Below, piece after piece: positions 1-64,000 of a DNA stretch of 64,000 nucleotides. The notes under the pieces are model-generated. The model was not told the origin of the DNA. It was given only the letters and a program-made list of their open reading frames with translations, and made no database searches. The stretch is from the IMG/VR virus record IMGVR_UViG_3300015371_000003, positions 1 through 64,000 of that record; one strand, written 5' to 3'. This DNA comes from a virus. The position numbers and the translations under genes are program-made. How positions within the stretch are numbered: position 1 is the first letter of the stretch; the number at the start of each line of letters is the position of its first letter.

Positions 1-257
1 ATCAGGCGGAGGCGGTGACGCAGGCGCTTGCCAAGGCCAAGGGTGAACTGCACACCGAGTACGATACCGTCGCGCTCGAAAACATCTGCGCCGGGTATCT
101 CGGAGGCACCTCAGTCGTTCACAAGCCGTTCGATCTGGACGAAGTGATCCAGACGACGGGCTTCGAACCCCTCCTGAACCGGGTGGCGCAGTTGTTCCCG
201 GCGTACGACATCGAAGTCAAGCCTGCGGGTGGCGAAGAAGCGGCGTCCGAAGCCTGA
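1..257 (+). CDS. hypothetical protein, C-terminal part (5' end outside window)
   Basis: Frame is open from the window start; stop at 255-257 is followed by a hairpin. Confidence 0.6.
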   Translation, partial: QAEAVTQALAKAKGELHTEYDTVALENICAGYLGGTSVVHKPFDLDEVIQTTGFEPLLNRVAQLFPAYDIEVKPAGGEEAASEA

Positions 258-300
258 TGAACGGGGGCAGGGTGAACAGCCCTGCCCTTCATTTCGTTCA
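258..300 (+). terminator. probable intrinsic terminator hairpin
   Basis: GGGCAGGG-tgaacag-CCCTGCCC followed by ttcattt directly after a stop codon; the U-tract is weak. Confidence 0.5.
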
Positions 301-451
301 AGTCTGAGGGTGTTAGCCGGTGCCGATTAACCATCAGGGTGCTCCGGTGGGTTGTTGGGTAAGCCATCGGCTGACCCCTCAGCAATTTTGCACTTGATTG
401 CACCATGTCTTCTCGCTACACTGTGCCCATTCGTCATAGGAGAGTGTTGCC

Positions 452-634
452 ATGTCCGACACGCCGAACCCCCCGACTCCTCCCACGAATCCTCCGCCGA
501 CTCAGCCTCCGCCACCGAAGCCGAAACCCGGCACCGGCCAAGGCGTGCTCCCCGGACAGATGATCGAGAAAGAAGTCCCCGGCATGACCGGTGGGACTTC
601 GGGCAACACCTCCACCGAGGAACACAAACCGTAA
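452..634 (+). CDS. small Pro-rich disordered protein
   Basis: AGGAG upstream; MSDTPNPPTPPTNPPPTQPPPPKPKP. Confidence 0.55.
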   Translation: MSDTPNPPTPPTNPPPTQPPPPKPKPGTGQGVLPGQMIEKEVPGMTGGTSGNTSTEEHKP

Positions 635-661
635 TCTTCGCGGCGGCAGCGGGAGGCAGTC

Positions 662-1090
662 ATGGGGAAGAAGAAAAAACCCTCACGTCATCTCACAGAC
701 GAATTAGAGCAGGAGGCACGAGACAGCGCCCTCCCGAATCTCGTGAGAATGGAATCGGAGGAGCTATCCCGTCCGGATGATTATCGGTTTCTGGATTCCG
801 AAACGGCGGGAGCCGAACCCGTGGTGATGGTCCTCATCTTCCCCGATGTTCTCCGCTGTCAGTGCGAGTGGCCGGATCAAACGGTCAACACCTTCGGACC
901 CCGGCCCCTCATTCGCTGTGAACAAGCCCCTACGGTTGTGGCCTTCCAGAAGCAGGAACCGGGAGACACCACCCCGACAGGAGCCATCAGTCTCTGTGCC
1001 GATCATCAAATCCTGATCGAGCACATGTACCCCGGCCAGTGTTATTTCCGAGAAATTACGGCGGAGAAGAAAATCGGAGGCATCGTGTGA
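662..1090 (+). CDS. hypothetical protein with possible Cys/His metal ligands
   Basis: GGGAGG RBS; CQC...C...SLCADH. Confidence 0.6.
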   Translation: MGKKKKPSRHLTDELEQEARDSALPNLVRMESEELSRPDDYRFLDSETAGAEPVVMVLIFPDVLRCQCEWPDQTVNTFGPRPLIRCEQAPTVVAFQKQEPGDTTPTGAISLCADHQILIEHMYPGQCYFREITAEKKIGGIV

Positions 1091-1092
1091 CT

Positions 1093-1332
1093 ATGGCGGC
1101 GATGAAATTCGCGGAGAGCGGCGGGCACGGCAGACTCCAAGGCAAGATCGTCCGATGGCTTCCCGATAAAGGTTTCGGCTTCGTCCAAGACCAAGCGGGC
1201 ATCCAGTACTTCTTCCATCGGTCGGCGGTGGACGGCAATCCGGATGATGTGAAGGTGGCGGCATCGGTCACGTTCACACCCGTCACGTCTCCAAAAGGTC
1301 CACGCGCCGAATCGGTCACATTAGGCGACTAA
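1093..1332 (+). CDS. cold-shock domain (CSD) nucleic-acid-binding protein
   Basis: GKIVRWLPDKGFGFV (RNP1) ... YFFHRSAV (RNP2) ... KGPRAESV. Confidence 0.9.
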   Translation: MAAMKFAESGGHGRLQGKIVRWLPDKGFGFVQDQAGIQYFFHRSAVDGNPDDVKVAASVTFTPVTSPKGPRAESVTLGD

Positions 1333-1425
1333 ATCGGCGGCGGCAGCAGGAGAGAGCATGGAGGCTGGTACATCTAACAGGGGAGTTGTGTCTCTATATC
1401 CCCCTGTGATAGACTCCCCGGCTCC

Positions 1426-1656
1426 ATGCCCACCTGTGAAGACTGCACCTATTGGAAGAAAGATTGGGGCATTTGGGCGCATAATCGTTGGACCCGTGCC
1501 CACACCGACAAAGGCTTTTGTGGCCTGCAACCTCTCAATCCACCCCTTCCCATGCGGGGCGGCAGTATTATCTGTCATCACTTCCAACAAAAAGGTACCA
1601 GTCCCATCGTCTTTTATTCCCCCGCTCGCACCAGACCCCCAGACCCACCGGGTTAA
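1426..1656 (+). CDS. small Cys-rich protein
   Basis: CEDCTYW...GFC...CHHF pattern typical of small phage Zn-binding proteins. Confidence 0.5.
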   Translation: MPTCEDCTYWKKDWGIWAHNRWTRAHTDKGFCGLQPLNPPLPMRGGSIICHHFQQKGTSPIVFYSPARTRPPDPPG

Positions 1657-1735
1657 CACACGAACACGTGCGGCTAACACGACCTCCACAAGAGGGGCCA
1701 TAAGAAAGTTTATGGTCGTTTATGGACACTGCCCC

Positions 1736-1924
1736 ATGCCCCAAGAACCCAGACTCACCAAACTCATTGACTCGTTACGTCTCGGAGAAGCCTCCCCACA
1801 GGACCAACATGAGGCCGCAGCCCGCTTAGAAACCATGCAATCCAGACTCAACCGCTTCGAAGCCCTCCTCCAGATGGCGGCGACGAAGTTGGGGGAGTCG
1901 GTTGAATCGATCATCTCTCAATGA
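1736..1924 (+). CDS. hypothetical helical protein
   Basis: ATG at 1736; stop overlaps the next start (ATGA). Confidence 0.5.
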   Translation: MPQEPRLTKLIDSLRLGEASPQDQHEAAARLETMQSRLNRFEALLQMAATKLGESVESIISQ

Positions 1925-2496
1925 AGCGGGCCACGCGGGATCGCTTCGTCATTGCCACGCAGAAGGACATCAATGCAGGCAACGCCTGTCTTGAAACGCC
2001 TCCTCAGGTGTTTCACAAGCTGGAAGATGACTTCGGCCCCTTCGAGATTGATTTGACGGCCAATGCTCAGAACCATCTCTGTCTCGTGTGGTTTGGTCCC
2101 GGCGGGATTGCGGAAGATGCGCTGACCGCATCGTGGCATGTGTGTGGAGCCACCGGCTATTCGAATCCTCCGTATGGGCCATTCGTTTCCAAGATTCTCA
2201 AGAAGGCCAAGCAGGAAGCGGCGATGGGCTTCACGAGCACGCTGCTCCTTCCAGTGAGGATGAAACGCGCCATCCACCAGCACGTGCTCCAAGGTGCCTC
2301 AGAACTGTGGTTTTGCGACAAGCGGATCGCGTTTTGGGAGGGTGGGGCACCGAAATTGGATCCCAAAACCCAAAAGCCCACCGGGGCACTGTTCGACAGT
2401 ATGATCGTCAGATACCTTCCCGGTATGCACTTTTCGGCCCCCAGAGCACGAAGTTGGAAAGTGCCGCCGCATAACGGCCCGATGGGATGGGGGTAG
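1921..2496 (+). CDS. phage DNA N6-adenine methyltransferase (Dam-like family)
   Basis: TPPQVF..L...FGPFEIDLTA and catalytic SNPPY motif IV; RIAF downstream. Confidence 0.85.
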   Translation: MKRATRDRFVIATQKDINAGNACLETPPQVFHKLEDDFGPFEIDLTANAQNHLCLVWFGPGGIAEDALTASWHVCGATGYSNPPYGPFVSKILKKAKQEAAMGFTSTLLLPVRMKRAIHQHVLQGASELWFCDKRIAFWEGGAPKLDPKTQKPTGALFDSMIVRYLPGMHFSAPRARSWKVPPHNGPMGWG

Positions 2497-2825
2497 GTGT
2501 GGCTGTGGTTCCTATTCGCTGTCAAAAGTGCGGAGAGTATCATTTTCATCAGTATCCCTGCAAAGAAGCCGGGTATAGGGATGAAGATGGGATATTTATT
2601 CTTCGACTACCGGGAGAACCTTTCCAGTCAAGCATAAATCCTCCAGTTAAGCATAAAATGGAGGTTTCAGTTAAGCATCAGGATGGCGGTCGGCACGTGT
2701 TGACTCCTGATGAACGGCAACGAGGTGGGCAAACTGGTGGGAAAACACGCGCCATGCTCTTATCTAAGGCTGAGCGATCTGAGATAGCGAGGAAAGGGGC
2801 CGCAGCACGCTGGCATAAAAGCTAG
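2487..2825 (+). CDS. small basic protein ending in GG..GGK.RA..LS..ERSEIARKGAAARW
   Basis: Recurrent basic motif seen in small phage/mobile-element proteins; N-terminal CxxC. Confidence 0.5.
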   Translation: MGVGVAVVPIRCQKCGEYHFHQYPCKEAGYRDEDGIFILRLPGEPFQSSINPPVKHKMEVSVKHQDGGRHVLTPDERQRGGQTGGKTRAMLLSKAERSEIARKGAAARWHKS

Positions 2826-2881
2826 TGATAAAGAGTTGGTATCTATCCTGCACATCTCCCGCCCCGGAGGAGGTGGTGTGT

Positions 2882-3019
2882 ATGGGTGGAGAACAGAAAG
2901 TCGAACTGGTCAAGAAGAACGATCCGAGTCAGAAGAAACAAATCTCGCAGCAGGAATGGGAACAGCAGAAGCAGCAGCTTCAATCGCAAGGCTGGTCCCG
3001 CGCCGATGGTCAGCAGTAA
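2882..3019 (+). CDS. small Gln/Lys-rich peptide
   Basis: Strong GGAGGAGGT RBS before ATG 2882. Confidence 0.6.
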   Translation: MGGEQKVELVKKNDPSQKKQISQQEWEQQKQQLQSQGWSRADGQQ

Positions 3020-3087
3020 CTGACAGTCGGTGTCGTAGACACGAACACACCCGGTGAGAACCCACCTTGCCGGGTGTCCTTACGGTG

Positions 3088-3101
3088 TGCAATCGATTGC
3101 A
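3088..3101. repeat. 14-bp palindromic site, perfect copy of a family of at least 27
   Basis: TGCAATCGATTGCA; degenerate copies listed in findings. Confidence 0.85.
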
Positions 3102-3114
3102 CTGGAGGCGCAGA

Positions 3115-3258
3115 ATGCCCGGAGACAAAGGCGGCAAGCCGGAAGGGACCACGCCAAGTCCCAAACCCGAGTCGTTACCCAAGGAATTCGACAAGCCCAC
3201 GGACAAAGGGACTGGCCCCGGACCCATTCCCGGCGAACGGACCATCCCCCAGAAGTAG
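3115..3258 (+). CDS. small Pro/Lys-rich peptide
   Basis: GGAGG RBS before ATG 3115; follows the perfect palindrome at 3088. Confidence 0.55.
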   Translation: MPGDKGGKPEGTTPSPKPESLPKEFDKPTDKGTGPGPIPGERTIPQK

Positions 3259-3337
3259 CGGCGACGGGCGGGATGTGATCGTCATATCTCGCCCCCTTTG
3301 ATCTTGAGGTATACTGGCCGCTCAAGGGAGTGGGGTC

Positions 3338-3976
3338 ATGGCCTTCGAACGCTTCGTCTCTCTCGGTGAAGAACGCTTTGATAAAATCATCAATGCCCTG
3401 ACGCGGGGCACGCCTGCCCTTCGACTTGCGAGGGAAATTCAGCAGCAACCACCCGAAGGGTGGGGGTTGTTTCAGGACGTAGCCGAATCGTCGCTGATGG
3501 TGCAACTCTGCCGCCTCCGTACGGCGATTGCCGAAGGCGTCTTCAGCAAACGCATCGCAAAGCAGTTGGCCGCAGGGACCAATACCCCCAAGTTGGGGAC
3601 GCTGCAACGAGTGTCCGTCCAAGTCTTGAGTCGTATGGAGGATCTGGCGGATCAGCACAAACAGCGCGTTGAGAATTTTCTGCTCAAAGAGAAAACCCAA
3701 CCCCTCCCATCCAGAACGATGACGGAAGCGATGACCGAATATCGGGAGACGTTGGAACGCATCCAGAAGATTCGGTTCGAACTAGGGTTGGACGAATACA
3801 AAGGCCCAACAGGGAGCAGCACCACCATCCGAGGCGCTTCGCAGACCACGATGTTTCCGGACGGCATGAGCGTACAGAAACAGGTGTTCGAAGCGGTACA
3901 GACCGTGGAGAAGATTCTGGATGCCCGGAAGATTCCTCGCCGCCCGGATCGTCTTGGCTTGAATCCGACCGAATAG
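3338..3976 (+). CDS. putative terminase small subunit
   Basis: Abuts TerL; helical/coiled-coil 212 aa. Positional inference only. Confidence 0.5.
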   Translation: MAFERFVSLGEERFDKIINALTRGTPALRLAREIQQQPPEGWGLFQDVAESSLMVQLCRLRTAIAEGVFSKRIAKQLAAGTNTPKLGTLQRVSVQVLSRMEDLADQHKQRVENFLLKEKTQPLPSRTMTEAMTEYRETLERIQKIRFELGLDEYKGPTGSSTTIRGASQTTMFPDGMSVQKQVFEAVQTVEKILDARKIPRRPDRLGLNPTE

Positions 3977-5977
3977 ATGCTCATTTTCAAGCGGGGGGAA
4001 TCGTGGGTCGAGCAGACCAATCAAGCCCATCTTGATTTGGTCAATGAGCGGGCGTACGCCTACCTCAAGGAATATCTGGGCTACCAAGAAGCCGAGAAGA
4101 TTTGGTTTCAAGGCCAAAGGATCCATGATCTGCACGAGCGGTCGATGTTTTATGCGAATGCCGTGCTGCATGTCGAGGAGCGGTTGCAAGGGCACGAGTC
4201 TACCGCGATCCAAGATTGGGGGCAGTATCGGTGGAAGCCTGTGGGGATCCGAGAATTCATTTGCAGTTCCCACTATCTCAATAAAGAACAGGAAATCTAT
4301 CCCGGCGTGCTGGAAGCGGCGGAAGAACTGAATAACGGCCAGTACGTCGAAGCCATCATGACCGGGGGTATCGGATCGGGGAAGACCACGCTGGCGCTCT
4401 ACACAAATGCTTACCAGTTGTATCTCCTTTCGTGTATGCGCTCCCCCCACAAGCAGTTTGGGCTGGACCCTAGTTCAGAAATCCTGCTGGTCTTCCAGAG
4501 CATGACGCTCCAACTCGCCAAAGGCGTTGATTATCAACGCTTCCGGAGCATGATTGAGGGAAGTGCGTACTTTCCGAAGTATTATCCTTTCGACAAGCAT
4601 CTCACGAGCAAGCTGGTGTTCCCGAACCGGGTAGAAGTCGTGCCTGTGGCCGGAACGGAAACTGCCGCAATTGGTCAGAACGTCATGGGCGGGTTGATCG
4701 ATGAGTTGAACTACATGGCCGTTGTCTCCAAGTCCAAAGTGGCGGTGGACAAGGGGACGTATGATCAAGCGGTTCTCCTCTACAATTCGATTGCCCGCCG
4801 CCGCAAAAGCCGGTTCATGGAGAACGGCAAACTCCCCGGCATTCTCTGTCTCGTGTCTTCGAAGAAGTATCCCGGCCAGTTTACCGATCAGAAGGTGCTG
4901 GAAGCCCAACGCGACAAAACCATCTTCGTCTACGACAAGCGGGTGTGGGATACCAAGCCCGATGACTTCGGGAACCAAGGCTGGTTCTCGGTCTTTGCGG
5001 GGGATCTGACCCGCAAGCCCCGCATTCTGGATGACGAGGAGGTGGTGCAGGATGATGACCGCTCCCTCGTGGTGGCCGTGCCGGAGGAGTTTCGACTCGA
5101 ATTTGAGAAGGATGTGATCAACGCCCTGCGAGAGATTGCGGGCGTCTCTACTCTTGCGAGACATCCCTTCTTCCTTGAAGTCAACAAGGTGCATCTGGCG
5201 TTCACGCCGAGGGAATCCATTTTCTCGCAACCGGTGGTGGATTTTGTCGATCAACGACTCACCCTCCTGAAGCGCAATTTTTGGAATCCGGAAATCCCCC
5301 GCTTCGCCCATTGTGACTTAGCCCTGACGGGCGATAGCGCAGGACTCGCCATCGGCACCGTGAGTGGCTTCAAGAGCGTATCGAGCGATCCGAAGCAGCC
5401 CGCGTATATGCCGAAGATTCACGTGGATGGGGTGCTCGAAATCCGGCCTCCCAAGAACTGTGAAATCCTCTTGGGGAAAATTCGAGAGGTCATCATTGTC
5501 CTGAAGCGCATGGGCCTGAACATCATCTGGGTGACGTTCGATCAGTTTCAATCCAGTGATAGTCAACAGATTTTGCGGCAGCAGGGGTTGATCACTGGTC
5601 ATCAAAGCATGGATGAAATCCCGAATCGCCCCTACGATTTTACCAAGACCGCTGTCTACGAAGGCCGCATGGACATTCCCATCGCTCCCAAATTGCAGAT
5701 GGAAATGTTGATGCTGGAGAAGGATGTAAAGACAGGCCGAGTCGATCATCCTCCCGGTGCGAGCAAGGACTTATCAGACGCCTTAGCGGGGATTACGTTT
5801 GGCTTGACGATGCGGCGGGAGCTATGGGGACTCTACAGAATCCCGGTTCTCATGATTCCGCAGTCTGTCTATGCCTCTGCCGATAAGTTGAAGAAGCCGG
5901 AGTCTCAACCCACCTACCAGAGCGAAGCGGAGTTGAGTCTGGTGATGCAGGACGGCGCACGCGAAACGCCGCTCTAA
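3977..5977 (+). CDS. terL: terminase large subunit
   Basis: Walker A GGIGSGKT, Walker B GLIDELN, RNase H-like AHCDLA, C-terminal VDHPPGASKDLSDA. Confidence 0.92.
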   Translation: MLIFKRGESWVEQTNQAHLDLVNERAYAYLKEYLGYQEAEKIWFQGQRIHDLHERSMFYANAVLHVEERLQGHESTAIQDWGQYRWKPVGIREFICSSHYLNKEQEIYPGVLEAAEELNNGQYVEAIMTGGIGSGKTTLALYTNAYQLYLLSCMRSPHKQFGLDPSSEILLVFQSMTLQLAKGVDYQRFRSMIEGSAYFPKYYPFDKHLTSKLVFPNRVEVVPVAGTETAAIGQNVMGGLIDELNYMAVVSKSKVAVDKGTYDQAVLLYNSIARRRKSRFMENGKLPGILCLVSSKKYPGQFTDQKVLEAQRDKTIFVYDKRVWDTKPDDFGNQGWFSVFAGDLTRKPRILDDEEVVQDDDRSLVVAVPEEFRLEFEKDVINALREIAGVSTLARHPFFLEVNKVHLAFTPRESIFSQPVVDFVDQRLTLLKRNFWNPEIPRFAHCDLALTGDSAGLAIGTVSGFKSVSSDPKQPAYMPKIHVDGVLEIRPPKNCEILLGKIREVIIVLKRMGLNIIWVTFDQFQSSDSQQILRQQGLITGHQSMDEIPNRPYDFTKTAVYEGRMDIPIAPKLQMEMLMLEKDVKTGRVDHPPGASKDLSDALAGITFGLTMRRELWGLYRIPVLMIPQSVYASADKLKKPESQPTYQSEAELSLVMQDGARETPL

Positions 5978-6016
5978 ACGCTGCCTTCTGCCGTTTCAGT
6001 GGCGGCAGGAGCGGGG

Positions 6017-6057
6017 GAGCCTGTCTGTGACCGGGGAAGCCGCAGACAGGCTCTTTT
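6017..6057 (+). terminator. intrinsic terminator
   Basis: GAGCCTGTCTG...CAGACAGGCTC-TTTT between convergent genes. Confidence 0.8.
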
Positions 6058-6058
6058 A

Positions 6059-6379
6059 TCAGGAACATTCCTCCGTTAAGGCGGGGCCGTAGCTGGCCGG
6101 TAGACCCTCCTGAGGCTCGGTACAGACCACCACGGCACGATTACAGGTATGGCAGAAGGCATTCCATCTCCCGGCGGGATCATTGGTGCGACGGTGCCAC
6201 GGCATCAGATCATGGCCGAGAGCACGGGCTTTTGCCGCCGCCGCCTTCTTCCGACCGGGTAGCTCCCTGAAGTCATCAATGGCGTAGTCCTGCACGATAC
6301 GACGGGGCTTGTCCACCTTCAGGAGAATGGACTTGCGCGGGATGCGCCGTTTGACGGGCGCTTTCGAAAACTTGAGCAT
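6059..6379 (-). CDS. hypothetical basic protein with H...CxxC...C
   Basis: GGAGGA upstream and its own divergent promoter (TTGACA-17-TACAAT, ~6432-6460 on the minus strand). Confidence 0.7.
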   Translation of the reverse strand: MLKFSKAPVKRRIPRKSILLKVDKPRRIVQDYAIDDFRELPGRKKAAAAKARALGHDLMPWHRRTNDPAGRWNAFCHTCNRAVVVCTEPQEGLPASYGPALTEECS

Positions 6380-6431
6380 ACGGAAAGGTTTCCTCCTAGA
6401 AACCACGCGAATGAACGTCGATGCTCCAATG

Positions 6432-6502
6432 ATTGTATCACAACGCAAAACATTTGTCAAATCCCTTGGCATTTGACAAACCCTCTAGAGTTGTGCTACA
6501 CT
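6432..6502. promoter_or_regulatory. divergent pair of sigma70-type promoters
   Basis: Minus strand TTGACA-17-TACAAT; plus strand TTGACA(6473)-18-TACACT. Confidence 0.75.
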
Positions 6503-6507
6503 TTCTT

Positions 6508-6840
6508 ATGGCCCGCATTATTAAGGGTGTGAACAGGTGGGGTAAGCCACACACGTGCAAGTGGGGTAATCCAGAAGGTGGGCCTCGTTTTTATCAGTAT
6601 GGTTTGAAACGGTCTGAGTTTGAGGCGTTGCTCAAAAAGCAAGAAAACAGGTGTGCTATTTGTCGGTGCGAGTTTGATTCGAGTGTGTCTCGGGCACGAC
6701 CGCATGTGGATCATGACCATTCAACCAAACAGGTGCGCGGACTGCTTTGTCACAGATGTAATGTAGGACTAGGGTTTTTTGGGGACAGCGTTGAGTTTTT
6801 GAAGAAGGCCGCTGAATATTTGCAATCAAGTGCCATTTGA
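6508..6840 (+). CDS. endonuclease VII-like nuclease
   Basis: YGL...LL..Q..RCAIC...HVDHDH....VRGLLCHRCNVGLG. Confidence 0.9.
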   Translation: MARIIKGVNRWGKPHTCKWGNPEGGPRFYQYGLKRSEFEALLKKQENRCAICRCEFDSSVSRARPHVDHDHSTKQVRGLLCHRCNVGLGFFGDSVEFLKKAAEYLQSSAI

Positions 6841-6865
6841 CAAACGCGGTGGGTGGTGCTATACT
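6837..6865 (+). promoter_or_regulatory. sigma70-type promoter, representative of ~20 copies
   Basis: TTGACA-17-TATACT. Other -35 boxes at 7458, 9776, 10632, 11399, 12825, 13090, 14264, 21472, 25895, 26077, 27812, 40189, 40265, 42900, 43491, 45403, 50636, 62315. Confidence 0.85.
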
Positions 6866-6893
6866 GTATGAAGCTCAGGGAGGAGCACAACGA

Positions 6894-7145
6894 ATGGCTG
6901 TCAGGTTCCCCGTCAAGTTCGACAAGAAGACCCGTAACGCGGTGGCGAAGGCCAGCGACGGTGGTCCATCGCTTGGCACGTGGCTGAGCCGCATCGAAGC
7001 GATTCAGAACCCGGTGCTCGGGCAGGCCATTGATGGCATCTGGTGTGGCCGGTCGGGAGAAGCCCGTCTGGATCTGCCGGAGAGCAATTCACTGCTGTGC
7101 GTCGGGTGGTATCACGGGCGTGTGGAGTGGTCCTACATTTCCTGA
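6894..7145 (+). CDS. hypothetical protein
   Basis: Promoter plus GGAGG RBS in a hairpin. Confidence 0.7.
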   Translation: MAVRFPVKFDKKTRNAVAKASDGGPSLGTWLSRIEAIQNPVLGQAIDGIWCGRSGEARLDLPESNSLLCVGWYHGRVEWSYIS

Positions 7146-7156
7146 AGGGAGTGACG

Positions 7157-7327
7157 ATGGAACGGCTGGATGTCGAACACTATCTGGTGGAATTCTGGGA
7201 TGAGGATCGGTGGGCACTTGACACGAGCACGGGGAATCTGGAGGAAGCCCGTGCCGCGTATAAGAAGTTGCGGGCGCTCAAGCGACGGGCGCGTCTGACG
7301 AAGGTGCTGGAAATGGGGTGGGAGTGA
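7157..7327 (+). CDS. hypothetical protein
   Basis: GGGAG RBS. Confidence 0.55.
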   Translation: MERLDVEHYLVEFWDEDRWALDTSTGNLEEARAAYKKLRALKRRARLTKVLEMGWE

Positions 7328-7494
7328 TGATGAAGATCCTCTGCCCCGAGTGCCATCAGCACATCTGTCCGAGTGTGATCATTTCCCACTTGTACTGGAA
7401 ACATCGGTGGACCCGGACCAAGGCGAAACTGTTCAAATGGCGGATGCTGGTAGGCGATTGACAGGGGGCAGGCGGTCCATTACACTGCGAGGTC

Positions 7495-8625
7495 ATGGCC
7501 CTCCTGTTCATGGATTCGTTCGATCACTACGCCACCGCTGATATCCTCTCCAAGTGGTCAGGATTGAGTACGGGGGGCGGGGCGTCGGCGGGGACGATAG
7601 CCTCAGGCGGGCGGCACAGTTCGAACGCGCTCTCTCTCCAATCCGGGAATAATTCCGCCCAAGCAGGAGCGTACTACTACACTCAACTTCCGGTGAGTGG
7701 GACCACCATGATTTGTGGCGTGGCGGTCAATCCGGGGGACTTCAGTGGGTTCACCACCGGTTCCAATCCCGAAAGCGGATCGTTCGATGCGTTCAGCCGC
7801 AATAGCTGCACGATTGCGGTGGCGATTCGGCAGGCGGGGCAGACGCAAGCCTTCCTTCGACTCAATTCAGACGGCACCGTGAGTGCCTTTGTCGGGAATG
7901 CCACCTTCGGGGAGAACGGGGTGTTGCTCGGCACGTCGTCCGCGACGTTGACGGCGAATGCGTTTAATTTCCTCGAAGTGAAGATTACCGTCCACAACAC
8001 GGCGGGCGTGTTCATTGTTCGTTTGAATGGGAATCCGACGCCCATCATCAACCTCTCAGGAGTGGATACCCAAGCGACGGGCACAGCCGCATGGGATAGT
8101 TTCCGGCTCGGGCGCACCTCGACTAATGCGTCGGTGAATCGCGTGTGTCTCTACGACGATCTGTATGTGCTGGATGGCTCCGGCTCAGGACCGTGGAATG
8201 ATTTCTTGGGAGATTGCCGCGTTGATACTCGTGTGCCGACAGGTGCAGGGGCTACGACGCAGTGGACGCCTTCCGGTGGAGCGAATTACGCCGCCGTGGA
8301 TGAAATTCCCCCCAACGGAGACACCGATTACGTGTCCGCGTTGACGGCTCCGGCCACGGATACCTACGTGGTGCAAGACGCCGCAGTTCCGGCCATCATC
8401 TATGGCGTGCAACAGTGTCTCAATGCGAAAAAGACGGATGCGGGCGCGTGTTCACTGGCTCCGGTGGTGCGAGTGGGAGGGGTGGATTACGTGGGGGCGG
8501 ATTTCTTTCCGGCCACGGGGTACGGGTACGGGTATCAAATTCTGGCTCAGAATCCCGCCACCGCTGCTCAATGGGTGTTAAGTGAATTCAACGCCGCAGA
8601 GTTTGGCGTGAAGCGCACGCTGTAA
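7495..8625 (+). CDS. putative virion beta-rich (minor tail/adhesion) protein, paralog 1
   Basis: MALLFMDSFDHY N-terminus, G/S/T-rich, WTPS.G.NYAAVDE..P..DTDYV; paralog of the next ORF. Confidence 0.6.
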   Translation: MALLFMDSFDHYATADILSKWSGLSTGGGASAGTIASGGRHSSNALSLQSGNNSAQAGAYYYTQLPVSGTTMICGVAVNPGDFSGFTTGSNPESGSFDAFSRNSCTIAVAIRQAGQTQAFLRLNSDGTVSAFVGNATFGENGVLLGTSSATLTANAFNFLEVKITVHNTAGVFIVRLNGNPTPIINLSGVDTQATGTAAWDSFRLGRTSTNASVNRVCLYDDLYVLDGSGSGPWNDFLGDCRVDTRVPTGAGATTQWTPSGGANYAAVDEIPPNGDTDYVSALTAPATDTYVVQDAAVPAIIYGVQQCLNAKKTDAGACSLAPVVRVGGVDYVGADFFPATGYGYGYQILAQNPATAAQWVLSEFNAAEFGVKRTL

Positions 8626-8631
8626 GGACAC

Positions 8632-9750
8632 ATGGCCCTCCTCTTTGCTGATTCCTTCGATCACTACGTTACCGCTGATTTAGCGTCGAAGTGGACTTCC
8701 AATGTGGCGGGGGATATTGGGACCGCTTCGATTAGTGCGAGCAATGGACGGCATAGCTCGGCAGCGTTGCAGATCCAATCGTCCAATAGCACCGGGTGGG
8801 CCGGGGCGTACATGCTCAAGACGCTCACTCCCGGTGATTCTACGATTATCTGTGGCGTGGCGTTCAATCCGGGCAATTTTGTCTTTGCCACGGGCACGGA
8901 TCCGGATTTCACGGGCAACTCAGGGGCAGGGGCGTGTACGTGTGCGATGGCCGTGCGGCTCAATACGTTCGTGCAAGCCTTCCTTCGCGTCAATCCAAGT
9001 GGGACGGTGAGTGCCTACCGGGGCAATGCCTCAAGTGGGGGCGGCACGTTGTTAGGATCGTCATCGCTGCCGTTAATGGCAAACGTTTTCAACTACCTTG
9101 AAATCAAAATCACGATTGACAACAGCGCAGGCGTGTTTATCGTGCGGCTCAACGGCAATCCGACACCGATCCTGAATCTCACTGGGCAGGATACGCAATC
9201 GCAAGCGACTTCTGCATGGAACGGATTACAGGTGGGGCGTGTGTCGTCAGGGGGAGGAACGCAGACGTGCCGGTGGGATGATCTGTATGTGCTCGATGGG
9301 ACGGGATCGGCCCCGTGGAATACGTTCCTCGGAGATGTGCGAGTCGATGCGCGACTCCCCACCGGAGCCGGGACCACGACGGGATGGACGCCTTCGACGG
9401 GATCGAATTACGCGGCGGTGGATGATGCGGCCCCCAACAGCGATACCGATTACGTGGCGGCGACTTCAACCCCTCTGACGGATACGTATGTGTTTCAAGA
9501 TGTGCCCGTGGCGGGATCGACAGTGTTGGGGGTGCAGCATTGCATCTATGCGAAGAAGATCGACGGCGGCACGTGTGCGATTGCGCCTGTGGTCAGGCAC
9601 AGCAGCACGGATTACGTGGGGAGTGATTTGTTTCCCGGCACGAGCTATGGGTACGGGCTGCTGATGCAACCCACCAATCCCGGCACGAGTGCTCAGTGGA
9701 CGGAGAGCGATTTCAACGCGGCGGAATTCGGGGTGAAGCGCACAGCCTGA
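8632..9750 (+). CDS. putative virion beta-rich (minor tail/adhesion) protein, paralog 2
   Basis: Colinear with 7495-8625 from MALLFADSFDHY to FNAAEFGVKRT. Confidence 0.6.
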   Translation: MALLFADSFDHYVTADLASKWTSNVAGDIGTASISASNGRHSSAALQIQSSNSTGWAGAYMLKTLTPGDSTIICGVAFNPGNFVFATGTDPDFTGNSGAGACTCAMAVRLNTFVQAFLRVNPSGTVSAYRGNASSGGGTLLGSSSLPLMANVFNYLEIKITIDNSAGVFIVRLNGNPTPILNLTGQDTQSQATSAWNGLQVGRVSSGGGTQTCRWDDLYVLDGTGSAPWNTFLGDVRVDARLPTGAGTTTGWTPSTGSNYAAVDDAAPNSDTDYVAATSTPLTDTYVFQDVPVAGSTVLGVQHCIYAKKIDGGTCAIAPVVRHSSTDYVGSDLFPGTSYGYGLLMQPTNPGTSAQWTESDFNAAEFGVKRTA

Positions 9751-9843
9751 ATTCGTTGCAACCAATTGCACCGAGTTGACAAACGTTTTCAGTCGTGTTA
9801 GACTGGTTCTCACATGCCCCAAGGAGTGGGGCGGGAGGAATCT

Positions 9844-10053
9844 GTGGCTCGATACCGCAAGCACAATCATTACTGCGCGGCCAAAGGCTGCAAGAACGTC
9901 ATTGCGACGTGCTCGGCTCCGCAGGACGACGGCTCCCCGCATTGCTGCGAGGATGAGGAGCATTTTCACTGGACGCTCTGCGACGACTGTGAAGAAGTGC
10001 GGTCGGCGGCGGAGGAGGCGGATCGGCATCAGGATCTGATCGAGGCCGCATAA
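9844..10053 (+). CDS. small Cys-rich protein
   Basis: GGAGG before GTG 9844; multiple Cys pairs. Confidence 0.55.
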   Translation: MARYRKHNHYCAAKGCKNVIATCSAPQDDGSPHCCEDEEHFHWTLCDDCEEVRSAAEEADRHQDLIEAA

Positions 10054-10891
10054 TGCCCATGCTGTTCCAAACGCCGAAGAAACCTAAGCCGTTTCTGTGG
10101 TTGTATTACGAGACGGCGGGGGACGGCATGTACGATCTGAAGCTGTTCAAGTCAGAGGAGTCTGCCGAAGCCCACAAGAAGAAAATCGCCAACGGCTACG
10201 GGAAGGTGGAGAAGATCGAGGTGAACGACTAATGCCCATTCGAACACGAGTGGCCGTGCTCCGGAACAGCTACAACGGCGAATATCTGACCATGACAGGC
10301 CGATGGACGATGACTCGGGAACGAGCGATGCGGTTCCAAGTCTCTGATGGGGTGTTCGTGCAGGCCCAACTCCGCTCCCGCAATTTCGAGAGTCCCTACA
10401 AGGGCTTGACCCTCGAATGGTTGCCCAAGCGTCCACGGCATACGTATGCCTCTGCCGCAGACGTGGCGGCGTTTTTGGACGCGATTGTGCTTCGGGGGCT
10501 GGAAGCAGAACGGGATCGGTATCTCAGGCTGGTGGAGGCGTGTCAACAGCAGGCCATACATGCTCGCACGCGGGCTGAGGAAATGGCTCAAAAAGCCAAA
10601 GCGATTCAGATGCGGTTGGCGTCCATGTCACTTGACAAATCCAAGTGATTGTGTCATACTGACATCATGAATCCTCAAGCATGGCGGGAGTCGTTCACCA
10701 ACAATGCGGCGGATCTGCTCCAAATCTATCGATGGGCGGATGCGATGACGGATGAGGAATTCAAGCATCTGTTGCTGGTAATCTTCAAGCGGAGCATCAA
10801 GCGCAAAGCCCTCAAAATCAACGAACGAACCGTGCAATGGGCACTGGCGGCACGGGAACAGGTCAAGACTGAGCTACGGGGAGACGCATGA
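10053..10891 (+). other. cluster of small hypothetical genes (10053-10232, 10232-10648, 10667-10891)
   Basis: TAATG-coupled ORFs; the last starts 6 nt after a -10 box (leaderless). Confidence 0.6.
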
Positions 10892-11470
10892 GCGACCGGT
10901 TGACCAAACGACTCGATCACTTCATGGATATGTGGCTGTCGAAAGCCGCACAGAAAGAATTCGTCAAGCTGGTGGAGGCGGTGCATCACCAAGCCCGAAA
11001 AGAGACGGAAGACTGGATTGCAGAGCGGCGGAAGGAATTAGGGGTGCGGTGAGGGGGTGAAGTCTTGACACCGTTGGGGAAATCTGTCTGATAAAATTAT
11101 GAGATTCGTCCCTATCGCTTTCAACCAGATCGGTCGGCACGGCTCCCCCTGCCGTATCTCGTACGTCAATTGTTGCCTGACGGACGTGGGTGGGTGGTCC
11201 ATCGTGCGCCTTCCATTGGGTGTGCGCTGAGTTGGGCACACGCCTTTCAGGAGAAGATGCCACCTCTCTGGATTGAATACCGGGACAAGCCTGCCTACCG
11301 CAATACGGTGGAAATGAAGGCTCGACTACGCCGATTGCAGCGTAAACACGCCAATCGTGCGGACATTATCCGCTTATTGGAGAAGGAGTTACAGGGGCTT
11401 GACAAATCACCCACGGGGTGATAGACTGGTTCTTGTCAGTTCAACCCGGCTCATGGAGGAGACAGCACAG

Positions 11471-11962
11471 ATGACCACGAAGGAACATGCGGCGGCGATT
11501 CGGCAGGCGTACAAAGCCAAGGGCTGGACGGCCCGCGATATCTCCGTCCGGATCCATCTCTACTCGATGGGATCGTCCATCTACGTCGTGATCAAGAACC
11601 CGGACGTGCCCTTCAAGGTGGTGGAAGACATCGCCAACGGCGCGGAGTCGATTCGTCGGTGCGAGTATTCCGGGGAAATCCTCTCTGGCGGCAACCGCTA
11701 CGTCCACGTCAACTACTCCTCTGAAGCCCGCGCTACCATTCACGCCAATTACGCGGGGGTGCTGACGGATGCGGCCCGTGCTCTGGGAGCCAATCCCAAC
11801 GACAACAGTCTCCACGAGATTGGGGACACCGGTTTCCTGCTTGGCAAGGGCACCAACGGCTACGGCTTCAGTTTGTGGAAAGACAGCCACATTCAGGCGG
11901 CGAACGAAGCGATTCATCTGGCGACCACGTTGCACACCCGTCTGCAATCAGTTGCCAAGTGA
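11471..11962 (+). CDS. LPD29-like (large polyvalent protein-associated) domain protein
   Basis: AAAIRQAYK...ISVR...YSMGSSIYV matches my recollection of the LPD29 pattern. Confidence 0.6.
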   Translation: MTTKEHAAAIRQAYKAKGWTARDISVRIHLYSMGSSIYVVIKNPDVPFKVVEDIANGAESIRRCEYSGEILSGGNRYVHVNYSSEARATIHANYAGVLTDAARALGANPNDNSLHEIGDTGFLLGKGTNGYGFSLWKDSHIQAANEAIHLATTLHTRLQSVAK

Positions 11963-11965
11963 CCC

Positions 11966-12838
11966 ATGCCTTGCACCCATCCGAAGCGACTGCACGAGAC
12001 GCGAGAGGCGGCGTTAGAGCACGTCAAGTCGCTACTCTGGCGCAATCAGGTGGAGGGACACCCGGAACGCTCCTATCGTCTGGGTGTCTACCCCTGCGAT
12101 CAATCACCGGGCTGGCACGTGGGGCATGCTCATGGGACGCCACCCGTCTACCACTACACCTTCGGCTCTAAGCTGGATGCGATTCTGGCGGCGGATAAAT
12201 TGCGAGTCCCCTCGGATGCGCGACGAACGAAGCGTCAGCGGCAGATCGAACCGGAACCCCTCTTGTGGTTCTCCCGCAACCCGGAGTGGGAATTCTCCGT
12301 GTTCAAGGCCAGAAAAGAGATGTTTGGGCACCGGTATACGTGGCGGACCTTGAATGAAATCGTGGCGCAGGGGCTGGTCCGCTTTGCGGTTCCGGCAGTG
12401 TATGCCAAGCTGCGCTGGCCGGATTACGTGGAACGCAATCGAGTCCCCTCGATTGAACGGGATGCGATGGCTCTCTATGGCAATCCGACTGAGTGGTTAG
12501 CCACCGATGAGGATGTGCCGTTGGACGTGTGTTGTCGAGCAGGCGATAGCGGCGTCCAAGTGTTCTACCGAGGGGAATGGGTGAACGTGGCGGATGTCGA
12601 TGAGGCGGCGTATGATGCCTATCTCAAGGATCGTCCGGATGCCTACGCCAAGGCCGAAGCCTCTCTCTGGAAGAAGGTGGAGGCCGCAGAAGCAGCCAAC
12701 ACAAGCAAGATGATGTTGACCACGGATGAAATGCTCATCGCGGCGGATGTCGATCACGAGTGTCGGCGGGATGAGGGGATGGAGGTGTTGAAAAAGCGGC
12801 TGAAGGCCCAACGGCAGAAGGCATTTGACAAACTCTGA
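11966..12838 (+). CDS. hypothetical protein, possible ADP-ribosyltransferase fold
   Basis: VYHYT...IL...L...LLWFS spacing resembles ART strands 1 and 2; N-terminal YPC..GWH module. Confidence 0.4.
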   Translation: MPCTHPKRLHETREAALEHVKSLLWRNQVEGHPERSYRLGVYPCDQSPGWHVGHAHGTPPVYHYTFGSKLDAILAADKLRVPSDARRTKRQRQIEPEPLLWFSRNPEWEFSVFKARKEMFGHRYTWRTLNEIVAQGLVRFAVPAVYAKLRWPDYVERNRVPSIERDAMALYGNPTEWLATDEDVPLDVCCRAGDSGVQVFYRGEWVNVADVDEAAYDAYLKDRPDAYAKAEASLWKKVEAAEAANTSKMMLTTDEMLIAADVDHECRRDEGMEVLKKRLKAQRQKAFDKL

Positions 12839-12859
12839 GGATTGTGTCATACTAGGGGT

Positions 12860-13072
12860 ATGTTGATCACCTTGAAGATTCGGTTGGAAGCGTTCCACAA
12901 GCCCACGGAGACGTGGCACGTCCACGAGGCGCAGCACGGGGTCCGTGCGGTGTCGCGCAAGCACGCGATTAGTAAAGGGCTGAAGGTGCTCGAAAGCTGG
13001 CCGGGGTATGCGGATCGGCAGGACCATCCGGAGTGGACGGTGGGCGGCGACGTGACCATCGTGAACGACTGA
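12860..13072 (+). CDS. hypothetical protein (leaderless)
   Basis: ATG 6 nt after the CATACT -10 box. Confidence 0.6.
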   Translation: MLITLKIRLEAFHKPTETWHVHEAQHGVRAVSRKHAISKGLKVLESWPGYADRQDHPEWTVGGDVTIVND

Positions 13073-13159
13073 CGTGCAATCGTGTGCAGTTGACAAATCC
13101 CACGGCGGGTGCTATACTAGTCTTGTCAGTCGGTGATGTGCCCATAGGAGGGGCCAGCA

Positions 13160-14017
13160 GTGAACAAAAAGCCAACCGTCCACAACCCCACCAACTTCGA
13201 TCCGGCGAGCTACGAAGTCGAGAACTATCTCGACAACAAGCGGCCCGGTTACTACGGCCAACCCGTCGAAGTGTTCACCGACGAGGTGAAATTCTGGGAG
13301 GCGGAGATGGCGTCCACCTTCGGCGCGGAGTGGCGCAAGAAGATCGGCCACTGCGTGCATTGCGGCAACGGGCGCGTCCGCTGGATCACCGCTGTCAGGC
13401 ACCTTCCGACCAACGACGTGGTGGTCTTCGGCAGCGACTGCACTCACCGTCTGGGCTTCGCCAACAAGCACGAGTGGAAGCTGGCCGTGCTCAAGTCGAA
13501 GGCGGAGGCGGGCCACGCCAAGATGAAGGTGTGGAAGGCGCGGGTGGCCTTCCTCGAAGCTAACCCCAACGTGGCGCAGGCGGTCGAGCAAGCGAAGAAC
13601 CCCGTCCACGCGAAGAACGCCTTCGTCCACGACGTGCTTTCGAAGCTGAACCAGTACGGCAACCTCACGGAGCGTCAGGTGGCGGCGGTGATTACCTCCC
13701 TTCAGCGGGACATCGATGCGGTGGCTCGCAAGGCGGTGGAGGCGGTGGAGGTCAAGGGACCGGCCCCGGAGGGGCGGCAGACCGTGACCGGCGAAGTCCT
13801 CTCCCTGAAGACGCAGGAAGTCTTCTATGGCCCCCAGACGAAGATGCTGGTCAAGCTGGCGAATAACAGCCGGGTGTGGGTGACGGCTCCCTCGAAGGCC
13901 ACGCTGAGCAAGGGTGACGTGATTACCTTCTCGGCCACCTTCGAAGTGAGCAAGGATGACCCCTCCTTCGGCTTCGGCAAGCGGCCCACGCTGGTGGGCG
14001 TCAAGGCGGCGGCGTGA
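13160..14017 (+). CDS. protein with Cys motif and C-terminal OB-fold-like region
   Basis: CVHCG...FGSDC; GRQTVTGEVLSLK...KMLVK...RVW...GDVITFSATF; strongly biased codons. Confidence 0.55.
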   Translation: MNKKPTVHNPTNFDPASYEVENYLDNKRPGYYGQPVEVFTDEVKFWEAEMASTFGAEWRKKIGHCVHCGNGRVRWITAVRHLPTNDVVVFGSDCTHRLGFANKHEWKLAVLKSKAEAGHAKMKVWKARVAFLEANPNVAQAVEQAKNPVHAKNAFVHDVLSKLNQYGNLTERQVAAVITSLQRDIDAVARKAVEAVEVKGPAPEGRQTVTGEVLSLKTQEVFYGPQTKMLVKLANNSRVWVTAPSKATLSKGDVITFSATFEVSKDDPSFGFGKRPTLVGVKAAA

Positions 14018-14066
14018 TACGGGCGGGGGGCAGGATGCCCCCTGCACTCAATTGCAGGAGCAGAAC

Positions 14067-14267
14067 ATGAACGAACATGACATCAGAGTCGAGATTCACC
14101 ATATTCTCGATTCACACGCCGAAGTGCTGCAATCCATGCGGGCGGCGAGAGCGGCGATGGATAGTGCGTTCAAAGCAGGTGACGATGCGCTGGTGAGTGC
14201 CATCGAAGCGAATCGTGCGGCCCTTCGCTTGTTGAATCGATTGCTCGATGAGGGCATTGAGGATTGA
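14067..14267 (+). CDS. hypothetical helical protein
   Basis: AGGAG RBS immediately after palindrome 14043. Confidence 0.6.
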   Translation: MNEHDIRVEIHHILDSHAEVLQSMRAARAAMDSAFKAGDDALVSAIEANRAALRLLNRLLDEGIED

Positions 14268-14326
14268 CAAACCCTCCCCGGTTTGCTACACTAGGGGAGT
14301 CGAATTTCTCAAGGAGTGAGAGCACA

Positions 14327-14746
14327 ATGACTGTTGTCACGGTTCTGAGCGGGCACACCTCACAGGAGACGGCGTATCTGGTCGAGGATTATCCGTATGG
14401 CTTCCGCCTGCGGTGCCAGATTCGTTTCTGGATCGAGACGAACAAGAACGGCTCTCGGGTGGTGTCGCAAACGTCGAACCCCAAGAAGCCGGGGCTGGTG
14501 TGGAACAAGCCCAAGGCGTCCACCTACACGCCCCTGCGGGTGCTGTTCATTGATGAGAACGGCCACGTCGTCAATGAGGCGTTGTCGTTCTATGCGGACT
14601 CTGCCAAGATTGCGGCGTTCGAAGCCGCTTTCGGAGAGGCGCTGACGAGCGACCGGGACCAGAAGGTACTGACGCTGATGAAGGTGATGGCGGCGAAGTC
14701 GGAAGCGCGGGAGGCCGCACGGAAGGCGGCGGAGGCCACGCAGTGA
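14327..14746 (+). CDS. phage hypothetical protein (DYPYGFRLRC motif)
   Basis: Promoter plus hairpin SD. Confidence 0.7.
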   Translation: MTVVTVLSGHTSQETAYLVEDYPYGFRLRCQIRFWIETNKNGSRVVSQTSNPKKPGLVWNKPKASTYTPLRVLFIDENGHVVNEALSFYADSAKIAAFEAAFGEALTSDRDQKVLTLMKVMAAKSEAREAARKAAEATQ

Positions 14747-15279
14747 GCGATCCTCGACTGAAGGCGGACATCTTCGCCCAGAAAGTGCCGTGTGACGATT
14801 GCCCCTTCCGCAAAAAGGGCGGCGTCAGGCACACCCCTGAAATGCTGGCGAGCTACATCAGCTATTTCATCAACGCACCGGGGGCCACGTTCCCCTGTCA
14901 CAAGTCGGTGAACAAGACCGATGATCGGGAGGGGTGGTCGGAGTGGAAAGACGGCCAAGTGCTCTGTGCCGGGGGGCTGATCTTTGCGGCGAAGCTGCAA
15001 CGGGAGAACGGCGTCACCCGTCTCGGTAAGGCCAAGGGTTGGTATGATCCGGCCCAACACACGGCGGAGGAGAAGGCTCTTGTCTTTGATTCAGTGCGGG
15101 ATATGCTCAAATACCAGTATCGCCCGGTGATGGACAAGAAACCGGACGAGATGACCATTCGAGAGCGGGCGGAGTTTCTGGCCCACGAGATTTTCGAAGA
15201 CGTGATGGCTCCGGAAGAAGAAATTGCGGACGCTATCGAAGTGGAGATTCGGCGGTTTGCGCGGCGGGAGGTCAAATGA
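14743..15279 (+). CDS. Cys-rich protein (DUF6283-like)
   Basis: PCDDCPFRK...FPCHK...CAG. Confidence 0.6.
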   Translation: MSDPRLKADIFAQKVPCDDCPFRKKGGVRHTPEMLASYISYFINAPGATFPCHKSVNKTDDREGWSEWKDGQVLCAGGLIFAAKLQRENGVTRLGKAKGWYDPAQHTAEEKALVFDSVRDMLKYQYRPVMDKKPDEMTIRERAEFLAHEIFEDVMAPEEEIADAIEVEIRRFARREVK

Positions 15280-15448
15280 AATTCGACACACCTGAGGATT
15301 GGCTGCGCTGGCTCAATACGCTCCCCCAAGACCAACGGGATCGTATCGTCGCGCAAACTTATCTCTTGGTGGAAGCCGGGTGGAACGGCTGCGAGGCCGC
15401 AAATTTCATCGGGATCGGAGTGGAGCCGCAACAGGAACGGGTGCATTG

Positions 15449-16700
15449 ATGACCAAGTTCCTCGCAATTCTGTCGGCGGTGCTCTACCTAGTTCTACTCG
15501 GGGCGGCTCTCGTGACGGGGGAGTATGTCGGATTCGTGTTCATGCTGGTGATTCTGTTCCTAGCGGCGGCGATGGTGGCGTCATGACGAAAAAACTGTGT
15601 CATTCATGCGAAGATGGACGAAACATTACGCTCCGAGCGGCCATCGAAGTGGACGCCAAGGGGCTGATCAAGATTCGGTGTCAGGAATGTTATCGGCTGA
15701 CGTTGGTGGGGCCGCAGACGGATCGGCTGTTCAATCAGGCATGGCGGGAGGCGACGTGGTGAAGGCAGACAATCCCGGCGTCGGTGACAAGTGTGTGTGT
15801 CGTGAGCCTTCGTCAGATTCAGGCAGTGGACGGTTAGGCCGCTACTGTCCTCATTGTGGAAGGGATTTGATGGGCGGCTCCCTCGAACAGACTCGTCACG
15901 ACAAACTCATGGATGATGCTCTTGTGGCCCTTGAAACCTATAAAGAGCGGATTCAGGCGTTGGAAGCCGAGAACACCACGCTCCGATCCCAACTGGTGTG
16001 TCAACGATGCCGGATGAACCCCGCGTGTGTTTGTGTTGGTTGCGCGACGTTTGCGGAGGATTTGAAGCGATGAAGGCAACATGAGCAAGGCACTTGAACA
16101 GTTGTTGAACTGGCCCAAGGGCAGCACGGTCCACCGACTCGCTTCAGAAGTCGAAGCCGAGATACAGCAGCTACAAACACAGGCGAGAGCAGACGCTTTA
16201 CAAACCCTCCGTGAAATACTCTGGTTGATTCGTCTCGGGATGAAGGGACAGACCGATGGATTGGTTGCAGGAACTACCGTTGAGTCCAGCGGCAGCGGCA
16301 GAGCGACAGAAGCTGACCCCGGAGGAATTCCAGAGCGTCCAGACGGCGCTTGAACATCTCGCCCTCGTCTCCGAAATCCCCGTGATCGAATTGGCGGAAG
16401 CCCTCATCGGTGCGCTGGTGTCCATGTCGGACAAGAACGATATCGATCCGTTCATGATGTTGCTGGAAAGGATCATTCAAGAAAATGAGTAGCTTCGAAA
16501 GCATGGCAAAACTGGATGAATTTGAAAAAGAGTTGGCTGCGCTGATCAACAAGCACAGCTTGGAGAACGACTCCAACACCCCCGACTTCATCTTGGCGCA
16601 TTATCTGCGTCGGTGCTTGGAATCTTTCAACAATACCTCCGTGACACGGGAGAAGTGGTACGGGAAATCGTTGCGAATTGGTGATGGGGAGAAGGACTAA
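15449..16700 (+). other. cluster of small hypothetical genes (15449-15586 membrane protein, 15756-16073, 16256-16492, 16485-16700)
   Basis: Overlapping start/stop codons; hydrophobic and Cys-rich peptides. Confidence 0.5.
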
Positions 16701-16756
16701 TCCGGTGTAAGCTAGACGCTGCAATCAAGTGCAACGCTTGACGCGGGAGGCCGAGG

Positions 16757-19700
16757 GTGGCGAAGAAGAAATCGACGCCAGTCGTTCGATTGACCGTTCC
16801 GACCGGCGGCGGCATTGTGGGCGTCCCCTATACGGTCAAACTCTCCATCTCCGATAAAGACAACGACCTGAAATCCGGCTCCCTCTTTTGGGGCGACGGT
16901 GTGGCGGATACATGGCAAGAAGTTCCACCCACTGAACTGACCCACGTCTACACCACCGCGAAAACCTTCACCCTCCGGGTCACGGCCCTCGACAAACAAG
17001 GCGGACAAGGTGTCGCCACTGCTGATATCGTGGTGAAGCTGGCGGAGCCGATTCCTGAACCTCCAGAACCCATCACGGGCGCACGGCTGTATCTCACCCC
17101 CTCAGTCGAAGCCGCCGTGACGAAGAAGCGGCAGGCCGGGGATTCGGACTGGCAGCAGTGCCAGCGGGCGGCGGATGTCTATCAGTTGAAACTCCCTCCG
17201 TGGGTGCGTGTCATTAGCGCCACGAATTCGAATCCGGTGCGGCTGCAAACCGATGCCCCGTTGCCGTGGAAACCCGGCACCACCACGATTTGTTACATCG
17301 TCGGGGCCACGGGATCATGGGCAGCGATCAACAACAATCCCCCCAAAGGCGCGTGGACAGCAACGGCTAGTGCTGATGGAACGGCGTCGTTTACGATTCC
17401 GGTAGACGCGACGACGTTTGGCCCCCTGCAAGGCACGCTGACGGTCTGGGTGTACGGCAATCTGTCGAGTGAGTATCTGGATTACGGCCAGTCGGCAGAC
17501 CAGTGGTGGGATGCGGCGTTCACGCTTTCGCTGTGCTATCGGCAAACGACCCTCGTGCCCTATCAAGCTGCTGTCATGCGCTTCTTCGATTGGTGGTGTG
17601 CGCTTGGTGTGGCGGGGCTGGATGCCCCCGTGTCACAGGACTCTGGGCGGGGTAGCTTCGGTGTGCAACCGGCAGTCACGACGGTGTATGACTGGCTGTA
17701 TGCCCAACTCTCAGAGGCACAGCGCACAGCCGCAGTGACGGCTCTGAACCGTTGGAATGCGTGGACAGACAAGAACGGCGAGAGTCGGCATTCGGCCACG
17801 AGCAATTATTGGGAGGGGCATCAACTGGCCTTCCTCCAAACCGGTTATGCCACGCAGGACGAAAACTCGCAGGCGGAGGCGTGGCTGACGCTGGCGGAGC
17901 AGGACTGGCAGAGTGATTTTGTCCCCTTCTTCCTCCCCCCGCAACCCGGACAACAGATTTACGGCAGCAATGAGGGCTTCTACTACAGCGGGACCGCTGT
18001 TTCTGGCTTCAACTACGGGGGCAATGATATCGCCCGTCACGTGCAGCGGATGTTCCTGATCAAGAGTGCGACCGGGGGAGACACCCCAGACGGGATCGAC
18101 TACGCCACTCGGTGGGTCCGCAATCTGTTCTACCAACTCCGTCCAGATCGCTGGAAGGCTCCTACCCACGGGCAGTGGACCGGCGACATGACCGGTGTGA
18201 TGAAATACAACGACGCCATTTTCCTCTCCGCGTATTTGGCGGGGCAGCAGGAGGGGAAGTGGGTGCAGTGGTATCTCCAACACAGCGGTGTGAATGCTCC
18301 CAACATTCCTCCCGGCGCGAAGGCGTTTGCAGACGGGTCCACCGAATACAAGTGGCGGTTGCTGTTCTACGATCCGGATCGTCCTGCGGAAGATTACACC
18401 CAGACCCTTCCCCCGTACTTCTTCGCGGATGGCGGAGAACCGGCGGTGCATTGGCGCACGGGGTGGGATGAGAAGGCCATCTCCTTGATCTTCCGCTGTG
18501 GTCCCGGTCTGTACAACGGTTCTCTCAGTAAGCAGGGCGGGCACGTCGATATTTACCGGGGCACCGATTACCTGTTGGTGCAGAGCAACTATTTCAAGGG
18601 CACCACGGATGGTCTAAGTGGGGTGCCGCATTCCGGGGATCTATCGAATGCGCTGGCAAACACCCTCGACTTCTACGATGACGCGACGATTTGTTATCCC
18701 CGCAATTATCCCTATGTGGGCTGTCAGATGTTGGGCGGCAAGTATCGGACGCCTCTGGTCCGTCTCACACGAGAGTCGATGTACGCCGAGAACGAGTTTG
18801 CCTCTGCCTACGATAGTCAAGGCGCTTCCAAGAATCGCACGCTCAAGTACTGGTTCCGCACGACGGTTTCCTTCGGGCAGGAAACGGTCATCTGGGATCG
18901 CGTGAAGTCCACGAAGCCCACGCATCGCAAAGTGTTGCCGTGGCATCTGCCGGGAACCACGCCCACGGAGGTGAGTGCGGCGGCGGTAGACACGAGCATC
19001 GGAGCCTCACGACTGCGGGTGGTGCCGATTACCTCCCACGGAGCCGTCCGAGCGATTCAGCGCAATCAAGTGCAGGGCGTAGATGGGAACTGGCGGGTGG
19101 AGATTACGGATCAAAATCCGCACGAGGAATTTACTTGTCTCACGGCAATGCTGGCGCAAGCCACGGGAGCCGTAGACATTCCGGTGATGGTGCTGGATTC
19201 CGATCCGACTGTCGTGGCGGTGCAAGTGGGGCAGCGGGTGATCGTGTTGCCGGTTGGCGCGACCGAGCTACCAGATGGGACGTTCGAATCCCTCCGGGTG
19301 GAGACGGTGGCGTTTACGAGCACGCACGGAGGAGACGCCACGTATCTGATCGGCGGACTCAAACCGGGCCACTACGTCATCCAAGGCGCATTGAATCAGG
19401 AAATCGATGTGCCTGCGGATGGCGTGGCAACGTTCACGGCGAAGGCCGGATCGTTTGTCATCGGCACCGGAGCAGGCCCAATCCCTCCGGATCCGGAACC
19501 CCCGAATGGGGATGTGGACTGGACCAGTGATCTGGTGCTGGCCTACGGACAGACGTTCGAACTGATCGGCACCCCTACGGCCCGCAAAGTGCTCAAAGCC
19601 AATGGGCATCATATCGCGGTGGACGGGGGCGGGAGTTGGAATGGGATCCTGCAACTGGATCACGCGGACATCTACGATCTGGGGTCCACCAGTTACTTCG

Positions 19701-21289
19701 CCATTAGCGACAACTCCGGGTGGAGTTACGCCTATCTGAACGGCGCGACGGTCAAGATTCGGGACTGCCGCTTCTTTAAATGCGGGCGGTTCAATCTCTA
19801 CTCCGTCAACAATGCGGTCGTGGCGTTTGATCGCAACGAGTATGGCGACACGAATCTCTGCAAGGCGGAAGGTCCAGCAGACAAGGCCGAAGCCTTCTTT
19901 ACAGAGCAGGGGAATTCCACCGCCGCCAAATCCTTCACCGGTAATCGGGTGACACGAGGGACGGCGATTCTTGGCTCCCCCAATTGGACGGTCGGCGGAA
20001 AAGGTCAATCGAACTACACCGCAGGGCGTCGGGTGGGCATTTCCGTTCTTGGAGACGGGAGTGTCGTCAGCTACAACTATTCTCGTGTGACCACGGATGT
20101 CACACCACAGGAAGGGTACTGGTCCCAAGTCGGCAACTACGGCCCCTTCGGTCCCAAGGTCAAGGTGTTCCGGAACATCATTCGCGGCGGGCATTGGCCG
20201 GTGAGTGGGCTGGACGGCGAGCTATACGAGAACGTCATCAGCGAAGCGCAGGGGCACGATTGGATCCGCATTGGCAAGGGCGGCAAGAATCACCACAATC
20301 TCCTGATCAAGCCCTATGCAGCGTTCGCGCAGTATGGCGAACCCTACGGGCTGGCGTCGGCCATCGGGCTGTATCAGGACGGCAACGAACTGGCGAGTTG
20401 GAACCTCACGATTGACGCGAGAGGTAAGGACGGTCCGTCACAGGCGTTAGCGGTGGTCAAGGGAGCCAAGGCGTTGAGTTGGCGCAACATCGTGGTCTAT
20501 CGTCTCAGACTCGGCAACAACGGCTGTCCACAGGGGGCGGGCTGTACGAGTGCGGTCGGCGGATCGGATGAAGGCTCCATGAATCCTCCACCGGAACGTC
20601 TCGACTATGCTGATTACAACTGCCACTACTTCGAACCGGGGTCTGACCGCACGGTGGTCTACAACTTGGCCGTACCGGGGAAGACACTCGGTCAACCGGG
20701 GTATGGCGGGCACGATCTGGGCACGCTCAATGGTCCCGGTCCCGATCCCCGATTTCGGGGACCACTGCCCATTGGGACCGGACAGGCGGGCGTGCCGAGT
20801 CCCAATGACGGAGGATTCCCGTTCAACGAAGACGACATTCTCAATGGCACGTATTCGGTGGCGGATCTGTGTGATTACTTCTTCGGCATCTACGCTCCGG
20901 CTCCGGATTCTCCGCTGAAGGGGAAGCAGGATCCGCAGGATGGGGCGGGGGATATCGGAGCGTCACAGTTGTCGAAGCTGCCCCCCACGGTTCCGGCGAT
21001 TATCACCACGAACAAGCCGCCGATGGTCTATGCGGGTCCGTCGTTCACACTGCCGAAGGGCACCATCTGCTATCTGACCGGGTGGGCAGCAGACGACGGA
21101 CTGCCCAACAACCTGTTGTCGGTGGCGTGGAACAAAGTGTCCGGGCCGGGGACGGTGACGTTTGCAGATGCACAACGCGCCAACACCACCGCCACGTTCA
21201 GTGCTCCGGGGGAATATGTGCTCCGGTTGACGGCGGATGACGGGGATCTGGCTCGCATGAGTGATTGCCGCATCAACGTGTTAGCATAG
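16757..21289 (+). CDS. large multidomain polysaccharide-lyase-like protein (PKD-like, heparinase II/III-like, beta-helix, PKD-like)
   Basis: N-terminal FWGDG...THVY.....TLRVTA.D; SNYW.GH; HWRTGW...LIFRCG...GHVDIYRG.DYLL; C-terminal ADDGLP...W..VSGPG.VTF...GEYVLRLTADDG. Confidence 0.65.
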   Translation: MAKKKSTPVVRLTVPTGGGIVGVPYTVKLSISDKDNDLKSGSLFWGDGVADTWQEVPPTELTHVYTTAKTFTLRVTALDKQGGQGVATADIVVKLAEPIPEPPEPITGARLYLTPSVEAAVTKKRQAGDSDWQQCQRAADVYQLKLPPWVRVISATNSNPVRLQTDAPLPWKPGTTTICYIVGATGSWAAINNNPPKGAWTATASADGTASFTIPVDATTFGPLQGTLTVWVYGNLSSEYLDYGQSADQWWDAAFTLSLCYRQTTLVPYQAAVMRFFDWWCALGVAGLDAPVSQDSGRGSFGVQPAVTTVYDWLYAQLSEAQRTAAVTALNRWNAWTDKNGESRHSATSNYWEGHQLAFLQTGYATQDENSQAEAWLTLAEQDWQSDFVPFFLPPQPGQQIYGSNEGFYYSGTAVSGFNYGGNDIARHVQRMFLIKSATGGDTPDGIDYATRWVRNLFYQLRPDRWKAPTHGQWTGDMTGVMKYNDAIFLSAYLAGQQEGKWVQWYLQHSGVNAPNIPPGAKAFADGSTEYKWRLLFYDPDRPAEDYTQTLPPYFFADGGEPAVHWRTGWDEKAISLIFRCGPGLYNGSLSKQGGHVDIYRGTDYLLVQSNYFKGTTDGLSGVPHSGDLSNALANTLDFYDDATICYPRNYPYVGCQMLGGKYRTPLVRLTRESMYAENEFASAYDSQGASKNRTLKYWFRTTVSFGQETVIWDRVKSTKPTHRKVLPWHLPGTTPTEVSAAAVDTSIGASRLRVVPITSHGAVRAIQRNQVQGVDGNWRVEITDQNPHEEFTCLTAMLAQATGAVDIPVMVLDSDPTVVAVQVGQRVIVLPVGATELPDGTFESLRVETVAFTSTHGGDATYLIGGLKPGHYVIQGALNQEIDVPADGVATFTAKAGSFVIGTGAGPIPPDPEPPNGDVDWTSDLVLAYGQTFELIGTPTARKVLKANGHHIAVDGGGSWNGILQLDHADIYDLGSTSYFAISDNSGWSYAYLNGATVKIRDCRFFKCGRFNLYSVNNAVVAFDRNEYGDTNLCKAEGPADKAEAFFTEQGNSTAAKSFTGNRVTRGTAILGSPNWTVGGKGQSNYTAGRRVGISVLGDGSVVSYNYSRVTTDVTPQEGYWSQVGNYGPFGPKVKVFRNIIRGGHWPVSGLDGELYENVISEAQGHDWIRIGKGGKNHHNLLIKPYAAFAQYGEPYGLASAIGLYQDGNELASWNLTIDARGKDGPSQALAVVKGAKALSWRNIVVYRLRLGNNGCPQGAGCTSAVGGSDEGSMNPPPERLDYADYNCHYFEPGSDRTVVYNLAVPGKTLGQPGYGGHDLGTLNGPGPDPRFRGPLPIGTGQAGVPSPNDGGFPFNEDDILNGTYSVADLCDYFFGIYAPAPDSPLKGKQDPQDGAGDIGASQLSKLPPTVPAIITTNKPPMVYAGPSFTLPKGTICYLTGWAADDGLPNNLLSVAWNKVSGPGTVTFADAQRANTTATFSAPGEYVLRLTADDGDLARMSDCRINVLA

Positions 21290-21293
21290 ATCG

Positions 21294-21449
21294 ATGTTGC
21301 CCGAAGAATGGATTCTTCTGAGTTTCGGGTTAGGAGCCGGGTTTTTCTTCGGATTCGTGGTAGGGTGGTTGACGCATCGGTGGTGGCGGCGTCGGCAACG
21401 CGCCAAGTATGGGATGCCGTCTGACTCTCTCGGACGGCGCTATCAGTAG
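21294..21449 (+). CDS. small single-TM membrane protein (not in ORF track)
   Basis: MLPEEWILLSFGLGAGFFFGFVVGWLTHRWWRRRQR: TM helix followed by an Arg cluster. Confidence 0.6.
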   Translation: MLPEEWILLSFGLGAGFFFGFVVGWLTHRWWRRRQRAKYGMPSDSLGRRYQ

Positions 21450-21524
21450 ATGCTGCAACCAATTGCAGGGGTTGACAAACCCTTAGGGCTGTGCTAGACT
21501 AAGGAAAGCTCAGGGAGGAGCCGA

Positions 21525-23628
21525 ATGAACACCAAGCAGATGAATTCTGCCCAAGCTGTAGGCGCACCGATCTGGAAGGTGACACGGTTTTGTTGTACCT
21601 CCGGTCAGTGCGTGGACTGCAAGCAGCGGGGCAACCTGTACGGGGATCGGTCCAAGCGCAAGCGCATCACGCATGCGGATAACCTCAATAAAGCCGTGGC
21701 CGATACGATGGCGCGGAACTGGCGGTCGTATGACGCCGAAGCGGAGTTGATGTGAGTCCCCGCGAAGCCCTACAGGAGCGGATTGCCGACTGGTTACAGG
21801 TGCGGAGTCGCACGTTTACGGCCCCCTACGGTATTCTGACGGGGCTGCACACTATCGGCAAGGCCAAGGTGCGGACGATTACCTTCGGCATTGCCCGGAC
21901 ACTCGACGCTGAACTGCTGATCTGGGGCGAGAAGCGGCTGGATCTGCGGACTTCACGTGGCAATGAGCGGTTTCGGTCGGAGCGGGAATTTTACGACTAT
22001 GCGGTGCGCTTCTATGGCGCTCCGGCGGAGGTCGCGTGATGTTGCAGCACATCAAAACGGAGAAGCGGGATTACTGGCGAAAAATGCCCACGTATAATCG
22101 GCGGCAGCGGCAACAATTCCGGATCCAGATGGCCGAGGAACGGGTGTTCAACGCAAAGCTGGCAGAGATGCGACAGCAAGTTCCCCGGAACCTGTATGCC
22201 GAAGCGAAAATCTTCGGAGAGTTTCAGGCGAAGCGGGAGTTGAAGTCGCTTGGCGTCCAGTACTGGACGGCGTGGTACGCGGCACGGCAGGCGGCAGGCG
22301 CATTGCTCACGGAAGCCGAAGCGATGGGCCTGACGGCGGAACAAATCGAACGACTAAGGGCCAAGGCCGCTGATGTGGCCTACGACTGAGGTAATCCATG
22401 ACGACGCATGAACTAGCGCGACAACTACTCGCAGGCCCGGATGAACCGGTCTACGTCGTCAACGAGGATGATGTGGCTCCGGAACCGGTGCAGAAGCTGG
22501 AATCTCTCGCGGCGGGCGAGTGGACGCACCACTATACGAATCAACCACTGGACAACGACGCCAGCGGCAATCCTCTACCAGAGCACTACACGGTTGTGCT
22601 GGCATGACGAGAGAACAATTGGTTGCTGAAGTGCGGCGTCTGGTCCAACAGAAAGTCCGCACGCCAGAGGATTGTGATCCGGTCACAGACCGCATCGTCA
22701 GTTTGCTGGATGACTACGTGGCTGAAGCTATTGAAGCCACGTGTGCGGCGGTTGTGTCGGAAGCTGAGAAGCTGATGACCCAGAAGCTGGCATGATTGAT
22801 GGTCCTTCGCAAACGGTCATTGACGTTTCTGCCGTTGCGGTGCTCCGTCTGTGGGCATGAGTGGAACATTCCGTTCTATCTCCCGCAAGCCACGGATGAA
22901 GTGCTGACGATCATGAAATCGGCGCTCAAAACCGGGTGTCCGCAGTGCGGAGCGACGGGCGAAGAAATCGGACTTGGGTCACGGGAGACGGAATCCAAAT
23001 GAGTGTCAGGAACCGCCGCGTCATACGTCTCTGGAATAGTGGGGGACAGGTCAAACGGCGCGTGTTGGTGACGCGACGGAGAAAACGACGGTGCCACTGA
23101 CCGAAGAACAATTGATTGCGTTGGGGTATCGGCCCCGCACGCTGCCCGGTTGGATCTTTTGGTTGTGGTATTGGAGTCCTCTGGCTCGGTGGTGGAAGGA
23201 GAAGCGGCGATGACGAAGGGACGGTGTTTCGTGTGTCTGGGGGAAGGCAATCACGTCAGCGAGATGACGGATGGTCTGACCAATCATCTCGTGTGTGATG
23301 GGTGCCGGGAACTGGTCACGCCGTTCTTCTACATCTACGGCAGTCTGTCGAAAGCGGTGTCCGAAGCGGCACAGGCGAAGCGCGGCCCTGATGCCGTGAT
23401 CAAGGGAGAACTGGTATGACGATGCCCCCGGAGAATCCAGCCAAGGTGACGGTTCTACCCGAAGACGATAAGCAGGCCATTGAAGCCCTGAAAGGGGCGT
23501 TGAAAGAAATGGCCGAGAAGGTGCAATTTCTCGTGGATCTGCTGGACAACAAAGGGTTGTTGGAGGAGCACGCCTTCGAATTTCCAGACGGCGATATCTG
23601 GAAGTCCAAGGATGTAGAACCAGTATGA
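21525..23628 (+). other. operon of small hypothetical genes (21525-21755, 21752-22039, 22036-22389, 22398-22607, 22604-22795, 22799-23002 Zn-ribbon, 23210-23419, 23416-23628)
   Basis: Promoter at 21472; ATGA/GTGA-coupled ORFs. Confidence 0.6.
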
Positions 23629-24092
23629 AACTCGATGACATGCACCTGTTGGACGAGTGCTTTACCCACATTCCCGATGATGGCGGGCCGCACGTGACTT
23701 ACAACGTCACGAAGCTGGTCACGCACATCGAAGCCCACCGGGATCAGGTGCAACTGGTGAGCGTGCCGGTGGATGAGGAACATGCTCGCTACTGCTTGGA
23801 GAATAGGGGGATCGAGCAGGATCGGATTCGGATTTTACTGGCCCACCCTGATTACCTCAAACAGCCGGTGGTGTTTCTCCACAAGGCGGAGGAGGATTCG
23901 CATTTGCTGGTGGATGGTTCTCACCGCTATGTGATTTACTGGCACCTCAAGATGTCGATTATCCCGGCCTACATTGTGCCGTGGGAGATGGCGCAGCCGT
24001 TTATCATCGAAGATGCTCCTCAAACGGATGAGAAGGTCATCATGTCGTGGTCGGGGTTGTCGGCGCTCCGGCAGTTTCGGGATCGGAACTGA
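23625..24092 (+). CDS. ParB/Srx-like N-terminal domain protein
   Basis: QPVVFL...HLLVDGSHRY...IPAYIV. Confidence 0.65.
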   Translation: MKLDDMHLLDECFTHIPDDGGPHVTYNVTKLVTHIEAHRDQVQLVSVPVDEEHARYCLENRGIEQDRIRILLAHPDYLKQPVVFLHKAEEDSHLLVDGSHRYVIYWHLKMSIIPAYIVPWEMAQPFIIEDAPQTDEKVIMSWSGLSALRQFRDRN

Positions 24093-24422
24093 TGAAAACC
24101 TCCTTCGAAATGCTCGAAAAGCAAGCCAAAGAGTTGACTGATAGAGTGGTAGGCATGCTTGCGATTGCTAAATCTGATGATCAAGATATCAGGGATATTG
24201 CCCGCAACTTTGCGGAGGTGATCATTCTCGGGGTGCTGGTGGAGGTTTTCTTCGACGGCAAACGAGAAGGCGTAGAGCACGTGCAGCTTCAGCTTCTGCC
24301 CAAGGATGTTCATTGATTTGGCAATTGATTGCAGCGACAACTAAATTTACTTGACGGTGATCTAACCCCTTCCATATTGTGATATGGTGTGCGCGGGGCA
24401 AAATTTTTTGGGAGGGTGGTGT

Positions 24423-25112
24423 ATGAGACGAACACGACTCGGCGTGGCGCTTGGATTGTTGATGATGATGCTGGTTCCTCTGACGGCGCGAGCCGCGTCG
24501 GTGACGTTCGTGCTGAATCTCGAATTCAGCGGAGGCGGCACGCCTTCAGGGTTCCCGTCCGTGACGCTGACCGATATCTCACTGGGTACGGTGCAGATGA
24601 CGGCTACGTCGAATCTGTCGGGAACCGAATTCATCGATGACTTGTTCCTGAACAGCACCATTCTGCCCACGAGCGTGACCTACAACTCGGGCGCACAGGC
24701 GAACAGCGTGTCGGTGACGGCTGACAGCTTCAAGGCTGATGGGGATGGCTTCTTCGACATTCTGTTGGACTATCCGCCGCCGCCCGGAAATTCTCCGAAT
24801 CAGTTTGGGGCGGGTGTGGTGTCGGTCTATACATTCAGCGCAGTCGGATTGACTTCCGGGGCGTTCAACGTCGCCAGTTCCTGCGGGCAGGGTTGTGGCA
24901 ACGGGGGCTATTTTGCCGCCGCCCACGTGCAGAGCATTGCGATTCCCGGTCAGGCTGACAGCGGCTGGATTGGTGATGGCAACGGCGGCACGGGGGATTG
25001 CGTCGGCTGCACGCCTAATCCGACCGGCACGACGGTTCCTGAACCGGCGAGTCTCGTGCTGCTTGGCAGCGGGTTGGTAGCGATGGTGCGTCAGGTGAAG
25101 CGGCGGAAGTAA
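24423..25112 (+). CDS. PEP-CTERM surface protein
   Basis: Signal peptide (ARA-AS), S/G/T-rich body, VPEPASLVLLGSGLVAMVRQVKRRK. Confidence 0.92.
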   Translation: MRRTRLGVALGLLMMMLVPLTARAASVTFVLNLEFSGGGTPSGFPSVTLTDISLGTVQMTATSNLSGTEFIDDLFLNSTILPTSVTYNSGAQANSVSVTADSFKADGDGFFDILLDYPPPPGNSPNQFGAGVVSVYTFSAVGLTSGAFNVASSCGQGCGNGGYFAAAHVQSIAIPGQADSGWIGDGNGGTGDCVGCTPNPTGTTVPEPASLVLLGSGLVAMVRQVKRRK

Positions 25113-25175
25113 CAGAGTTGCTGGTGGGGCAACCGTGGCGGCGACGGTGACGCCGTAGAGGAGAGGGAAGTATTT

Positions 25176-25829
25176 ATGCGACGAGTCTTGTGCGCGGTGA
25201 TGGTAGCAGCAGCGATGCTGGCGGCTCAGGCGGCTTCGGCCAACACGATTCTGGTCTTCGGACAGAACGGCGGCGGCAACATCTTCTTCGGAGATGAGAC
25301 GGCGGGCATTACGCATCTGCAAGCCACAAACATCCCGCTGACGATCACGACGCTGAACGAGACAGCCGTCTCGCTGAATGCGTTCCTGAATCTGGCGGCA
25401 AACAGTACGGCGGCGGTGAATTGTATCGCCACCCTGTGTACGCAGCCTTACAGTGGGAATTTCCAGATCACGTCCGCGCAGAACGGGGGAGGGACCAATT
25501 ACCTGTCAGGCGTGTTTAGTGGGACCGATCTGGGCATCCTCGGAGGGACGCAGTACGTGCTCGGTGCGACACAGCCGCCGGGATCCCTGTCGTTCACGTC
25601 GAGTGTGCCGGGACTGCCCACCAGCATTCCGACTGCGATGTCTCTCGGGCTGACGAACGTGTCTCCGGGCGTGGGGATTTCGAACAATTCGTTTGCCGAT
25701 TTCAATTCCAACGTGGCAGGCACGTTCTCGGCGTTTCCGGCTTCGACAGTGCCGGAACCGGCGAGTCTGTTGCTCCTCGGCACTGGATTGGCGGCAGCAG
25801 CACGGAAGTTGCGGAAGCGTCGGCAGTAA
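25176..25829 (+). CDS. PEP-CTERM surface protein
   Basis: Signal peptide (ASA-NT), VPEPASLLLLGTGLAAAARKLRKRRQ. Confidence 0.92.
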   Translation: MRRVLCAVMVAAAMLAAQAASANTILVFGQNGGGNIFFGDETAGITHLQATNIPLTITTLNETAVSLNAFLNLAANSTAAVNCIATLCTQPYSGNFQITSAQNGGGTNYLSGVFSGTDLGILGGTQYVLGATQPPGSLSFTSSVPGLPTSIPTAMSLGLTNVSPGVGISNNSFADFNSNVAGTFSAFPASTVPEPASLLLLGTGLAAAARKLRKRRQ

Positions 25830-25833
25830 CTGG

Positions 25834-25864
25834 ACGGGGTGGGAGCAATCCCACCCTCGTTTTC
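25834..25864 (+). terminator. intrinsic terminator
   Basis: GGGTGGGA-gcaa-TCCCACCC followed by tcgtttt. Confidence 0.8.
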
Positions 25865-25931
25865 TCCCAAGGAGTGGGGTGCAATCGTGTGCAGTTGACA
25901 AATCACTGTTTAATGTGCCATACTGAAGGGT

Positions 25932-26090
25932 ATGGATCTGACCACGGCATTGCTGGCGGCGGGGCTGGTGCGAGTTGTCGCGCAGGATGGATCGGTCTGG
26001 TGGACTCGTCCGCAGCATGCGGCGTCCATCGCGGCGTCCACAGGGGCACAGGTACTCCCGGCTGATCGGCCCCATGTTGACAAATCCTGA
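25932..26090 (+). CDS. small leaderless hypothetical protein (not in ORF track)
   Basis: ATG 7 nt after CATACT; ends VDKS inside the next promoter. Confidence 0.55.
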   Translation: MDLTTALLAAGLVRVVAQDGSVWWTRPQHAASIAASTGAQVLPADRPHVDKS

Positions 26091-26111
26091 GGAACGTGCG
26101 ATACTATTTGA

Positions 26112-26372
26112 ACTGGAGGTGAGCCGATGAGACGTTAGACGGGCGCTCCGATTGACCGTGATTCGATCCTGTTGTGGGGTCACGGGATGAGAGCCAAACA
26201 AGCGCAACGGGCCGGTGCTTCTGCTTTCCCTACGGGCGGCGGGTGAGGCATCGGGTGAAGAACCGCCCTCGACAACCAGTCCGTGACGGCCACCCATACG
26301 GACGGGCGATTAGCAGAGTGGCGGCTGAACAGGGGGACAGCTTGATATTCCCCCGCAACCAATGGAGTGGCA
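26112..26372 (+). ncRNA. candidate structured ncRNA or long leader
   Basis: Follows promoter 26077; no convincing ORF; several hairpins. Confidence 0.35.
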
Positions 26373-26377
26373 AGGCG

Positions 26378-26590
26378 ATGAACGACGGTGATGCACGGTG
26401 CCCCAAATGCGGGAGCACGTTCACGATTGACCCAGACGCCGAGACGGACGTGATGATGGTTCCGACCTACATCACCAAGAGCAATCCTCCGTATACCGTG
26501 CGGCAGCGGGCGGGCGTCGTGGCGTTCTGCAATGGGTGTGAGTTTGTGCATCCTATCGATCCAGCCTACCTGAAAGGCAAGGCGGCATGA
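26378..26590 (+). CDS. Zn-ribbon protein
   Basis: CPKCG...FCNGCE. Confidence 0.6.
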   Translation: MNDGDARCPKCGSTFTIDPDAETDVMMVPTYITKSNPPYTVRQRAGVVAFCNGCEFVHPIDPAYLKGKAA

Positions 26591-26750
26591 AGGCGAAGTC
26601 TGGGCCTCCTTCGCGTCCGTTGACGTGGGGGATCGTGTGGCGGATGGCGATTATCTGCGGGTGGTGGTCCGCTATTGTCGTGGCGGTTTGGTGGTGGCTT
26701 CGCTTCTTCTCGCAGACAGCGGTGGGAGAGTTGCTCCTGAGTATCTGGCG

Positions 26751-27230
26751 ATGATGAAGCGCATTATCGCAGGGGTACTGGTCGTGCTGGTCGCTGGAAG
26801 TGGTATCCCGGCATCGGCACAGGACACGGGTTCAAGTCAGGATACGTGTGCGTGGACCAAGGAACATCATCTGGTGGATTTGCTCGGGGTGTGCCCCGTG
26901 CCACCGCCACCTCCACCGCCACCGGAGTACAAGTTCTTCAGTCCCACCCTTCAAGGCGTGGGCGTGGTGTCCATCCTCGTCGGTGGGGCGCTTATCATCG
27001 GACAGGGGCAGACTTACAGCATTCTCGGGGACAAATACTGCGTGACGGAGTACGCGGTGGATTACGGGTCTTGTTACGATCCGACATTGGCAAGGATTGG
27101 GTTGTATACCATCTCAGCCGGGGTTATGATGATCTTAATCGGGCATCATCGTGTGTTGGTGACGCCCACGGTGAGTCAGGCCCAGAAAAGCGTGACGGCC
27201 ACCGTACGGTGGGGCGGGAAACGGAAGTGA
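26751..27230 (+). CDS. exported/membrane protein with poly-Pro linker
   Basis: Signal peptide (ASA-QD), PPPPPPPPE, two hydrophobic segments. Confidence 0.6.
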   Translation: MMKRIIAGVLVVLVAGSGIPASAQDTGSSQDTCAWTKEHHLVDLLGVCPVPPPPPPPPEYKFFSPTLQGVGVVSILVGGALIIGQGQTYSILGDKYCVTEYAVDYGSCYDPTLARIGLYTISAGVMMILIGHHRVLVTPTVSQAQKSVTATVRWGGKRK

Positions 27231-27480
27231 GTGGTGATCAGCGAGAAACGGCTTGATCAAATGATCGTGGCGGCGTCGGCCCTCGGGTGGAGTCCGCCCG
27301 TGCCGGAGGCGTTGTGGCCGGAGACGTTTGAACGAGACGGACGGACGTGGACGAAAGAAAGCCTGACTGTGGCAGAGCGGATCAACGAGGTGCAGTGCGG
27401 AGAGTATTGCTCCGGCGACGATTGGCTCATTGTCTATAACGAGTGATCTGGTGCAATTGATTGCCACGGAGGGCAGACAG

Positions 27481-27825
27481 ATGGCGCTTCAGAAAATTGT
27501 CAGTTTCGGCTTCAAGCATGACGATGATCCGGACGATGCCCCCGGCGTGGTGGTGATTGACGTGCGACGGCTGTTCCGCAACCCCCATCGGGATCGGTCC
27601 CTGCGGTATAAGACGGGGCTGGATCCAGCGGTGCAGGCGGACGTGCGAAAGACGCCGGAATTCCACGCCAAGTATCGGCACGTGCGGGATCAGGTCATGT
27701 CCCCCGGTGTCGAGGTGGCGTACATCGGTTGCACGGGCGGGCATCACCGGAGTGTGTTTTTGGCCCAGAAACTGGCCGAAGAACTAGGGGTTTTGGTGGA
27801 ACATCGGGATGTTGACAAACCCTGA
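27481..27825 (+). CDS. stand-alone RapZ/YvcJ C-terminal domain protein
   Basis: IVSFGFKH...DVR.LFRNP...TGLDP.V...IGCTGGHHRSV. Confidence 0.85.
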   Translation: MALQKIVSFGFKHDDDPDDAPGVVVIDVRRLFRNPHRDRSLRYKTGLDPAVQADVRKTPEFHAKYRHVRDQVMSPGVEVAYIGCTGGHHRSVFLAQKLAEELGVLVEHRDVDKP

Positions 27826-27885
27826 GATTGGTGCTATACTGGTATTGTAAGTCGGAATTGTGAAGCCCATAGGAGGGGCACCCAG

Positions 27886-28920
27886 ATGGCACTTCTCGAA
27901 TCGGTCAGCAAACTTCAGTCGCTTCTTTCGGTGCTCGGTGCGTCGGACGCCAAATTCGCGGCGGACCTCATTGCCTCGTTCAAGAAGTACGGCAACCTGA
28001 CCCCGAAGCAGGCTCCGTGGATCGACAAGCTGATCGCCCGTGCGGAGGCTCCGAAGCCTCAGGCGGCGGCTCCGGTGAACGTCGGCGGCTTCGCGGGCGT
28101 CCTTGCCCTGTTCAACGCGGCGAAGGCCCATCTCAAGTTCCCGAAGGTTCGTCTGGTGGTCGGCGGCGTCAAGGTGACGCTCTCCCTGAACGGCCCGAAG
28201 TCGAAGAACCCCGGTTTTGTCTCCATCTCCGGCGAAGGCGTCTATCCGAATCGCAGCTACTACGGGCGCGTCTCTCCTGAGGGGACGTTCACACCCGCCC
28301 AAGCGACCTACGGGGCGTTTCTGACGGCCCTGACGACGGTTCTAACGGACCTGTCGAGCAATCCCGCCCGTGTCGCCAAAGAGCACGGCAAGCTGACCGG
28401 CAATTGCTGCTTTTGCAATAAGGTGCTCGGTCTGGGCAAGGAACAGCGGTCGGTTCTCGTGGGCTTCGGCCCGGATTGCGCGGAGCACTACGGCCTGAAG
28501 GCGGAGTGGCTGGCGGCGGCGGAGAAGGCGGAGGCGAAAGCCTCCGTCGCCCCTTCAGTGACGACGGTGACTCCGAAGTCTCAGGCACAGGTGATGATCG
28601 ACACGGCGGCGGCAACTCTGCCGGTGACTTCGCAGGCGGTGATGGCCGCAAAGCTGGCGGCGAATCCTTCGGAGAACCCCTACTCAGCCGATGAGCAGGC
28701 GGTGTCTCCGGTGCAGGCGGTGGCGGACGCGAAGCTGGCGGAGAAGGCTCAGGTGGAGGCACTGGCGGCGGAGCTACAGGAGTTTGGGGAGCCGGTGCTG
28801 TCGGACGCCCAGATTGCGGCGGGTCCGGAGACGTGCTTCTTTTGTGAGGCGTCTACGTTCTTTTTCAAGAAGCTGAACGACTACGTGGTGTGCGCCGAGT
28901 GCGCCAAGCAATTGGCGTGA
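27886..28920 (+). CDS. DUF6011-like Zn-binding protein
   Basis: HGKLTGNCCFCNK.L....RSV.VGFGPDCA. Confidence 0.65.
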   Translation: MALLESVSKLQSLLSVLGASDAKFAADLIASFKKYGNLTPKQAPWIDKLIARAEAPKPQAAAPVNVGGFAGVLALFNAAKAHLKFPKVRLVVGGVKVTLSLNGPKSKNPGFVSISGEGVYPNRSYYGRVSPEGTFTPAQATYGAFLTALTTVLTDLSSNPARVAKEHGKLTGNCCFCNKVLGLGKEQRSVLVGFGPDCAEHYGLKAEWLAAAEKAEAKASVAPSVTTVTPKSQAQVMIDTAAATLPVTSQAVMAAKLAANPSENPYSADEQAVSPVQAVADAKLAEKAQVEALAAELQEFGEPVLSDAQIAAGPETCFFCEASTFFFKKLNDYVVCAECAKQLA

Positions 28921-29067
28921 AGGGAGGGATGATGGGAGACAAGGTGACGTTGCGTGTATCGCTACACGCAACCGCCCTTGAATTGTGGCTGAACGGCCAG
29001 TGCGTGGGGCGTATTCCTGCACAGCGGGTGCCCCCGGAGCATGATAAGGTAGTGCCGGAGGTATCAC

Positions 29068-29601
29068 GTGACGAAATATCTGCTGGCAATAGTGGTGGTG
29101 ATCGGGGTGAGTATGCCCCGTGAGGCAGCGGCTCAGGCAAGTGTGACGAACGTGCAGATCGGCTATCAGTTTCTGCATTACTCAGGGATCGACGGTGGCG
29201 ACGGAGCCAGCTTCCCTCTTGGCTTCGCCCTGACCGGGGCAGTGCCGGTGAGCGGCCAGTGGAGTGGCGTGGCGGATCTAACGTGGGGACGGCATTCAGA
29301 AGATACCCCCTTCGGGGATTTCCACGTTTCAGAAACGACGCTGACCGGCGGCGTCCGCTGGACGGAGATGAAGAACTGGTGGGCGGCTCAGCTACTCCTC
29401 GGCTTGAACCACGAAGGCGTCAGTGATTGCAACGACTGTGGCTCCAACGATTTCGTGTTCATGCCGGGGATCTTGGCGCGGCGACCGCTGAACAGTGCGT
29501 GGAACGTCTACGGACGATTTGATTATCGGCATGTCTTTTTCGAAGGGGAGGGCGTGAATGGCTTCGCACTCATCGTCGGAGTCGAACGCCCGCTCAAGTG
29601 A
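29068..29601 (+). CDS. outer-membrane beta-barrel protein
   Basis: Signal peptide (AAA-Q), alternating amphipathic strands, FDYRHVFF...GFALIVGV. Confidence 0.7.
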   Translation: MTKYLLAIVVVIGVSMPREAAAQASVTNVQIGYQFLHYSGIDGGDGASFPLGFALTGAVPVSGQWSGVADLTWGRHSEDTPFGDFHVSETTLTGGVRWTEMKNWWAAQLLLGLNHEGVSDCNDCGSNDFVFMPGILARRPLNSAWNVYGRFDYRHVFFEGEGVNGFALIVGVERPLK

Positions 29602-29788
29602 CCGCAACGTCATCAAGCACGGCATCGGCTACGATTTGGTGATCAAAGAAACACGGGCACAGGTGGTCGTGGGCATCCGCTGTCAGACGTGTCAGCGGGT
29701 GTCCTACAACCCCTATGACATCAACGAACGCTATTGCGGCCATTGCCAGAAATTCCACGAAGCCAATCTGATGAGTCACGAGGGCTGA

Positions 29789-30196
29789 ATGTTTCACGTA
29801 CCGGAGTCCGGACGCATGAGTCCGCTGGATCACCCTACGCTTGGCACTGATGCGAGCTACGGCAACAACGGAGCCTTCCGCATCATGTCCCCAGAGCACG
29901 GGTGGTGGCTGTACCTGATTTGCAGTGACGGCTTGGAAGATGATGCCGTGGGGGAGTTGAAGGATTGGGAGCACGTCAGTGTCTGTGCTCGCACCCAAAC
30001 CGGACGCTCCCGGCCCCGTATTCCGTCGTGGCGGGAGATGTGCGCCGTCAAGGATCGGTGTTGGGATCCGGAGGATGTGGTGGTGCAGTTTCATCCCCGG
30101 CGCTCCGAGTATGTAAATCTCCACCCGGATGTCCTTCACTTGTGGCGGTGGAAGAAGGGGGAGTTTCCGACTCCCCCCAAGATTGCGGTGGGCTAA
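29789..30196 (+). CDS. conserved phage protein (WEHVSV...PSW.EM...YVNLHP.VLHLW family)
   Basis: Recognisable phage motif; function unknown. Confidence 0.7.
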   Translation: MFHVPESGRMSPLDHPTLGTDASYGNNGAFRIMSPEHGWWLYLICSDGLEDDAVGELKDWEHVSVCARTQTGRSRPRIPSWREMCAVKDRCWDPEDVVVQFHPRRSEYVNLHPDVLHLWRWKKGEFPTPPKIAVG

Positions 30197-31038
30197 TGCC
30201 GATGAGTGGCCGGGACGTGTTGGTGGATCTTCGGGATGAACTGGATCGGCTGGCGATGGAACAGCCGCATCAGCACGGGCATTTCGTGGAGCGAGCACGG
30301 TTGGAACGGTGGGCGCGGACGTTGCGGGAATATCTGCTCAGCGAAACGGCAGCGGCCCGCCCGCCAACCAGCTAATACCAGCGGCGACGGCAATGAGGAT
30401 CATGACGAGAAGCACAAAGGCACTGATCAGATCCATCCGAGTCATCGGACCTCCGCACGAAAGGAGTAAGGTATGGGCATCGTTCTTATCGGACTGTTGA
30501 TCATCGGCACGATGTACACCATTCGGCTGTGGTTGAATGGGAACGCTCAACAGGACCGGGATGATCAAATGTCAATGGCATGGCGGCGGGATCACGTCTA
30601 TCGATCCGGCGTCACGAAAGTGGACTAGAGTGTATCATGGGGGCCAGAATGGATGGGCAGGCGAACGATTTCACGATAGATGAGCACGGCAATCTTGTGC
30701 CGGTGGCTCCTGAAGTCGAGGATGGCGCGGATTATACCGACTCCCAAGCCTTGATTGTCTTGTCCCACAAAGCCTCCGGCGCGGTGACGATGGAGATATT
30801 CGGGGCACCCACTCCGGCCCTCATGCAAGTCCTGCAAGCCGTGATCAAAGCCGTGACGACGGAGTTTCCCGAACAGTAATTGCAATTGATTGCCACGCCG
30901 AAACGCGGTATCCTCCAACGGTAGATGGGCGCGGGCGGGAGTAGGTACCGTCGTGAGAGACTGGCTGCACAACGAAGAAATCGGCCTCACGAGCCTCCTC
31001 TACACCTCCGTGGCCTACGGTACCATTGGAGGACTGGC

Positions 31039-31663
31039 ATGGTCGATGAGATGTGCTCCGGGTGTGGCGCAATGGCCCCAAGCCACCCGTGGGTGGGCGT
31101 CACCCGTGATGAAGACGGGCTGATGGCGGCGTTCCCCATCTGCCAGAAATGCTGGCAGGATCCTTCCCACCGTCAGCGGGTGCTCAAGATGCACTTCTTT
31201 CCCAAGCAGCAGGCACCTGAAGCGGTCACGGCGGCAGAACGAAACATTCTGGTCGAACCGCCCGATGGATCCGAATAGCGCCCATCAGCGGTGGTCCTTC
31301 TGGGAGTATCGCATCTTCCCTGATGCGGTGCATCGTCCTGCCTTGGCGGATGTGAAGCTGAACGCCGCCCGGTTTGGGCGGAAGATTTTCGGCAGTGCCT
31401 CCGAAATGCGGATCATCTGTGCCACGGACGAATATGCACGAGTGTATTGGGATATCGCGGTCTTGTCGGAAGGCCATCCGGTTCATGATACGAAGTATGT
31501 CGAGTGGGTGCATGGTCAGTGGACCCGCTTTTTCAAGAACGGTTTCGGCAAGCACTGTGAAGTTCGTACGCATGCGCGTTTGGAAGCGGGGGACCGAGAA
31601 GATGGCAAGCCCGCCGATCAACTCATCATCCTGCCACCACTCAAGATGGGAGATACCCAATGA
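31039..31663 (+). other. two hypothetical genes (31039-31278 CxxC-containing; 31265-31663)
   Basis: GGAGG RBS; overlapping ORFs leading into the structural cluster. Confidence 0.55.
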
Positions 31664-32118
31664 TTTGGCCTGATCGGAACAATCCGTCGTGTGCCGGTGC
31701 GGTGCCGGATGCTGCCAATGCGTTGTACAACACGTTCAAGCAGGATCTGCTCAACAAGGTGTTCGACATGGACACTGACATCATCAAAGCCTCGTTGATC
31801 GACAGCGCGGACTACACGTTCAGCGCCGCCCACGATGAATATAGCGGTGGCGCGAGGGACGTTCCGCTTGTCGCCATCGTTGCGGAGTCGCCCACGCTGA
31901 CTTCACCGACTATCGTCAACGGGGTGTTCGACACAGCGGATTTCACGTGGACGGCGGCGACCGGCGACCAGTCGGAAGCGATCATCCTGTGGGATGACAC
32001 GCTAACGAACGACCGGCTGTGCGCGTTCTACGACACCGGGATGACCGGCATGCCCGTTACGCCGAATGGCGGGAACATCAACGTCACCGTACATGCTTCT
32101 GGCTGGTTTTCCCTCTAG
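31660..32118 (+). CDS. virion structural protein
   Basis: ANALY...D.DTD.IKA.L...FDTAD.TW...TPNGGNINVT, a pattern common in tail-region genes. Confidence 0.65.
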   Translation: MIWPDRNNPSCAGAVPDAANALYNTFKQDLLNKVFDMDTDIIKASLIDSADYTFSAAHDEYSGGARDVPLVAIVAESPTLTSPTIVNGVFDTADFTWTAATGDQSEAIILWDDTLTNDRLCAFYDTGMTGMPVTPNGGNINVTVHASGWFSL

Positions 32119-32141
32119 ATTTCATTGCTTTGAGGTAGGTC

Positions 32142-33845
32142 ATGCCGGATAAACGGGTCACGGAACTGACGGCGATTGACGCCGTGTCGGGGTCCGACCT
32201 TGTAATGGTCGTGGATGATCCGGCAGGCACCCCCGTCAATAAGAAGGCTACTCAGACGCAAGTCTTGGCTCCGGCGGCGAAGTTAGCCGGTGGCAATGAT
32301 TTCGTGGGCGACCAGACGATTGACGGGGATCTGACCGTGAGCGGCACCATTACGCCCTCACGTCGAGAAGAACAGCAACCGAAGATCGATCAACTCATCC
32401 CCAAAGATACGCAGGGCGTGCGAACGTTGCTCTCCAAGTCCCTCGTGTCTGGGCTGGCGCTCCGGCATGATGAAGTGGCGGGGAACGCCCGCATCACGGT
32501 GGGCAACTACGATACGCAGGTGTACGAACCGCTGCTCACCGAAGCGCAGAGCCTGCAAATCAAAACGGGTACGTATCCACCGGGGCTGGCGGAACACGTC
32601 CGGGTGCATCCCTCTGGAGGGGTGACGGTTGGAGATGGGGCCGATCATGACACGGCACCGGGCGTCGGCGTTGTCGTCGCACGTGGACTCGTTGCGGCCA
32701 GTGCGAGCATCGGCAGTCTCGGCAATACGCCGTTGGATGCCACGAAGATTCAAGGGATGCCGGGAGATGCCTCCAAGTTTCTGAATGGCACAGGAGGATG
32801 GACGGCTCCGGCAGGCGGTGGTGGAGGAACAGGCGGTGTGCAGGGACCAGCGGGGGCTGTAGAGGGCAACATCACCGCATTCGCGGATGCGACGGGCCAA
32901 TTCATCGGTGATTCGAATGTGCCGGTGACACAGGTGGCGCGGAAGGATCAGCAGAATGATTTTGTGACCCCGCAGGTGATTCATGGCACCACACCCCGAT
33001 TGCGGTTGACCGATGAGTCACAACCTGTCGGGAGTCAAGTGATTGAAGCGTGCAATTACAACCAGCAGTTCTATGTCCATGCGGCGGATGCCGCGAAGTT
33101 GATGTTTACGGTGAATCGCGTCGGCACGCTGGCCGTTGAGGGCGATGTGAATGCCAAGGGCAACGTCGTTCCGACCGGGCAAGTCTATCCGGGGCGTGTG
33201 GATACGCCGGGGGCACAAGGTTCGTGGTATCTCGGGTCACATGGCGCGTACGGCCTCTACACGAACACCGGCTTTTACATCAACGGCAGCGTGACGACGC
33301 CGGGGACCGTGACCGCAGGCGTAGTCGATGTGAACGGCGGACTGCTCTATGCCCGCCAAGGCTTGCGTGTTGGGTTGGATCCGCCGAATGGTACGGGCCT
33401 CTCGACGTGGCTGCTCGAATCGTCCAACCACATTCGGGCGCAGGGCGGCGTGTATGACTACGGGCGCAGCGTGCCGATGGGTGCTTGGACCGATTTTTCT
33501 CCTGCCTTTTATACCGCTGAAGGTGCGCCATGTGGCATTGTCCGATGGTTCTCCTCTCGTTATCAGATCGTTGGCAACACGATGACGATCATGTTGTTTC
33601 TGACCGTGAACATTCCCGCGCAGACAGGGTTCCTCTACTTCTACATGCCTGTCGGTCAATCAAACGTGCAGAGCGGAGGACCGCTTGTGACGGGATACAG
33701 CGGGGCAGGATTTGCAGCAGCTTGCTATTCGGTGACAGCCAATAACCCCACGATTTATTTGACGCGAGAGTTTGACGGCGGGGCATGGGGGCCGGGACCG
33801 GGCGAGCAATATCTCGTCGGTACTCTGATCCTTAGCATCGGCTGA
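32142..33845 (+). CDS. tail fibre / receptor-binding protein
   Basis: DKRVTELTA N-terminus, Gly-rich shaft, C-terminal WTDFSP...RYQIVGNTM head. Confidence 0.7.
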   Translation: MPDKRVTELTAIDAVSGSDLVMVVDDPAGTPVNKKATQTQVLAPAAKLAGGNDFVGDQTIDGDLTVSGTITPSRREEQQPKIDQLIPKDTQGVRTLLSKSLVSGLALRHDEVAGNARITVGNYDTQVYEPLLTEAQSLQIKTGTYPPGLAEHVRVHPSGGVTVGDGADHDTAPGVGVVVARGLVAASASIGSLGNTPLDATKIQGMPGDASKFLNGTGGWTAPAGGGGGTGGVQGPAGAVEGNITAFADATGQFIGDSNVPVTQVARKDQQNDFVTPQVIHGTTPRLRLTDESQPVGSQVIEACNYNQQFYVHAADAAKLMFTVNRVGTLAVEGDVNAKGNVVPTGQVYPGRVDTPGAQGSWYLGSHGAYGLYTNTGFYINGSVTTPGTVTAGVVDVNGGLLYARQGLRVGLDPPNGTGLSTWLLESSNHIRAQGGVYDYGRSVPMGAWTDFSPAFYTAEGAPCGIVRWFSSRYQIVGNTMTIMLFLTVNIPAQTGFLYFYMPVGQSNVQSGGPLVTGYSGAGFAAACYSVTANNPTIYLTREFDGGAWGPGPGEQYLVGTLILSIG

Positions 33846-33852
33846 TTGCCTG

Positions 33853-34038
33853 ATGGCTGAGAGCACCCATCCACTGCGCGAGCGTCCGGATTTGACGCTA
33901 GAGCAGCAGGTACAGGTTTACCGCGAAGTCTGTGCCCGCTTGATGGACTTTGTGTGGTGGCGCGTCAAGCTCACGGAGGAGCAACGGCAAGCCTATCGTG
34001 ATGAAGGGTTCTCCGACATCGAGTTGGACGAACTGTAA
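33853..34038 (+). CDS. small hypothetical protein (possible fibre chaperone)
   Basis: Directly follows the fibre gene. Confidence 0.5.
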   Translation: MAESTHPLRERPDLTLEQQVQVYREVCARLMDFVWWRVKLTEEQRQAYRDEGFSDIELDEL

Positions 34039-34052
34039 TGGCGACCAAAACT

Positions 34053-34490
34053 TCACGCCACACCGCGTTTGTTCCAAGGCGTTTTGCCACGCACCGCCGT
34101 CGCATGGTGAGCGACGTGTTCAGGGGTTTGCTTGTGACCCTTGAGCGCGGCGGCAATCGCCGCACGATGCGCGGGGCTTTTCGGAACACCCTTTCCGCCA
34201 CGTCCCATGCGTCGATACCCCTCGCGGATTGCGTCAGCGTGGAACTTGCGAAGATGTTCGCTGTGAGACGAACAGAGGGCCAGATTCTCCAGTCGGTTGT
34301 CGGTCTTGTTCTCGTTCAGGTGATGAACGCAGTTCCCATGTGGAATGGGTCCGTGGACGGCTTCCCAAATCACTCGATGCTCCAACTTCCATCGGTGCGA
34401 CCCGGCAATTTTGACCTCGATGTAGCCCTCTGGGTGCTCCCGCCGTGTGCCAACGGGCTTCGCGTTCCACGACGGGCTTTTGCCTGCCAT
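34053..34490 (-). mobile_element. free-standing HNH homing endonuclease with NUMOD3-like motifs
   Basis: GYI...EHRVIWE..HGPIP...VHHLNENKTDNRLENL; KSPAHRAAIAAALKG; TATACT 6 nt upstream. Confidence 0.9.
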
Positions 34491-34516
34491 CTCTCTAGTA
34501 TATCGTCAGGTAAAAC

Positions 34517-37500
34517 GTGGCGGTAAAAACTTTCTATCTCACAGCGACAGTCAGTAGCGGGGCCGGTCTTGATCAAGGCTGGCGCACGCTGTCGGAAACG
34601 GCGCAGACGGCGGCGAACAACAGCGATGGGTGGGTGGTTGGCACGGGTGCGTCCAACGACTCGGAGTATAACGTCAATACGATACGGGCGTCCACGACGT
34701 TTGTCGGGACTACGGTGCCGGATGGCACGCTCGATCAGAGTCTGAAAGACGCCTTCCGCAGTACGAATCCCCTCAATGGCGCGTTTGTCACGGCGAATTG
34801 GACGTTCAATTTTGTGGTGCGCGGCTCGACGCAGGCAGGCACACAGGCGGGCCGTATTCGGTTCCGCGTCATCCGGGCCAATGCGGATGGGTCCGGGGGG
34901 ACGGAAATTACCAGCGGTATTCAGACGGCTTCGACGGTCACGATCACCAGCACGGGCACGGATTTCACGTCCTCACTCACTGTGTCGGTTCCGGGGGCGA
35001 GTTACGCCAACCAGTATCTGTTCATTCAGTTAGCATGGGAACGAACGGCAGCAGGCGGCATGACCACGACGGATGTGGTGTGGCGCACAGGCTCCTCCTC
35101 CTCTCTCGGCACGCGGATCGTGACCGCCGATTTCACGGCGGCTCAGTTACTCACGGGGTCAAGCGTCGGCGTCATGGACGACTACAGCGGGCCTGCGGGT
35201 GTCACGCTGCCCGATACCACGAATCAAGTTAGTAGCACGCTTTCGGCGGGCCAGACGTTCACGGGCAACGGTCAAGCCGTGCAATCAGTTGCCTTCTTCA
35301 TCTATCGGGATGGGTTGGCGACCGGCAATGTTCGCTTTGCCATTTACGCGACGAGTAGCGGGTTGCCCACAGGGACGGCGCTTGATTCTGTGACGATGAG
35401 TGTCAGTCCGTTCCAACCGGGGGGCTTGTCGGCCTCGGAATGGGTGACGGGGCGGCTCTCGGGCACGGTGGTGTTGACGAATGGCGTGACGTACGCGGCG
35501 GTGGTGGAGAGTGTGACACTCAGCGGTGGGTCTGTGTTTCTCGGCACCCTCGCAGCCGGGGCGCATGCGGGCAAGGCGGTGAGTTTCAACGGCTCCACAT
35601 GGTCCAATCCCGGCGGAGGGGCGCAGGATACGTTGTTTGTGGCGGGGTTCCGCACGACCAGTCTGAATGCGCCAACGATCACGCCACCGGTTGCTACGGT
35701 TACGACGGCGACGATTGCGAGTGGCAACACGCGGTTTGCGCCGACTATGGCCGGGGCTGGTGGTGGCGGGGGTGGGACAGCCACTGTTCTGAAAGTCCAA
35801 GTCAAGACGATTGGGCAGTCGTCTGACACCACGACGATCACGCTCGACTCGACACCCACGGTGGGGAATCTCCTGTGGGCGTACGTGCATTACTTCCCCG
35901 ATGTGAATTACCACTCGACGCCTCCCGCCGGGTGGACGACGGAGCGTGACACGCGCACGGGACCGGCCAGCTATCTGGCCGTCTACAGCCGTGTGGTGCA
36001 GAGCGGCGACGGCACGAGCTATACGTGGAATTTTGACTATCTGGGCAGTCCGAACGCGCAGGGGAACATCATCATCCTCTACGAATTTTCAGGAGCCGAT
36101 CCCACAACACCGCTCGACGGTGGGAGCGTCACTGGCTTCACCTCTGATACGACACCGGATGGCACGTCAGTCACACCCTCGAAGGCAGGCTGTAAGCCGA
36201 TCAGCGTCATCCAGACGGATGGCTGGCAGACCACTTCGCTTGCCAGTAGCGACGGCACGACGTTCACGAAGGATGTAGACCAAGGCGCGGGCGGCGATTT
36301 GGGGGCCGCTCTTGGTACGTTGTCCACCACCGCTGCAATCAATTGCCACTGGAATATCGATGTGGCCCTGTCAGGCAAGGTGACGGTTGATCTGATTCGT
36401 CCAGCGACTACCGGAGCCGCTGATCAAGCGGTCACAGGTGCGAATTGTTCGTCAGGTGTGACGGTGTACACCCCCACTGTTGCATTGGCGAGTGGTTCGC
36501 AGAGCGTCACCAGTGGCACGGTGGCGTCGTCAACGGTGCTGTACGGGCCAACTGTCTCCATCGTCTGGAAGTTTCTCGGCCATGTCACGGTGCAGGGTGA
36601 CGGAGGTACAACGCCTTCACTCGACACGACCGGGGCCGATTTGATCGTCGTTCACGGGGCATACAAGCACGGCACGTATCTCCTGATCACCGACAACAAG
36701 GGCAACACGTGGTTCCCCACCTCAGCGCAATTTGTGACGAGCACGATTGCCACGGCGTTTCGGTGGTGTCAGCCGACTGGCAGTGGGCGAGGGGCGGGAC
36801 ACACCTTCTCGGTGGAGAGTCCGGGCGGCGGGCCGGTCATCCATGTGTTCGCGTTCAAAGGGGCTGCAACAACCCCGTGGAAAACGTTCACGGATCTGCG
36901 GACACATCCCTCGTTTGGAAACTTGGTCGCATCGGCGTCACATCCCTTCAGTTCCGCTGATGTCGGCAATGTCATTCACATCACAGGCGGCTCGGGGTGG
37001 ACGCCCGGCTACTGGACGATCAACGGCACGTCCTCAGTTGGCGGCGTCATCTACGTCACGCTTGGCAACATCATTGGTGGTGGCGGGGATCCCGCGAGTG
37101 CCGGAGTCACTGGCGGCATCGGGGAATTGGGTGCAGTGTTTGAATCGACAGGTGGTGCCAGCGGGTCAAGCATCACGTCGTTGCCCGTGCCGTGGCTGAC
37201 ACCCCGCGATGTCAATGGCCTGATTCTCGGCGGGTACGCGAAGGGCACGTCGTCTGGTGATGTCACCGGCAGCGGCGGATTTCCAGCCGCGAACACGTTT
37301 ACCACGCCGTACTCCGCGACCGCGCCCGACATGGGCGGAGGTGCTGGTTACGTCATCGATCCCGCCCGCACGACCATTGAAACACAGTGGGATTTCACAG
37401 CCGCAGCGACCGTTGCAGGCATCAACGTCGCGTTCCGGTCAGAATCACAGTTCAGCGTCACGACCGGTACGATTGGCCGCGCAGCAGGCGAATCGCTGCT

Positions 37501-38821
37501 TGAAGATGGCGATAACGTGCTGCTTGAAGATGGCAGCGTACTCCTGCTTGAATTGTGGGGAGGTGTCGCCCAAGTTTTTGCCCCGAGTGTCACCACTTCC
37601 GATGCCGTCATTACCGGCACGATTGTCAGCGGCTCCACGCCAAATGCCCCCACGATTACTGTTGGTGCGGTCGCTGTTACTGGAGCCACACGCGCTTCTA
37701 CGCTGCAATTGTTTGCGCCCTCTGTCGCCCCCGGAGCGGTCACGATTGCGGGGGCCACCCGTCCGACCACCCTTCAACTCTTTGCGCCGGTCCTTACGGG
37801 TCTGGTCACAGGGGCTACGATTCCGACCGGCAACCAGCGGTTTGCCCCCACTGTTGTTCAGAACGTCACCAACGGCACGATTACCTCGACGGTTCAGATT
37901 GCGGCTCCGACCGTTGGGCAAACCGTCAGCACGAGTCATCGTCCGAGTGGGCTGCAATTGAATGCACCCTCGTTGTCGGTGGGAGCGGTGTCGATCACTC
38001 TCCCGACGATTGCGAGTAGCCACCAGCTATTTGCGTTGTCGGTGAGTGCGGGGGCCGTCACGGTGGTCGGTGGTCCCATCGTGGCTGGTACGACACTGTT
38101 CCCACCCACGATTACGGGGGTATCGGTTGGGGGCATCGGCGGCGGGACGGTGGCGACCACGAGTCAGGTATTCCAACCCTCCATCGTCGGTGGGCTGCTC
38201 ATCATCGTTACGCCCACAATTGCCTCTGCGAGCACGGTGACACCTCCGAATGTCGCGCCGGGTGCGGTAACGGTCATTGGAGGTACCAGACCTTCCACCC
38301 TGCAAGTGTTTGCCCCCCTCGTGACACCGGGTGCGGTGGAGGTGTTGGGGAGCACGTGTCCCACGACGGAGCAATTGCATGCGCCTACGCTGACGGCCAC
38401 GTTGGTAGGGGGCACGATTGCGAGTGGCAGCGGAACAGACGCTCCGTCCGTCAGTCCGGTGGTGATGCTCCCGCTGATGAGCGTCTTTACGCGCATCTAT
38501 GCCCCAACTGTCATACCACCGGTTGTGTTGGTGGTGGAGGTAAGCACGATTCCCTCCGAAGCCGTGATGAACGGTCCCGAGTTGGAAGTCGGGGCGATCA
38601 CGATTTCTGGCGGGACGATTGCGGGGACAGAACTATTCCCGCCGATTATCTCCGGAGGCATTACACCGGGCACGTGCCTCACCGGGTGTCTGAAGGTGCG
38701 CTTTCTGATGATGAGTGGTGGGTTGACGTGCCGGACGCTGGTAGATGGTGCAATCAAGTGCAGACCACTCGTGAAAGCTGATATGCTCACCATTAGCTGT
38801 CGTAAAATGGAGCCGGTATGA
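34517..38821 (+). CDS. large T/G/S-rich virion (tail/fibre) protein with C-terminal ~20-aa repeats
   Basis: Beta-rich modules, LLEDGDNVLLEDG motif, repeated G.TI.S...LFAP.V units. Confidence 0.7.
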   Translation: MAVKTFYLTATVSSGAGLDQGWRTLSETAQTAANNSDGWVVGTGASNDSEYNVNTIRASTTFVGTTVPDGTLDQSLKDAFRSTNPLNGAFVTANWTFNFVVRGSTQAGTQAGRIRFRVIRANADGSGGTEITSGIQTASTVTITSTGTDFTSSLTVSVPGASYANQYLFIQLAWERTAAGGMTTTDVVWRTGSSSSLGTRIVTADFTAAQLLTGSSVGVMDDYSGPAGVTLPDTTNQVSSTLSAGQTFTGNGQAVQSVAFFIYRDGLATGNVRFAIYATSSGLPTGTALDSVTMSVSPFQPGGLSASEWVTGRLSGTVVLTNGVTYAAVVESVTLSGGSVFLGTLAAGAHAGKAVSFNGSTWSNPGGGAQDTLFVAGFRTTSLNAPTITPPVATVTTATIASGNTRFAPTMAGAGGGGGGTATVLKVQVKTIGQSSDTTTITLDSTPTVGNLLWAYVHYFPDVNYHSTPPAGWTTERDTRTGPASYLAVYSRVVQSGDGTSYTWNFDYLGSPNAQGNIIILYEFSGADPTTPLDGGSVTGFTSDTTPDGTSVTPSKAGCKPISVIQTDGWQTTSLASSDGTTFTKDVDQGAGGDLGAALGTLSTTAAINCHWNIDVALSGKVTVDLIRPATTGAADQAVTGANCSSGVTVYTPTVALASGSQSVTSGTVASSTVLYGPTVSIVWKFLGHVTVQGDGGTTPSLDTTGADLIVVHGAYKHGTYLLITDNKGNTWFPTSAQFVTSTIATAFRWCQPTGSGRGAGHTFSVESPGGGPVIHVFAFKGAATTPWKTFTDLRTHPSFGNLVASASHPFSSADVGNVIHITGGSGWTPGYWTINGTSSVGGVIYVTLGNIIGGGGDPASAGVTGGIGELGAVFESTGGASGSSITSLPVPWLTPRDVNGLILGGYAKGTSSGDVTGSGGFPAANTFTTPYSATAPDMGGGAGYVIDPARTTIETQWDFTAAATVAGINVAFRSESQFSVTTGTIGRAAGESLLEDGDNVLLEDGSVLLLELWGGVAQVFAPSVTTSDAVITGTIVSGSTPNAPTITVGAVAVTGATRASTLQLFAPSVAPGAVTIAGATRPTTLQLFAPVLTGLVTGATIPTGNQRFAPTVVQNVTNGTITSTVQIAAPTVGQTVSTSHRPSGLQLNAPSLSVGAVSITLPTIASSHQLFALSVSAGAVTVVGGPIVAGTTLFPPTITGVSVGGIGGGTVATTSQVFQPSIVGGLLIIVTPTIASASTVTPPNVAPGAVTVIGGTRPSTLQVFAPLVTPGAVEVLGSTCPTTEQLHAPTLTATLVGGTIASGSGTDAPSVSPVVMLPLMSVFTRIYAPTVIPPVVLVVEVSTIPSEAVMNGPELEVGAITISGGTIAGTELFPPIISGGITPGTCLTGCLKVRFLMMSGGLTCRTLVDGAIKCRPLVKADMLTISCRKMEPV

Positions 38822-39659
38822 GACTGGTGTTGAAACGCGGCACGGATCAAATCGTGACGTTGACGGGGTTGCGAGCGACCGATACCCAAAGCTATTTGAA
38901 TACCGCAACGGTCAAGGGGACGCTGTTGGATCGGGGCCAACCGATCCCGGCGCTCAAAGATATCCCGATGACCTACGTGCCGGAGAGCAATGGCGATTAT
39001 GAGTGGCTGATTCTCGCGTCCCAATCGATGCTCCAAAAAAACGTGGAGTATTCACTGGTGGTGGTTGCACAGCAGGGGAGCTTGAACTACCGGACCACGA
39101 GTCCGGTGACGGTGGAGGACTGATGAGTACCAAGCCTTCCATCCCACCACGCAAGAAAAAGAAGTCCAAGTTCATTGACGTGCTGAGGGCCACGCGTTTT
39201 CCCAAGCACGGGTTGCGGGGCGGGCAAGAAGTCCCAATGGATATTGACAAGATCAACGCTTCTCTCGACGCGGCGAATAAAAAGGAGTAGGTGATGCCTG
39301 CATACGGAACAGCGACTCCACAAACGCAGACGGCGGGCTGGCCGCAGGTCGTGTGGAACGATGAAGCGGTGGCGGCGTCGGGAAAGAGTCTCGCCATCGG
39401 CATGCGACGGAATTCGAATATGCCGAATTGCCTCTCCGTGGAAGTGATCTTTGCGTCCAGTCCGGGGACGTTTGGGGTGGATCTGGAAACCGCCGATACG
39501 GATCAAGACAAGTACTACACGGTCAAAGCCTCGTTGAGCACGGTGAACGCACAGTTTGCGGGGCGCATCGAGGCCGCCAATGTGGTGGCGAAATTTGCTC
39601 GACTCAAGATGACCTCGATCACGAATGCGTCCGTGCATGTGACCGCTCGGATCTTCTGA
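38818..39659 (+). other. three small genes, probably structural/assembly (38818-39123, 39123-39290, 39291-39659)
   Basis: Coupled to the preceding structural gene; the first and third are beta-rich. Confidence 0.55.
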
Positions 39660-40192
39660 TGTTCGCAGCCGTCCTAAAGTTTGACCCGGCACAGCCCCGC
39701 GATGCCAAAGGGCGGTGGGTTGATGAGGAGGGCACGACACACGTCGGTGCGTTTGTCGAGTTGTATCATGGGACCAGTAAACTGCGGGCCAACAAGATTC
39801 TCAAGAAGGGGTTGAAAATTCGAGCGGTGGCGAAGCAGACGATGGGTGGGGATCCGGAGTCGAGTCGTGATTACATCTGGCTTGCCAAACGCATGGAGTC
39901 AGCCAGACGATACTCGGAGATGCACATCAATCCAACGGTACTAAAGGTGCTTTTGCCGGTGACGGAGTACGAGGAGTTGCGACGGCTTCAGACGGGGCCA
40001 GATTCTGTCTGGACGAAGCAATCTATTCCGGCTAAGCATATCAGTTTGTTCAATCTGCAAGCAATTGCACAAAAAGGAGCGGATATGGCGTTGAAAATCC
40101 TGAAAAAAGCGGAGGCTCCGGCCCCCACTGTGAAAGCCGAGAAGCCTCCGGATTACGTGCGAATCCTGAAAGGCAAAAAAGGAGCCTCTTGA
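39659..40192 (+). CDS. ADP-ribosyltransferase-like (Tpt1/PARP-type) protein with N-terminal tag
   Basis: KFDPAQPRDAKGRW, then LYHGTS...ILKKGL...YIWLA....ARRY...VLKV...IPAKHI. Confidence 0.65.
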   Translation: MFAAVLKFDPAQPRDAKGRWVDEEGTTHVGAFVELYHGTSKLRANKILKKGLKIRAVAKQTMGGDPESSRDYIWLAKRMESARRYSEMHINPTVLKVLLPVTEYEELRRLQTGPDSVWTKQSIPAKHISLFNLQAIAQKGADMALKILKKAEAPAPTVKAEKPPDYVRILKGKKGAS

Positions 40193-40332
40193 CAAACGCC
40201 CCACGCTCATGCTACTGTGGTGAACAGGCGACAGGAGTGTCGAGCACAACCGGCGCAAGGTAAGTTGACAAACTTCCGGATAGGTGCTACACTCGTTGTT
40301 GGTTGCAGTTCAACTCAATGGAGTGAGAGCAC

Positions 40333-42312
40333 ATGGAGTTTGTTTCCTTCGGATTCACGAACGATGAGGCGGCTGGTTCCCCGGAACTATTGGGGGGCAA
40401 GGGCGCGGGCCTCTTGTGGCTGTCACGGCAAGGGGTGCCGGTGCCACCCGGATTCGTGATTCCTACGTCCGTCTGGGCGGAGTACGACAAAAAGCCGAAG
40501 TCCACGATGAAGGCGATTGCCAAGGCATTGCCGGTCTATCTGAAGCAACTCGACGCCTACTTCGGGTACCGTCCGCTTCTTTCCGTCCGCTCGGGTGCCC
40601 GTGTCTCGTGCCCCGGCATGATGGATACGATCCTCAACGTGGGGATCGACGGCGATACCACGGCGGAATGGCTCAAGCGGTTGGGTCCGACGTGCTTCGG
40701 GGATAGCTTCAAGCGGCTGGTCCAGATGTACGGGTCCGTCGTCAAGGGGCTTCGCAAGGAAATCTTCGACGGGGATCTGAAGACGGCCCTCGACGTGTAT
40801 CAGGCCAAAACGGAGCAGGCGTTTCCGGACGCTGAAGCCCAACTCCTTGGAGCCATCGAAGCGGTGTTCAAGTCGTGGGATAACGACCGGGCGGAGGAGT
40901 ACCGCAAGATGCACGGGTACGACCGGGCGTGGGGAACGGCGGTCACGGTGCAAGCGATGGTCTTCGGGAATCTGAACGACCAGAGCGGAACCGGCGTGCT
41001 GTTCACGCGCAACCCGAATACCGGCGACAACGAAGTCACGGGCGAATATCTCCGCAACGCGCAGGGGGAAGATATCGTGGCCGGGATCCGGACCCCGGAG
41101 CAGTTGCACGAGTTGCCGTTTGATTTCGGCGTGCCCTTGCATTCGGATCTTCTGGATCTGGTCAAGAAACTCGAAACGCTCAAGCGGGAAATGCTCGACA
41201 TCGAATTCACGATTCAGAACGGCAAGCTGTATCTCTTGCAGGTTCGCAGTGGCAAGCGCACGGCTATTGCCGCCCTGAAGATTGCGGTGGATCTGACGAA
41301 GCAGGGGTTGATCGATGCTCAAACAGCGGTGAGCCGGGTATCGCCCCGTGAATTCGATTTGGCGCAGGAAACGATACTGGATCCGGCGTTTACGACGGTC
41401 CCGGCATTTCAGGGGATCGGAGCCAGCAACGGGATCGTCAGCGGCGTGCCGGTGTTCACGAAGGAAGACGCCATCGAAAGCAAGGTGCCCTGCATCCTCG
41501 TGCGAGAAGAAACGACGCCGGAGGATATCAAGGGAATGAATGCGGCGGCGGGCGTGCTGACGATGAAGGGGGGCTTCACGTCGCATGCGGCGGTGGTGGC
41601 CCGTCAGATGAATCGGGCGTGCGTCGTCGGGCTGGAGCAGTCGGTGGAAGCGTTTACGAATGTCGAAGTCATCAGCCTTGACGGAGCCACGGGCCGGGTG
41701 TGGACCGAAAAGGTGCCGGTCATCAGCGGGCAGACCAACGGCGTGGTCAAGGATTTCACGGCAATGGTCTACTCGACACTGAACGGGGTCATCCCGATTG
41801 TGTTCGACGTGCCCACGGTGCCGGTCAACGAAGCGTTGCTCTATCTGGGGGATCAGATTCTGCATCCGGAGCAGGCGATTCAGACGGTGTTGCTCTCGTT
41901 GTCAAAGGTGCAGCGGCTGTATCTGGATCTGGTCCCAAGCGAGGAGGAATCACGGTTCCTCAAGCTGGTGGCGGCTCACAAGGTGACGGAGCGGTTTCTG
42001 GAAGCCTTGTCTCAGGTGCTGCCGAAGCATCACCCGCTGTTTTCTCGGTTGGTGGTGGTGGTCAAGCCGGGAGTGACCGTGGCGTTCTCGCACATGGTGG
42101 CGGGCGCGGATCTGCGGTCCCTCGTGCTGTCGGATACGGAAGTGATTCTGGACGGCGTGGATACGCTGGACCCGGCGATTCAGCGGGTGCTGGCGTGGAA
42201 GCTGGCGCAGGGGCTGTCGGCGGTGTCTATCGGCGCGTATGTGCCGGAGGCCAAGTCCATGTTGAGCGTGTCTCAAGCGTTGCAATTGATTGCCAACGGG
42301 AAGGGGGCATGA
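40333..42312 (+). CDS. PPDK-like dikinase (ATP-grasp plus phospho-His domain) with non-PPDK C-terminus
   Basis: LGGKG, SVRSGA..SCPGMMDT, QGEDIVAG, DIEFT, LQVR, TTPEDI, GGFTSHAAVVAR; no pyruvate-binding TIM barrel. Confidence 0.9.
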   Translation: MEFVSFGFTNDEAAGSPELLGGKGAGLLWLSRQGVPVPPGFVIPTSVWAEYDKKPKSTMKAIAKALPVYLKQLDAYFGYRPLLSVRSGARVSCPGMMDTILNVGIDGDTTAEWLKRLGPTCFGDSFKRLVQMYGSVVKGLRKEIFDGDLKTALDVYQAKTEQAFPDAEAQLLGAIEAVFKSWDNDRAEEYRKMHGYDRAWGTAVTVQAMVFGNLNDQSGTGVLFTRNPNTGDNEVTGEYLRNAQGEDIVAGIRTPEQLHELPFDFGVPLHSDLLDLVKKLETLKREMLDIEFTIQNGKLYLLQVRSGKRTAIAALKIAVDLTKQGLIDAQTAVSRVSPREFDLAQETILDPAFTTVPAFQGIGASNGIVSGVPVFTKEDAIESKVPCILVREETTPEDIKGMNAAAGVLTMKGGFTSHAAVVARQMNRACVVGLEQSVEAFTNVEVISLDGATGRVWTEKVPVISGQTNGVVKDFTAMVYSTLNGVIPIVFDVPTVPVNEALLYLGDQILHPEQAIQTVLLSLSKVQRLYLDLVPSEEESRFLKLVAAHKVTERFLEALSQVLPKHHPLFSRLVVVVKPGVTVAFSHMVAGADLRSLVLSDTEVILDGVDTLDPAIQRVLAWKLAQGLSAVSIGAYVPEAKSMLSVSQALQLIANGKGA

Positions 42313-42572
42313 TGGCTCTAAGCATTGGGGTGTCAGTCGGGAGTAAGATAGATATTGGCGGGCATGTTCTTCAGGTGAAATCACTCGCCCCACCGAATAT
42401 CGTGGTCATCACGATAGATCGTGGGGAGGAGATTGTCATCAGTGAGGGCAAGTCGGTGGAAATTCTGCCGGGGGTCAAGGTGCAATCAGGCTCCGGCGGC
42501 AACCGGCTGGCCTTCCATGCAGCGAAGTCGATTCGGATTTCACGGATGGGGGAAGCCTTTCAAAAGGGTTGA
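42309..42572 (+). CDS. CsrA/RsmA-like protein (divergent, with internal insertion)
   Basis: MALSIGVSVGSKIDIG... and RLAFHAAKSIRISR resemble CsrA MLILTRRVGE.L.IG and VRIG..APK.V.V.R. Confidence 0.55.
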   Translation: MMALSIGVSVGSKIDIGGHVLQVKSLAPPNIVVITIDRGEEIVISEGKSVEILPGVKVQSGSGGNRLAFHAAKSIRISRMGEAFQKG

Positions 42573-42576
42573 ACAG

Positions 42577-42903
42577 ATGCAGATCAGTCCTAAAGTCATG
42601 CGCGTGCTCCAAGCGGAGAAGATTCCTGCTGAGGAACTGTACCGCATGCTGGATGACGTGGCGTTCACGTCGATTCGTGGATGCAACCGGCGGTACTTCC
42701 AGTGGTTGTTTCTCGTGAAGGATAATGTCCTTCAGGATATGCAGCGGCTGGATCTGGTGCAAGTCGGGAAAGGCCAGAACCGCATGCTGGAGGAGCACGA
42801 AGCATGCGACGGCGAAGGCTGTCGGGAGTGCGGGTGGGTAGGCAGTATTTCACGGGCCGTAAACGACGTGACGGCCACGATGATCCAGTCCGCAGGGTTT
42901 TGA
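42577..42903 (+). CDS. hypothetical protein with C-terminal Cys motif
   Basis: CDGEGCRECGW. Confidence 0.6.
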   Translation: MQISPKVMRVLQAEKIPAEELYRMLDDVAFTSIRGCNRRYFQWLFLVKDNVLQDMQRLDLVQVGKGQNRMLEEHEACDGEGCRECGWVGSISRAVNDVTATMIQSAGF

Positions 42904-42955
42904 CAAACGACCAGTAGTTGTGCGATACTAGATACCTCAAAGGAGTGAGGCTCAG

Positions 42956-43489
42956 ATGGCTTTAGGGCAGTTACGGCTACCAGTGAACAAGCGGCAGTAC
43001 TTCGTGGTGACGGGAGGCCCGTTCCACGAGTGTCCGCCCAACATGCAGGGCGTCAAGATGGCGAAGGAAATCAAGCAGGCGTGTGCCGTGGACATTCCCA
43101 CGGCTGATTTCCAGACGCCGGATCGGTTGGTGCTCTATCGTGGGCTGCACAAAGCCCTCGATTTGGTGCTGGCCGGGGAACCCCTGTATGTGGGGTGCAT
43201 GGGCGGCAAGGGGCGGACGGGGCTGTTTCTGGCCGTGCTGGTCAAAGCCTTCGGGGTCAAGAAACCGGTGGAATTCGTGCGGGCGAACTACTATGCCCAT
43301 GCGGTGGAGACGGATGAGCAAATGGCGTTCGTCCGGAAGTTCACCATTACGCCCCCGATGCGGCGGAAGATCAAGCGGCTTCGGCGGTGGTCGTGGCTCC
43401 GGTTCTGGAAGCGGAACCTGACCCGTCTCCCGGCTCCGGAAGGGGAGAAGCAGGCACCGGCCATGCGGAAGGTGGCCGGAGGCCGGTGA
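42956..43489 (+). CDS. PTP/dual-specificity phosphatase-like protein
   Basis: IPTADF.TP, YVGCMGGKGRTG (CX5R), AVET.EQ. Confidence 0.85.
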   Translation: MALGQLRLPVNKRQYFVVTGGPFHECPPNMQGVKMAKEIKQACAVDIPTADFQTPDRLVLYRGLHKALDLVLAGEPLYVGCMGGKGRTGLFLAVLVKAFGVKKPVEFVRANYYAHAVETDEQMAFVRKFTITPPMRRKIKRLRRWSWLRFWKRNLTRLPAPEGEKQAPAMRKVAGGR

Positions 43490-43559
43490 TTTGACAAACG
43501 CCCACGGTTGGGTGTATACTGGTTGAGTCAGTGGGGAGTCTCAAGGGAGTGAGCAGATC

Positions 43560-44675
43560 ATGAAGTTTCGTCCGACCAACACATTGGCGTATTTCAATGC
43601 CGCGCCCCAGACGCATCTGCATGATCTGTCGGATCTGCCGATTGCGGTGCTGGCGGAGGCCACGAAGAAGTACCGGGAGACGTGCGGCACTGTCTCGCCC
43701 AATGACGGCGCGGTGACGTTCTACACGCTGAACCATTGTGCGTCGATTGTGCGAAAGCTGTTCACGCCCCATGAAACGCTGCCGGAGTGGGCGCGGGTCA
43801 TCATGCAGACCTATACGACCGTTTGCATGGATCAGGGTGAGCGGATGCTGCACTACATCCTGAGTATCACCACACGGGAAATGCGTCATGTGTCCTCCTC
43901 GAAAGAGGCGCTGTGGAACGGCATGACGAAAGAGGCCGGAGCAGCGGTCGCACAGTTCATCAAGGGGAACTGCGCCAACGGGGAAGATTCGGCGGTGTCG
44001 AAGTACATGAACAATCCGCCGAATGCGACGGTGGGGCAGTACATCGGCGGCATGGCGTACGGGTTCTGGAATGGGTGGGGGAAGTACACCCCGGAGACAA
44101 TGGAGAATTGGAGCGGCGGCTACGGTGGCCCGACGTGGGCACTTGTGGCGGAAGCGGCTCGGGCCATGCTGACGGGCACCACGTCAATGGAAATGCTGGT
44201 GGACACGGGCTATACGCTGGCCCACAACGGTGGTCCCATTTTCAACAAGGGGATGATGTACACCCACTACGACAGTCATTTCCTGACGATTCTGGATTTA
44301 CAGCGGGCGGGTCAGATGCTGGATCTGCTGACCGGGACCAATTTGCATGGGATCAAGAAGACGCCTGAAGCGGTGGCGGCGGTGGCAGCGATTCAGCAAC
44401 CCGAGGCACAGCAGGCGATTGAAACGTTTCTGCCGGGAGAGGTGATTTTCAAGGGGTACATCGATTGGAAGCTGGTGGATGATCTTCGCCCGGATAAGTC
44501 GAAGAACCCCGGCAAGTATCACGCGCAGATTCACGCGCAGGCGCAGCCTACGGCGACGGTGAAGCCGAAGCCGAAGACGATCAAGTTTCACGGGAAGAAG
44601 GCCAAGGCAGTCGGGGAATTTCTGGTCTATCCCAAGCAGACGGTCAAGATTATCGAACGGACGGGGGGCAAGTGA
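43560..44675 (+). CDS. hypothetical protein (YGG..W, D....LAHNGGPIFNKG motifs)
   Basis: Own promoter and hairpin SD; conserved-looking polar motifs, function unknown. Confidence 0.7.
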   Translation: MKFRPTNTLAYFNAAPQTHLHDLSDLPIAVLAEATKKYRETCGTVSPNDGAVTFYTLNHCASIVRKLFTPHETLPEWARVIMQTYTTVCMDQGERMLHYILSITTREMRHVSSSKEALWNGMTKEAGAAVAQFIKGNCANGEDSAVSKYMNNPPNATVGQYIGGMAYGFWNGWGKYTPETMENWSGGYGGPTWALVAEAARAMLTGTTSMEMLVDTGYTLAHNGGPIFNKGMMYTHYDSHFLTILDLQRAGQMLDLLTGTNLHGIKKTPEAVAAVAAIQQPEAQQAIETFLPGEVIFKGYIDWKLVDDLRPDKSKNPGKYHAQIHAQAQPTATVKPKPKTIKFHGKKAKAVGEFLVYPKQTVKIIERTGGK

Positions 44676-45406
44676 TGGCGTGGGAAGACTGGAAGTCCAA
44701 GAAGCAGTCGGCGGACACGGCGTTCGCAGGCACGGCGTACTCGGTGCGGTGTTACGAGTCACACCCCGTGCTCAAGATCGGCAAGGGCAGGCTCTATGGG
44801 GGTAGTGCTCGCAACCCGGTGAAGGAGATGGACGTGTATGTGGTCCTTCAGAACGGGGATCAGGGCGGGCGGCAGTCGGATCCGTGGGACAAGCAGGCAG
44901 TCACGGAAATCTACTACGGCATCAACGACATGCACGCGCCGTCCAACGTGGCCCGGTTCAAGAAGCTGGTGACGTGGATTTGCACTCAATTGCAGGCGGG
45001 CAAGAAGGTCCACGTCGGCTGTATCGGTGGGCATGGACGAACCGGCACGGTGCTCTCCGCCATCATCGCGGAGGCGTTGAAGGAGAAGGATGCGATCCAG
45101 TGGGTGCGGAAGCACTACTGCAAGAAGGCGGTGGAGTCCAAGGATCAAGTCGCGTTCCTGATGAAGCATTACGGGGTGACGCAGGCCAAGGCGACGAAGG
45201 ATTACACGGGGTTGCTCCGGCGAGACAGCATTGAACCGGTCAGGACGGCGGGTCAAATGCCGTTGCTCCAACCGTCGTGGGTGAACACCCCGGTGGGTCA
45301 GGTGAAGTCAGGGACCACGAAGCGGGCGGTGCCGGAGAAGGCCACGAAGTCGTATGGCCCCATGGCGTCCGTCCGGAGTCTGTGGAAGCCCAAGCGGGGG
45401 ATTTGA
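44675..45406 (+). CDS. PTP/dual-specificity phosphatase-like protein
   Basis: INDMHAP, HVGCIGGHGRTG (CX5R), AVES.DQ. Confidence 0.85.
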   Translation: MAWEDWKSKKQSADTAFAGTAYSVRCYESHPVLKIGKGRLYGGSARNPVKEMDVYVVLQNGDQGGRQSDPWDKQAVTEIYYGINDMHAPSNVARFKKLVTWICTQLQAGKKVHVGCIGGHGRTGTVLSAIIAEALKEKDAIQWVRKHYCKKAVESKDQVAFLMKHYGVTQAKATKDYTGLLRRDSIEPVRTAGQMPLLQPSWVNTPVGQVKSGTTKRAVPEKATKSYGPMASVRSLWKPKRGI

Positions 45407-45474
45407 CAAATCCCTAGCCCGGTGCTATACTGGATGCCGGTCGAGTAAACTTTAGCTCAAGGGAGTGGGCAGCA

Positions 45475-46434
45475 ATGGCAGTGAAACTTAGTTCCGAAGC
45501 ACAGTTGGTGTTCTTCAACCAAATCTTCGGGTCAACCCATCCGGTGGTCGGACAGGCCAAAGCCCTGTTGCAGTCCGGGGTCACGTTCGAAGTCGGTCTG
45601 TACGAGATACAGGCGCATGTCGGCGGCAAGCTGTTGACCAGTCTCAAGCTGACCTATGGGACCACGCCACTGATGAAGGGGCAGGCCAATTCGGTGGTGC
45701 TCGGTCACAACAAAGCCCTCATCGAAGGGTGGGTGGAGGGGGTGTTCAAGAAGCAGGGATCCCCGGCGGTGTATGCGGCGGCGGTGGCTCCGAAGGCTCT
45801 GGTATCGGTGGTGCTCACGGGCGTCTCGGCTCTCGTGGGATCGGTGCTCCCGCTGATCAAGGTGGTTAATGAAGCAATGGGAACCACGGGCACCCTCAAG
45901 GATGCCAAAGCTGCCGTGGACAAGGCCAAGGATGGCATTGCGTCGGTCATCGGTTCGTTTTCGCCCGCTGATGCGGCAACGTTGGCGGCGGCACTGCAAG
46001 CCAAAGGTGGACAGGTGACGGTTGGGGGTGTGGCACCGAAGCCGGTGTTTGCTCCGCAACAGCCGGTGGCCTACAACGCGGCGAAGGTGGATGCCGTGAT
46101 CGATTTGAAAGCGGCGGCGGCACTCGGCCAGAAGGTGCATGGGACCAGTACGGGCAGCGTCTACTACTGCATTGCGATGACGGAGCACGTCAAGGTGGCG
46201 GCACGGCTGACCGCCGGAGGTTCTGTCTCCATTCGCGTGGAGTGGACGGACAATCCGAAGGATGATCTGAAGAAGCTGACGGAGGCCGGGGTCATCATGA
46301 AGCAGGGGTATGGCTCCATCCATTTCGATGCCGAGAACGTGCCCATGCCGCGAGTCGTCGGCGCGTTTCTTCTGGGCACCGGCATCAACTGGAAGCAGAT
46401 CGTCACCAACGGTGCGGAACTGGTGGTGGCGTGA
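45475..46434 (+). CDS. protein with internal ribosomal bL12 (L7/L12) C-terminal-like domain
   Basis: VSVVL...LIKVVNEAMG..GTLKDAKAAVDKA...SPADAATLAAALQAKGGQVTV. Confidence 0.6.
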   Translation: MAVKLSSEAQLVFFNQIFGSTHPVVGQAKALLQSGVTFEVGLYEIQAHVGGKLLTSLKLTYGTTPLMKGQANSVVLGHNKALIEGWVEGVFKKQGSPAVYAAAVAPKALVSVVLTGVSALVGSVLPLIKVVNEAMGTTGTLKDAKAAVDKAKDGIASVIGSFSPADAATLAAALQAKGGQVTVGGVAPKPVFAPQQPVAYNAAKVDAVIDLKAAAALGQKVHGTSTGSVYYCIAMTEHVKVAARLTAGGSVSIRVEWTDNPKDDLKKLTEAGVIMKQGYGSIHFDAENVPMPRVVGAFLLGTGINWKQIVTNGAELVVA

Positions 46435-47185
46435 TGATCTGCCGGGATGCGATCCGATTGGAGTCGGCGGCGGCACAGCACGAACTGAAGCTGCTCGAAT
46501 CGATGCAGGTCGGGGGCACCCGGCGAGGGGTGCTTCTTCCGGCCCTCTCCGTGGGGGTGGAGTGGACCCTGATGACGGCCAAGCCGGGGTACTGGGAATT
46601 CGACGGCACGTTTTTCGGTCAGCCGTTCTACCGGCTGGTCATTCGCACGGATGCGGGGTTGCTGACGCTCGAAGTGCAGGAGGCCAAGTAATGGATCTGG
46701 CGTATTTCGCGGCGGATACCCTTGGGGTGACGCTCTACCAAATTGGGGACACGTTGACGGCCAACGAGGTGCGCCAGACGGCACTCGGGCCATGGACGCT
46801 GGATCTGCCGATGGATGTGGAGTCCGATATCCTCTCCGGCACTGAGCTAGGCTTCTGGGTCACGCTTGGCAAGCAATTGCACCTCTACGTGGTCGTGCGG
46901 GAGAAGGAGAACTGGCTGTTCGTCCTGAACCACACGAAGCTGGCGGACTGCGAGCAACAGACCCTGTTCGAAGCCCAGACCATCATCGGACGGCTGAAGG
47001 AATTCAAACCGGCTATTGTGGGCGTGTTTGAGTGGGGTGACAACGAGTGGACCCAAGTCAAGTATGATGGGGGCGGGAGCGAGCATGCTGACGATCTGGA
47101 CGAAGGGTCTTCCGAACAAGGTACTGCAAGCGTTCTCCCCGGTGCTGCGTTCGGTACCGCATCTGCCCGTCCACGTCGTCAGTGA
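46431..47185 (+). other. two hypothetical genes (46431-46691, 46691-47185)
   Basis: Coupled ORFs upstream of the polymerase. Confidence 0.55.
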
Positions 47186-50100
47186 TTTTACCGTCCCCGC
47201 TGGCACCAAGACCATCTTGGCGCTTGGCGGGGATTCTCTCAAGCAACTCCAAACCGAAAAGGTGATCGCCAAGAACCGGACGATCACCGCCTACCGGACC
47301 CTCCCGCAAATGCGGGGCGGCGTGCCGGTGCTCATCAGCTACGATTCGAGCATCGGAGAGATTGATTACGGCTACCACGTCGATCTGTTGACGGACGTGA
47401 CGCTGGCGATTCGGTTTTGTCTGACCGGCAACTGGAAACCCGCCTACGGCAAGTATCGCTACGTCCCTGACTTCGCGGAGCTATGCACGTCGATTGAGCA
47501 GCAGCACAAGGCGACCGGCAAACCGGTGGACGTGGCGAAGGATCTGGAAACGTTGGGGCTGGATCCGTATGCCCTCCCCTCCCTGAATCCTCTCTACCCC
47601 GGTGCCTACATCGTGACCATGCAGGCCACGCACCAAGCGGGCACCGCAGATGTAGTGCGCTTCAGTAATCGGGAACACGAGACGGAACGTTTACAAGATC
47701 AGACACTTCGTGAGCAGATTGAGTTTCTGTTGCGCTGTCCCTACGTGCGGCTGAAGGGGGCGAATTTCAAATACGATTTGCATTGGCTGTGGAAGCGGGG
47801 CGGCTTTACCTGTTCCACGTTCTGTTTTGATACCACTATCGTTGGCTCGCTGCTGGATGAGAACCGGTCCAACTCCCTCGACACGCACACCAAGATTTAC
47901 GTGCCGTCGTTGGGTGGGTATGCAGACGTGTTCAACGCGACGGTGGACAAGAGTCGCATGGATCAAGTTCCACCGGATCAACTTCTCCCGTATGCGGGCG
48001 GCGACGTGGATGCGGATCTACAGGTGGCGGCAGCACAGAAGTCGGAACTACTCCGAGACAAGCAACTCACCTCGTTCTACGTGAACATCCTCCACCCGGC
48101 AGCACGGGCCTTCGAATGGGTGGAGCAAGGGGGTGTCCTTGTCGATCTGCCTGCCTTTCAGGAACTGAAGGCAGATTTGGAGCAGGAGCACCAACGGCTG
48201 GTCAAAGAGGCGTGCAAGATCATGGGCGGGCGCATCGTGGCGAAGCACGGTTACATGGTGGACCCCGGTGGTTTCAATCTCACCAAGGCGTCCATGCTCT
48301 GTGACTTCATGTTCAGTCCGATGGGGCTGAATCTGAAACCGCAGATGTATACGGCGAAGCCCGATAAGGATGGGATCAAACGCCCCTCGACGGCAATGGA
48401 ACACCTTGAGATGTTTGCGGAGGTGCCGGAGGCCAAAGCCTTCGTGGAGATTATCCGTGAAGACTCTGGGGTGATGAAGACGTATAACACCTATGTGGTA
48501 GGGTTCTTGGAACATCTCAGGTCGGACGGACGCTTTCACCCCACGTATTATTTGTTCGTAGGCAACCGGGATGACGGGGAAGGCGGGGCCAAGACGGGGC
48601 GGCTCTCCTGTAAAGCTCCGGCCTTCCAGTGTTGCGTGGGCGAGACAGAAGTGGTCACGAATCAGGGGTCACGATGTATTGATTGGTTGGTGGAGCAACG
48701 GGGAGCAGGACTCCATGTGCTGAGCCATACCGGGCAGTGGCAACCGATTGTAGACGTGCATCGAAATGGCGTCCAGCCAGTGTTTCGTGTGAGCACGGTT
48801 AGTGGTCGTGCAATTGACTGCACGGCAAACCATCCGTTGTTGACGCCTGTTGGGTGGGTAAGAACAGATCAGTTGGTGGTGGGGGATCGCTGTTATGTCA
48901 CTCGGACACCGCACGCAACATTACACGAGTCCGACGTATTACTCGTGGAGCGCGATGAAGAATCGTTGCTTGTCGAAGACATCGAAAGATTGGTCCAAGT
49001 ATGGGGGGCGTGGGATCAAAGTGTGCCCTCAGTGGATGACCTTCGAAGGCTTCTTGAACAACATGGGCGAGAAGCCGGGGAAGGGATGGTCTATCGAGCG
49101 GAAAGACGTAAACGGGAATTACGAACCGGGCAATTGTTACTGGGCGACATTGAAGGAGCAGGGCAGCAATCGTCGGAATACCAAATGGATTACATTCGAG
49201 AACAAGACGCAGACCGAGGCGCAGTGGGCGCGGGAGTACGGGATTTCCAGAGGCCGGTTGCATTACCGGCTCTCGATTGGCCTTCCGATGGAGCAAGCAC
49301 TGATGAAGACTACCCGCCCGACCGGAGTGTCTTCCAAGAAGACTGCATCGTTTCTATCGAACCAGTAGGTGAGCGAGAGACGTTTGATTTGACCATTGAA
49401 GGCAGTCATTCGTTCATAGCGAACGGGATTGCGGTCCACAACACGGTGCCCAAGCACACCAAGTACGCACAGCGAATCCGGCGTTGTTATCCGGCTCCAC
49501 CCGGATACGTGGTTGTGGAGCGGGATTACGGACAAGGGGAGCTACGGGTCATTGCGTGCGTAGCCCACGAGACGGGCATGCTGGCGGTGTTCAAAGCAGG
49601 CCGGGACATTCACGCAGACACCGCAGCCCCCTTCTCCGGCTTCACGTATGAGAAGCTGATGGCGTTGGAGGCGACGGATCCCCACACCTTCGAAGAAACG
49701 CGGCAGCTTGGCAAGGCAGGCAATTTTGGGTTGTGCTTCGGCATGAAGGAAGATGGGTTTGTCATCTACGCACGGGTGAACTACGGGGTGAACCTCTCGT
49801 GGGATGAGGCGCACGATTTTCGAAACGGGTTCTTCAAGAAGTACCCGCAACTGCTGGTCTATCACGAGTGGGCCAAGTCGTATGCGCGGCAACACAAATT
49901 CATTCGAACCCCCCTTGGACGGCTGAGACACCTCCCCCTGATCAAGAGTCCCAATCGAGAAGTGGCGGCAAAGGCGGAGCGGCAGGCCATCAACAGTCCG
50001 ATTCAAGGGTGCCTCACGGATATGGGCCTGTGGACGATAGCGTTGGAGCAACAGTCCGGGTTGGCAGAGATTGCGCCATGCTTCGGAGCCTGCCATGATT

Positions 50101-50276
50101 CCCTCATGAACTACGTGCCGGAGGATCGGGTGGATGAGATTGTGACGCGCCAACTGGACCAAATGGAATCGTTACCCTTTGAGAAAGTAGGTTGGCAACC
50201 TCAATTGACGTTTGTTGCGGATGCAAGAGTAGGAAAAAATTGGGGGGATATGACGAAATTCAAGAGGAAGAAATGA
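47085..50276 (+). CDS. polA: family A DNA polymerase (UDG-like N-terminal remnant, 3'-5' exonuclease, intein)
   Basis: DLETLG, NFKYD, YAGGD; TGRLS; DYGQGELR (A), KAGNFGLCFG (B), HDS (C). Confidence 0.93.
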   Translation: MLTIWTKGLPNKVLQAFSPVLRSVPHLPVHVVSDFTVPAGTKTILALGGDSLKQLQTEKVIAKNRTITAYRTLPQMRGGVPVLISYDSSIGEIDYGYHVDLLTDVTLAIRFCLTGNWKPAYGKYRYVPDFAELCTSIEQQHKATGKPVDVAKDLETLGLDPYALPSLNPLYPGAYIVTMQATHQAGTADVVRFSNREHETERLQDQTLREQIEFLLRCPYVRLKGANFKYDLHWLWKRGGFTCSTFCFDTTIVGSLLDENRSNSLDTHTKIYVPSLGGYADVFNATVDKSRMDQVPPDQLLPYAGGDVDADLQVAAAQKSELLRDKQLTSFYVNILHPAARAFEWVEQGGVLVDLPAFQELKADLEQEHQRLVKEACKIMGGRIVAKHGYMVDPGGFNLTKASMLCDFMFSPMGLNLKPQMYTAKPDKDGIKRPSTAMEHLEMFAEVPEAKAFVEIIREDSGVMKTYNTYVVGFLEHLRSDGRFHPTYYLFVGNRDDGEGGAKTGRLSCKAPAFQCCVGETEVVTNQGSRCIDWLVEQRGAGLHVLSHTGQWQPIVDVHRNGVQPVFRVSTVSGRAIDCTANHPLLTPVGWVRTDQLVVGDRCYVTRTPHATLHESDVLLVERDEESLLVEDIERLVQVWGAWDQSVPSVDDLRRLLEQHGREAGEGMVYRAERRKRELRTGQLLLGDIEGAGQQSSEYQMDYIREQDADRGAVGAGVRDFQRPVALPALDWPSDGASTDEDYPPDRSVFQEDCIVSIEPVGERETFDLTIEGSHSFIANGIAVHNTVPKHTKYAQRIRRCYPAPPGYVVVERDYGQGELRVIACVAHETGMLAVFKAGRDIHADTAAPFSGFTYEKLMALEATDPHTFEETRQLGKAGNFGLCFGMKEDGFVIYARVNYGVNLSWDEAHDFRNGFFKKYPQLLVYHEWAKSYARQHKFIRTPLGRLRHLPLIKSPNREVAAKAERQAINSPIQGCLTDMGLWTIALEQQSGLAEIAPCFGACHDSLMNYVPEDRVDEIVTRQLDQMESLPFEKVGWQPQLTFVADARVGKNWGDMTKFKRKK
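48630..49442 (+). mobile_element. intein (271 aa) in DNA polymerase
   Basis: AFQ|CCVGETEV...CTANHP...TFDLTIEGSHSFIANGIAVHN|TVP; splicing restores a PAFQTVP motif. Confidence 0.92.
48895..49368 (+). CDS. HNH homing endonuclease overprinted in the +1 frame inside the intein
   Basis: YYSW.AMKNRC...YGGRGIKVC..W..F..F...MG...SIER.D.NGNYEPGNC.WAT..EQ..NRR; GGGGGA 8 nt upstream. Confidence 0.88.
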   Translation: MSLGHRTQHYTSPTYYSWSAMKNRCLSKTSKDWSKYGGRGIKVCPQWMTFEGFLNNMGEKPGKGWSIERKDVNGNYEPGNCYWATLKEQGSNRRNTKWITFENKTQTEAQWAREYGISRGRLHYRLSIGLPMEQALMKTTRPTGVSSKKTASFLSNQ

Positions 50277-50662
50277 AGGGCATCCACAGCATGACCTTGG
50301 CAGAGCGAATCATAGCTAAGACTAAAGTGAACGAGAACGGGTGTCGGCTGTGGCAGGAGTCCTTACTGAAGGACGGCTATGCGCTGATTCGGTACAAAGG
50401 GAAAAAAATTACCGTGCATCGGGCGGCGTGGATGGCTTTCAAAGGTCCAATTCCAGACGGCATGTCGGTGTTGCATTCGTGTGATATTCGACATTGCACG
50501 GCTGAGGAGCATTTGTTTTTAGGAACCTATGCTGATAACTCGAAAGATGCTGTGACGAAAGGGAGACAAAAGAATTTATTTCCGAGTGGTGATCTGCATC
50601 CGAATAGGATTAAAAAACTCAAGAAATTGCAGCGGTTGACAAGACTGAGAGAGTTGGGTTAG
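50273..50662 (+). mobile_element. free-standing HNH endonuclease
   Basis: GC.LW...DGY...VHRAAW...GPIPDG..VLHSCD...C....HLFLGT..DN..D...KGR; lower GC; ATGA overlap with pol stop. Confidence 0.88.
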
Positions 50663-50688
50663 ACTAGGTTCCTGTCAATGGAGTGATG

Positions 50689-52707
50689 ATGAAGATACCT
50701 GACGGATTCCGGCCAGTTACGCTTGGTGGAATGCTCTCTCATTTTGAGAAGGCGTCTCCGCAATTGGGGCAAATGCTGGCGGACCATCTCAAGCGGCCTA
50801 TCGAAGATGCCTCTGCCACGATTACGCGGCTTGAGGCAATGGGGTTGGTGCAGTTTGCCATTTCCTCCTCCAATGAACCGTCCATCTTCGTCGCGGCTCC
50901 GGAGCGATTTGTGTCAGCGGAGGATCAAGCCTTCGCGGATGCTCTCGTGACGTTCTGGGATGTGACCGGCAAGTTTGACGACAGGGAGGGGCGGATATCC
51001 TCCATTGAAGCGGCGGGGGGTGAGACACGGATTCTGACACCTGACGGCCCGGTGTCCATTGCCCCTCGTGTGGCTCTGAAGCTGTGGAAGATGGGGCTGC
51101 TTACGGAGGACGCAACCGGACAACTGCGAGCCAAGTCGAAGGCACAGTTGTATGCCGCCACCGAAGAAGTGGGTATTTGCGATTTCTGTTCTGATCCGAA
51201 TCCCACGCACACGGTGCTCCTCCCGAGTTTCGAACTAGTACAGGGCCATCGGAGTGAAGGGGGCTGGCGAGCCTGCGAGACGTGCTACCAGATGGTTCAG
51301 CACGATCAACGCACGGATCTGTTGCGGCGGGCGATTGATTCTCAAGGCGGAGGTCGGTGGGTAGCGGCGTCGATCCAAGGGCTGCACAGGCGGTTCTGGA
51401 AGCAGATGGAACTGAAGGTGGAAGCCGCAGGGATTGGATCGGCCCTACTGACTTTCATTAAGGGGGACATCCAACCGGCCCAACCGTTCATTGATCCCAA
51501 AATGCAGCAACAGGAGGCCCGCAAGGAGGCCATCCGGCGCATGACGGGGTTGTCACAGGACGAAATGACGGCGCTTGAACGAGGCGACGTACTTCACAAG
51601 GAGATTGCTCAGAAGCTGGATACATGGCGGCGGCGGTGGTTGCCCGAGAAGGATGACGGCAATGAGGGCCAGCGAGCACAGGCCATTGCGGAGATGCTGA
51701 ATGCCGCAGGGCGTCCACTCCCCCCGAACCTGCAACCCCATTGGCAGATTGCCTTGGACCGCAAGGTGGAGGCGATGGGGCGGCTGGATAAGCTGGTCAA
51801 GGCGGATGGCGGAGTGTTGCAGTTGGGGCACGGGTTGCTCCATGACATGGAAGAAGACTTGTCGGTTCTGAAGCTGGCCGATGTCTATTCCTTCAACGCC
51901 GACACCATGCACGCGATTCAGGAGGGGGCCAAGACGATTTCCCATGAATCCACCTTGAAGTCGGTGGAGATTCCGACCGTGCGGGCGGGGTGGTTTTGGT
52001 TTGCGGATCCGTTCCCGGTAGCGTCGTCTCCGAATTCATCGGATAACACCCATGCCATGCTCTGGTCGTGGGGTAGGGATTTCAAGGTGCCGACGTTGCG
52101 ATTCTCGTGCTACGTGGTGACGGAGAAGGTGCCCTACAACAGCGACCTTCGCAATACCATCTACCCGTCTACTATCTGGTTGTGGCCGATGGATTTGAAT
52201 TTCCATGAGATGCTGGCGTTCAATCGGCAACTGTACAAGGATAGCTACGGGCCGGGAAGCCCGGATTCTCCCGGTAAGGAGGCCGCAGTCGGGGAGGAAC
52301 CGACGCTGTTGGTGGTGGCGGAGATGAGCCTGTTCTTCCTGATGGCCTGTCTCTGGTTCCGACAGACGGTGCCGGGGAATCCTAAGAAGAAGATCGAACC
52401 TAAGCTCACCCAGACACCCGGTCACATTGAACGGCATGCGCGGAAGCGGTATGAGAAGGCGTTCAAGACCACGCCCACCGTGCATGTGATTGCGCTCCGG
52501 AAGTCGGCGGTGGAGCGGGTGGAGTCGGGAGAGGGGACTGGTAGCAAGCTGAAGGTCCGGTTTGTGGTGCGAGGCCACGCGAAGCTGCAACCGTGTGGTC
52601 CGGGGAGAGCCGATAGAAAGTTGATTTGGATTGATCCGTTCGTCAAGGGGCCGGAGGATGCGCCGTTCAAGGAGTCGGGACCACGGGTATTCGCGGTGAT
52701 CAGATGA
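50689..52707 (+). CDS. large multidomain hypothetical protein
   Basis: CDFC...WRACETC Zn motif; C-terminal VRGH...GPG...RKLIWIDPF.KG. Confidence 0.7.
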   Translation: MKIPDGFRPVTLGGMLSHFEKASPQLGQMLADHLKRPIEDASATITRLEAMGLVQFAISSSNEPSIFVAAPERFVSAEDQAFADALVTFWDVTGKFDDREGRISSIEAAGGETRILTPDGPVSIAPRVALKLWKMGLLTEDATGQLRAKSKAQLYAATEEVGICDFCSDPNPTHTVLLPSFELVQGHRSEGGWRACETCYQMVQHDQRTDLLRRAIDSQGGGRWVAASIQGLHRRFWKQMELKVEAAGIGSALLTFIKGDIQPAQPFIDPKMQQQEARKEAIRRMTGLSQDEMTALERGDVLHKEIAQKLDTWRRRWLPEKDDGNEGQRAQAIAEMLNAAGRPLPPNLQPHWQIALDRKVEAMGRLDKLVKADGGVLQLGHGLLHDMEEDLSVLKLADVYSFNADTMHAIQEGAKTISHESTLKSVEIPTVRAGWFWFADPFPVASSPNSSDNTHAMLWSWGRDFKVPTLRFSCYVVTEKVPYNSDLRNTIYPSTIWLWPMDLNFHEMLAFNRQLYKDSYGPGSPDSPGKEAAVGEEPTLLVVAEMSLFFLMACLWFRQTVPGNPKKKIEPKLTQTPGHIERHARKRYEKAFKTTPTVHVIALRKSAVERVESGEGTGSKLKVRFVVRGHAKLQPCGPGRADRKLIWIDPFVKGPEDAPFKESGPRVFAVIR

Positions 52708-53462
52708 TGCTTGTGCTCGAAGTGGCAGCAGGCGTATTTCTGGCGTTACTGGCGTGGCGCATACGCCTCTTGTTACTGGTCTTCGTTATGACGGCAGCAG
52801 GGTTGACTTGCTTGGGAGCAACTTTTTGGGCAGTGTTCTTGGCTGAGGGTCAGTGGACCGGATACGCTAAATTGGGGTGGTGGGTGATTTTTTGTGTAGG
52901 GATGTGGTTGATCGGTCCATTCGCGTCGTGCATAGGGGCATGGTGTTATGGGGGATCCCCCCTCAGTGAGTTATATAACGAGAGTAAGTGGGGAGATTGA
53001 TATGATTGCTCAGGAGTATCTGAAAACGTTCCCGCTGGCGTGTACGTTCTATCCCCATCTGAACGACGCGGCTCCCTGCGGGCAACCAGCCGTGGCGATC
53101 TACGTCACGGATGATGAGCGGCGGCGAGCCTGTTTCGTCTGCCGGTCGTGCGCGGAGAAGGCGGAGCAGGATGGAGACGGCCCGGTGTTCTGGATGAAGG
53201 AGCGGCCAGCGGAGGCGGAAGCCGGGGACGGGATGGACATGCGGTTGTTCTTGGGAGAGGGGTAGGTATGACACACTACGTGGATTACGATGTGCAAGTG
53301 CCACGTAAAACGATTGTGCAAGCCCTCTGCGGGGAATACGTCAGACGGGATGAAGGTGTGGGTGCTCCAACCTGTCCGAAGTGCCAACGGTTGCTGAAGA
53401 TCCGCGAAGACGAGGATGCGGAAACAGCCCGGAAGTTGGGAGTGATCGATGACCACTCGTGA
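52704..53462 (+). other. small hypothetical genes (52704-53000 membrane, 53002-53265, 53268-53462)
   Basis: RBS/coupled starts; Cys motifs. Confidence 0.5.
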
Positions 53463-53859
53463 AATTGTCATCATGGTGATCGGCTTTTTCATCGGGTATT
53501 TTATCGGGTGGCGGTTTCTGCGGATCATTCGGTAGGAGGCGGCGAATGGGGTGGCGCATTCGGAGCATGACCAAACGCGATTTCCACGGACGCTCCAAGT
53601 ACTGGTCCTTCAGCGTAGGCTGGACGTGGTTGGAACATGCGGACGTGTTCACGAACTATGATCGGGAGCACATGCTGTTGCCGCCCGATGGCGTGTGGGA
53701 GGAAGTGCAGGACTACTAGTTTATCAAGAGGCCACTGATGATAGTGGCCTATCTTTTTTCTCAGACCCACCCCCCAACTCTCCGTTGCAATTGAGTGCAG
53801 CAGTCCCGTATACTGGTGTCCGTCTGAACTACAACCGATTGATTTGACAAGAGGGCCGT

Positions 53860-55854
53860 ATGCTCAAGTTGACGGACGGCACGCCCCCCAAAGACACTCC
53901 TGAATCCAAGATTACCTTCATCCAGAAGGTGATCAAGGGTGAAACGTGGATGGTGATGGCGCACTCCGCCGTCGAATTAGAGGATGAGTTTTCCAGCCTC
54001 TATTACACGGCAGGGCAGCAGAACAACCTGTTCCTGATGCCCCCGTTCGAACCCAACGTCCTCCTGAACCTCGTCCAGACCAACAACATCCTCAACCAGT
54101 GCATCGAAGCGATGGAAGTGAACATCGATGGCACCGGGCATGAGTTTATTCCGGCGAAGGATAAAGCCTCCGACAAGTCCGCAGGAAAGCCGGGAGCCGA
54201 GGACAACGCTCCGGCACAGTCAGGCATTCCTCCGCCGACATCTTTTGGCAGCATCCGCAAACAGGATGCGACGGCGGATGACATCGATGAGGAGGAGAAG
54301 AAAGTAGCGGAGGGATTCTTCAAAGAACCCTATCCGAACACCTCGTTTGTGTCGATACGCCGGAGAATGCGGCGGCAGATGGAATCGGTGGGCTATGCGT
54401 TCCTCGAAGTACTCCGCAATGTGGCCGGGGACGTAGTAGCTATCCGGAACATTGAAACGCAGCATGTTCGCATGGTGAAGCTGGATGCCCCCATTCAGGT
54501 GAAGAAGAAGATTGAGCGGGACGGGAAAGTCGTGGAACTGGTGCTCTGGGAGCGGGAGCGACGATTTGCACAGACGGTGGCCCTGAAGCAGCAGGTGTAC
54601 TACCGGGAGTATGGGTCCACCCGTGAAATCAACCGGGAAACGGGGGATTGGGAGACGGACACCGAGAAGGTACCGCCGGAGAAGCGGGGATCAGAACTGC
54701 TGATGTTTGGGATCAATCCGGACGTGACCACCCCGTACTTCCTCCCCCGGTGGATCAACGAGTTACCCTCCGTCATCGGTTCCCGAGCGGCGGAGGAACA
54801 GAACCTGCAATTTCTGGATGCGGGTGGTCTGCCTCCGGCCATCGTATTTATCCAAGGCGGCACACTCATCAAGGACACCTCCGACCAACTCCGCATGTAT
54901 TTGTCTGGCCTGAACAAGAACAAGAACCGGGCGGTGGTCGTGGAGGTGCAATCCTCCAGTGGATCACTGGATGCGGCGGGCAAGGTGGATGTGAAAGTCG
55001 AGCGATTCGGTTCTGCCCAATCCCAAGACGCGATGTTCACCAACTACGATGAATCCACCGAGGAGCACGTGCGGATCGGCTTCCGGTTGCCCAAGATTTT
55101 TCTGGGGCGGGAGGAATCCTACAACTTTGCGACGGCACAAGTGGCCTACATGATTGCGGAGGCCCAAGTCTTTGGTCCGGAGCGGGAGGAGTTTGACAAG
55201 ATCATCAACAAGACGATCATCAAGGAACTGAAGCTCAAGACACTGGAATTCAAGTCCAAGCCCATTACCTTGAAGGATGTCACGTCGATTCTGACGGCTC
55301 TGGAATTGTCGGCACCGATGGCAACGCGGGAATCCTTCCTGAAGGAAGTGAATACGTCGGTGGGCACGTCGTTGGAACTGGCGGAAGTCCCGGCCCCGAA
55401 TGTGGCCCCCGGTCAAACGCCGTTGCCGAATACGCGGACCATCGATGAGATGCACCACGGTGAACTGCCCGCGTCTACCCAAACTCCGCAGATGACGGCT
55501 CCGCAACAGGAACCCAAGCCCGAGCCACCACCGAAGGAGACACACGTCATCCTGAAACCGGGGGATGAGATGCACCCAGTGCCCGCCAAGGATGAGACGA
55601 TTCGGGCTAAGCCGAAGGAGAAGAAGGCGGCGAGTGACATCCTGACGCTAGCGCAGGATTACGCCATCTATCAGGGGTTGATGCCCCAACTGGCGATCAA
55701 GCAGGAGTTGACCAAAGAGCGAGCGGATGCTATCAACGAGGAGCTAGACACGCTCCACCCGGATGATGTGCGTGTGTTCAACAGCCTGCTGGCGATGATG
55801 GTGTTTGGATCGGATGACGCGGATCTGTCCTCCGTGATTGCCGCCACCCGGTAA
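53860..55854 (+). CDS. portal protein
   Basis: GYAFLEVLRN..G, Y.LPRW, N..FL..GG.P, F..Y......VR.GFRLP.IFLG...YN.ATA. Confidence 0.85.
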   Translation: MLKLTDGTPPKDTPESKITFIQKVIKGETWMVMAHSAVELEDEFSSLYYTAGQQNNLFLMPPFEPNVLLNLVQTNNILNQCIEAMEVNIDGTGHEFIPAKDKASDKSAGKPGAEDNAPAQSGIPPPTSFGSIRKQDATADDIDEEEKKVAEGFFKEPYPNTSFVSIRRRMRRQMESVGYAFLEVLRNVAGDVVAIRNIETQHVRMVKLDAPIQVKKKIERDGKVVELVLWERERRFAQTVALKQQVYYREYGSTREINRETGDWETDTEKVPPEKRGSELLMFGINPDVTTPYFLPRWINELPSVIGSRAAEEQNLQFLDAGGLPPAIVFIQGGTLIKDTSDQLRMYLSGLNKNKNRAVVVEVQSSSGSLDAAGKVDVKVERFGSAQSQDAMFTNYDESTEEHVRIGFRLPKIFLGREESYNFATAQVAYMIAEAQVFGPEREEFDKIINKTIIKELKLKTLEFKSKPITLKDVTSILTALELSAPMATRESFLKEVNTSVGTSLELAEVPAPNVAPGQTPLPNTRTIDEMHHGELPASTQTPQMTAPQQEPKPEPPPKETHVILKPGDEMHPVPAKDETIRAKPKEKKAASDILTLAQDYAIYQGLMPQLAIKQELTKERADAINEELDTLHPDDVRVFNSLLAMMVFGSDDADLSSVIAATR

Positions 55855-55855
55855 G

Positions 55856-57373
55856 ATGCCGACGCTCGATCTGCGGACGTATGTGCTGTTGGAGCGGGCC
55901 TTTGTCCGGAGGCTCCAACGGTCATGGCGGCAGCAGTCGGCTCCGCTGTACGCGAAGATTGCCCAAGCCTGCAACGACCACAAATGGGATGAAGCCCGCC
56001 GTCTTGTCACCGATCTGGACATGACGGAGGTCGGCACCGAGAACCGCGAGTGGATCACGTACATGCTCCGGTCGTGTGCCGTCTTCGGAGCCGGTACCGT
56101 CTCCAAGAAGAAACCGAGTTTCGTGGGCGTGGGCAGCTTCGATACCTTCCTGAAGCAGACCACGAACAATTTCCTGCAATACCTCGAATTGACCGCCACC
56201 GCTCAGATCCAAGCGGAAGCGTTGCAATCAATTGCCGAAGATGAGGCTAAGACCAAAGCCGCGATGTTGAAGGCGGCATGGGATGAATCCCAACACCCCC
56301 GTGACAAGGAAGGACAGTTCACGGAGGCCGGGGCCGGAACGGAGGCCAAGTCGGGGGATCCCGAAGGCAGTGGCCCCGCCCGTGTGGAATGGAACAAGCG
56401 CAACAAGGCGGTGATGGAAGCGACTGATGTCTATATTGACACCAGAGAAGCCCATCGAGCTTTAGTGGAGCGATTGAACGCTGAATATCAGGCGGAAACC
56501 CCGATGGGGTATCCAGAGGCCGGGTATGCGGCGTACAAGAAATCCCAAGCCACATTGGAGCAGGCCAACCAAGCGTTGGCACAGGCCGAAACTGCGCTGA
56601 AGCAACAAGAACCGCTGATGCGGAAGGAAATCGTCCAGAATCTGGCGACAGACGTAGCCAGTGATTTGGGCGTTGATCCACGTTTGATTGACGTGGTGGA
56701 CGAAGCTCCGCATCCGTTTACGGTTGGAGATAAGCAATTTACCGAGGCGGGGCACTACGATCCGACTACCAAACGCATTCAGTTGAATTCCAACAATATC
56801 TCGTATGCGAATGCCCCCGGAGTCAAGGGGGTGGTAGCCCATGAAATTTCTCATGCGATCTATCACCAGTTGAAGATTGCGGCGGAGGAGGAATTTCAAC
56901 GGTATCTCGTCAAAGCTACGACCGAGGATGCCTATACCCCGTGGTTTCATGAGCGGTTTACCACCGATCCCCATAAAATTGGCCGTCAGGTGAAGCCCGA
57001 GTACGCCAAGGAAATGGCCGAGGAATTTCCGGCGTCTACCGTGCTGGCCCGGTTGAGTGGGGGAGATATTTTCTCCGGTATCACTGATGAGATGATTGCT
57101 GAAAATGGGCATAGTCGGTATGCCAAATCGTACTGGGCCGCTGAAGCCGAGAAACGGATAGGGCTGCGGAATTACCGTAACGCCATCAATGAAACGATAG
57201 CCGAGATTACGCGGTGGTTGGCCTACCCCCGGTCATGGGAGGAGGAGAAGCCACCGGATCTGGATTCTCCGTGGGTCAAGTTGACAGAATCCATGTTGGG
57301 ATGGCATCAACGACAGCAAGCTGAACAGGCGAGGCAGTTTGCCGCGTCTTTGGCGTCGGGGTTCCGAGCATGA
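55856..57373 (+). CDS. post-portal head-associated protein (MuF-position) with tag and zincin metallopeptidase domain
   Basis: WDESQHPRDKEGQF; GHYDP...VAHEISHAIY...NETIAE. Confidence 0.65.
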   Translation: MPTLDLRTYVLLERAFVRRLQRSWRQQSAPLYAKIAQACNDHKWDEARRLVTDLDMTEVGTENREWITYMLRSCAVFGAGTVSKKKPSFVGVGSFDTFLKQTTNNFLQYLELTATAQIQAEALQSIAEDEAKTKAAMLKAAWDESQHPRDKEGQFTEAGAGTEAKSGDPEGSGPARVEWNKRNKAVMEATDVYIDTREAHRALVERLNAEYQAETPMGYPEAGYAAYKKSQATLEQANQALAQAETALKQQEPLMRKEIVQNLATDVASDLGVDPRLIDVVDEAPHPFTVGDKQFTEAGHYDPTTKRIQLNSNNISYANAPGVKGVVAHEISHAIYHQLKIAAEEEFQRYLVKATTEDAYTPWFHERFTTDPHKIGRQVKPEYAKEMAEEFPASTVLARLSGGDIFSGITDEMIAENGHSRYAKSYWAAEAEKRIGLRNYRNAINETIAEITRWLAYPRSWEEEKPPDLDSPWVKLTESMLGWHQRQQAEQARQFAASLASGFRA

Positions 57374-59055
57374 TCCTGCCTGAACCTATCACCCTCAACG
57401 GTCGGACGGGTACCGTCGCCTATCTGGACGCGCAGTGGCATCCAGTCCCGGCGGATCAGGCGACGATGGCGCGAGTCCTGTTCGATGATGGGGGGACTGG
57501 TTTCTTTCAGGTGCAACCGATTGCCAAATCCACTGAAGATGCGGTAAAATGGGATGAGTCCAAACACCCCCGCGATAAAGAGGGGCAATTTACCGAAGGA
57601 GTCGGAGATGGACGAAGTGGTAAGACAACCCCGGAATCTGACAGAGGAGCAGGAGGCAGCGGAGGAGTTGGCGTATCGACGCCCCCCAAAGGGGTGGAAG
57701 CCGCAGGTCAAAAACGCCCCCCCGCCGTCCCCGAAGTCCAAGCCGTAGCGCGGGCGTATAACGCGCAGCACGGACTGCCCCCGGTCGAGCACGGCTATGC
57801 GACGGTGAATGAGGCCCGAGCAGGGGCCATTGCCGATGCCTATGACGCGCTTCCGGTGGATGATACGGATAATCCAGCGGTGCGGGAGGCGTATGCGGCC
57901 CTGAGTCGAGAGATTCAGGAGCAGTGGGATTTCATCACCTCTCACGGGGTGACGTTCGAACCGTGGACTGGAGAGGGACAGCCGTATCAGAATTCGCCGG
58001 AGATGGTGGCGGACATTCAGAAGAACCACCACCTGTATTTCTTCACGGGTGGGGAGCCGCATCCGTTGTTGGGGGCGATTGATCCGGCGACGGGGCTGTC
58101 CATGAACGACAAACTGCGAGCAGTCCATGACTACTTTGGGCATGCCGCAGGCGGCTATGGATTCGGAGCGAGAGGCGAGGAGAATGCGTGGCGGGCGCAT
58201 TCCCAGATGTTCAGCGCCCAAGCGAGACGGGCGATGACGACGGAGACACGCGGGCAGAATTCGTGGGTGAATTTCGGGCGACAGAACTACACGCCTGAGG
58301 GCATCTACAAGAATATTCCCGCCGCCGAGCGTCCGTATGCGGTGCAGAAGGTGGCGATTCTCCCCGATGTGTACGTGGTCTTGGAGCATGGTGGAGTCCT
58401 GAAATGGGAGGAGTCACAGCATCCACGGGTGCCGGGAGGGGAGCATGGCGGAGAGTTTACGCGAGTCGCCATTACGAGTCAGCGACCGGCGGATGACCCC
58501 GGCCATCAGACCAATCGGGAAGTGTTTGAGCACATGCGCGTGTTTGCAGGCCGATTGGCAGCCATCCCCGGCGTGACCAACGTGTCGGTGAAGCCCGGAG
58601 TCGGGGGGTGGGACGGCGGAGCCGAATCGATGTGGCAAGTGTTCTATCGGGGGAATGGTGAAGCTACGCGGTTGGTGGCGATGACGGCCAAGCACTTCAA
58701 TCAGGATGCGGTGTTGATCCTTAAGAAGTGTCAGGGTGGAGCGGATTGTCAGCCCGCTACGGAATTGCATTTCTCCAAGGGGATTGGCGGGAAGGTTCGT
58801 GTGGGCGTCGAGAAAGTACTGGTTGAGCATAAGATTAAGGGCTGGACGTGGATGAAGCGCGACGGACGGACCATTCTTCGAATGGTGGCGATTCCCGAAG
58901 AAGGGGATGATCCGGTCACGCATCAGCAGACGACAGCGGTGATTAGTCAGCAGTTGCGGGATAAGGGCTTGATGAACAAACGGCACGTGCAAAAGGTGGC
59001 CGTGAGTATGATGCGGCGTGAAGGACCAAACAGTTATGACCGAATCCTTGGATAA
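57370..59055 (+). CDS. polyvalent protein with two tags
   Basis: KWDESKHPRDKEGQF; NDKLRAVHDYFGH...RGEENAW...TETRGQNSW domain; KWEESQHPR; second unknown domain. Confidence 0.65.
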   Translation: MILPEPITLNGRTGTVAYLDAQWHPVPADQATMARVLFDDGGTGFFQVQPIAKSTEDAVKWDESKHPRDKEGQFTEGVGDGRSGKTTPESDRGAGGSGGVGVSTPPKGVEAAGQKRPPAVPEVQAVARAYNAQHGLPPVEHGYATVNEARAGAIADAYDALPVDDTDNPAVREAYAALSREIQEQWDFITSHGVTFEPWTGEGQPYQNSPEMVADIQKNHHLYFFTGGEPHPLLGAIDPATGLSMNDKLRAVHDYFGHAAGGYGFGARGEENAWRAHSQMFSAQARRAMTTETRGQNSWVNFGRQNYTPEGIYKNIPAAERPYAVQKVAILPDVYVVLEHGGVLKWEESQHPRVPGGEHGGEFTRVAITSQRPADDPGHQTNREVFEHMRVFAGRLAAIPGVTNVSVKPGVGGWDGGAESMWQVFYRGNGEATRLVAMTAKHFNQDAVLILKKCQGGADCQPATELHFSKGIGGKVRVGVEKVLVEHKIKGWTWMKRDGRTILRMVAIPEEGDDPVTHQQTTAVISQQLRDKGLMNKRHVQKVAVSMMRREGPNSYDRILG

Positions 59056-60232
59056 GGCGTTACAGGAATTGGAACAGCTTGTGGCAGAAGAAGCCGCGTC
59101 ATCGGACACGGGTGAAGATTTGCCAGAGTATGATCCGCTGCCTGAAGACGATGACGATGTGTCAGTCACGTTTCTGGCTGGTCCTGCGGTGAAATGGGAT
59201 CCATCCAAGCACCCGCGTGACAAAGAGGGGCAGTTCACGGACACCGTAGGCACCATCCGAGGAGTGGTTCGCACCACCGCTGAACAGGCCCGCCGGGATC
59301 TGGTCGCACTCGGGAAGAAGGTGGAGCAGTTAGACCACCGTCATGCGAAAGCCGCCGAGGAATCGCGGGTAGCGTGGGCGGCGTTCATGAAAGACGCACG
59401 GGAGCGGAAACGTCCCCTGAAGATTGACGGGGCGGCGGCGAAGAAATTGCCGTCCTACAAAGCCGCGCAAGCCGCCGATGCCAAGGTCATCGCCATTTCC
59501 GAGGAGACATCCCGAGTCGCCAGAGAAGTCAACAAAGAAGCGTTACGACAACTCGTGGTGCCGGAACGGGAGCGGTCCCTTGTGGAGTTTCTGGTTCCCG
59601 AGGGGCAATTGAATCCGGATCCACGGATTGAAGCTGGAATTGGCGACCACGCGAAGCGAGCGTTGGATGTCTTCCGCAAGTACGATGGGTCCGGGGAGTT
59701 GATGGGCGTCCCCATTCCACCGGGGAAAGAAGAACAGTTCAAAGAGATTTTTGGGGACGTGGAGTTTGAACATCTGCCGGATGGAAGTACGTGGGTGACG
59801 AAGAAGCTCCGGTTGACGCGGGCACCGGCTGGTGCGCGGGCCAATGCGTCGGCGTTTGGGGTACAAATTGGTGGGACTCGTGAGTTGGAGCGGACCATCT
59901 ATCACGAGGTGGCGCACCATGTGGAGTTTGCCAACTCGGACATTTATCAGGCCGCTGTGGATCTGCGGGCTTCGCTTGCCAGCGAGTCTACGCCCAAGTC
60001 CTTGAATGACTTGAAGGGCGTGGGTGGGTATGGACCCGAAGAAATTGCGCTGCCGGGAAAATTTCTCGATTCGTATGTGGGCAAGGTCTATCCGGAGGAT
60101 GCACGGGCCACAGAAATGTTGTCCACCGGGATGGAGTACTATCTGACGGACCCGATTCGATTTGCCCGAGAAGCCCCCGAGCATTTCAAGTTTGTGTGGA
60201 ACGTGATGCACGGGAAGTATCGGAGGAAGTAA
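59036..60232 (+). CDS. tagged zincin-like metallopeptidase
   Basis: KWDPSKHPRDKEGQF; IYHEVAHHVE; YVGKVY...TEMLSTGME. Confidence 0.65.
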   Translation: MTESLDKALQELEQLVAEEAASSDTGEDLPEYDPLPEDDDDVSVTFLAGPAVKWDPSKHPRDKEGQFTDTVGTIRGVVRTTAEQARRDLVALGKKVEQLDHRHAKAAEESRVAWAAFMKDARERKRPLKIDGAAAKKLPSYKAAQAADAKVIAISEETSRVAREVNKEALRQLVVPERERSLVEFLVPEGQLNPDPRIEAGIGDHAKRALDVFRKYDGSGELMGVPIPPGKEEQFKEIFGDVEFEHLPDGSTWVTKKLRLTRAPAGARANASAFGVQIGGTRELERTIYHEVAHHVEFANSDIYQAAVDLRASLASESTPKSLNDLKGVGGYGPEEIALPGKFLDSYVGKVYPEDARATEMLSTGMEYYLTDPIRFAREAPEHFKFVWNVMHGKYRRK

Positions 60233-60459
60233 TGGTGGAAGTCGAAGTGTACGGCGAACGAGCACGGTGCCAAAACGGGGTGTGGACGGCGGAGAGTCAG
60301 GCGCTGACGGATCTGCTGAACGCTCCGTGGAATCAGCCGGATGCCTTCCGGTATCGGCTGGATCCGGATATCGATGCGGCGGAGCACGTCGTGAAGACGA
60401 TGGGCGCACAGGTGATTTCCACCGAACCCCCGCCCACTGAACCCGGCGTGGTGTACTGA
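60232..60459 (+). CDS. small acidic protein (candidate immunity partner)
   Basis: TAATG-coupled to the peptidase. Confidence 0.55.
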   Translation: MVEVEVYGERARCQNGVWTAESQALTDLLNAPWNQPDAFRYRLDPDIDAAEHVVKTMGAQVISTEPPPTEPGVVY

Positions 60460-60502
60460 CGAAACCTTAGGAGTTGCACTTGAGTGCAACGGAGCAACGC
60501 CG

Positions 60503-62311
60503 ATGCGGTCGTACCGAGACATTCTCCGGGGGGCATTGCGTTACGTCCACATCCTCAAGTGGGATGAGTCTAAAATTCACCGTAATCCTGCCGGGAGTCC
60601 GGGTAGTTCCGGGGGGCAGTTTGCGAAGATGGGGATGCGGGGGAGTGCGTATGGCACGGCTCCGGTGCCCTCCTCTGAAGCTATTGCCCGTATGCCAAGT
60701 GGGGCACCGGAAGCGATGGCCCACATGCGACGGGCGGGCCTGATCGCACAGCAGGATCGGGAGAAGTATCAGGAATTAGCCGCAGCGGAATCCCAAGCGG
60801 TGCGTCAAGGCGGCGGCGTGGCCGGATGGCGGTCGAGGGATAAAGCCGCAGAGCGGTACAAGGATGTGCTGATCAACCGCCCCCGTGCGGAGAATTTCGA
60901 ACCACCTCCTCCCCCACCCCCAGAACCCACACCAGTACTCACGTCTGGCAGTGCCACCAGTGTCGTGAAGAAATTGGGCGGCAGTTCGAATGCCTGCTAC
61001 GTCGTCCAGATGGAGGATGGTTCCAAAGCCTTCTTCAAACCGGAAGCCGGGGAGACGTGGGAAGCCGGGTTCTGCAACAACGACATTTCCACCTACATCA
61101 CCAATAAAGACTTTTCACTGGCGGAGCGGGAAGCCACCGCACATGAAGTGTCTATCGCGTTGGGGTTTGGGGAGTTGGTGCCGGAAACCCATCTCCGTGA
61201 ACACTTCGACGTGCCGGGGATCGATCTAGCCACCGATGATGAATCCGGCGGCGGTTACGATGAAGACTACGTGCGGAGCCTCTACAACCAGTACCATGAA
61301 AAAGCCCAAGAAAAGGCTTTTGATGAGGCTGGTGAGGAGATGGCGAATCAGTACTATGATGCTCAGCAGGAGCATTTGAGGGATGTCAAGAATCGCGCCG
61401 AGGAAATGACGGATATCTGGAATGAGGTAATTAAGGAATTTCCAGATGGTCCGGACTACGGATCACAGTCGGCGTTGCAAGAACATCCTCGTCTCCCGCT
61501 TGGGTCACAGCACTTCAGCCGCCCCCCGCAGGTCGGGGTGGTTGATCCACTGGACGTGTTGAAAGAAGCGGATGTGGACATCTCGGCGGCGATGAACAAT
61601 GAGGAGCGAGAACGGGTTGCGGACGTGTTCCGTGATCGGTTGAAAGCCGGTCATCAGGAACTAGGCGATGTGGACGAGGAAGCCGCCAAAGACGATCTGG
61701 ATCGGGATCAGTGGTACGAGGATCACCAAAATACCGAGGCACGGTTAATCGAAAGCAAAATTCAGTCGTTTGATTCGTGGCGGCATAGTCAGGGTTACGA
61801 CAGCGGCGATCAAGGAGGGGGCGGCAACGTCTTCAAGAATTCCGAGGCTCCTCATCCTCACGGCGGATCCCTGCAACGGTGGTTAAACAGCGGAGGCCGC
61901 GATGGGGATATGACCCATGAGGAGGCCACGCAATTTGCGGTGCTCGATTATGTGTTGGGCACGATGGATCGGCACGGCAACAACATCATGTTCTCCGGTG
62001 GGAAAGCCTACGCCATTGATAACGGTTATGCCTTCCCCGGCCCGGATACGCCCGATGGGTTTACTTACCGGTCAGATGCCGTACGGGAGTGGATGGGGGA
62101 TGACCAACACCGCGAAGTCCCCGAAAGCACCCGGAATGAAATCTTGGGAGCGATGAATCGGACGGACTGGAAAGCCTTGGTAGACCGTCACCCGAGCATG
62201 AGCCGGGAAGAACGGCAGTCGTTTCTGGACCGGGTGGACAAGATGAAAGAAGCCCTGTCCTACGCCGAGGGGTTGTCCACCCTCTGGCATGACCAGCAAT
62301 TGATGTATTGA
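60503..62311 (+). CDS. tagged HipA/PI3-PI4-kinase-like protein kinase
   Basis: LGGSSN...AFFKP...EREATA...VPET...GSLQ...LDYVLGTMDRHGNN...AIDNGYAFP; long acidic insertion. Confidence 0.8.
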   Translation: MRSYRDILRGALRYVHILKWDESKIHRNPAGSPGSSGGQFAKMGMRGSAYGTAPVPSSEAIARMPSGAPEAMAHMRRAGLIAQQDREKYQELAAAESQAVRQGGGVAGWRSRDKAAERYKDVLINRPRAENFEPPPPPPPEPTPVLTSGSATSVVKKLGGSSNACYVVQMEDGSKAFFKPEAGETWEAGFCNNDISTYITNKDFSLAEREATAHEVSIALGFGELVPETHLREHFDVPGIDLATDDESGGGYDEDYVRSLYNQYHEKAQEKAFDEAGEEMANQYYDAQQEHLRDVKNRAEEMTDIWNEVIKEFPDGPDYGSQSALQEHPRLPLGSQHFSRPPQVGVVDPLDVLKEADVDISAAMNNEERERVADVFRDRLKAGHQELGDVDEEAAKDDLDRDQWYEDHQNTEARLIESKIQSFDSWRHSQGYDSGDQGGGGNVFKNSEAPHPHGGSLQRWLNSGGRDGDMTHEEATQFAVLDYVLGTMDRHGNNIMFSGGKAYAIDNGYAFPGPDTPDGFTYRSDAVREWMGDDQHREVPESTRNEILGAMNRTDWKALVDRHPSMSREERQSFLDRVDKMKEALSYAEGLSTLWHDQQLMY

Positions 62312-62363
62312 AACTTGACATATCCACCATTTGGTGGTAAACTTACTACATGGGGGGTGTGTG

Positions 62364-62588
62364 ATGCACGTGGAATTGCTGGATGTTTCGTCAGGAAATG
62401 AGGAAGTGTACGGCACCGTCCGGATGGACAACGGACAGGTGGTAGTCGAAGGGGACGTGCCCGCCCGTGTCAAACGAGATATCGAATTCGAGCGGCGGCA
62501 CACCGATGTCGGGGACGAAGCGTTTCTTCTGCGCCTTGAACAGCGGGTGTTCACAGGCCGGTATCTGCGGGCGCGATTCGTGAAATAA
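62364..62588 (+). CDS. small protein with its own promoter (candidate antitoxin)
   Basis: TTGACA(62315)-17-TAAACT right after the kinase stop. Confidence 0.55.
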   Translation: MHVELLDVSSGNEEVYGTVRMDNGQVVVEGDVPARVKRDIEFERRHTDVGDEAFLLRLEQRVFTGRYLRARFVK

Positions 62589-62594
62589 TCCCCC

Positions 62595-64000
62595 ATGCTC
62601 CGTATCCACCCGCCGAAGGTGCAACCCATTGCACCCTCCCTTCTTGAAGTCCTGAAGTTTGATCCGAGTGAACCTCGTGATCCTCACGGACGATGGACGA
62701 CTTTCGGCGCGTCCATTCGAGTTGGGGACCGAGAGATTGCCGTAGTCAAACCAGCCCGCGCCAGAGACGATCAACTGGTCCCCCTGAACGTCGTCGCATT
62801 TGATACCGAATTTCAGCGGGAGCAGGGGTTTTATCTGGGCGTCGGTGGAATTGGGGGGATCGGCACCCGCTACCAACGTTTCGGGGACTTCATTGCCTCT
62901 CATGACAGCATCGAAGCGGCGGAAGTGTCCGTGCAGGAGAACGGGCGCGTGGGTTTCACCAACGGACGCCACCGGTATGCGTGGCTCCGTGATCAAGGAT
63001 TGACCACCATTCCCGTAGCCATGACCCCGGAGTCAGTCAGGAACGCCAAGAAGCATGGGTATCTGGCGGCGGTCAAGCTGGCGTGGGATGAGAGCCAACC
63101 TCGTGACGCTAAAGGACGGTGGGCAAAAGGATCAGCAGAACCTCCACCAGTCGGTCCACGTATTGGATTTGTGGGGCCGGATGGGAAGGAGCATGTTGGA
63201 CGTAAGACGGGGGGATTAGGAGGGTATTCCGAAGATCACACGGACACGGCTCGCCGGTTACTAGATAAGGAATACTCCACGGCACTGAGTCAGGCGCAAG
63301 CACGTGGTGGGGATTACCCAAATGCCATTCGTTTGATGTTGGAACAAGGAGCCATTCGGTATTGGGTGCGGAACGGGGAGATTGCGCTGCATTTTCAAGC
63401 AGGCCACCCAAAGACCGTCGAACACGTCATTCAATTTCTGCATGACAATTTTCAGGATGGGGATCGCATTTATATCGACATCGAAGGGGCCGAACCGCAT
63501 GTGCATTTTTTCGATAATGTCGGAGCCGCGAATCGTACTATTCGTCAGACAAAGCCACTCAAGAAGGTGGCGCAAGAGCATTCCTACGGCAACACCCAGA
63601 TTCAAATTGCTCCGACCAGTGCCGCCGCACTTTCTCTGAATATGGCCCGTGCTGCCATCCGCGATGAACATTGCATGGCAACCGGCAAGGATGTGGATCC
63701 GAACCATGTGACGGTGCGCTTCGGCCTCCTGAACGATGATCTGGATGGTCTGCGGTCGTTTATTGTCCGTCAACAGTCCTTCGAAGCTGAGGTCGGAGAG
63801 ATTGAACTATTCCCGGCCAGTGAGCACAGCGATGGAGCCGTGCCCGTCGTGGCCCGCATCGTCAGTCCCGAGTTGCATGCCATCGAAGCGGAGATAGGGC
63901 AGTATGCCGACTTCAAGGATAAGAATTTCCCCGAGTACAAACCCCATTGCACCCTTGCCTACGTCCACCCGGACAAAGCGGATTACTACCGTGATCTGTT
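62595..64000 (+). CDS. polyvalent protein, truncated and absent from the ORF track: tag, ParB-like, tag, unknown, 2H phosphoesterase (Acb1-like)
   Basis: My translation: KFDPSEPRDPHGRW; FTNGRHRYAWL..QG...IPV; WDESQPRDAKGRW; HVTVRFG (63705) and YKPHCTLAY (63945); open to the window end. Confidence 0.8.
   Translation, partial: MLRIHPPKVQPIAPSLLEVLKFDPSEPRDPHGRWTTFGASIRVGDREIAVVKPARARDDQLVPLNVVAFDTEFQREQGFYLGVGGIGGIGTRYQRFGDFIASHDSIEAAEVSVQENGRVGFTNGRHRYAWLRDQGLTTIPVAMTPESVRNAKKHGYLAAVKLAWDESQPRDAKGRWAKGSAEPPPVGPRIGFVGPDGKEHVGRKTGGLGGYSEDHTDTARRLLDKEYSTALSQAQARGGDYPNAIRLMLEQGAIRYWVRNGEIALHFQAGHPKTVEHVIQFLHDNFQDGDRIYIDIEGAEPHVHFFDNVGAANRTIRQTKPLKKVAQEHSYGNTQIQIAPTSAAALSLNMARAAIRDEHCMATGKDVDPNHVTVRFGLLNDDLDGLRSFIVRQQSFEAEVGEIELFPASEHSDGAVPVVARIVSPELHAIEAEIGQYADFKDKNFPEYKPHCTLAYVHPDKADYYRDL

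Follow-up and report, generated by a model that had tools for sequence, protein, structure and literature searches.

Hairpins that display the Shine-Dalgarno sequence behind the promoters of a soil phage, and a divergent CsrA-like gene as their possible regulator

Genes and hairpins of the locus

The window analyzed here is a stretch of 64,000 nucleotides (positions 1 to 64,000 of IMG/VR virus record IMGVR_UViG_3300015371_000003) from a soil phage, and all of its features described below lie on the + strand. An ORF at 42309-42572 encodes a divergent CsrA-like protein of 87 aa, P0001; its relatives begin at the second ATG, 42312. The first-pass annotation had placed this ORF in an operon that itself carries a hairpin, which is the case: it begins at an ATGA that overlaps the stop codon of the upstream gene (40333-42312), the first of the operon, and the leader of that gene contains the hairpin at 40314-40327, behind a promoter at 40265-40293. 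The upstream gene encodes a PPDK-like dikinase with an ATP-grasp domain and a swivelling His domain and no PEP/pyruvate domain. Directly 3' of the CsrA-like gene, here as in all cases, is a gene for a conserved 108-aa protein with a CxGxGCxxCG motif (42577-42903); a prediction of the complex between P0001 and this downstream product (g42577) scored 0.00, which is evidence neither way. A promoter (TTGACA...GATACT) that ends at 42929 and a hairpin with a 5-bp stem at 42935-42950 then precede the gene for a DSP-type phosphatase (42956-43489). The CsrA-like gene is always found within this conserved dikinase / Zn-ribbon / phosphatase module.

Fourteen hairpins that present a Shine-Dalgarno (SD) sequence in the loop had been listed for this region, and the observation is confirmed, since all 14 are present with the letters as described. 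The hairpin at 3321-3334 has a 4-bp stem and a 6-nt A..GGAG loop and precedes the gene at 3338-3976. That at 6873-6886, with a C-G closing pair and a minimum free energy of -5.4 kcal/mol, lies between a promoter at 6837-6865 and the gene at 6894-7145, and the same hairpin recurs at 21508-21521 ahead of the gene at 21525-21755 (promoter 21472-21500). The leader of the gene at 9844-10053 (promoter 9776-9804) has a hairpin with a 6-7 bp stem and an AGGAG loop at 9816-9832, together with another GGAGG nearer to the start. Stems of 3 bp are found at 11450-11461, ahead of the gene at 11471-11962 (promoter 11399-11427), and at 26359-26370, ahead of a zinc-ribbon gene (26378-26590). The hairpin at 13140-13154, with a 4-bp G/C stem and a 7-nt loop, precedes the gene at 13160-14017 (promoter 13090-13118); an identical one at 27865-27879 precedes the gene at 27886-28920 (promoter 27812-27840). 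A 5-6 bp stem with an AGGAG loop at 14307-14321 serves the gene at 14327-14746 (promoter 14264-14292). Beyond the phosphatase gene, hairpins occur at 43540-43553, ahead of the gene at 43560-44675 (phrog_20946; promoter 43491-43520), at 45455-45470 (5-bp stem), ahead of the gene at 45475-46434, whose product has a weak match to the L7/L12 C-terminal domain (promoter 45403-45431), and at 50673-50688, where a weak stem of 4-5 bp precedes the gene at 50689-52707 (promoter 50636-50665).

Association with promoters

Most of the hairpins had been said to follow a TTGACA promoter. This holds for 12 of the 14, at 8-25 nt from a -10 element, with the promoter consensus TTGACA-N17-TAnACT. A clear -35 is absent upstream of the hairpins at 3321, which has a -10-like TATACT, and 26359, which has no clear promoter. 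When the frequencies at promoter-proximal and internal sites were compared over the whole 116,229-bp genome, as the first-pass annotation had suggested, strict hairpins (a stem of at least 4 bp and a loop of 5-7 nt with A as its first base and GGAG at its end) were found at 11 of 14 promoter-proximal sites and at 3 of 69 internal sites, that is, GGAG sequences without a promoter (Fisher p = 7e-9).

The spacing bears on the idea that the hairpins are elements of RNA processing or stability, either cleavage sites for a GGAG nuclease of the RegB kind or a form of 5'-proximal transcript protection. In T4, RegB targets the GGAG in the SD sequence of early transcripts. Three hairpins (6873, 21508 and 50673) begin about 8 nt past the -10, which places them at the RNA 5' end or close to it, but most are 12-25 nt from the -10, too distant for end protection. 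A RegB-like nuclease, offered earlier as an alternative to CsrA, found no counterpart, with no match to PF10715 at E <= 10 in the complete genome. We consider a processing function very improbable.

Form of the element

In the whole phage genome, the + (coding) strand has 20 copies of the core sequence CA-A(N0-2)GGAG-TG, of which 18 directly precede a start codon, and the - strand has one. One copy with a 5-bp stem, at 25864-25880 (+ strand), was an addition to the original list. The leaders that contain a hairpin are short, about 18-40 nt. Stems are of two types. In one, an invariant C-G and A-U pair is extended by one or two further pairs that co-vary; the other is a G/C stem with direct C-G closure. 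The alignment registers of the CA/UG and C-G classes differ. The loops seen are AGGAG, ATGGAG, AAGGAG, ACGGAG and AGGGAG, the N before GGAG being any of the four bases. Since U or C at this N breaks pairing with the anti-SD, the conserved A at the 5' side of the loop is not explained by pairing to rRNA.

These are features of CsrA-type operators. As in E. coli CsrA-glgC and P. fluorescens RsmE-hcnA, a short hairpin that overlaps the SD holds the GGA in its loop, and the loop has the form A-N-GGA-N with a free N and a conserved closing pair, CA/UG or C-G in the phage and C-G, or A-U then C-G, in the CsrA/RsmE sites. We take the A-N-GGAG loop to fit the ANGGAN recognition pattern of the RsmE-hcnA structure. 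Typical CsrA targets are dual-site. With two GGA sites 10-63 nt apart as the criterion, a second GGA was found 10-30 nt from the hairpin in 6 of 12 leaders and the hairpin site stood alone in 6 of 12; many phage targets thus differ from those of CsrA systems in being single-site.

The minimum-energy fold contains the SD-loop hairpin in 11 of 12 leaders. The hairpin at 40314, for which the minimum-energy fold favours a shifted alternative, is kept in orthologous leaders through compensatory changes. The hairpins are thermodynamically weak, and the leaders showed no excess of stability over dinucleotide shuffles (z from -1.5 to +1.6). Support for the hairpins therefore comes from their position, conservation and covariation, and not from folding energy.

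Covariation and conservation in related phages

Related loci were collected by searching with an alignment of 17 of the 115 members of the P0001 family. In 61 hexaloop instances from the 116-kb soil phage and these loci, the two pairs outside CA/UG co-vary (0.245, against 0.133 +/- 0.019 in shuffles, a value reached in 0 of 500). Pairing at the two positions was 92% and 77%, against 67% and 48% on permutation (53 instances); in more distant loci it was 79% and 55%, against 49% and 37% (47 instances). The covariation is present in the phage itself and extends to 14 close and 9 distant loci. Relatives whose polymerase is just 35-45% identical have the same design, with stems that are unrelated and close with C-G. 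We conclude that the hairpins are a selected RNA element, clade-wide, placed on the first cistron behind nearly every sigma-70-type (host-type) promoter.

A search of INPHARED with one 6-kb segment (megablast) and one 567-aa protein (tblastn) returned no relative. The clade does have a cultured member, Stenotrophomonas phage DLP5 (MG189906), which has a homologue of P0001 at 87984-88325 and 24 copies of the motif; Moby, a phage of the DLP5 host that is unrelated, has no copy on the coding strand over 50 kb. With 24 copies in the one and none in the other, the motif is no general ribosome site of that host. The core in DLP5 has no stem past CA/UG.

The element could nevertheless be a self-contained ribosome-site module that needs no dedicated protein, in which the SD is pre-organised in a loop and shielded from G-rich mRNA to give strong, context-independent initiation at the first cistron, where translational coupling is unavailable. 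The CsrA-like protein would then serve the dikinase/phosphatase module or act elsewhere, and its gene is indeed embedded in that conserved set of enzymes. The near restriction of hairpins to 5'-proximal or post-gap cistrons, internal coupled genes being without them, also agrees with such a module, as do the unpaired SD bases and stems weak enough for a ribosome to melt. It leaves unexplained, however, the invariant A that opens the loop and the free N before GGAG, the closing pairs, CA/UG or C-G, that stay invariant between phages with just 35-50% protein identity, and the absence of the motif from the unrelated phage of the same host. Furthermore, the 11-nt core persists in DLP5 with no stable stem, a sign that sequence, and not structure alone, is recognised. 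We find this explanation rather unlikely, though it is the chief competitor of regulation by the CsrA-like protein.

The hairpins might instead be sites for the CsrA/Rsm protein of the host, with early phage translation tuned to the host and the phage protein a competitor, a decoy or unrelated. Their shape is that of the canonical CsrA operator, and S. maltophilia, the host of DLP5, belongs to a group with Rsm/CsrA. Against such sites stand the lack of the motif in the unrelated phage of the DLP5 host and the cost of repressing all early first cistrons unless this were countered. In their favour, canonical csrA genes occur in other phages, and phages thus engage the Csr pathway (PMC7366521). 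On balance we judge control by host CsrA improbable.

The CsrA-like protein

The earlier description of ORF 42309-42572 as CsrA-like stands in part: a distant relatedness is likely, with its signal at the level of the family, and the protein is not a canonical CsrA. P0001 itself scored 12.7 bits (E = 0.13) against Pfam CsrA (PF02599), under the cut-off of 27, and had no NCBIfam match, TIGR00202 included. Its family comprises 192 clusters, and of 115 members examined 35 match Pfam CsrA at E <= 0.01, with 2.7e-6 as the lowest value; this agrees with a distant relatedness and not with strict CsrA membership. Alignment with nine CsrA sequences using hhalign gave 54.5% probability, on the beta4-beta5 motif. 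Residues 4-37 of P0001 align with CsrA 2-35 and residues 66-81 with CsrA 31-46, in colinear order, so that about 28 residues would be inserted between a beta1-beta4-like and a beta4-beta5-like part. The RNA-contact residues of CsrA are L2/L4, R6/R7, the A36-P37 turn, V42 and R44. The near-invariant I77 and R79 align with V42 and R44, the AP[RK] of the wider family is AAK in P0001, and the N-terminal M-A-L-S is conserved; equivalents of CsrA R6/R7 are missing. From these alignments, the family is probably CsrA-derived.

The AF2 monomer of P0001 is all-beta, with nine strands and no helix (pLDDT 86.5). The CsrA fold that the first-pass annotation had proposed to look for was not recovered: Foldseek gave no PDB match at E <= 0.001, and a wide VIA search listed generic beta sandwiches (Z 4-7.5) and no CsrA, although a single-chain model is not expected to match one chain of the swapped CsrA dimer. 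A profile of close relatives found no PDB sequence. In the ESM Atlas, the neighbours of P0001 are virus clusters, some of which bear the CsrA family.

An autoregulatory RNA site within the CsrA-like coding region was also considered, the S-I-G-V codons of the orthologues in DLP5 and locus L003 spelling the motif. In a set of 15 orthologues these codons vary without restriction; the gene is thus under no constraint at the RNA level here, and the candidate was rejected.

The CsrA-like gene and the hairpins co-occur in every related locus with enough flanking sequence. In four loci scored as lacking the gene, its position is occupied by a highly divergent homologue. The lineage of L100 and L097, the only one truly without the gene, has plain SDs behind its promoters. 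Hairpins were found in 55 of 121 promoter leaders with the gene and in 2 of 11 without it, a difference short of significance (p = 0.11, from one gene-less lineage). As gene and hairpins are both traits of the clade, their co-occurrence is not independent evidence.

Comparison with known systems

CsrA is a protein of about 55-75 residues with five beta strands and a C-terminal alpha helix, whereas the phage protein has 87 aa, the insert and no helix, and falls under every curated CsrA cut-off. Both are small and beta-rich, with a beta4-beta5 motif of the R..AP[KR]x[IV]x[IV]xR type, and the site in the operon of the phage protein recalls CsrA autoregulation. The Csr regulon covers host metabolism; the putative regulon here consists of the phage's own promoter-proximal genes. 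An Rfam scan of the window gave no match of any kind, and no sponge RNA like CsrB or RsmZ was found. CsrA-family regulators are likewise found on other mobile elements, with canonical csrA alleles in F116-like Pseudomonas phages and Vibrio phages and RsmQ on plasmid pQBR103 (Sobrero and Valverde 2020, PMC7366521; PMC9928087). Unlike P0001, their products are ordinary CsrA proteins with a length of 55-70 aa and 55-90% identity to host CsrA. Host mRNAs are their presumed or demonstrated targets, and neither paper describes for these alleles a corresponding group of cis sites in genes of the element (PMC7366521; PMC9928087).

T4 RegA and RegB are also phage factors that act at the ribosome-binding regions of many early transcripts, in a post-transcriptional shut-off that is putative here. 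RegA, however, binds at the AUG to sites without structure, RegB cleaves GGAG, and neither involves a co-varying hairpin. The coat proteins of MS2 and PP7 repress translation, as is putative here, through a small hairpin that includes the ribosome-binding site or start; they differ in their unrelated fold, in the single operator per genome and in the loop, which is not formed by the SD.

A possible translational regulon

We tentatively propose, with a confidence a little short of even, that the CsrA-derived phage protein binds the SD hairpins and throttles the promoter-proximal genes. The GGAG of the SD, which ends a loop of 5-7 nt on its 3' side, presents the shape of a CsrA/RsmE operator, and the protein encoded at 42309-42572 would bind the loops in competition with the 30S subunit. 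As it accumulated, translation of the promoter-proximal early and middle genes would fall. The dikinase gene would be among the targets, and the CsrA-like ORF would be translationally coupled to it, which would give negative feedback. The effect on translation could also be activation, or a simple display of the ribosome site. Single GGA sites in half of the leaders, weak hairpins and a DLP5 core without a longer stem count against this mechanism, and the location in an enzyme module could mean a role with the dikinase or phosphatase instead.

It is possible, and somewhat doubtful, that a large clade of soil and Xanthomonadales phages of about 90-120 kb, DLP5 included, runs a private translational regulon through a remodelled (for example, single-chain) CsrA derivative with its own specificity, each early or middle transcript bearing on its first cistron an SD hairpin dedicated to this protein. 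Temporal control in phages is understood mainly as transcriptional, and to our knowledge there are few cases of genome-wide translational control by one phage protein with matched operator hairpins (T4 RegA, RegB). If the private regulon is real, it would be a post-transcriptional, genome-wide timer independent of the host Csr system. If the protein binds the loops, it would represent a new structural branch of the CsrA superfamily, and its gene would be the first of the csrA type in any phage whose set of targets in the phage's own genome is identified. As translational operators, the hairpins would be compact and portable, and the cultured phage DLP5 provides a test system in which the idea is directly testable.

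Genome organization

The window covers the opening 64 kb of an IMG/VR phage genome of 116,229 bp. This genome is complete, with direct terminal repeats, and has a G+C content of 57.6% and ~140 genes, nearly all on the + strand. The structural and lysis module is bounded by the portal gene (53860) and the endolysin (~96.7 kb), and only small early genes and DNA metabolism genes lie outside it. About 15 strong σ70-type promoters were found, almost all in the non-structural part. Searches of 50,697 deposited phage records with one 6-kb segment (megablast) and one 567-aa protein (tblastn) found no relatives.

Shine-Dalgarno hairpins

All 14 stem-loops described in the first-pass annotation, in which the Shine-Dalgarno (SD) sequence lies in an A(N)GGAG loop (for example those starting at 6873, 40314 and 43540), are present in the sequence as given. 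Promoter-proximal sites were defined as GGAG ribosome sites with a promoter within 70 nt (14 genes when the promoter pattern was loosened slightly). A hairpin was called strict when a stem of at least 4 bp enclosed a loop of 5-7 nt with A as its first base and GGAG as its last four. Strict hairpins occurred at 11 of the 14 promoter-proximal sites, compared with 3 of 69 GGAG sites without a promoter (Fisher p = 7e-9), in agreement with the earlier remark that most of them follow a promoter. With stems of at least 3 bp the counts were 13/14 and 11/69 (Fisher p = 6e-8). Most of the internal positives were preceded by an intergenic gap, and several had weaker promoter-like sequences. The most common form of the hairpin has the core CA-A(N0-2)GGAG-TG, with 20 copies on the + strand of the whole genome and one on the - strand; 18 of the 20 are located 3-16 nt upstream of a start codon.

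Of 12 leaders folded, 11 had the SD-loop hairpin in their minimum-energy structure. In folding energy, however, the short leaders were no better than dinucleotide shuffles. The hairpin is thus a weak, local element, for which the support is comparative rather than energetic. A semi-conserved word, TTGT(C/A)AGT(C/T) or GTCAGT, is found 5-12 nt past the -10 element, near the expected transcription start, in the leaders at 11428-11449, 13119-13139, 27841-27864 and 43521-43539; related loci hold similar words.

Covariation of the stems

An IMG/VR search with the CsrA-like protein encoded at 42309-42572 identified 14 close loci, and a further 10 loci at greater distance were then added. In the orthologous leaders of four genes (the dikinase, phosphatase 1 and the genes starting at 43560 and 45475), the hairpin is kept while its stem is altered by compensatory substitutions. 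Among 53 non-redundant instances, the position adjoining CA/UG was paired in 92% (67% when permuted) and the second position out in 77% (48% when permuted), with pairing at chance level beyond this. The distant loci gave 79% versus 49% at the first position and 55% versus 37% at the second. In 61 hexaloop instances, five pair types were seen at the first variable pair (50/61 paired) and six at the second (35/61 paired); the covariation score was 0.245, compared with 0.133 +/- 0.019 in shuffles, none of 500 of which reached it, and all slid controls scored lower. The claim that stem sequence varies while pairing is preserved therefore holds.

A polymerase-based search added 80 further loci. Where polymerase identity falls to 35-45%, relatives share this architecture but their stems differ widely, and the A(N)GGAG loop is closed by an immediately adjacent C-G pair. 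Such a hairpin was present in 55 of 121 promoter-proximal leaders, in at least 30 different stem combinations, and loops across this set were A-GGAG or A-N-GGAG, with any base at N. With U or C at N, pairing to the anti-SD is no longer contiguous, and rRNA pairing therefore leaves the invariance of the initial A unexplained. This A counts against, and the promoter-proximal position of the hairpins for, the main alternative to control by a bound protein, namely that the hairpin is an intrinsic module for the display or insulation of stand-alone ribosome sites; we regard this as possible, if rather unlikely.

The core motif in DLP5

The cultured Stenotrophomonas phage DLP5 (MG189906) is a member of the same wide clade. 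The core motif occurs 24 times on its coding strand, mostly behind promoter-like sequences, and is absent from its other strand; Moby is an unrelated phage with the same host, and the coding strand of its first 50 kb holds no copy. Judged from this distribution, the motif is not a generic host signal. Use of the hairpins by host CsrA seems quite unlikely. The DLP5 flanks do not extend the stem, so the feature that counts there appears to be the conserved 11-nt core. The DLP5 homologue of the CsrA-like protein is encoded by the ORF at 87984-88325.

The CsrA-like protein

The 87-aa product of the ORF at 42309-42572 had been called CsrA-like. Its own match to Pfam CsrA is marginal (E = 0.13, 12.7 bits; cut-off 27), but distant relatedness is likely at the level of its family. 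It has 50 close homologues, from metagenomes, and a profile search gave a family of 192 clusters of ~85-100 aa proteins. The family consensus is M-A-L-S-x-G-V at the N terminus and R-L-A-F-E-A-P-R-x-I-x-I-x-R at the C terminus; the latter is the beta4-beta5 signature of CsrA. Pfam CsrA was matched at E <= 0.01 by 35 of 115 family members (best 2.7e-6), and there was no recurrent match to any other family. Comparison with nine bona fide CsrA sequences by hhalign gave a probability of 54.5%. When aligned separately, residues 4-37 correspond to CsrA 2-35 (P = 7.8e-4) and residues 66-81 to CsrA 31-46 (P = 9.4e-5). The two stretches are colinear with CsrA and are separated by ~28 extra residues. 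ESM Atlas neighbours are consistent with CsrA relatedness. The expected CsrA fold was not recovered: the AF2 model is a confident (pLDDT 86.5) nine-strand all-beta monomer that lacks the CsrA helix, and CsrA was not listed among its fold-search matches. The ORF is outside the CsrA family in the strict sense, and we consider its family to be probably homologous to CsrA, that is, CsrA-derived but remodelled.

In the CsrA dimer, beta1 and beta5 from different chains jointly form one RNA-binding surface. The two best-conserved segments of the phage family are the counterparts of these strands, and by analogy the CsrA-like protein might possibly provide a single-chain version of this surface.

The enzyme module

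The CsrA-like gene always lies within one syntenic block, in the order PPDK-like dikinase, sometimes one small gene, CsrA-like gene, a Zn-ribbon-like 108-aa protein tightly downstream, DSP-type phosphatase, phrog_20946, a second phosphatase-like protein, a weak match to the L7/L12 C-terminal domain, and DNA polymerase. The module at 40333-46434 is syntenic from this phage to DLP5; its dikinase lacks the PEP/pyruvate domain, two of its products are DSP-type phosphatase-like, and one weakly matches the ribosomal L7/L12 C-terminal domain. The 108-aa protein (42577-42903), always directly 3' of the CsrA-like gene, has invariant N-R-R-Y..W.F and C-x-G-x-G-C-x-x-C-G motifs; a role as partner or antagonist of the CsrA-like protein, by analogy with FliW-CsrA, is an unsupported possibility. 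The DLP5 orthologue (90207-90995) of the gene at 44672-45406 is annotated as thymidylate synthase ThyX. The Pfam matches of the gene at 44672-45406 are to DSP-type phosphatase families, so the ThyX label of the database entry may be a mistake.

Because the CsrA-like gene is fixed in this block, gene and hairpins both characterize a single clade, and finding them together does not count as independent evidence. In pooled loci, the share of hairpin SDs among candidate sites was 122 of 1601 in loci with the gene detected and 10 of 354 in the others (p = 6e-4), with four of the minus loci mis-scored. These four were rejected as natural knockouts, as each has a very divergent CsrA-like homologue at the same place. 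The only truly gene-less lineage (L100/L097) has plain SDs behind its promoters. The leader-level difference between loci with and without the gene was not significant. Extremely divergent homologues are found between the dikinase and phosphatase 1 in loci L099, L102 and L110, from AT-rich (31-33% G+C) and GC-rich (62%) relatives; that of L110 has a more CsrA-like end, ...SAPGRLILRGEAY.

Other promoter and operator elements

A second promoter class, TTGACAAAT...TGTG(T/C)CATACT, is located at 7458-7497 (with TACACT), 10630-10669, 12824-12862 and 25895-25934. An ATG lies only 6-8 nt past its -10 element, with no SD, and these are candidate leaderless mRNAs, unlike the hairpin-led class. Another group of genes has a TGCA-N6-TGCA palindrome (TGCAATCAATTGCA-like) just 5' to the SD, for example upstream of the starts at 3115, 11966, 14067, 16757, 27481, 42309 and 60503, at 66237, 96760 and 100863 elsewhere in the genome, and at 78480-78500 in DLP5. 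This palindrome may act as an operator or as a late or middle promoter element.

Possible regulation by the CsrA-related protein

The SD hairpin is conserved, co-varying, promoter-proximal and shaped like a CsrA operator. As the first-pass annotation had stated, a hairpin of this kind (40314) also heads the operon encoding the CsrA-related protein. The ORF at 42309-42572 is translationally coupled to the hairpin-led gene. We tentatively propose that the phage protein would bind the hairpin loops and block access of the 30S subunit, which would yield a delayed shut-off with feedback. A RegB-like nuclease acting at GGAG had been offered as an alternative, and no RegB homologue was found in the complete genome; a function of the hairpins in RNA processing or stability is very improbable. 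Canonical csrA alleles were found in 88 phage records, and csrA has been reported in 30 of 2517 phages, with roles stated as unknown (PMC7366521). Phage csrA itself is thus already known; if the proposal is true, what would be new is a remodelled CsrA branch paired with SD operators across the phage.

Follow-up and report, generated by a model that had tools for sequence, protein, structure and literature searches.

What is a short peptide, repeated in front of one unrelated enzyme domain after another, doing next to the portal gene of a tailed phage? The question is raised by a 64,000-nt stretch at the start of a 116,229-bp viral contig, referred to here as the window. Proteins that are packed in phage heads and injected ahead of gene expression are the first weapons against host defences and are largely unknown beyond a few model phages. 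A conserved cargo header would provide a sequence rule for finds in metagenomes, a handle on loading and release and possibly a particle-loading tool. Judged from sequence, the tag probably marks 'polyvalent' enzyme modules that tailed phages deliver from the head, with packaging and delivery being steps that we infer.

Tag copies in the viral contig

A six-frame regular-expression search and a profile search of the whole contig identified eight copies of the tag, all on the plus strand and in frame with long ORFs. They score 29-46 bits against the tag profile, and the strict expression matches six times in the window compared with zero matches in each of 300 triplet shuffles. An earlier note on this DNA had pointed out eight copies, and the searches bear out all of them in their places. 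Three further, diverged tags are found on the same strand beyond the window end, near 64149, 66318 and 67191 of the contig. Ten of the 11 tags (eight strong and three diverged) are located between the portal and protease genes.

Genes of the tagged block

The block is flanked on one side by the portal gene (53860-55854, plus strand, as are all ORFs of the window described here), which matches the portal family phrog_12 (E=4.5e-20) and whose product aligns over 98% of its length with the portal of Stenotrophomonas phage DLP5 (44.6% identity). ORF A (55838-57373) encodes an N-terminal MuF domain (aa 10-136), a tag (aa 148-161; WDESQHPRDKEGQF, 56279-56320, 45.8 bits and also found by the regular expression) and a zincin module with HEISH at 56840-56854 and weak Zn_peptidase_2 and SprT-like matches over the HExxH region. 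An alternative ORF A start at ATG 55856 is possible. By its coordinates, ORF B (57370-59055) overlaps ORF A at ATGA. It consists of a small β leader (aa 1-48), tag 1 (WDESKHPRDKEGQF, 57550-57591, 44.2 bits), a disordered Gly-rich spacer (aa 78-112), a domain carrying the HDYFGH motif (aa 113-335), tag 2 with a Gly-rich insert (WEESQHPRVPGGEHGGEF, 58405-58458, 28.8 bits) and an α/β C-domain (aa 364-561), and it matches phrog_3170, with 275 homologues.

ORF C (59018-60232) combines a leader, a tag (WDPSKHPRDKEGQF, 59195-59236, 41.9 bits), a helical region and a second zincin module with HEVAH at 59903-59917, its PHROG matches being confined to the C-terminal module. Here too, an alternative start (ATG 59036) is possible. 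ORF D (60503-62311) starts with an 18-residue leader followed by a tag with a Gly-rich insert (WDESKIHRNPAGSPGSSGGQF, 60560-60622, 33.4 bits) and a PI3/PI4-kinase-like module (Pfam PI3_PI4_kinase, E=3.7e-8; the score of 34 bits exceeds the cut-off of 27.1); it also shows a weak SCO1664-family match. An 85-aa ORF (62331-62588) lies in the frame of ORF E, one TAA and two codons ahead of its ATG, and may be a separate gene, a read-through leader or the product of a recent nonsense change.

ORF E (1135 aa) begins at 62595, leaves the window at 64000 and ends at 66002 of the contig. Based on Pfam and PHROG matches, its order is: class II tag (FDPSEPRDPHGRW, 62658-62696, 31.5 bits), ParB-like domain, tag (WDESQPRDAKGRW, 63084-63122, 32.8 bits), unknown domain, 2H/Acb1-like domain (aa 369-462), diverged tag (about aa 515-535), second ParB-like domain (phrog_2859), MuF core (aa 736-888) and C-terminal region. 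The earlier note had the last ORF end in the 2H domain, which the continuation into the second ParB-like domain and MuF core corrects. The domains it had placed behind the tags, namely ART-like, two HExxH, HDYFGH, kinase-like, ParB-like and 2H, are all found.

On its other side, the block is flanked by genes for an XkdF protease (68917-69516 of the contig), a scaffold (69527-70621 of the contig) and the capsid. The scaffold gene gave no match to the tag profile. A 190-residue N-terminal extension of the protease ORF was rejected as non-coding, with 247 homologues being about 195 aa long and starting at the equivalent of Met189.

The remaining strong copy belongs to an ART-like cargo gene (39659-40192) encoding a 6-residue leader, a class II tag (FDPAQPRDAKGRW, 39680-39718, 29.3 bits) and a Tpt1/KptA-type module, whose homologues carry the JGI name RNA:NAD 2'-phosphotransferase. 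Its ATG at 39659 overlaps the stop of the upstream ORF (TGATG) and the tag is therefore located 6 residues from the N-terminus. The gene is free-standing and 16 kb from the head block. In one relative (P0142), the same ART-like module is found inside a protein that starts with a MuF N-domain; the module has moved 16 kb away in our phage, retaining an intact tag.

The tagged block as a split MuF gene

The two ends of the block correspond to the two ends of a single protein in DLP5. ORF A aa 10-136 is 35% identical to DLP5 gp3 aa 1-127 (E=9e-21) and ORF E aa 736-888 is 52% identical to the gp3 MuF core (E=2e-53). PHROG minor head and head morphogenesis families match the same region of ORF E; the Pfam PF04233 match on its own scores 19.4 bits, under the cut-off of 29.6. 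MuF is one gene in DLP5, whereas here the N-domain opens ORF A and the core closes ORF E. These alignments indicate that the tagged genes are pieces of one head gene, MuF, opened between N-domain and core, where tag-headed modules now take up about 8.5 kb. With the N-domain directly after the portal and the core about 8.5 kb downstream, unlike the usual single post-portal gene, the MuF gene is split and therefore a derived form of the MuF / SPP1 gp7 family.

Four relatives (P0041, P0102, P0049 and P0142) carry the same modules in one chain of 1269-1972 aa, differing in order and number and with break points at tags. In our phage, the module string is spread over at least eight separate ORFs, each of which keeps its own header, and the split ORFs each start 6-60 residues ahead of a tag.

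Sequence and structure of the tag

The tag is about 20 residues long and consists of two hydrophobic residues, [WFY]-D-[EP]-[SDN]-x-(H)-P-R, a loop and G-[RKQ]-[FW], with a Gly-rich segment after most tags. The loop is 3 or 8 residues long, the 8-residue class making up 13% of tags elsewhere. The Gly-rich insertions that had been described for two copies are present, between PR and G-x-F of the tags starting at 58405 and 60560. Lys directly precedes the aromatic residue in six of the eight copies; in the remaining pair it is found two or three residues further towards the N-terminus. The hydrophobic-Lys step that the earlier note regarded as a possible protease site is thus seen locally and does not hold generally: Lys occupies position -1 in 29% of 691 tags elsewhere.

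Several positions are coupled. The pairs W...F (247) and [YF]...W (252) are frequent compared with W...W (46), and Glu together with His (389) compares with Pro without His (190). Both tag classes occur together within one protein in 52 of 150 cases. Codon comparison showed that synonymous sites vary freely among the tag copies of this genome. Because of this free variation, the coupling of positions and the restriction of the loop to 3 or 8 residues, selection is seen to act on the tag as a protein.

AlphaFold2 (AF2) predicts a local fold for the tag alone with moderate confidence (pLDDT about 82 over the core). In the ORF B model, the HDYFGH domain exceeds pLDDT 90, while both tags, at about 58-62, form lower-confidence linkers between well-folded domains. 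Further, 98 of 111 HDYFGH domains have no tag. In Planktothrix phage Pag-Yong1, a protein named 'large polyvalent protein' has the HDYFGH domain and is tagless. The tag is thus separable from the folded domains it precedes. In a Foldseek search of the PDB with the modelled ORF B, the HDYFGH domain had no match and the C-domain had weak ferredoxin-like ones. A profile search of the PDB gave a single weak match (E=0.1), to gp113, the baseplate hub of phage 7-7-1 (9rku), which was dismissed as chance; it covers the second motif half only, in a gpD-type hub. A modelled complex of the XkdF protease and the tag scored 0.00 in both runs, which counts neither way.

Distribution of the tag

At E<=1e-3, the tag profile matched 4374 protein clusters, in which a single protein can have as many as 21 tags. 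Median values are 249 aa for tag spacing and residue 40 for the position of the first tag, and the last tag is always followed by a module. The tag therefore heads unrelated modules as a portable unit, as the earlier note had proposed. The modules include ARTs, GNATs, MuF, topoisomerase IB, Acb1, zeta toxin, portal and XkdF, and free tag ORFs include lysozyme and M23 peptidase modules. Genomic context was drawn from IMG/VR and genome loci. On 69 viral contigs, most neighbors of tag ORFs encode MuF, portal, prohead protease, terminase or capsid; the profile scan and domain tabulation suggested earlier thus tie the tag to head-morphogenesis genes. At the DNA level, the tag pattern matched 95 stretches in IMG/VR compared with 48 in 596 Gb of bacterial genomes. 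Other polyvalent proteins are tagless or carry other junction motifs, and the junction motifs before the same domain differ by phage lineage and are largely mutually exclusive. The rival motifs are GGPGSGNFGHxGRPGxxGGS, FNxCHxPxGSxxGGxF and FNxNHDxxGRF. Among cultured phages, candidate tag carriers are Streptomyces phage Gilgamesh, in gp48, and Rhizobium phage RHph_N28_2, in the ORF that follows the portal.

Other search routes returned little. When 50,697 phage records were searched by tblastn with a tag of 25 residues, there were 5 marginal matches, the motif being too short for tblastn, and tblastn with a six-tag protein gave nothing useful. No model for the tag was found in Pfam or NCBIfam, and no paper on it was found in a literature search with the motif written several ways.

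Possible functions of the tag

We tentatively favor the tag as a portable recognition header on head cargo, possibly also trimmed by a protease, and put this at a little under an even chance. The broader idea, that it is a general transferable capsid-loading address, read by a conserved head component and choosing the proteins to be carried and injected, is more doubtful. In our model, the tag would be a small structured recognition peptide that a head-assembly component reads during procapsid formation. Each tagged module would enter the head, whether MuF-fused, portal-fused or free. Trimming of the tag or spacer may follow, by the prohead protease or by the zincins encoded alongside, with the T4 capsid targeting sequence as a model, and the cargo would leave the head together with the DNA.

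Some observations sit awkwardly with a header. The ART-like gene at 39.6 kb lies outside the head block. The occurrence of polyvalent proteins that are tagless or use other junction motifs indicates that not all of them require the tag. An address would be redundant in fusions of the types portal-tag-cargo, MuF-tag-cargo and tag-protease-tag, where a cut site appears more sensible. The tag might then be a recognition and cleavage site for a prohead protease of the XkdF/S78 type or for the co-encoded zincins, at which polyproteins are cut into individual enzymes, either within the head or once injected, the tag having no part in loading. In multi-domain chains, tags do separate one domain from the next. 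L014 has an XkdF protease domain (aa 429-558) with a tag on either side, at 409-427 and 553-580; L094 has the order protease-tag-kinase, and L111, L119 and L135 are portal-tag fusions. HExxH is found in 65 of 150 multi-tag proteins (43%), compared with about 8% expected, in line with the zincins proposed as polyvalent-protein processors by Iyer et al. 2017 (PMC5512222).

Nevertheless, we consider cleavage alone rather unlikely. A leader of at most three residues (MWDES...) is allowed in 17 of 196 tag ORFs and one of at most 30 residues in 88, leaving nothing to cut off. Because many ORFs start directly with the tag, inter-domain cutting alone is not its whole role. The intact tag on free-standing ORFs, including the one 16 kb away, the lack of a tag-profile match in the scaffold gene of this phage and the low general frequency of Lys at -1 also argue against it. 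Finally, about 14 constrained, coupled positions hold far more information than known prohead protease sites such as those of T4 gp21 and HK97 gp4. Processing is, however, compatible with the tag also being read as a header.

A passive joint, meaning a self-folding hairpin with a Gly-rich spacer that insulates modules or aids threading through portal and tail and is read by nothing, would agree with the moderately confident local AF2 fold, with the folded unit suggested by covariation and discrete loop length, and with the Gly-rich segment behind most tags. It gives no reason for an extreme N-terminal tag on single-module proteins or for the restriction to head-linked phage proteins, and polyvalent proteins with the same domains do without the tag; we regard it as quite improbable. 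The tag does more than join domains, as free ORFs retain it.

The possibility that the tag is a signal directed at the host after injection, binding a host factor or setting enzyme lifetime or location in the cell, would suit its N-terminal positions and its conservation in phages of hosts from Clostridia to Proteobacteria. We judge it very improbable: lineage-specific, largely exclusive junction motifs fit a reader encoded by the phage better than one common to all hosts, and portals and a prohead protease, which act in the producing cell, are tagged as well. Just as slim is the chance of a cassette-swap junction, a shared recombination sequence like the motifs before CdiA/Rhs variable toxin domains: relatives do shuffle the same modules with breaks at tags, but codons differ at most synonymous sites among copies, which leaves no stretch of DNA identity to recombine on and rules it out as a driver, and it is the protein sequence of the tag that is conserved among phages of several bacterial phyla.

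If the recognition header is a true address, the injected proteome of uncultured phages would become readable from sequence, with more than 4000 protein clusters already at hand, and about 20 added residues could load foreign proteins into phage heads. The phage described here is a good test case: its cargo already comes as single tagged genes, which can be individually deleted or retagged.

Comparison with known systems

Polyvalent proteins were described by Iyer, Burroughs, Anand, de Souza and Aravind (2017, J Bacteriol, PMC5512222) as unrelated enzyme domains, among them zincin peptidases, ARTs, ParB, kinases and MuF, encoded beside portal and head genes; packaging and injection were proposed, with a zincin or assemblin-type peptidase as processor. 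No junction motif is described in that text ('linker' and 'HPR' both occur 0 times). ORF B, ORF E and their relatives have at least two unrelated effector-type domains per chain, and the hallmark zincin, ART-like, MuF and ParB domains are found here in a head-gene neighborhood. The published proteins are strings of domains, whereas here at least eight ORFs each carry a header; some polyvalent proteins are tagless.

In MuF-fused polymorphic toxins (Zhang et al. 2012, PMC3482391; Jamet et al. 2017, PMC5576092), MuF carries a variable toxin into the head, with an N-terminal MuF, one C-terminal toxin and often an immunity gene; neither paper mentions the tag motif. MuF as a carrier is shared with our phage, and membership in the MuF / SPP1 gp7 family is indicated by the MuF core match of ORF E. 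Unlike in MuF toxins, the modules lie between the MuF halves and before a core near the ORF E C-terminus, and, at a first look, no immunity gene is evident.

The T4 capsid targeting sequence comprises about 10 N-terminal residues that bind the scaffold core and are removed by gp21. It likewise is a short peptide heading unrelated cargo in a phage with a prohead protease, and the idea of an address that doubles as a trim site is modelled on it. The two have no sequence likeness, and the tag is longer, more conserved, repeated per chain and present in many phage lineages; it is N-terminal or nearly so in many ORFs and also internal.

Encapsulin cargo-loading peptides are short, conserved and mostly C-terminal, follow a flexible linker and dock inside an HK97-fold shell on which the receptor site has been solved. 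By comparison, the tag is N-terminal to its module and its receptor is putative. What both systems share is a short conserved peptide with a flexible Gly-rich linker on unrelated enzymes, in connection with the lumen of an HK97-fold shell.

Conservation and anatomy of the tag

A six-frame regular-expression and profile search of the whole contig (116,229 bp; the window covers its first 64 kb) recovered in the window exactly the eight tag copies listed in the earlier note. All lie in frame on the + strand and score 29-46 bits, and the strict regular expression gave 6 matches compared with 0 in 300 triplet shuffles. Three further, diverged copies are located past the window end, at contig positions ~64149 (HWAESLHPRQPAGSSRGGEF), ~66318 (LKFNPNHGPDGRF) and ~67191 (LKFDESAVNRQPAGAPGSKGGEF). 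Synonymous sites mostly differ between the copies of this genome, which argues for selection at the peptide level. GC skew is positive almost throughout the window, suggesting that the + strand probably carries most genes. Three ORFs within contig positions 66237-68153 (locus L002, 4237-6153) have a common N-terminal leader, MP(I/L)T.G(F/L)T(T/S)R; among these, the ORF at 66768-67073 ends right after '...AEVLKFK', inside the start of a tag, and resembles a truncated paralogue.

A logo of 691 tags shows the core [WFY]-D-[EP]-[SDN]-x-(H)-P-R, a loop (3 residues in 82%, 8 residues in 13%) and G-[RKQ]-[FW]-[TAGS], followed by Gly-rich sequence. The N-terminal flank is hydrophobic at -4 and -3, with [KA] at -2 and [KDEA] at -1. 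Since Lys occupies -1 in only 29% of these tags, the hydrophobic-Lys protease site proposed from the window alone is a local habit. The two aromatic residues are coupled (W...F 247 and [YF]...W 252 versus W...W 46), and Glu at +2 occurs with His before Pro (389), Pro at +2 without it (190). In 52 of 150 cases a single protein contains both coupled classes, which means that lineage alone does not explain the coupling. When the tag was modelled alone with its alignment, AF2 gave a core pLDDT of ~82, a helical turn at D-E-S and an Arg bridged to the final Phe. Based on this model, the tag is probably a small structured unit with its two aromatics packed together.

The tag is not an integral part of the enzyme folds that it precedes. 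The AF2 model of ORF B (57370-59055; mean pLDDT 79) consists of a small beta leader (residues 1-48), a first tag (pLDDT ~58), a disordered segment (78-112), the HDYFGH domain (113-335, pLDDT >90) and a second tag (pLDDT ~60) adjoining a C-domain (364-561). The leader (57370-57513) is predicted to be four-stranded, with pLDDT about 50-75. Among 120 homologues, 98 of 111 HDYFGH domains have no upstream tag, and some are located at the very start of the protein. Some homologues carry other junction motifs, GGPGSGNFGHAGRPGxVGGS or EFNPCHxPxGSxxGGxF, seldom in the same protein as this tag. GGPGSGNFGHxGRPGxxGGS precedes the HDYFGH domain in other phages (library proteins P0161, P0164, P0167, P0172 and others) and co-occurs with the studied tag in only 1 of 150 cases. 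That lineages combine different, mostly exclusive junction motifs with the same domain suggests a phage-encoded tag reader rather than a universal host factor.

Distribution of the tag in phages and bacteria

A degenerate DNA pattern for WDES.HPRD..G was searched in IMG/VR and in 596 Gb of bacterial genomes. IMG/VR contained 95 matching stretches with 214 tags in total, and the translated matches also have the final aromatic residue, though the pattern did not require one. Only 48 bacterial stretches matched, 42 of which fit the tag profile; there, neighbours are prophage head genes mixed with housekeeping genes. At E<=1e-3, the profile, built from 148 tags, identified 4374 protein cluster representatives; 704 pass the stricter cut-off of E<=1e-10. 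The largest number of tags in one protein is 21, over 7334 residues. In the best 150 proteins, the first tag is found at median residue 40, median tag spacing is 249 residues, and the last tag always has a module after it. Cargo of multi-tag proteins includes ARTs, GNATs, MuF, topoisomerase IB, Acb1, zeta toxin, Mu-type portal and XkdF protease.

In 69 viral contigs, the genes up to two places away from a tag ORF are mostly those for MuF (8 of 105), portals (9), terminases (~10), prohead proteases (6) and capsid (3), and none of the top 25 neighbour families is a replication family. The tag is very probably a real, selected and portable header of head-linked cargo. The ORF that follows the portal gene of Rhizobium phage RHph_N28_2 (L099:5959-6480) probably starts at GTG 5959 instead of the annotated 6121, and the longer form has an 18-residue leader followed by the tag QFDPSKHPRGANGRF. 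Streptomyces phage Gilgamesh gp48 (L101:2979-16853; 4624 aa), encoded after a portal-MuF fusion gene, has one tag at residues 30-56.

A split MuF gene with inserted tagged modules

The portal gene (53860-55854; 44.6% identity to the portal of Stenotrophomonas phage DLP5) is followed by tagged ORFs A (55838-57373), B, C (59018-60232), D (60503-62311) and E (62595-66002). An XkdF-type prohead protease, a scaffold-like ORF and a capsid gene lie 3' of this block. The protease (contig 68917-69516, 199 aa) starts at Met189 of a long ORF, as judged from 247 homologues of ~195 aa. Between this protease and the last cargo gene is a 265-aa Pro/Gly-rich ORF with HPEHPIVLPP and PGIWGP repeats (contig 68108-68905; L002:6108-6905), which overlaps the upstream, spurious part of the long protease ORF.

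The domains downstream of the tags are as first described, save at two gene ends. ORF E, described in the earlier note as ending in a 2H phosphoesterase, extends to 66002 (1135 aa) and its terminal domain is a MuF core; for the ART-like gene, the start is ATG 39659, placing its tag 6 residues from the N-terminus. DLP5 has a single gene after the portal, gp3, encoding MuF and ParB. Its residues 1-127 align with ORF A residues 10-136 (E=9e-21) and residues 145-303 with ORF E residues 736-888 (52% identity, E=2e-53). Judged by these alignments, the MuF gene of this phage is interrupted at the linker between the halves, with tag-headed modules inserted. In relatives, the same pieces are joined in single chains: the MuF N-domain with the ORF B module and ORF E C-terminus (P0041), with the ORF E C-terminus (P0102), with ORF B (P0049) or with the ART-like module (P0142), which stands alone at 39.6 kb in this phage. 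The window thus represents a fragmented form of the block, in which every fragment begins 6-60 residues ahead of a tag. An 85-aa ORF (62331-62597), in frame with ORF E, ends in TAA two codons ahead of the ORF E ATG, and no ribosome-binding site is obvious; this ORF may be a leader domain severed by a nonsense change, or be read through.

Phage polyvalent and MuF-carried effectors are a known class. The header tag itself appears undescribed: the motif is not described in the papers on polyvalent proteins (PMC5512222) and MuF toxins (PMC5576092) or in the survey of polymorphic toxins (PMC3482391), and literature searches with several spellings found no paper. Neither Pfam-A nor NCBIfam has a model that matches segments made up of the tag alone or that repeats along proteins with several tags, and the PDB gave no convincing tag match. 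This phage displays the tag in unusually dissected form.

Other genes of the window

The family A DNA polymerase gene (47016-50276) contains an intein at aa 580-809 (Pfam Intein_splicing E=1.2e-10), which separates the exonuclease and polymerase parts. The 40333-45406 cluster encodes a PEP-utilising (PPDK-like) kinase (phrog_18609, E=1e-155), two dual-specificity-phosphatase-like proteins labelled 'thymidylate synthase' in PHROGs and an unknown protein (phrog_20946), and could represent a nucleotide or DNA modification pathway. The gene at 34517-38821, a short way before the solitary tagged ART-like gene, encodes a 1434-aa protein with no family match and a high content of Thr, Gly, Val, Ala and Ser; this protein looks fibre- or adhesin-like.

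A possible loading address or cleavage site

We tentatively propose that the tag serves as a loading address. It is retained on free-standing ORFs, and among 196 tag ORFs delimited by an upstream stop, the leader has at most 3 residues in 17 and at most 30 in 88. Gastranaerophilales and Clostridia prophage ORFs start with MWDES, MTWDES or MGTWDES followed by lysozyme or M23 peptidase, enzymes expected to exit the virion during entry. Such ORFs contain no part requiring removal by cutting, which speaks against the tag being only a cut site, a reading we consider unlikely. In favour of a processing role, tags flank an XkdF protease domain on both sides (L014), the order protease-tag-kinase occurs (L094), and multi-tag proteins contain HExxH modules more often than expected (65/150 versus ~8%). 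Fusions of the tag to portals homologous to that of this phage (L111, L119, L135) also fit processing. A loading address and processing can be compatible roles by analogy with phage T4, whose capsid targeting sequence combines both.

Follow-up and report, generated by a model that had tools for sequence, protein, structure and literature searches.

A homing-endonuclease-like gene overprinted in the +1 frame of an intein in a phage family A DNA polymerase

The 64,000-nucleotide stretch of viral DNA analysed here (the window) carries a class-1 intein inside a family A DNA polymerase gene and, within this intein and in the +1 frame, an intact ORF for a 157-aa homing-endonuclease-like protein. Taken together, the intein and the endonuclease-type gene very probably form a composite selfish element, overprinted and homing, within a phage gene that is essential. 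In such an element the mini-intein would occupy a conserved polymerase motif, and its endonuclease slot would hold a free-standing-type gene from the phage HNH/homing family, in a frame shifted by one base to the right of that of the polymerase. During translation of the polymerase, ribosomes would read the 474-nt overlap as a disordered loop of about 130 residues, which would leave with the spliced intein, and a minor share of ribosomes would initiate at ATG 48895, behind GGGGGA, to produce the 157-aa protein. This protein would most likely bind and cut intein-less alleles at ..CCTTCCAG/ACGGTGCC.. in co-infection (the candidate target being the empty junction as it stands in locus L104), and repair would then copy intein and gene together, as the distribution and phylogeny of the element suggest.

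An earlier, sequence-only reading of this DNA had proposed an HNH-type gene overprinted within a mini-intein, with splicing to remove the shadow peptide that this gene imposes on the host frame, and this proposal is supported by the recurrence of the layout in at least 13 lineages, by codon periodicity, by stop avoidance and by the ATG and its Shine-Dalgarno (SD)-like site. The same reading saw in the layout a possible intermediate towards the usual intein-endonuclease fusion; the depth of divergence among the lineages favours a long-lived stable state instead.

The intein and its host gene

The polymerase precursor counts 1086 aa from TTG 47016 and, judged from its relatives, may start at ATG 47085 rather than at that TTG (features in Table 1). 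The intein lies within the polymerase ORF, runs from a TGT (Cys) at 48630 to an AAC (Asn) ending at 49442 and is free of stops throughout, so that the 271-codon open frame claimed for it proved exact in its coordinates. Its splicing residues are those of a class-1 intein, namely an N-terminal Cys, TxxH, a penultimate His, a terminal Asn and Thr at +1. Across 11 aligned loci Cys1, the T-A-N-H of block B (T65 to H68), the ..VHN end (with H270 and N271) and Thr+1 are invariant, the latter being found in every polymerase locus. The N-terminal splicing domain varies most at host codon position 3, and ETFDLT..SHSF..VHN is kept across the aligned loci in the C-terminal one, within which the stop of the +1 ORF falls.

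Table 1. Features of the polymerase locus (positions in the window)
Feature	Position	Strand	Basis or remark
Family A DNA polymerase gene	47016..50276	+	ORF; Pfam DNA_pol_A E 6e-49 and DNA_pol_A_exo1
Class-1 intein, 271 codons, between Gln and Thr of ..KAPAFQ/TVPKHT..	48630..49442	+	Pfam Intein_splicing (PF14890) E 4e-12
N-terminal splicing domain, intein residues 1-93	48630..48908	+	AF2 pLDDT 86-94; codon-position mismatch.36/.28/.66
Near-palindromic motif copy GTGCAATTGACTGCAC (genome-wide motif TGCAATTGAnTGCA)	48808..48823		Inside the N-terminal splicing domain
SD-like GGGGGA	48881..48886	+	8 nt 5' of the HNH ATG; made by host Gly-Asp codons
+1-frame ORF, 157 aa, homing-endonuclease-like	48895..49368	+	phrog_3377 E 7.4e-45; AF2 pLDDT 90.9; TAG at 49366-49368
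Host-frame shadow peptide, intein residues 94-223	48909..49298	+	AF2 pLDDT <50; no Pfam domain
C-terminal splicing domain, residues 224-271, blocks F and G	49299..49442	+	AF2 pLDDT 84-95; codon-position mismatch.19/.08/.63
Free-standing HNH_3 gene	50192-50662		Adjoins the polymerase, directly downstream

The structural model of the intein predicts with confidence a HINT fold of the mini-intein type with a disordered shadow loop of 130 residues, and the Ssp DnaB, Npu DnaB and Mtu RecA mini-inteins are its Foldseek matches (E 1e-8 to 4e-9, TM 0.77-0.87). The central part of the intein had been said to resemble no known domain, which agrees with the lack of any Pfam match and the low pLDDT over residues 94-223. 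Because the splicing residues are intact and the insertion sits in an essential, conserved polymerase motif, the intein is predicted to splice.

The palindrome copy reported near 48809 is indeed present, and its motif family is enriched, the window having 13 matches where 0.6 would be expected and the genome 24 copies. A scan of 48300-49600 for promoters and terminators returned a single promoter-like site, on the minus strand, and not one terminator, which is no more than in shuffled sequences; we propose no promoter inside the intein. No run with RNA holding the sequence is listed among public runs.

Other lineages, mobility and states of the insertion site

A search of homologous inteins for the same frame arrangement, suggested by the sequence-only reading, recovered the identical +1 layout in at least 13 diverged viral and metagenomic lineages with 52-76% nucleotide identity, a count that does not stand for independent events, since the lineages share ancestry. 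The relatives of the intein in IMG/VR were found by alignment-based search, a single-sequence search returning none.

The element seems to have moved between polymerases. The window's extein groups with five polymerases that lack the intein (clade support 98/98), the insertion site is empty in the closest polymerase relatives, and AU tests show that the element data reject the extein clades (p 0.008 and 2e-6). This conflict between element and extein trees, together with the intein-less state of the closest polymerases, indicates a mobile intein/HNH element. Extein identity shows no local change at the junction against seven intein-less relatives; all of these are too diverged for a co-conversion tract to be detectable.

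This single insertion site exists in four states: empty, with a mini-intein (L128), with the overprinted form, and with a split intein (L133). The split form is limited to L133 and L135, with no gene between its halves, and the continuous host frame of the window is not that of a fractured gene. Other embedded copies of the family sit in different genes and at different sites, the polymerase and a terminase-like gene among them. Two further candidates were discarded: L079 has few host-frame stops and is an ordinary free-standing gene in a GC-rich phage, and the match in a 'dUTPase' of Staphylococcus phage PT94 is an in-frame mis-annotation. In GTDB representative bacterial genomes none of 80 intein loci had an HNH-like ORF, these loci being distant relatives with mostly 23-40% identity over the whole intein and more only over short conserved blocks. 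Nor did any of ten long proteins carrying the domain of the +1 protein (a limited sample) match an intein Pfam model as an in-frame fusion would; these long proteins seem to contain that domain more than once.

The +1 protein and the two reading frames

Homologues of the +1 protein are found in 919 phage records, where they are annotated as HNH or homing endonucleases and are mostly separate genes, hundreds of them being sporadic free-standing copies scattered across unrelated phages. Its confident AF2 model comprises a PacI/HNH-like part (residues 1-96) and a helix-turn-helix (residues 97-145). The best structural match of the former is PacI (3m7k_A; rmsd 3.1 over 82 aa), with a Z of 6.6, which is within the range rated middling by the comparison tool, and residues 97-133 match the helix-turn-helix of the I-TevI DNA-binding domain (Z 2.6, 27% identity). 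The top Foldseek rows are I-HmuI, in first place, PacI and Gme HNH, with E of about 1. A comparison of the sequence profile with the PDB gave no significant match to any solved structure.

By sequence, the HNH label comes from PHROG families alone. Membership of the canonical HNH group is uncertain, because no Pfam model for HNH matches the protein, nor does one of NCBIfam, at E <= 0.1. The H-N-H histidines are not evident, and an invariant arginine (Arg69) stands where the hhalign alignment to the window's own HNH_3 protein, extended by eye and non-significant (2% probability), would place the general-base histidine; given this arginine at a weakly aligned position, the protein is only a putative nuclease. 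Twelve columns, R69, Y76, N80 and N92 among them, are invariant across 66 family members. The 'complete, recognisable HNH' nuclease announced earlier was thus overstated, given the missing Pfam and NCBIfam models, the arginine and the modest PacI match.

These traits could mean that the +1 protein is expressed and selected as something other than a nuclease, for example as a DNA-binding regulator or as a helper of another nuclease. The clear C-terminal helix-turn-helix, the NUMOD DNA-binding modules in the nearest named Atlas clusters and the apparent repetition of the domain in long proteins would all suit such a role, and the canonical HNH_3 gene that adjoins the polymerase is a candidate partner. 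We consider this unlikely, since the gene behaves as a mobile one, with sporadic free-standing copies, varied host genes and sites and incongruence between element and extein; moreover, PacI, its best structural match, is called an HNH enzyme in its PDB titles, and Tyr76, Asn80 and Asn92 are invariant. Cleavage by PacI is reportedly started by a residue other than histidine.

A second alternative is that the +1 ORF is a decaying, unexpressed remnant and that the intein alone matters. The homing-cycle model foresees decay of the endonuclease once the element is fixed, and the mini-intein and the split intein at this very site imply that the endonuclease can be lost. The pattern of variation makes a relic improbable, as it points to purifying selection, over the shared stretch, on the +1-frame protein but not on the host-frame one. 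Over intein residues ~89-95 to ~240 the wobble-like periodicity switches to the HNH frame, with mismatches at HNH positions 1, 2 and 3 of.30, about.25-.26 and.56 (HNH position 3 being host position 1), so that variability at the third position is roughly double that at either of the other two. Mean amino acid identity across lineages is 65% in the HNH frame, at 52-76% nucleotide identity, against 35% in the host frame. In addition, the ORF is intact, with its ATG, in every embedded lineage, its invariant columns extend across the family, and the SD-like site is kept.

What selection on the host frame does is to forbid stop codons, and nothing more; the shadow peptide is an open yet unselected read-through of the HNH gene. 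Synonymous codon shuffles of the window's HNH ORF contain a mean of 6.1 host-frame stops and none of 1000 is stop-free, so the open host frame is not a matter of chance. Likewise, every embedded copy has no host-frame stop, whereas each of about 70 free-standing homologues has between 1 and 18. Such stops can be removed silently, as each begins with a T at the third position of an HNH codon and a change from NNT to NNC is always synonymous. T at the HNH third position before AA, AG or GA codons is found in 0 of 543 cases, as opposed to 313 of 1348 elsewhere.

The start signals are equally part of both genes. The +1 ORF begins at intein nucleotide 265 and ends in block F, and its ATG and SD-like GGRGA are composed of the intein's conserved G-D-x-x-Y codons. 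A GGRGA-like purine run lies 6-8 nt 5' of the ATG in each of the ten listed polymerase loci of the short type; only AGGGG/AAGGG is present in L109, which is of the long type, and in the terminase-like L070. The glycine codon at the homologous G-D position is GGG or GGA in the 8 loci that have glycine there, to be compared with a background GGR share of 0.31-0.58. The +1 ORF thus has its own conserved start codon and SD-like site, as would be expected of a free-standing phage homing endonuclease gene.

In principle, a programmed +1 ribosomal frameshift could instead fuse the HNH domain to the N-terminal domain of the intein, and in the window the +1 frame does stay open over the 11 codons that precede the ATG. 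This is very improbable: the length of this open stretch differs between loci, from 1 to 27 codons, L003 has a +1-frame stop just one codon before the ATG, which speaks against a fusion, the listed upstream sequences display no common slippery motif, the conserved ATG and SD-like site indicate independent initiation, and a second, return shift would be required for the polymerase. That an in-frame endonuclease was merely displaced by two compensating indels in assembly or sequencing is next to negligible, for although homopolymer errors are possible in principle in one assembly, and a 33-nt fragment of a chimeric contig from run X3 has a 1-nt deletion at 49216, the frame relation recurs in at least 13 diverged contigs, each assembled on its own, contigs from four runs are gap-free over both ORF ends, and the synonymous-site bias (0 of 543) is beyond what an artefact could yield. 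The gap-free contigs are Logan contigs of four rhizosphere runs; they cover 48447-48927, 48713-49065 and 49010-49396 with no mismatch and no gap, and may derive from the same samples as the assembly.

Wider meaning and comparison with known systems

Comparison across the lineages yields uncommonly clear evidence that the same DNA can serve an intein and a separately translated endonuclease gene over long evolutionary time, together with a simple, checkable signature of overprinting, namely the absence of T at HNH third positions before AA, AG or GA codons. The empty, mini-intein, overprinted and split states at one site bear on the model in which the splicing domain comes first and the endonuclease invades later. 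As gene callers miss such ORFs, phage annotation undercounts homing endonucleases, and long 'unknown' inserts in inteins may conceal more of them. The 157-aa protein itself is a compact candidate module for site-specific DNA binding or cleavage with an unusual active site.

It is also conceivable, although we lean slightly against it, that the architecture is widespread as well as long-lived, and that it belongs to an HNH_3-derived, Arg-for-His family specialised for the +1 frame of host ORFs, with and without intein. The homes of this family would, just as tentatively, be the polymerase and terminase-like inteins and, where no intein is present, a DarB-like gene of Ralstonia phage GP4 and probably Pacc40 gp60. 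Silent T-to-C changes alone would then keep the host frames open, and start signals would be borrowed from host codons, a suggestion that we hold with the same reserve. If true, overprinting would be a general, under-annotated lifestyle of homing endonucleases, and one insertion site would hold four living states on the proposed path between mini-intein, split intein and endonuclease-bearing intein.

The sequence-only reading contrasted the layout with the in-frame fusions that are normal for intein endonucleases; it has precedents, however, as out-of-frame or antisense intein endonucleases have been published (Gorbalenya 1998; bioRxiv 10.1101/2025.01.02.630785 and 10.64898/2026.09.14.751524, both from the Gogarten lab). 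The first of these, as described in later papers, is an out-of-frame intein endonuclease. In the 2025 preprint, whose authors propose that a free-standing homing endonuclease (HEN) invaded an intein, an essential phage gene likewise bears a class-1 intein with an ORF in another frame between its splicing blocks, and the in-frame read-through is likewise unstructured (bioRxiv 10.1101/2025.01.02.630785). That HEN is endonuclease VII-like (IPR004211) and in 'frame 3', whereas the window's protein is phrog_3377/PacI-like, in +1 and without an Endonuclease_7 Pfam match; the polymerase host named there is DNA polymerase III alpha, as opposed to a family A polymerase; and its phages have actinobacterial hosts, whilst ours are uncultured soil and rhizosphere phages. 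The cyanobacterial dnaX intein with an out-of-frame LAGLIDADG endonuclease (Gorbalenya 1998; Phillips, DeSimone & Gogarten, bioRxiv 10.64898/2026.09.14.751524) shares with the window the overlapping ORF, purifying selection on the endonuclease frame with relaxation on the host frame, and a sporadic distribution in which mini-intein and empty alleles coexist. It differs in being a LAGLIDADG enzyme, in a '+2 ORF' of a bacterial chromosomal gene, rather than an HNH-like one in the +1 frame of a phage polymerase.

In hidden HNH insertions of the ShiLan/Pacc40 type, known from phage methylase genes, the endonuclease ORF is also out of frame and leaves the frame of its host gene open (Arsenault et al. 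2025, PMC11855218). According to that paper, the hidden ORF of Pacc40 resembles a Tiff81 gene upstream of a helicase-methylase; since this gene, deposited as gp70, matches the window's ORF with 45% identity, both hidden ORFs probably belong to the same endonuclease family. Those insertions have no intein and the host protein retains the shadow peptide, whereas in the window the intein would remove it; and their authors found no ribosome-binding site (PMC11855218), whilst the window's SD-like motif is conserved. A free-standing endonuclease gene within an intein coding region, with short end overlaps, was described by Dassa 2009 (PMC2677866), in whose model such genes can also invade inteins; in that system the host frame is interrupted and the intein splices in trans, whereas the window's host frame is continuous.

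PacI, I-HmuI and the I-TevI domain, in turn, are the best structural matches of the +1 protein, without significant sequence similarity to it. To the out-of-frame intein endonucleases already published, the present case adds a different endonuclease family and a different host gene.

Overprinting at the polymerase intein

The overprinted layout is real. In the window the intein frame of the polymerase stays open throughout whilst a second ORF runs in its +1 frame, with its own ATG and a GGGGGA, just as the sequence-only reading had described (see table). The GGGGGA lies 8 nt 5′ of the ATG; the intein starts with Cys, has T-A-N-H as block B, and ends in ..VHN followed by Thr. Relatives, gathered from viral and metagenomic contigs with the +1 protein and later with the intein alignment, which added more, have an intein at a shared ..P-A-x-Q/T-[VIL]-P-K.. 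polymerase site, the slash marking the insertion point, and a homologous ORF likewise in the +1 frame. With duplicates removed, at least 13 lineages share the layout: the window, loci L001, L002, L003, L007, L086-L090 and L125, and, with a longer form bearing a zinc-ribbon-like N-extension, L109 and L130. Nucleotide identity over the +1 ORF is 52-76% among the ten short-type lineages compared. An assembly error with compensating indels is excluded by this spread and by Logan contigs of four rhizosphere runs, which match the window without gaps across both ORF ends.

Features of the window and of the compared loci
Feature	Location	Strand	Match
Family A DNA polymerase ORF	window 47016-50276	+	Pfam DNA_pol_A, E 6e-49
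Intein in polymerase ORF	window 48630-49442, 271 codons	+	Pfam intein splicing domain, E 4e-12
+1 ORF, 157 aa	window, ATG 48895 to TAG 49366-49368	+	phrog_3377 'HNH endonuclease', E 7.4e-45 over residues 7-144; no Pfam match
Free-standing HNH_3-type endonuclease gene	window 50192-50662	+	Pfam PF13392, E 2e-11; several PHROG HNH families
Near-palindromic motif	window 48808-48823		
Mini-intein, 161 aa	L128 619-1101		
Polymerase divided by split intein	L133 1010-4844		
Further intein with +1-frame ORF	L133 3397-4152		
Polymerase with three inteins	L002 45-4364		
Terminase-large-subunit-like gene with intein	L070 2132-4933		
Terminase-like gene with intein	L025 1-1686		
+1 ORF homologue, Ralstonia phage GP4 (MH638294)	L114 3980-4534		
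Free-standing copy of +1 ORF family	L130 4657-4902		

From the intein alignment, AlphaFold predicts two ordered segments, residues 1-93 and 224-271 (pLDDT 84-95), which resemble the mini-inteins Ssp DnaB, Npu DnaB and Mtu RecA (TM up to 0.87, E down to 4e-9); residues 94-223 score below 50 and show hardly any secondary structure. The +1 protein has a confident predicted fold (pLDDT 90.9), in which residues 1-96 find their best structural match in PacI, an HNH restriction enzyme (Z 6.6, rmsd 3.1, 82 aa), and residues 97-145 form a predicted helix-turn-helix similar to the DNA-binding domain of I-TevI (Z 2.6). Foldseek ranks I-HmuI, PacI and Gme HNH first, yet with E about 1, and sequence searches of Pfam, NCBIfam and the solved structures gave nothing significant. 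Residues invariant across the family include R69, Y76, N80 and N92, R69 falling at the usual catalytic His in a non-significant alignment, extended by eye, to the window's own HNH_3 protein. Given the weak alignment and the lack of a significant sequence-model match, the 'HNH' label is a reasonable lead rather than demonstrated membership; the earlier 'complete, recognisable HNH' was too strong, the ORF matching phrog_3377 but no Pfam or NCBIfam HNH model.

The virus has a complete IMG/VR genome of 116,229 bp, with terminal repeats, in which the +1 ORF family is single-copy. Directly 3′ of the polymerase, and as listed overlapping its final ~85 nt, lies the HNH_3-type gene, so that two unrelated endonuclease genes occupy this locus. 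The palindrome noticed earlier near 48809, 5′ of the +1 ORF, belongs to a strongly enriched motif, TGCAATTGAnTGCA, with 12 other sites in the window (13 matches with ≤3 mismatches, 0.6 expected) and 24 in the whole genome, both intergenic and within ORFs; it may serve as a site for a regulator or a methylase.

Selection, open host frame and translation start

In the overlap, mean pairwise mismatch at codon positions 1/2/3 of the HNH (+1) frame is.30/.25/.56, and amino-acid identity is 65% in this frame versus 35% in the host (polymerase/intein) frame. Host position 3 is the most variable in intein residues 1-88 (.36/.28/.66) and 247-271 (.19/.08/.63), whereas in residues 95-240 it is host position 1, i.e., HNH position 3 (.56/.30/.26); the change between frames comes at residues ~89 and ~240. 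This pattern points to selection on the HNH frame within the overlap.

Host-frame-equivalent stops number 1-18 in ~70 free-standing homologues versus 0 in every embedded copy, whose host frame runs within an ORF some 400-1450 codons long, the length varying with contig extent. Synonymous-codon shuffles of the window's +1 ORF give 6.1 host-frame stops on average, and 0 of 1000 shuffles were free of stops. Every such stop requires T at the HNH third position before an AA/AG/GA codon, where T occurs in 0/543 cases versus 313/1348 elsewhere (12 embedded genes). In the standard code a change from NNT to NNC never alters the amino acid, so an open host frame can be maintained without cost to the +1 protein.

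The ATG is made of the host Tyr codon TAT and the next G in most lineages (GAT and G in L007), with a GGRGA-like run 6-8 nt 5′ of it, formed by host Gly-Asp codons. At the homologous position, Gly is encoded by GGG or GGA in 8/8 loci with Gly, the background share of GGR being 0.31-0.58. A naive product over nine loci, 3e-4, includes L007, with its differently built ATG, and is uncorrected for shared ancestry. A frameshift fusion would join the +1 ORF to the upstream intein part, but the +1 frame is closed 1-27 codons 5′ of the ATG across loci (one codon in L003), which argues against it and for independent initiation.

Mobility and related layouts

In the nearest relatives of the window's polymerase, at 77-80% identity over the N-extein and 81% over the C-extein, ..PAFQTVPKHT.. 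is uninterrupted, and in the C-extein tree the window and five intein-less genes form a 98/98-supported clade, separate from that of six intein-bearing genes. When the element is treated as splicing domains and +1 protein together, its tree groups the window with L001 and L086. The extein clades (L086, L089; AU p 0.008) and (L086, L089, L003, L007; AU p 2e-6) are both rejected by these element data. By these phylogenies, the element has moved between polymerase alleles. At the same site, L128 has a homologous mini-intein whose linker is ~35 residues long and which lacks an endonuclease ORF, whilst in L133, and likewise L135, a split intein divides the polymerase into two ORFs, whose stop and start overlap in ATGAATAG behind GAGGGGG, with no gene between the halves. 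In the second of these ORFs lies one more intein, which again contains a +1-frame ORF from the family of the window's.

Other arrangements were also seen. The middle of the three L002 inteins (..GGTN/C...THN/TGRLS..), inserted 12 codons 5′ of the overprinted one, has an in-frame NUMOD4/HNH_3-type endonuclease, so canonical and overprinted layouts adjoin. L130 has a free-standing copy, with 8 stops in the corresponding frame, just 3′ of the polymerase whose intein holds the embedded one. In a terminase-large-subunit-like gene (L070, also L072 and L073, and L025; the label is an Atlas lead only, with no Pfam or PHROG match), too, an intein contains a +1-frame ORF of this family. The L070 intein sits at ..YDMR/CLRKT.., and L025, with this site empty, has a near-identical intein C-terminus at a different one, ../CLRLVSARY..; the element seems to have moved ectopically between the two sites, whose +1 flanks are alike. 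In the cultured phages GP4 and Gamede, a homologue lies in the +1 frame of a 3224-aa 'DarB-like antirestriction' CDS with no intein motifs around it, a hidden endonuclease of the ShiLan type within the gene for a virion protein.

Comparison with known cases

Gorbalenya (1998), as cited by later papers, proposed that alternative ORFs of inteins encode endonucleases. Gosselin et al. (bioRxiv 10.1101/2025.01.02.630785) described 63 non-canonical actinophage inteins, among them one with an endonuclease VII-like ORF on the same strand in 'frame 3', and suggested that free-standing endonuclease genes had invaded. Phillips et al. (bioRxiv 10.64898/2026.09.14.751524) showed frame-specific selection for an out-of-frame LAGLIDADG in the dnaX intein, and Arsenault et al. 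(PMC11855218) hidden out-of-frame HNH genes. The architecture is thus known, though rare, and the initial reading, a free-standing-type gene overprinted in an intein, was essentially right about a kind already published. In the literature searched, this particular case did not turn up; the novelty lies in which endonuclease family and host gene are involved, in how many lineages share the layout and how deep they are, and in the explicit signatures of stop avoidance and of the start signals. The +1 ORF would be expressed, the intein would splice and the target would be cleaved. The hidden HNH genes of Arsenault et al. lack an intein, whereas the window's ORF lies within one. The Tiff81 gene, linked by those authors to the Pacc40 insertion, is apparently a homologue of the window's ORF.
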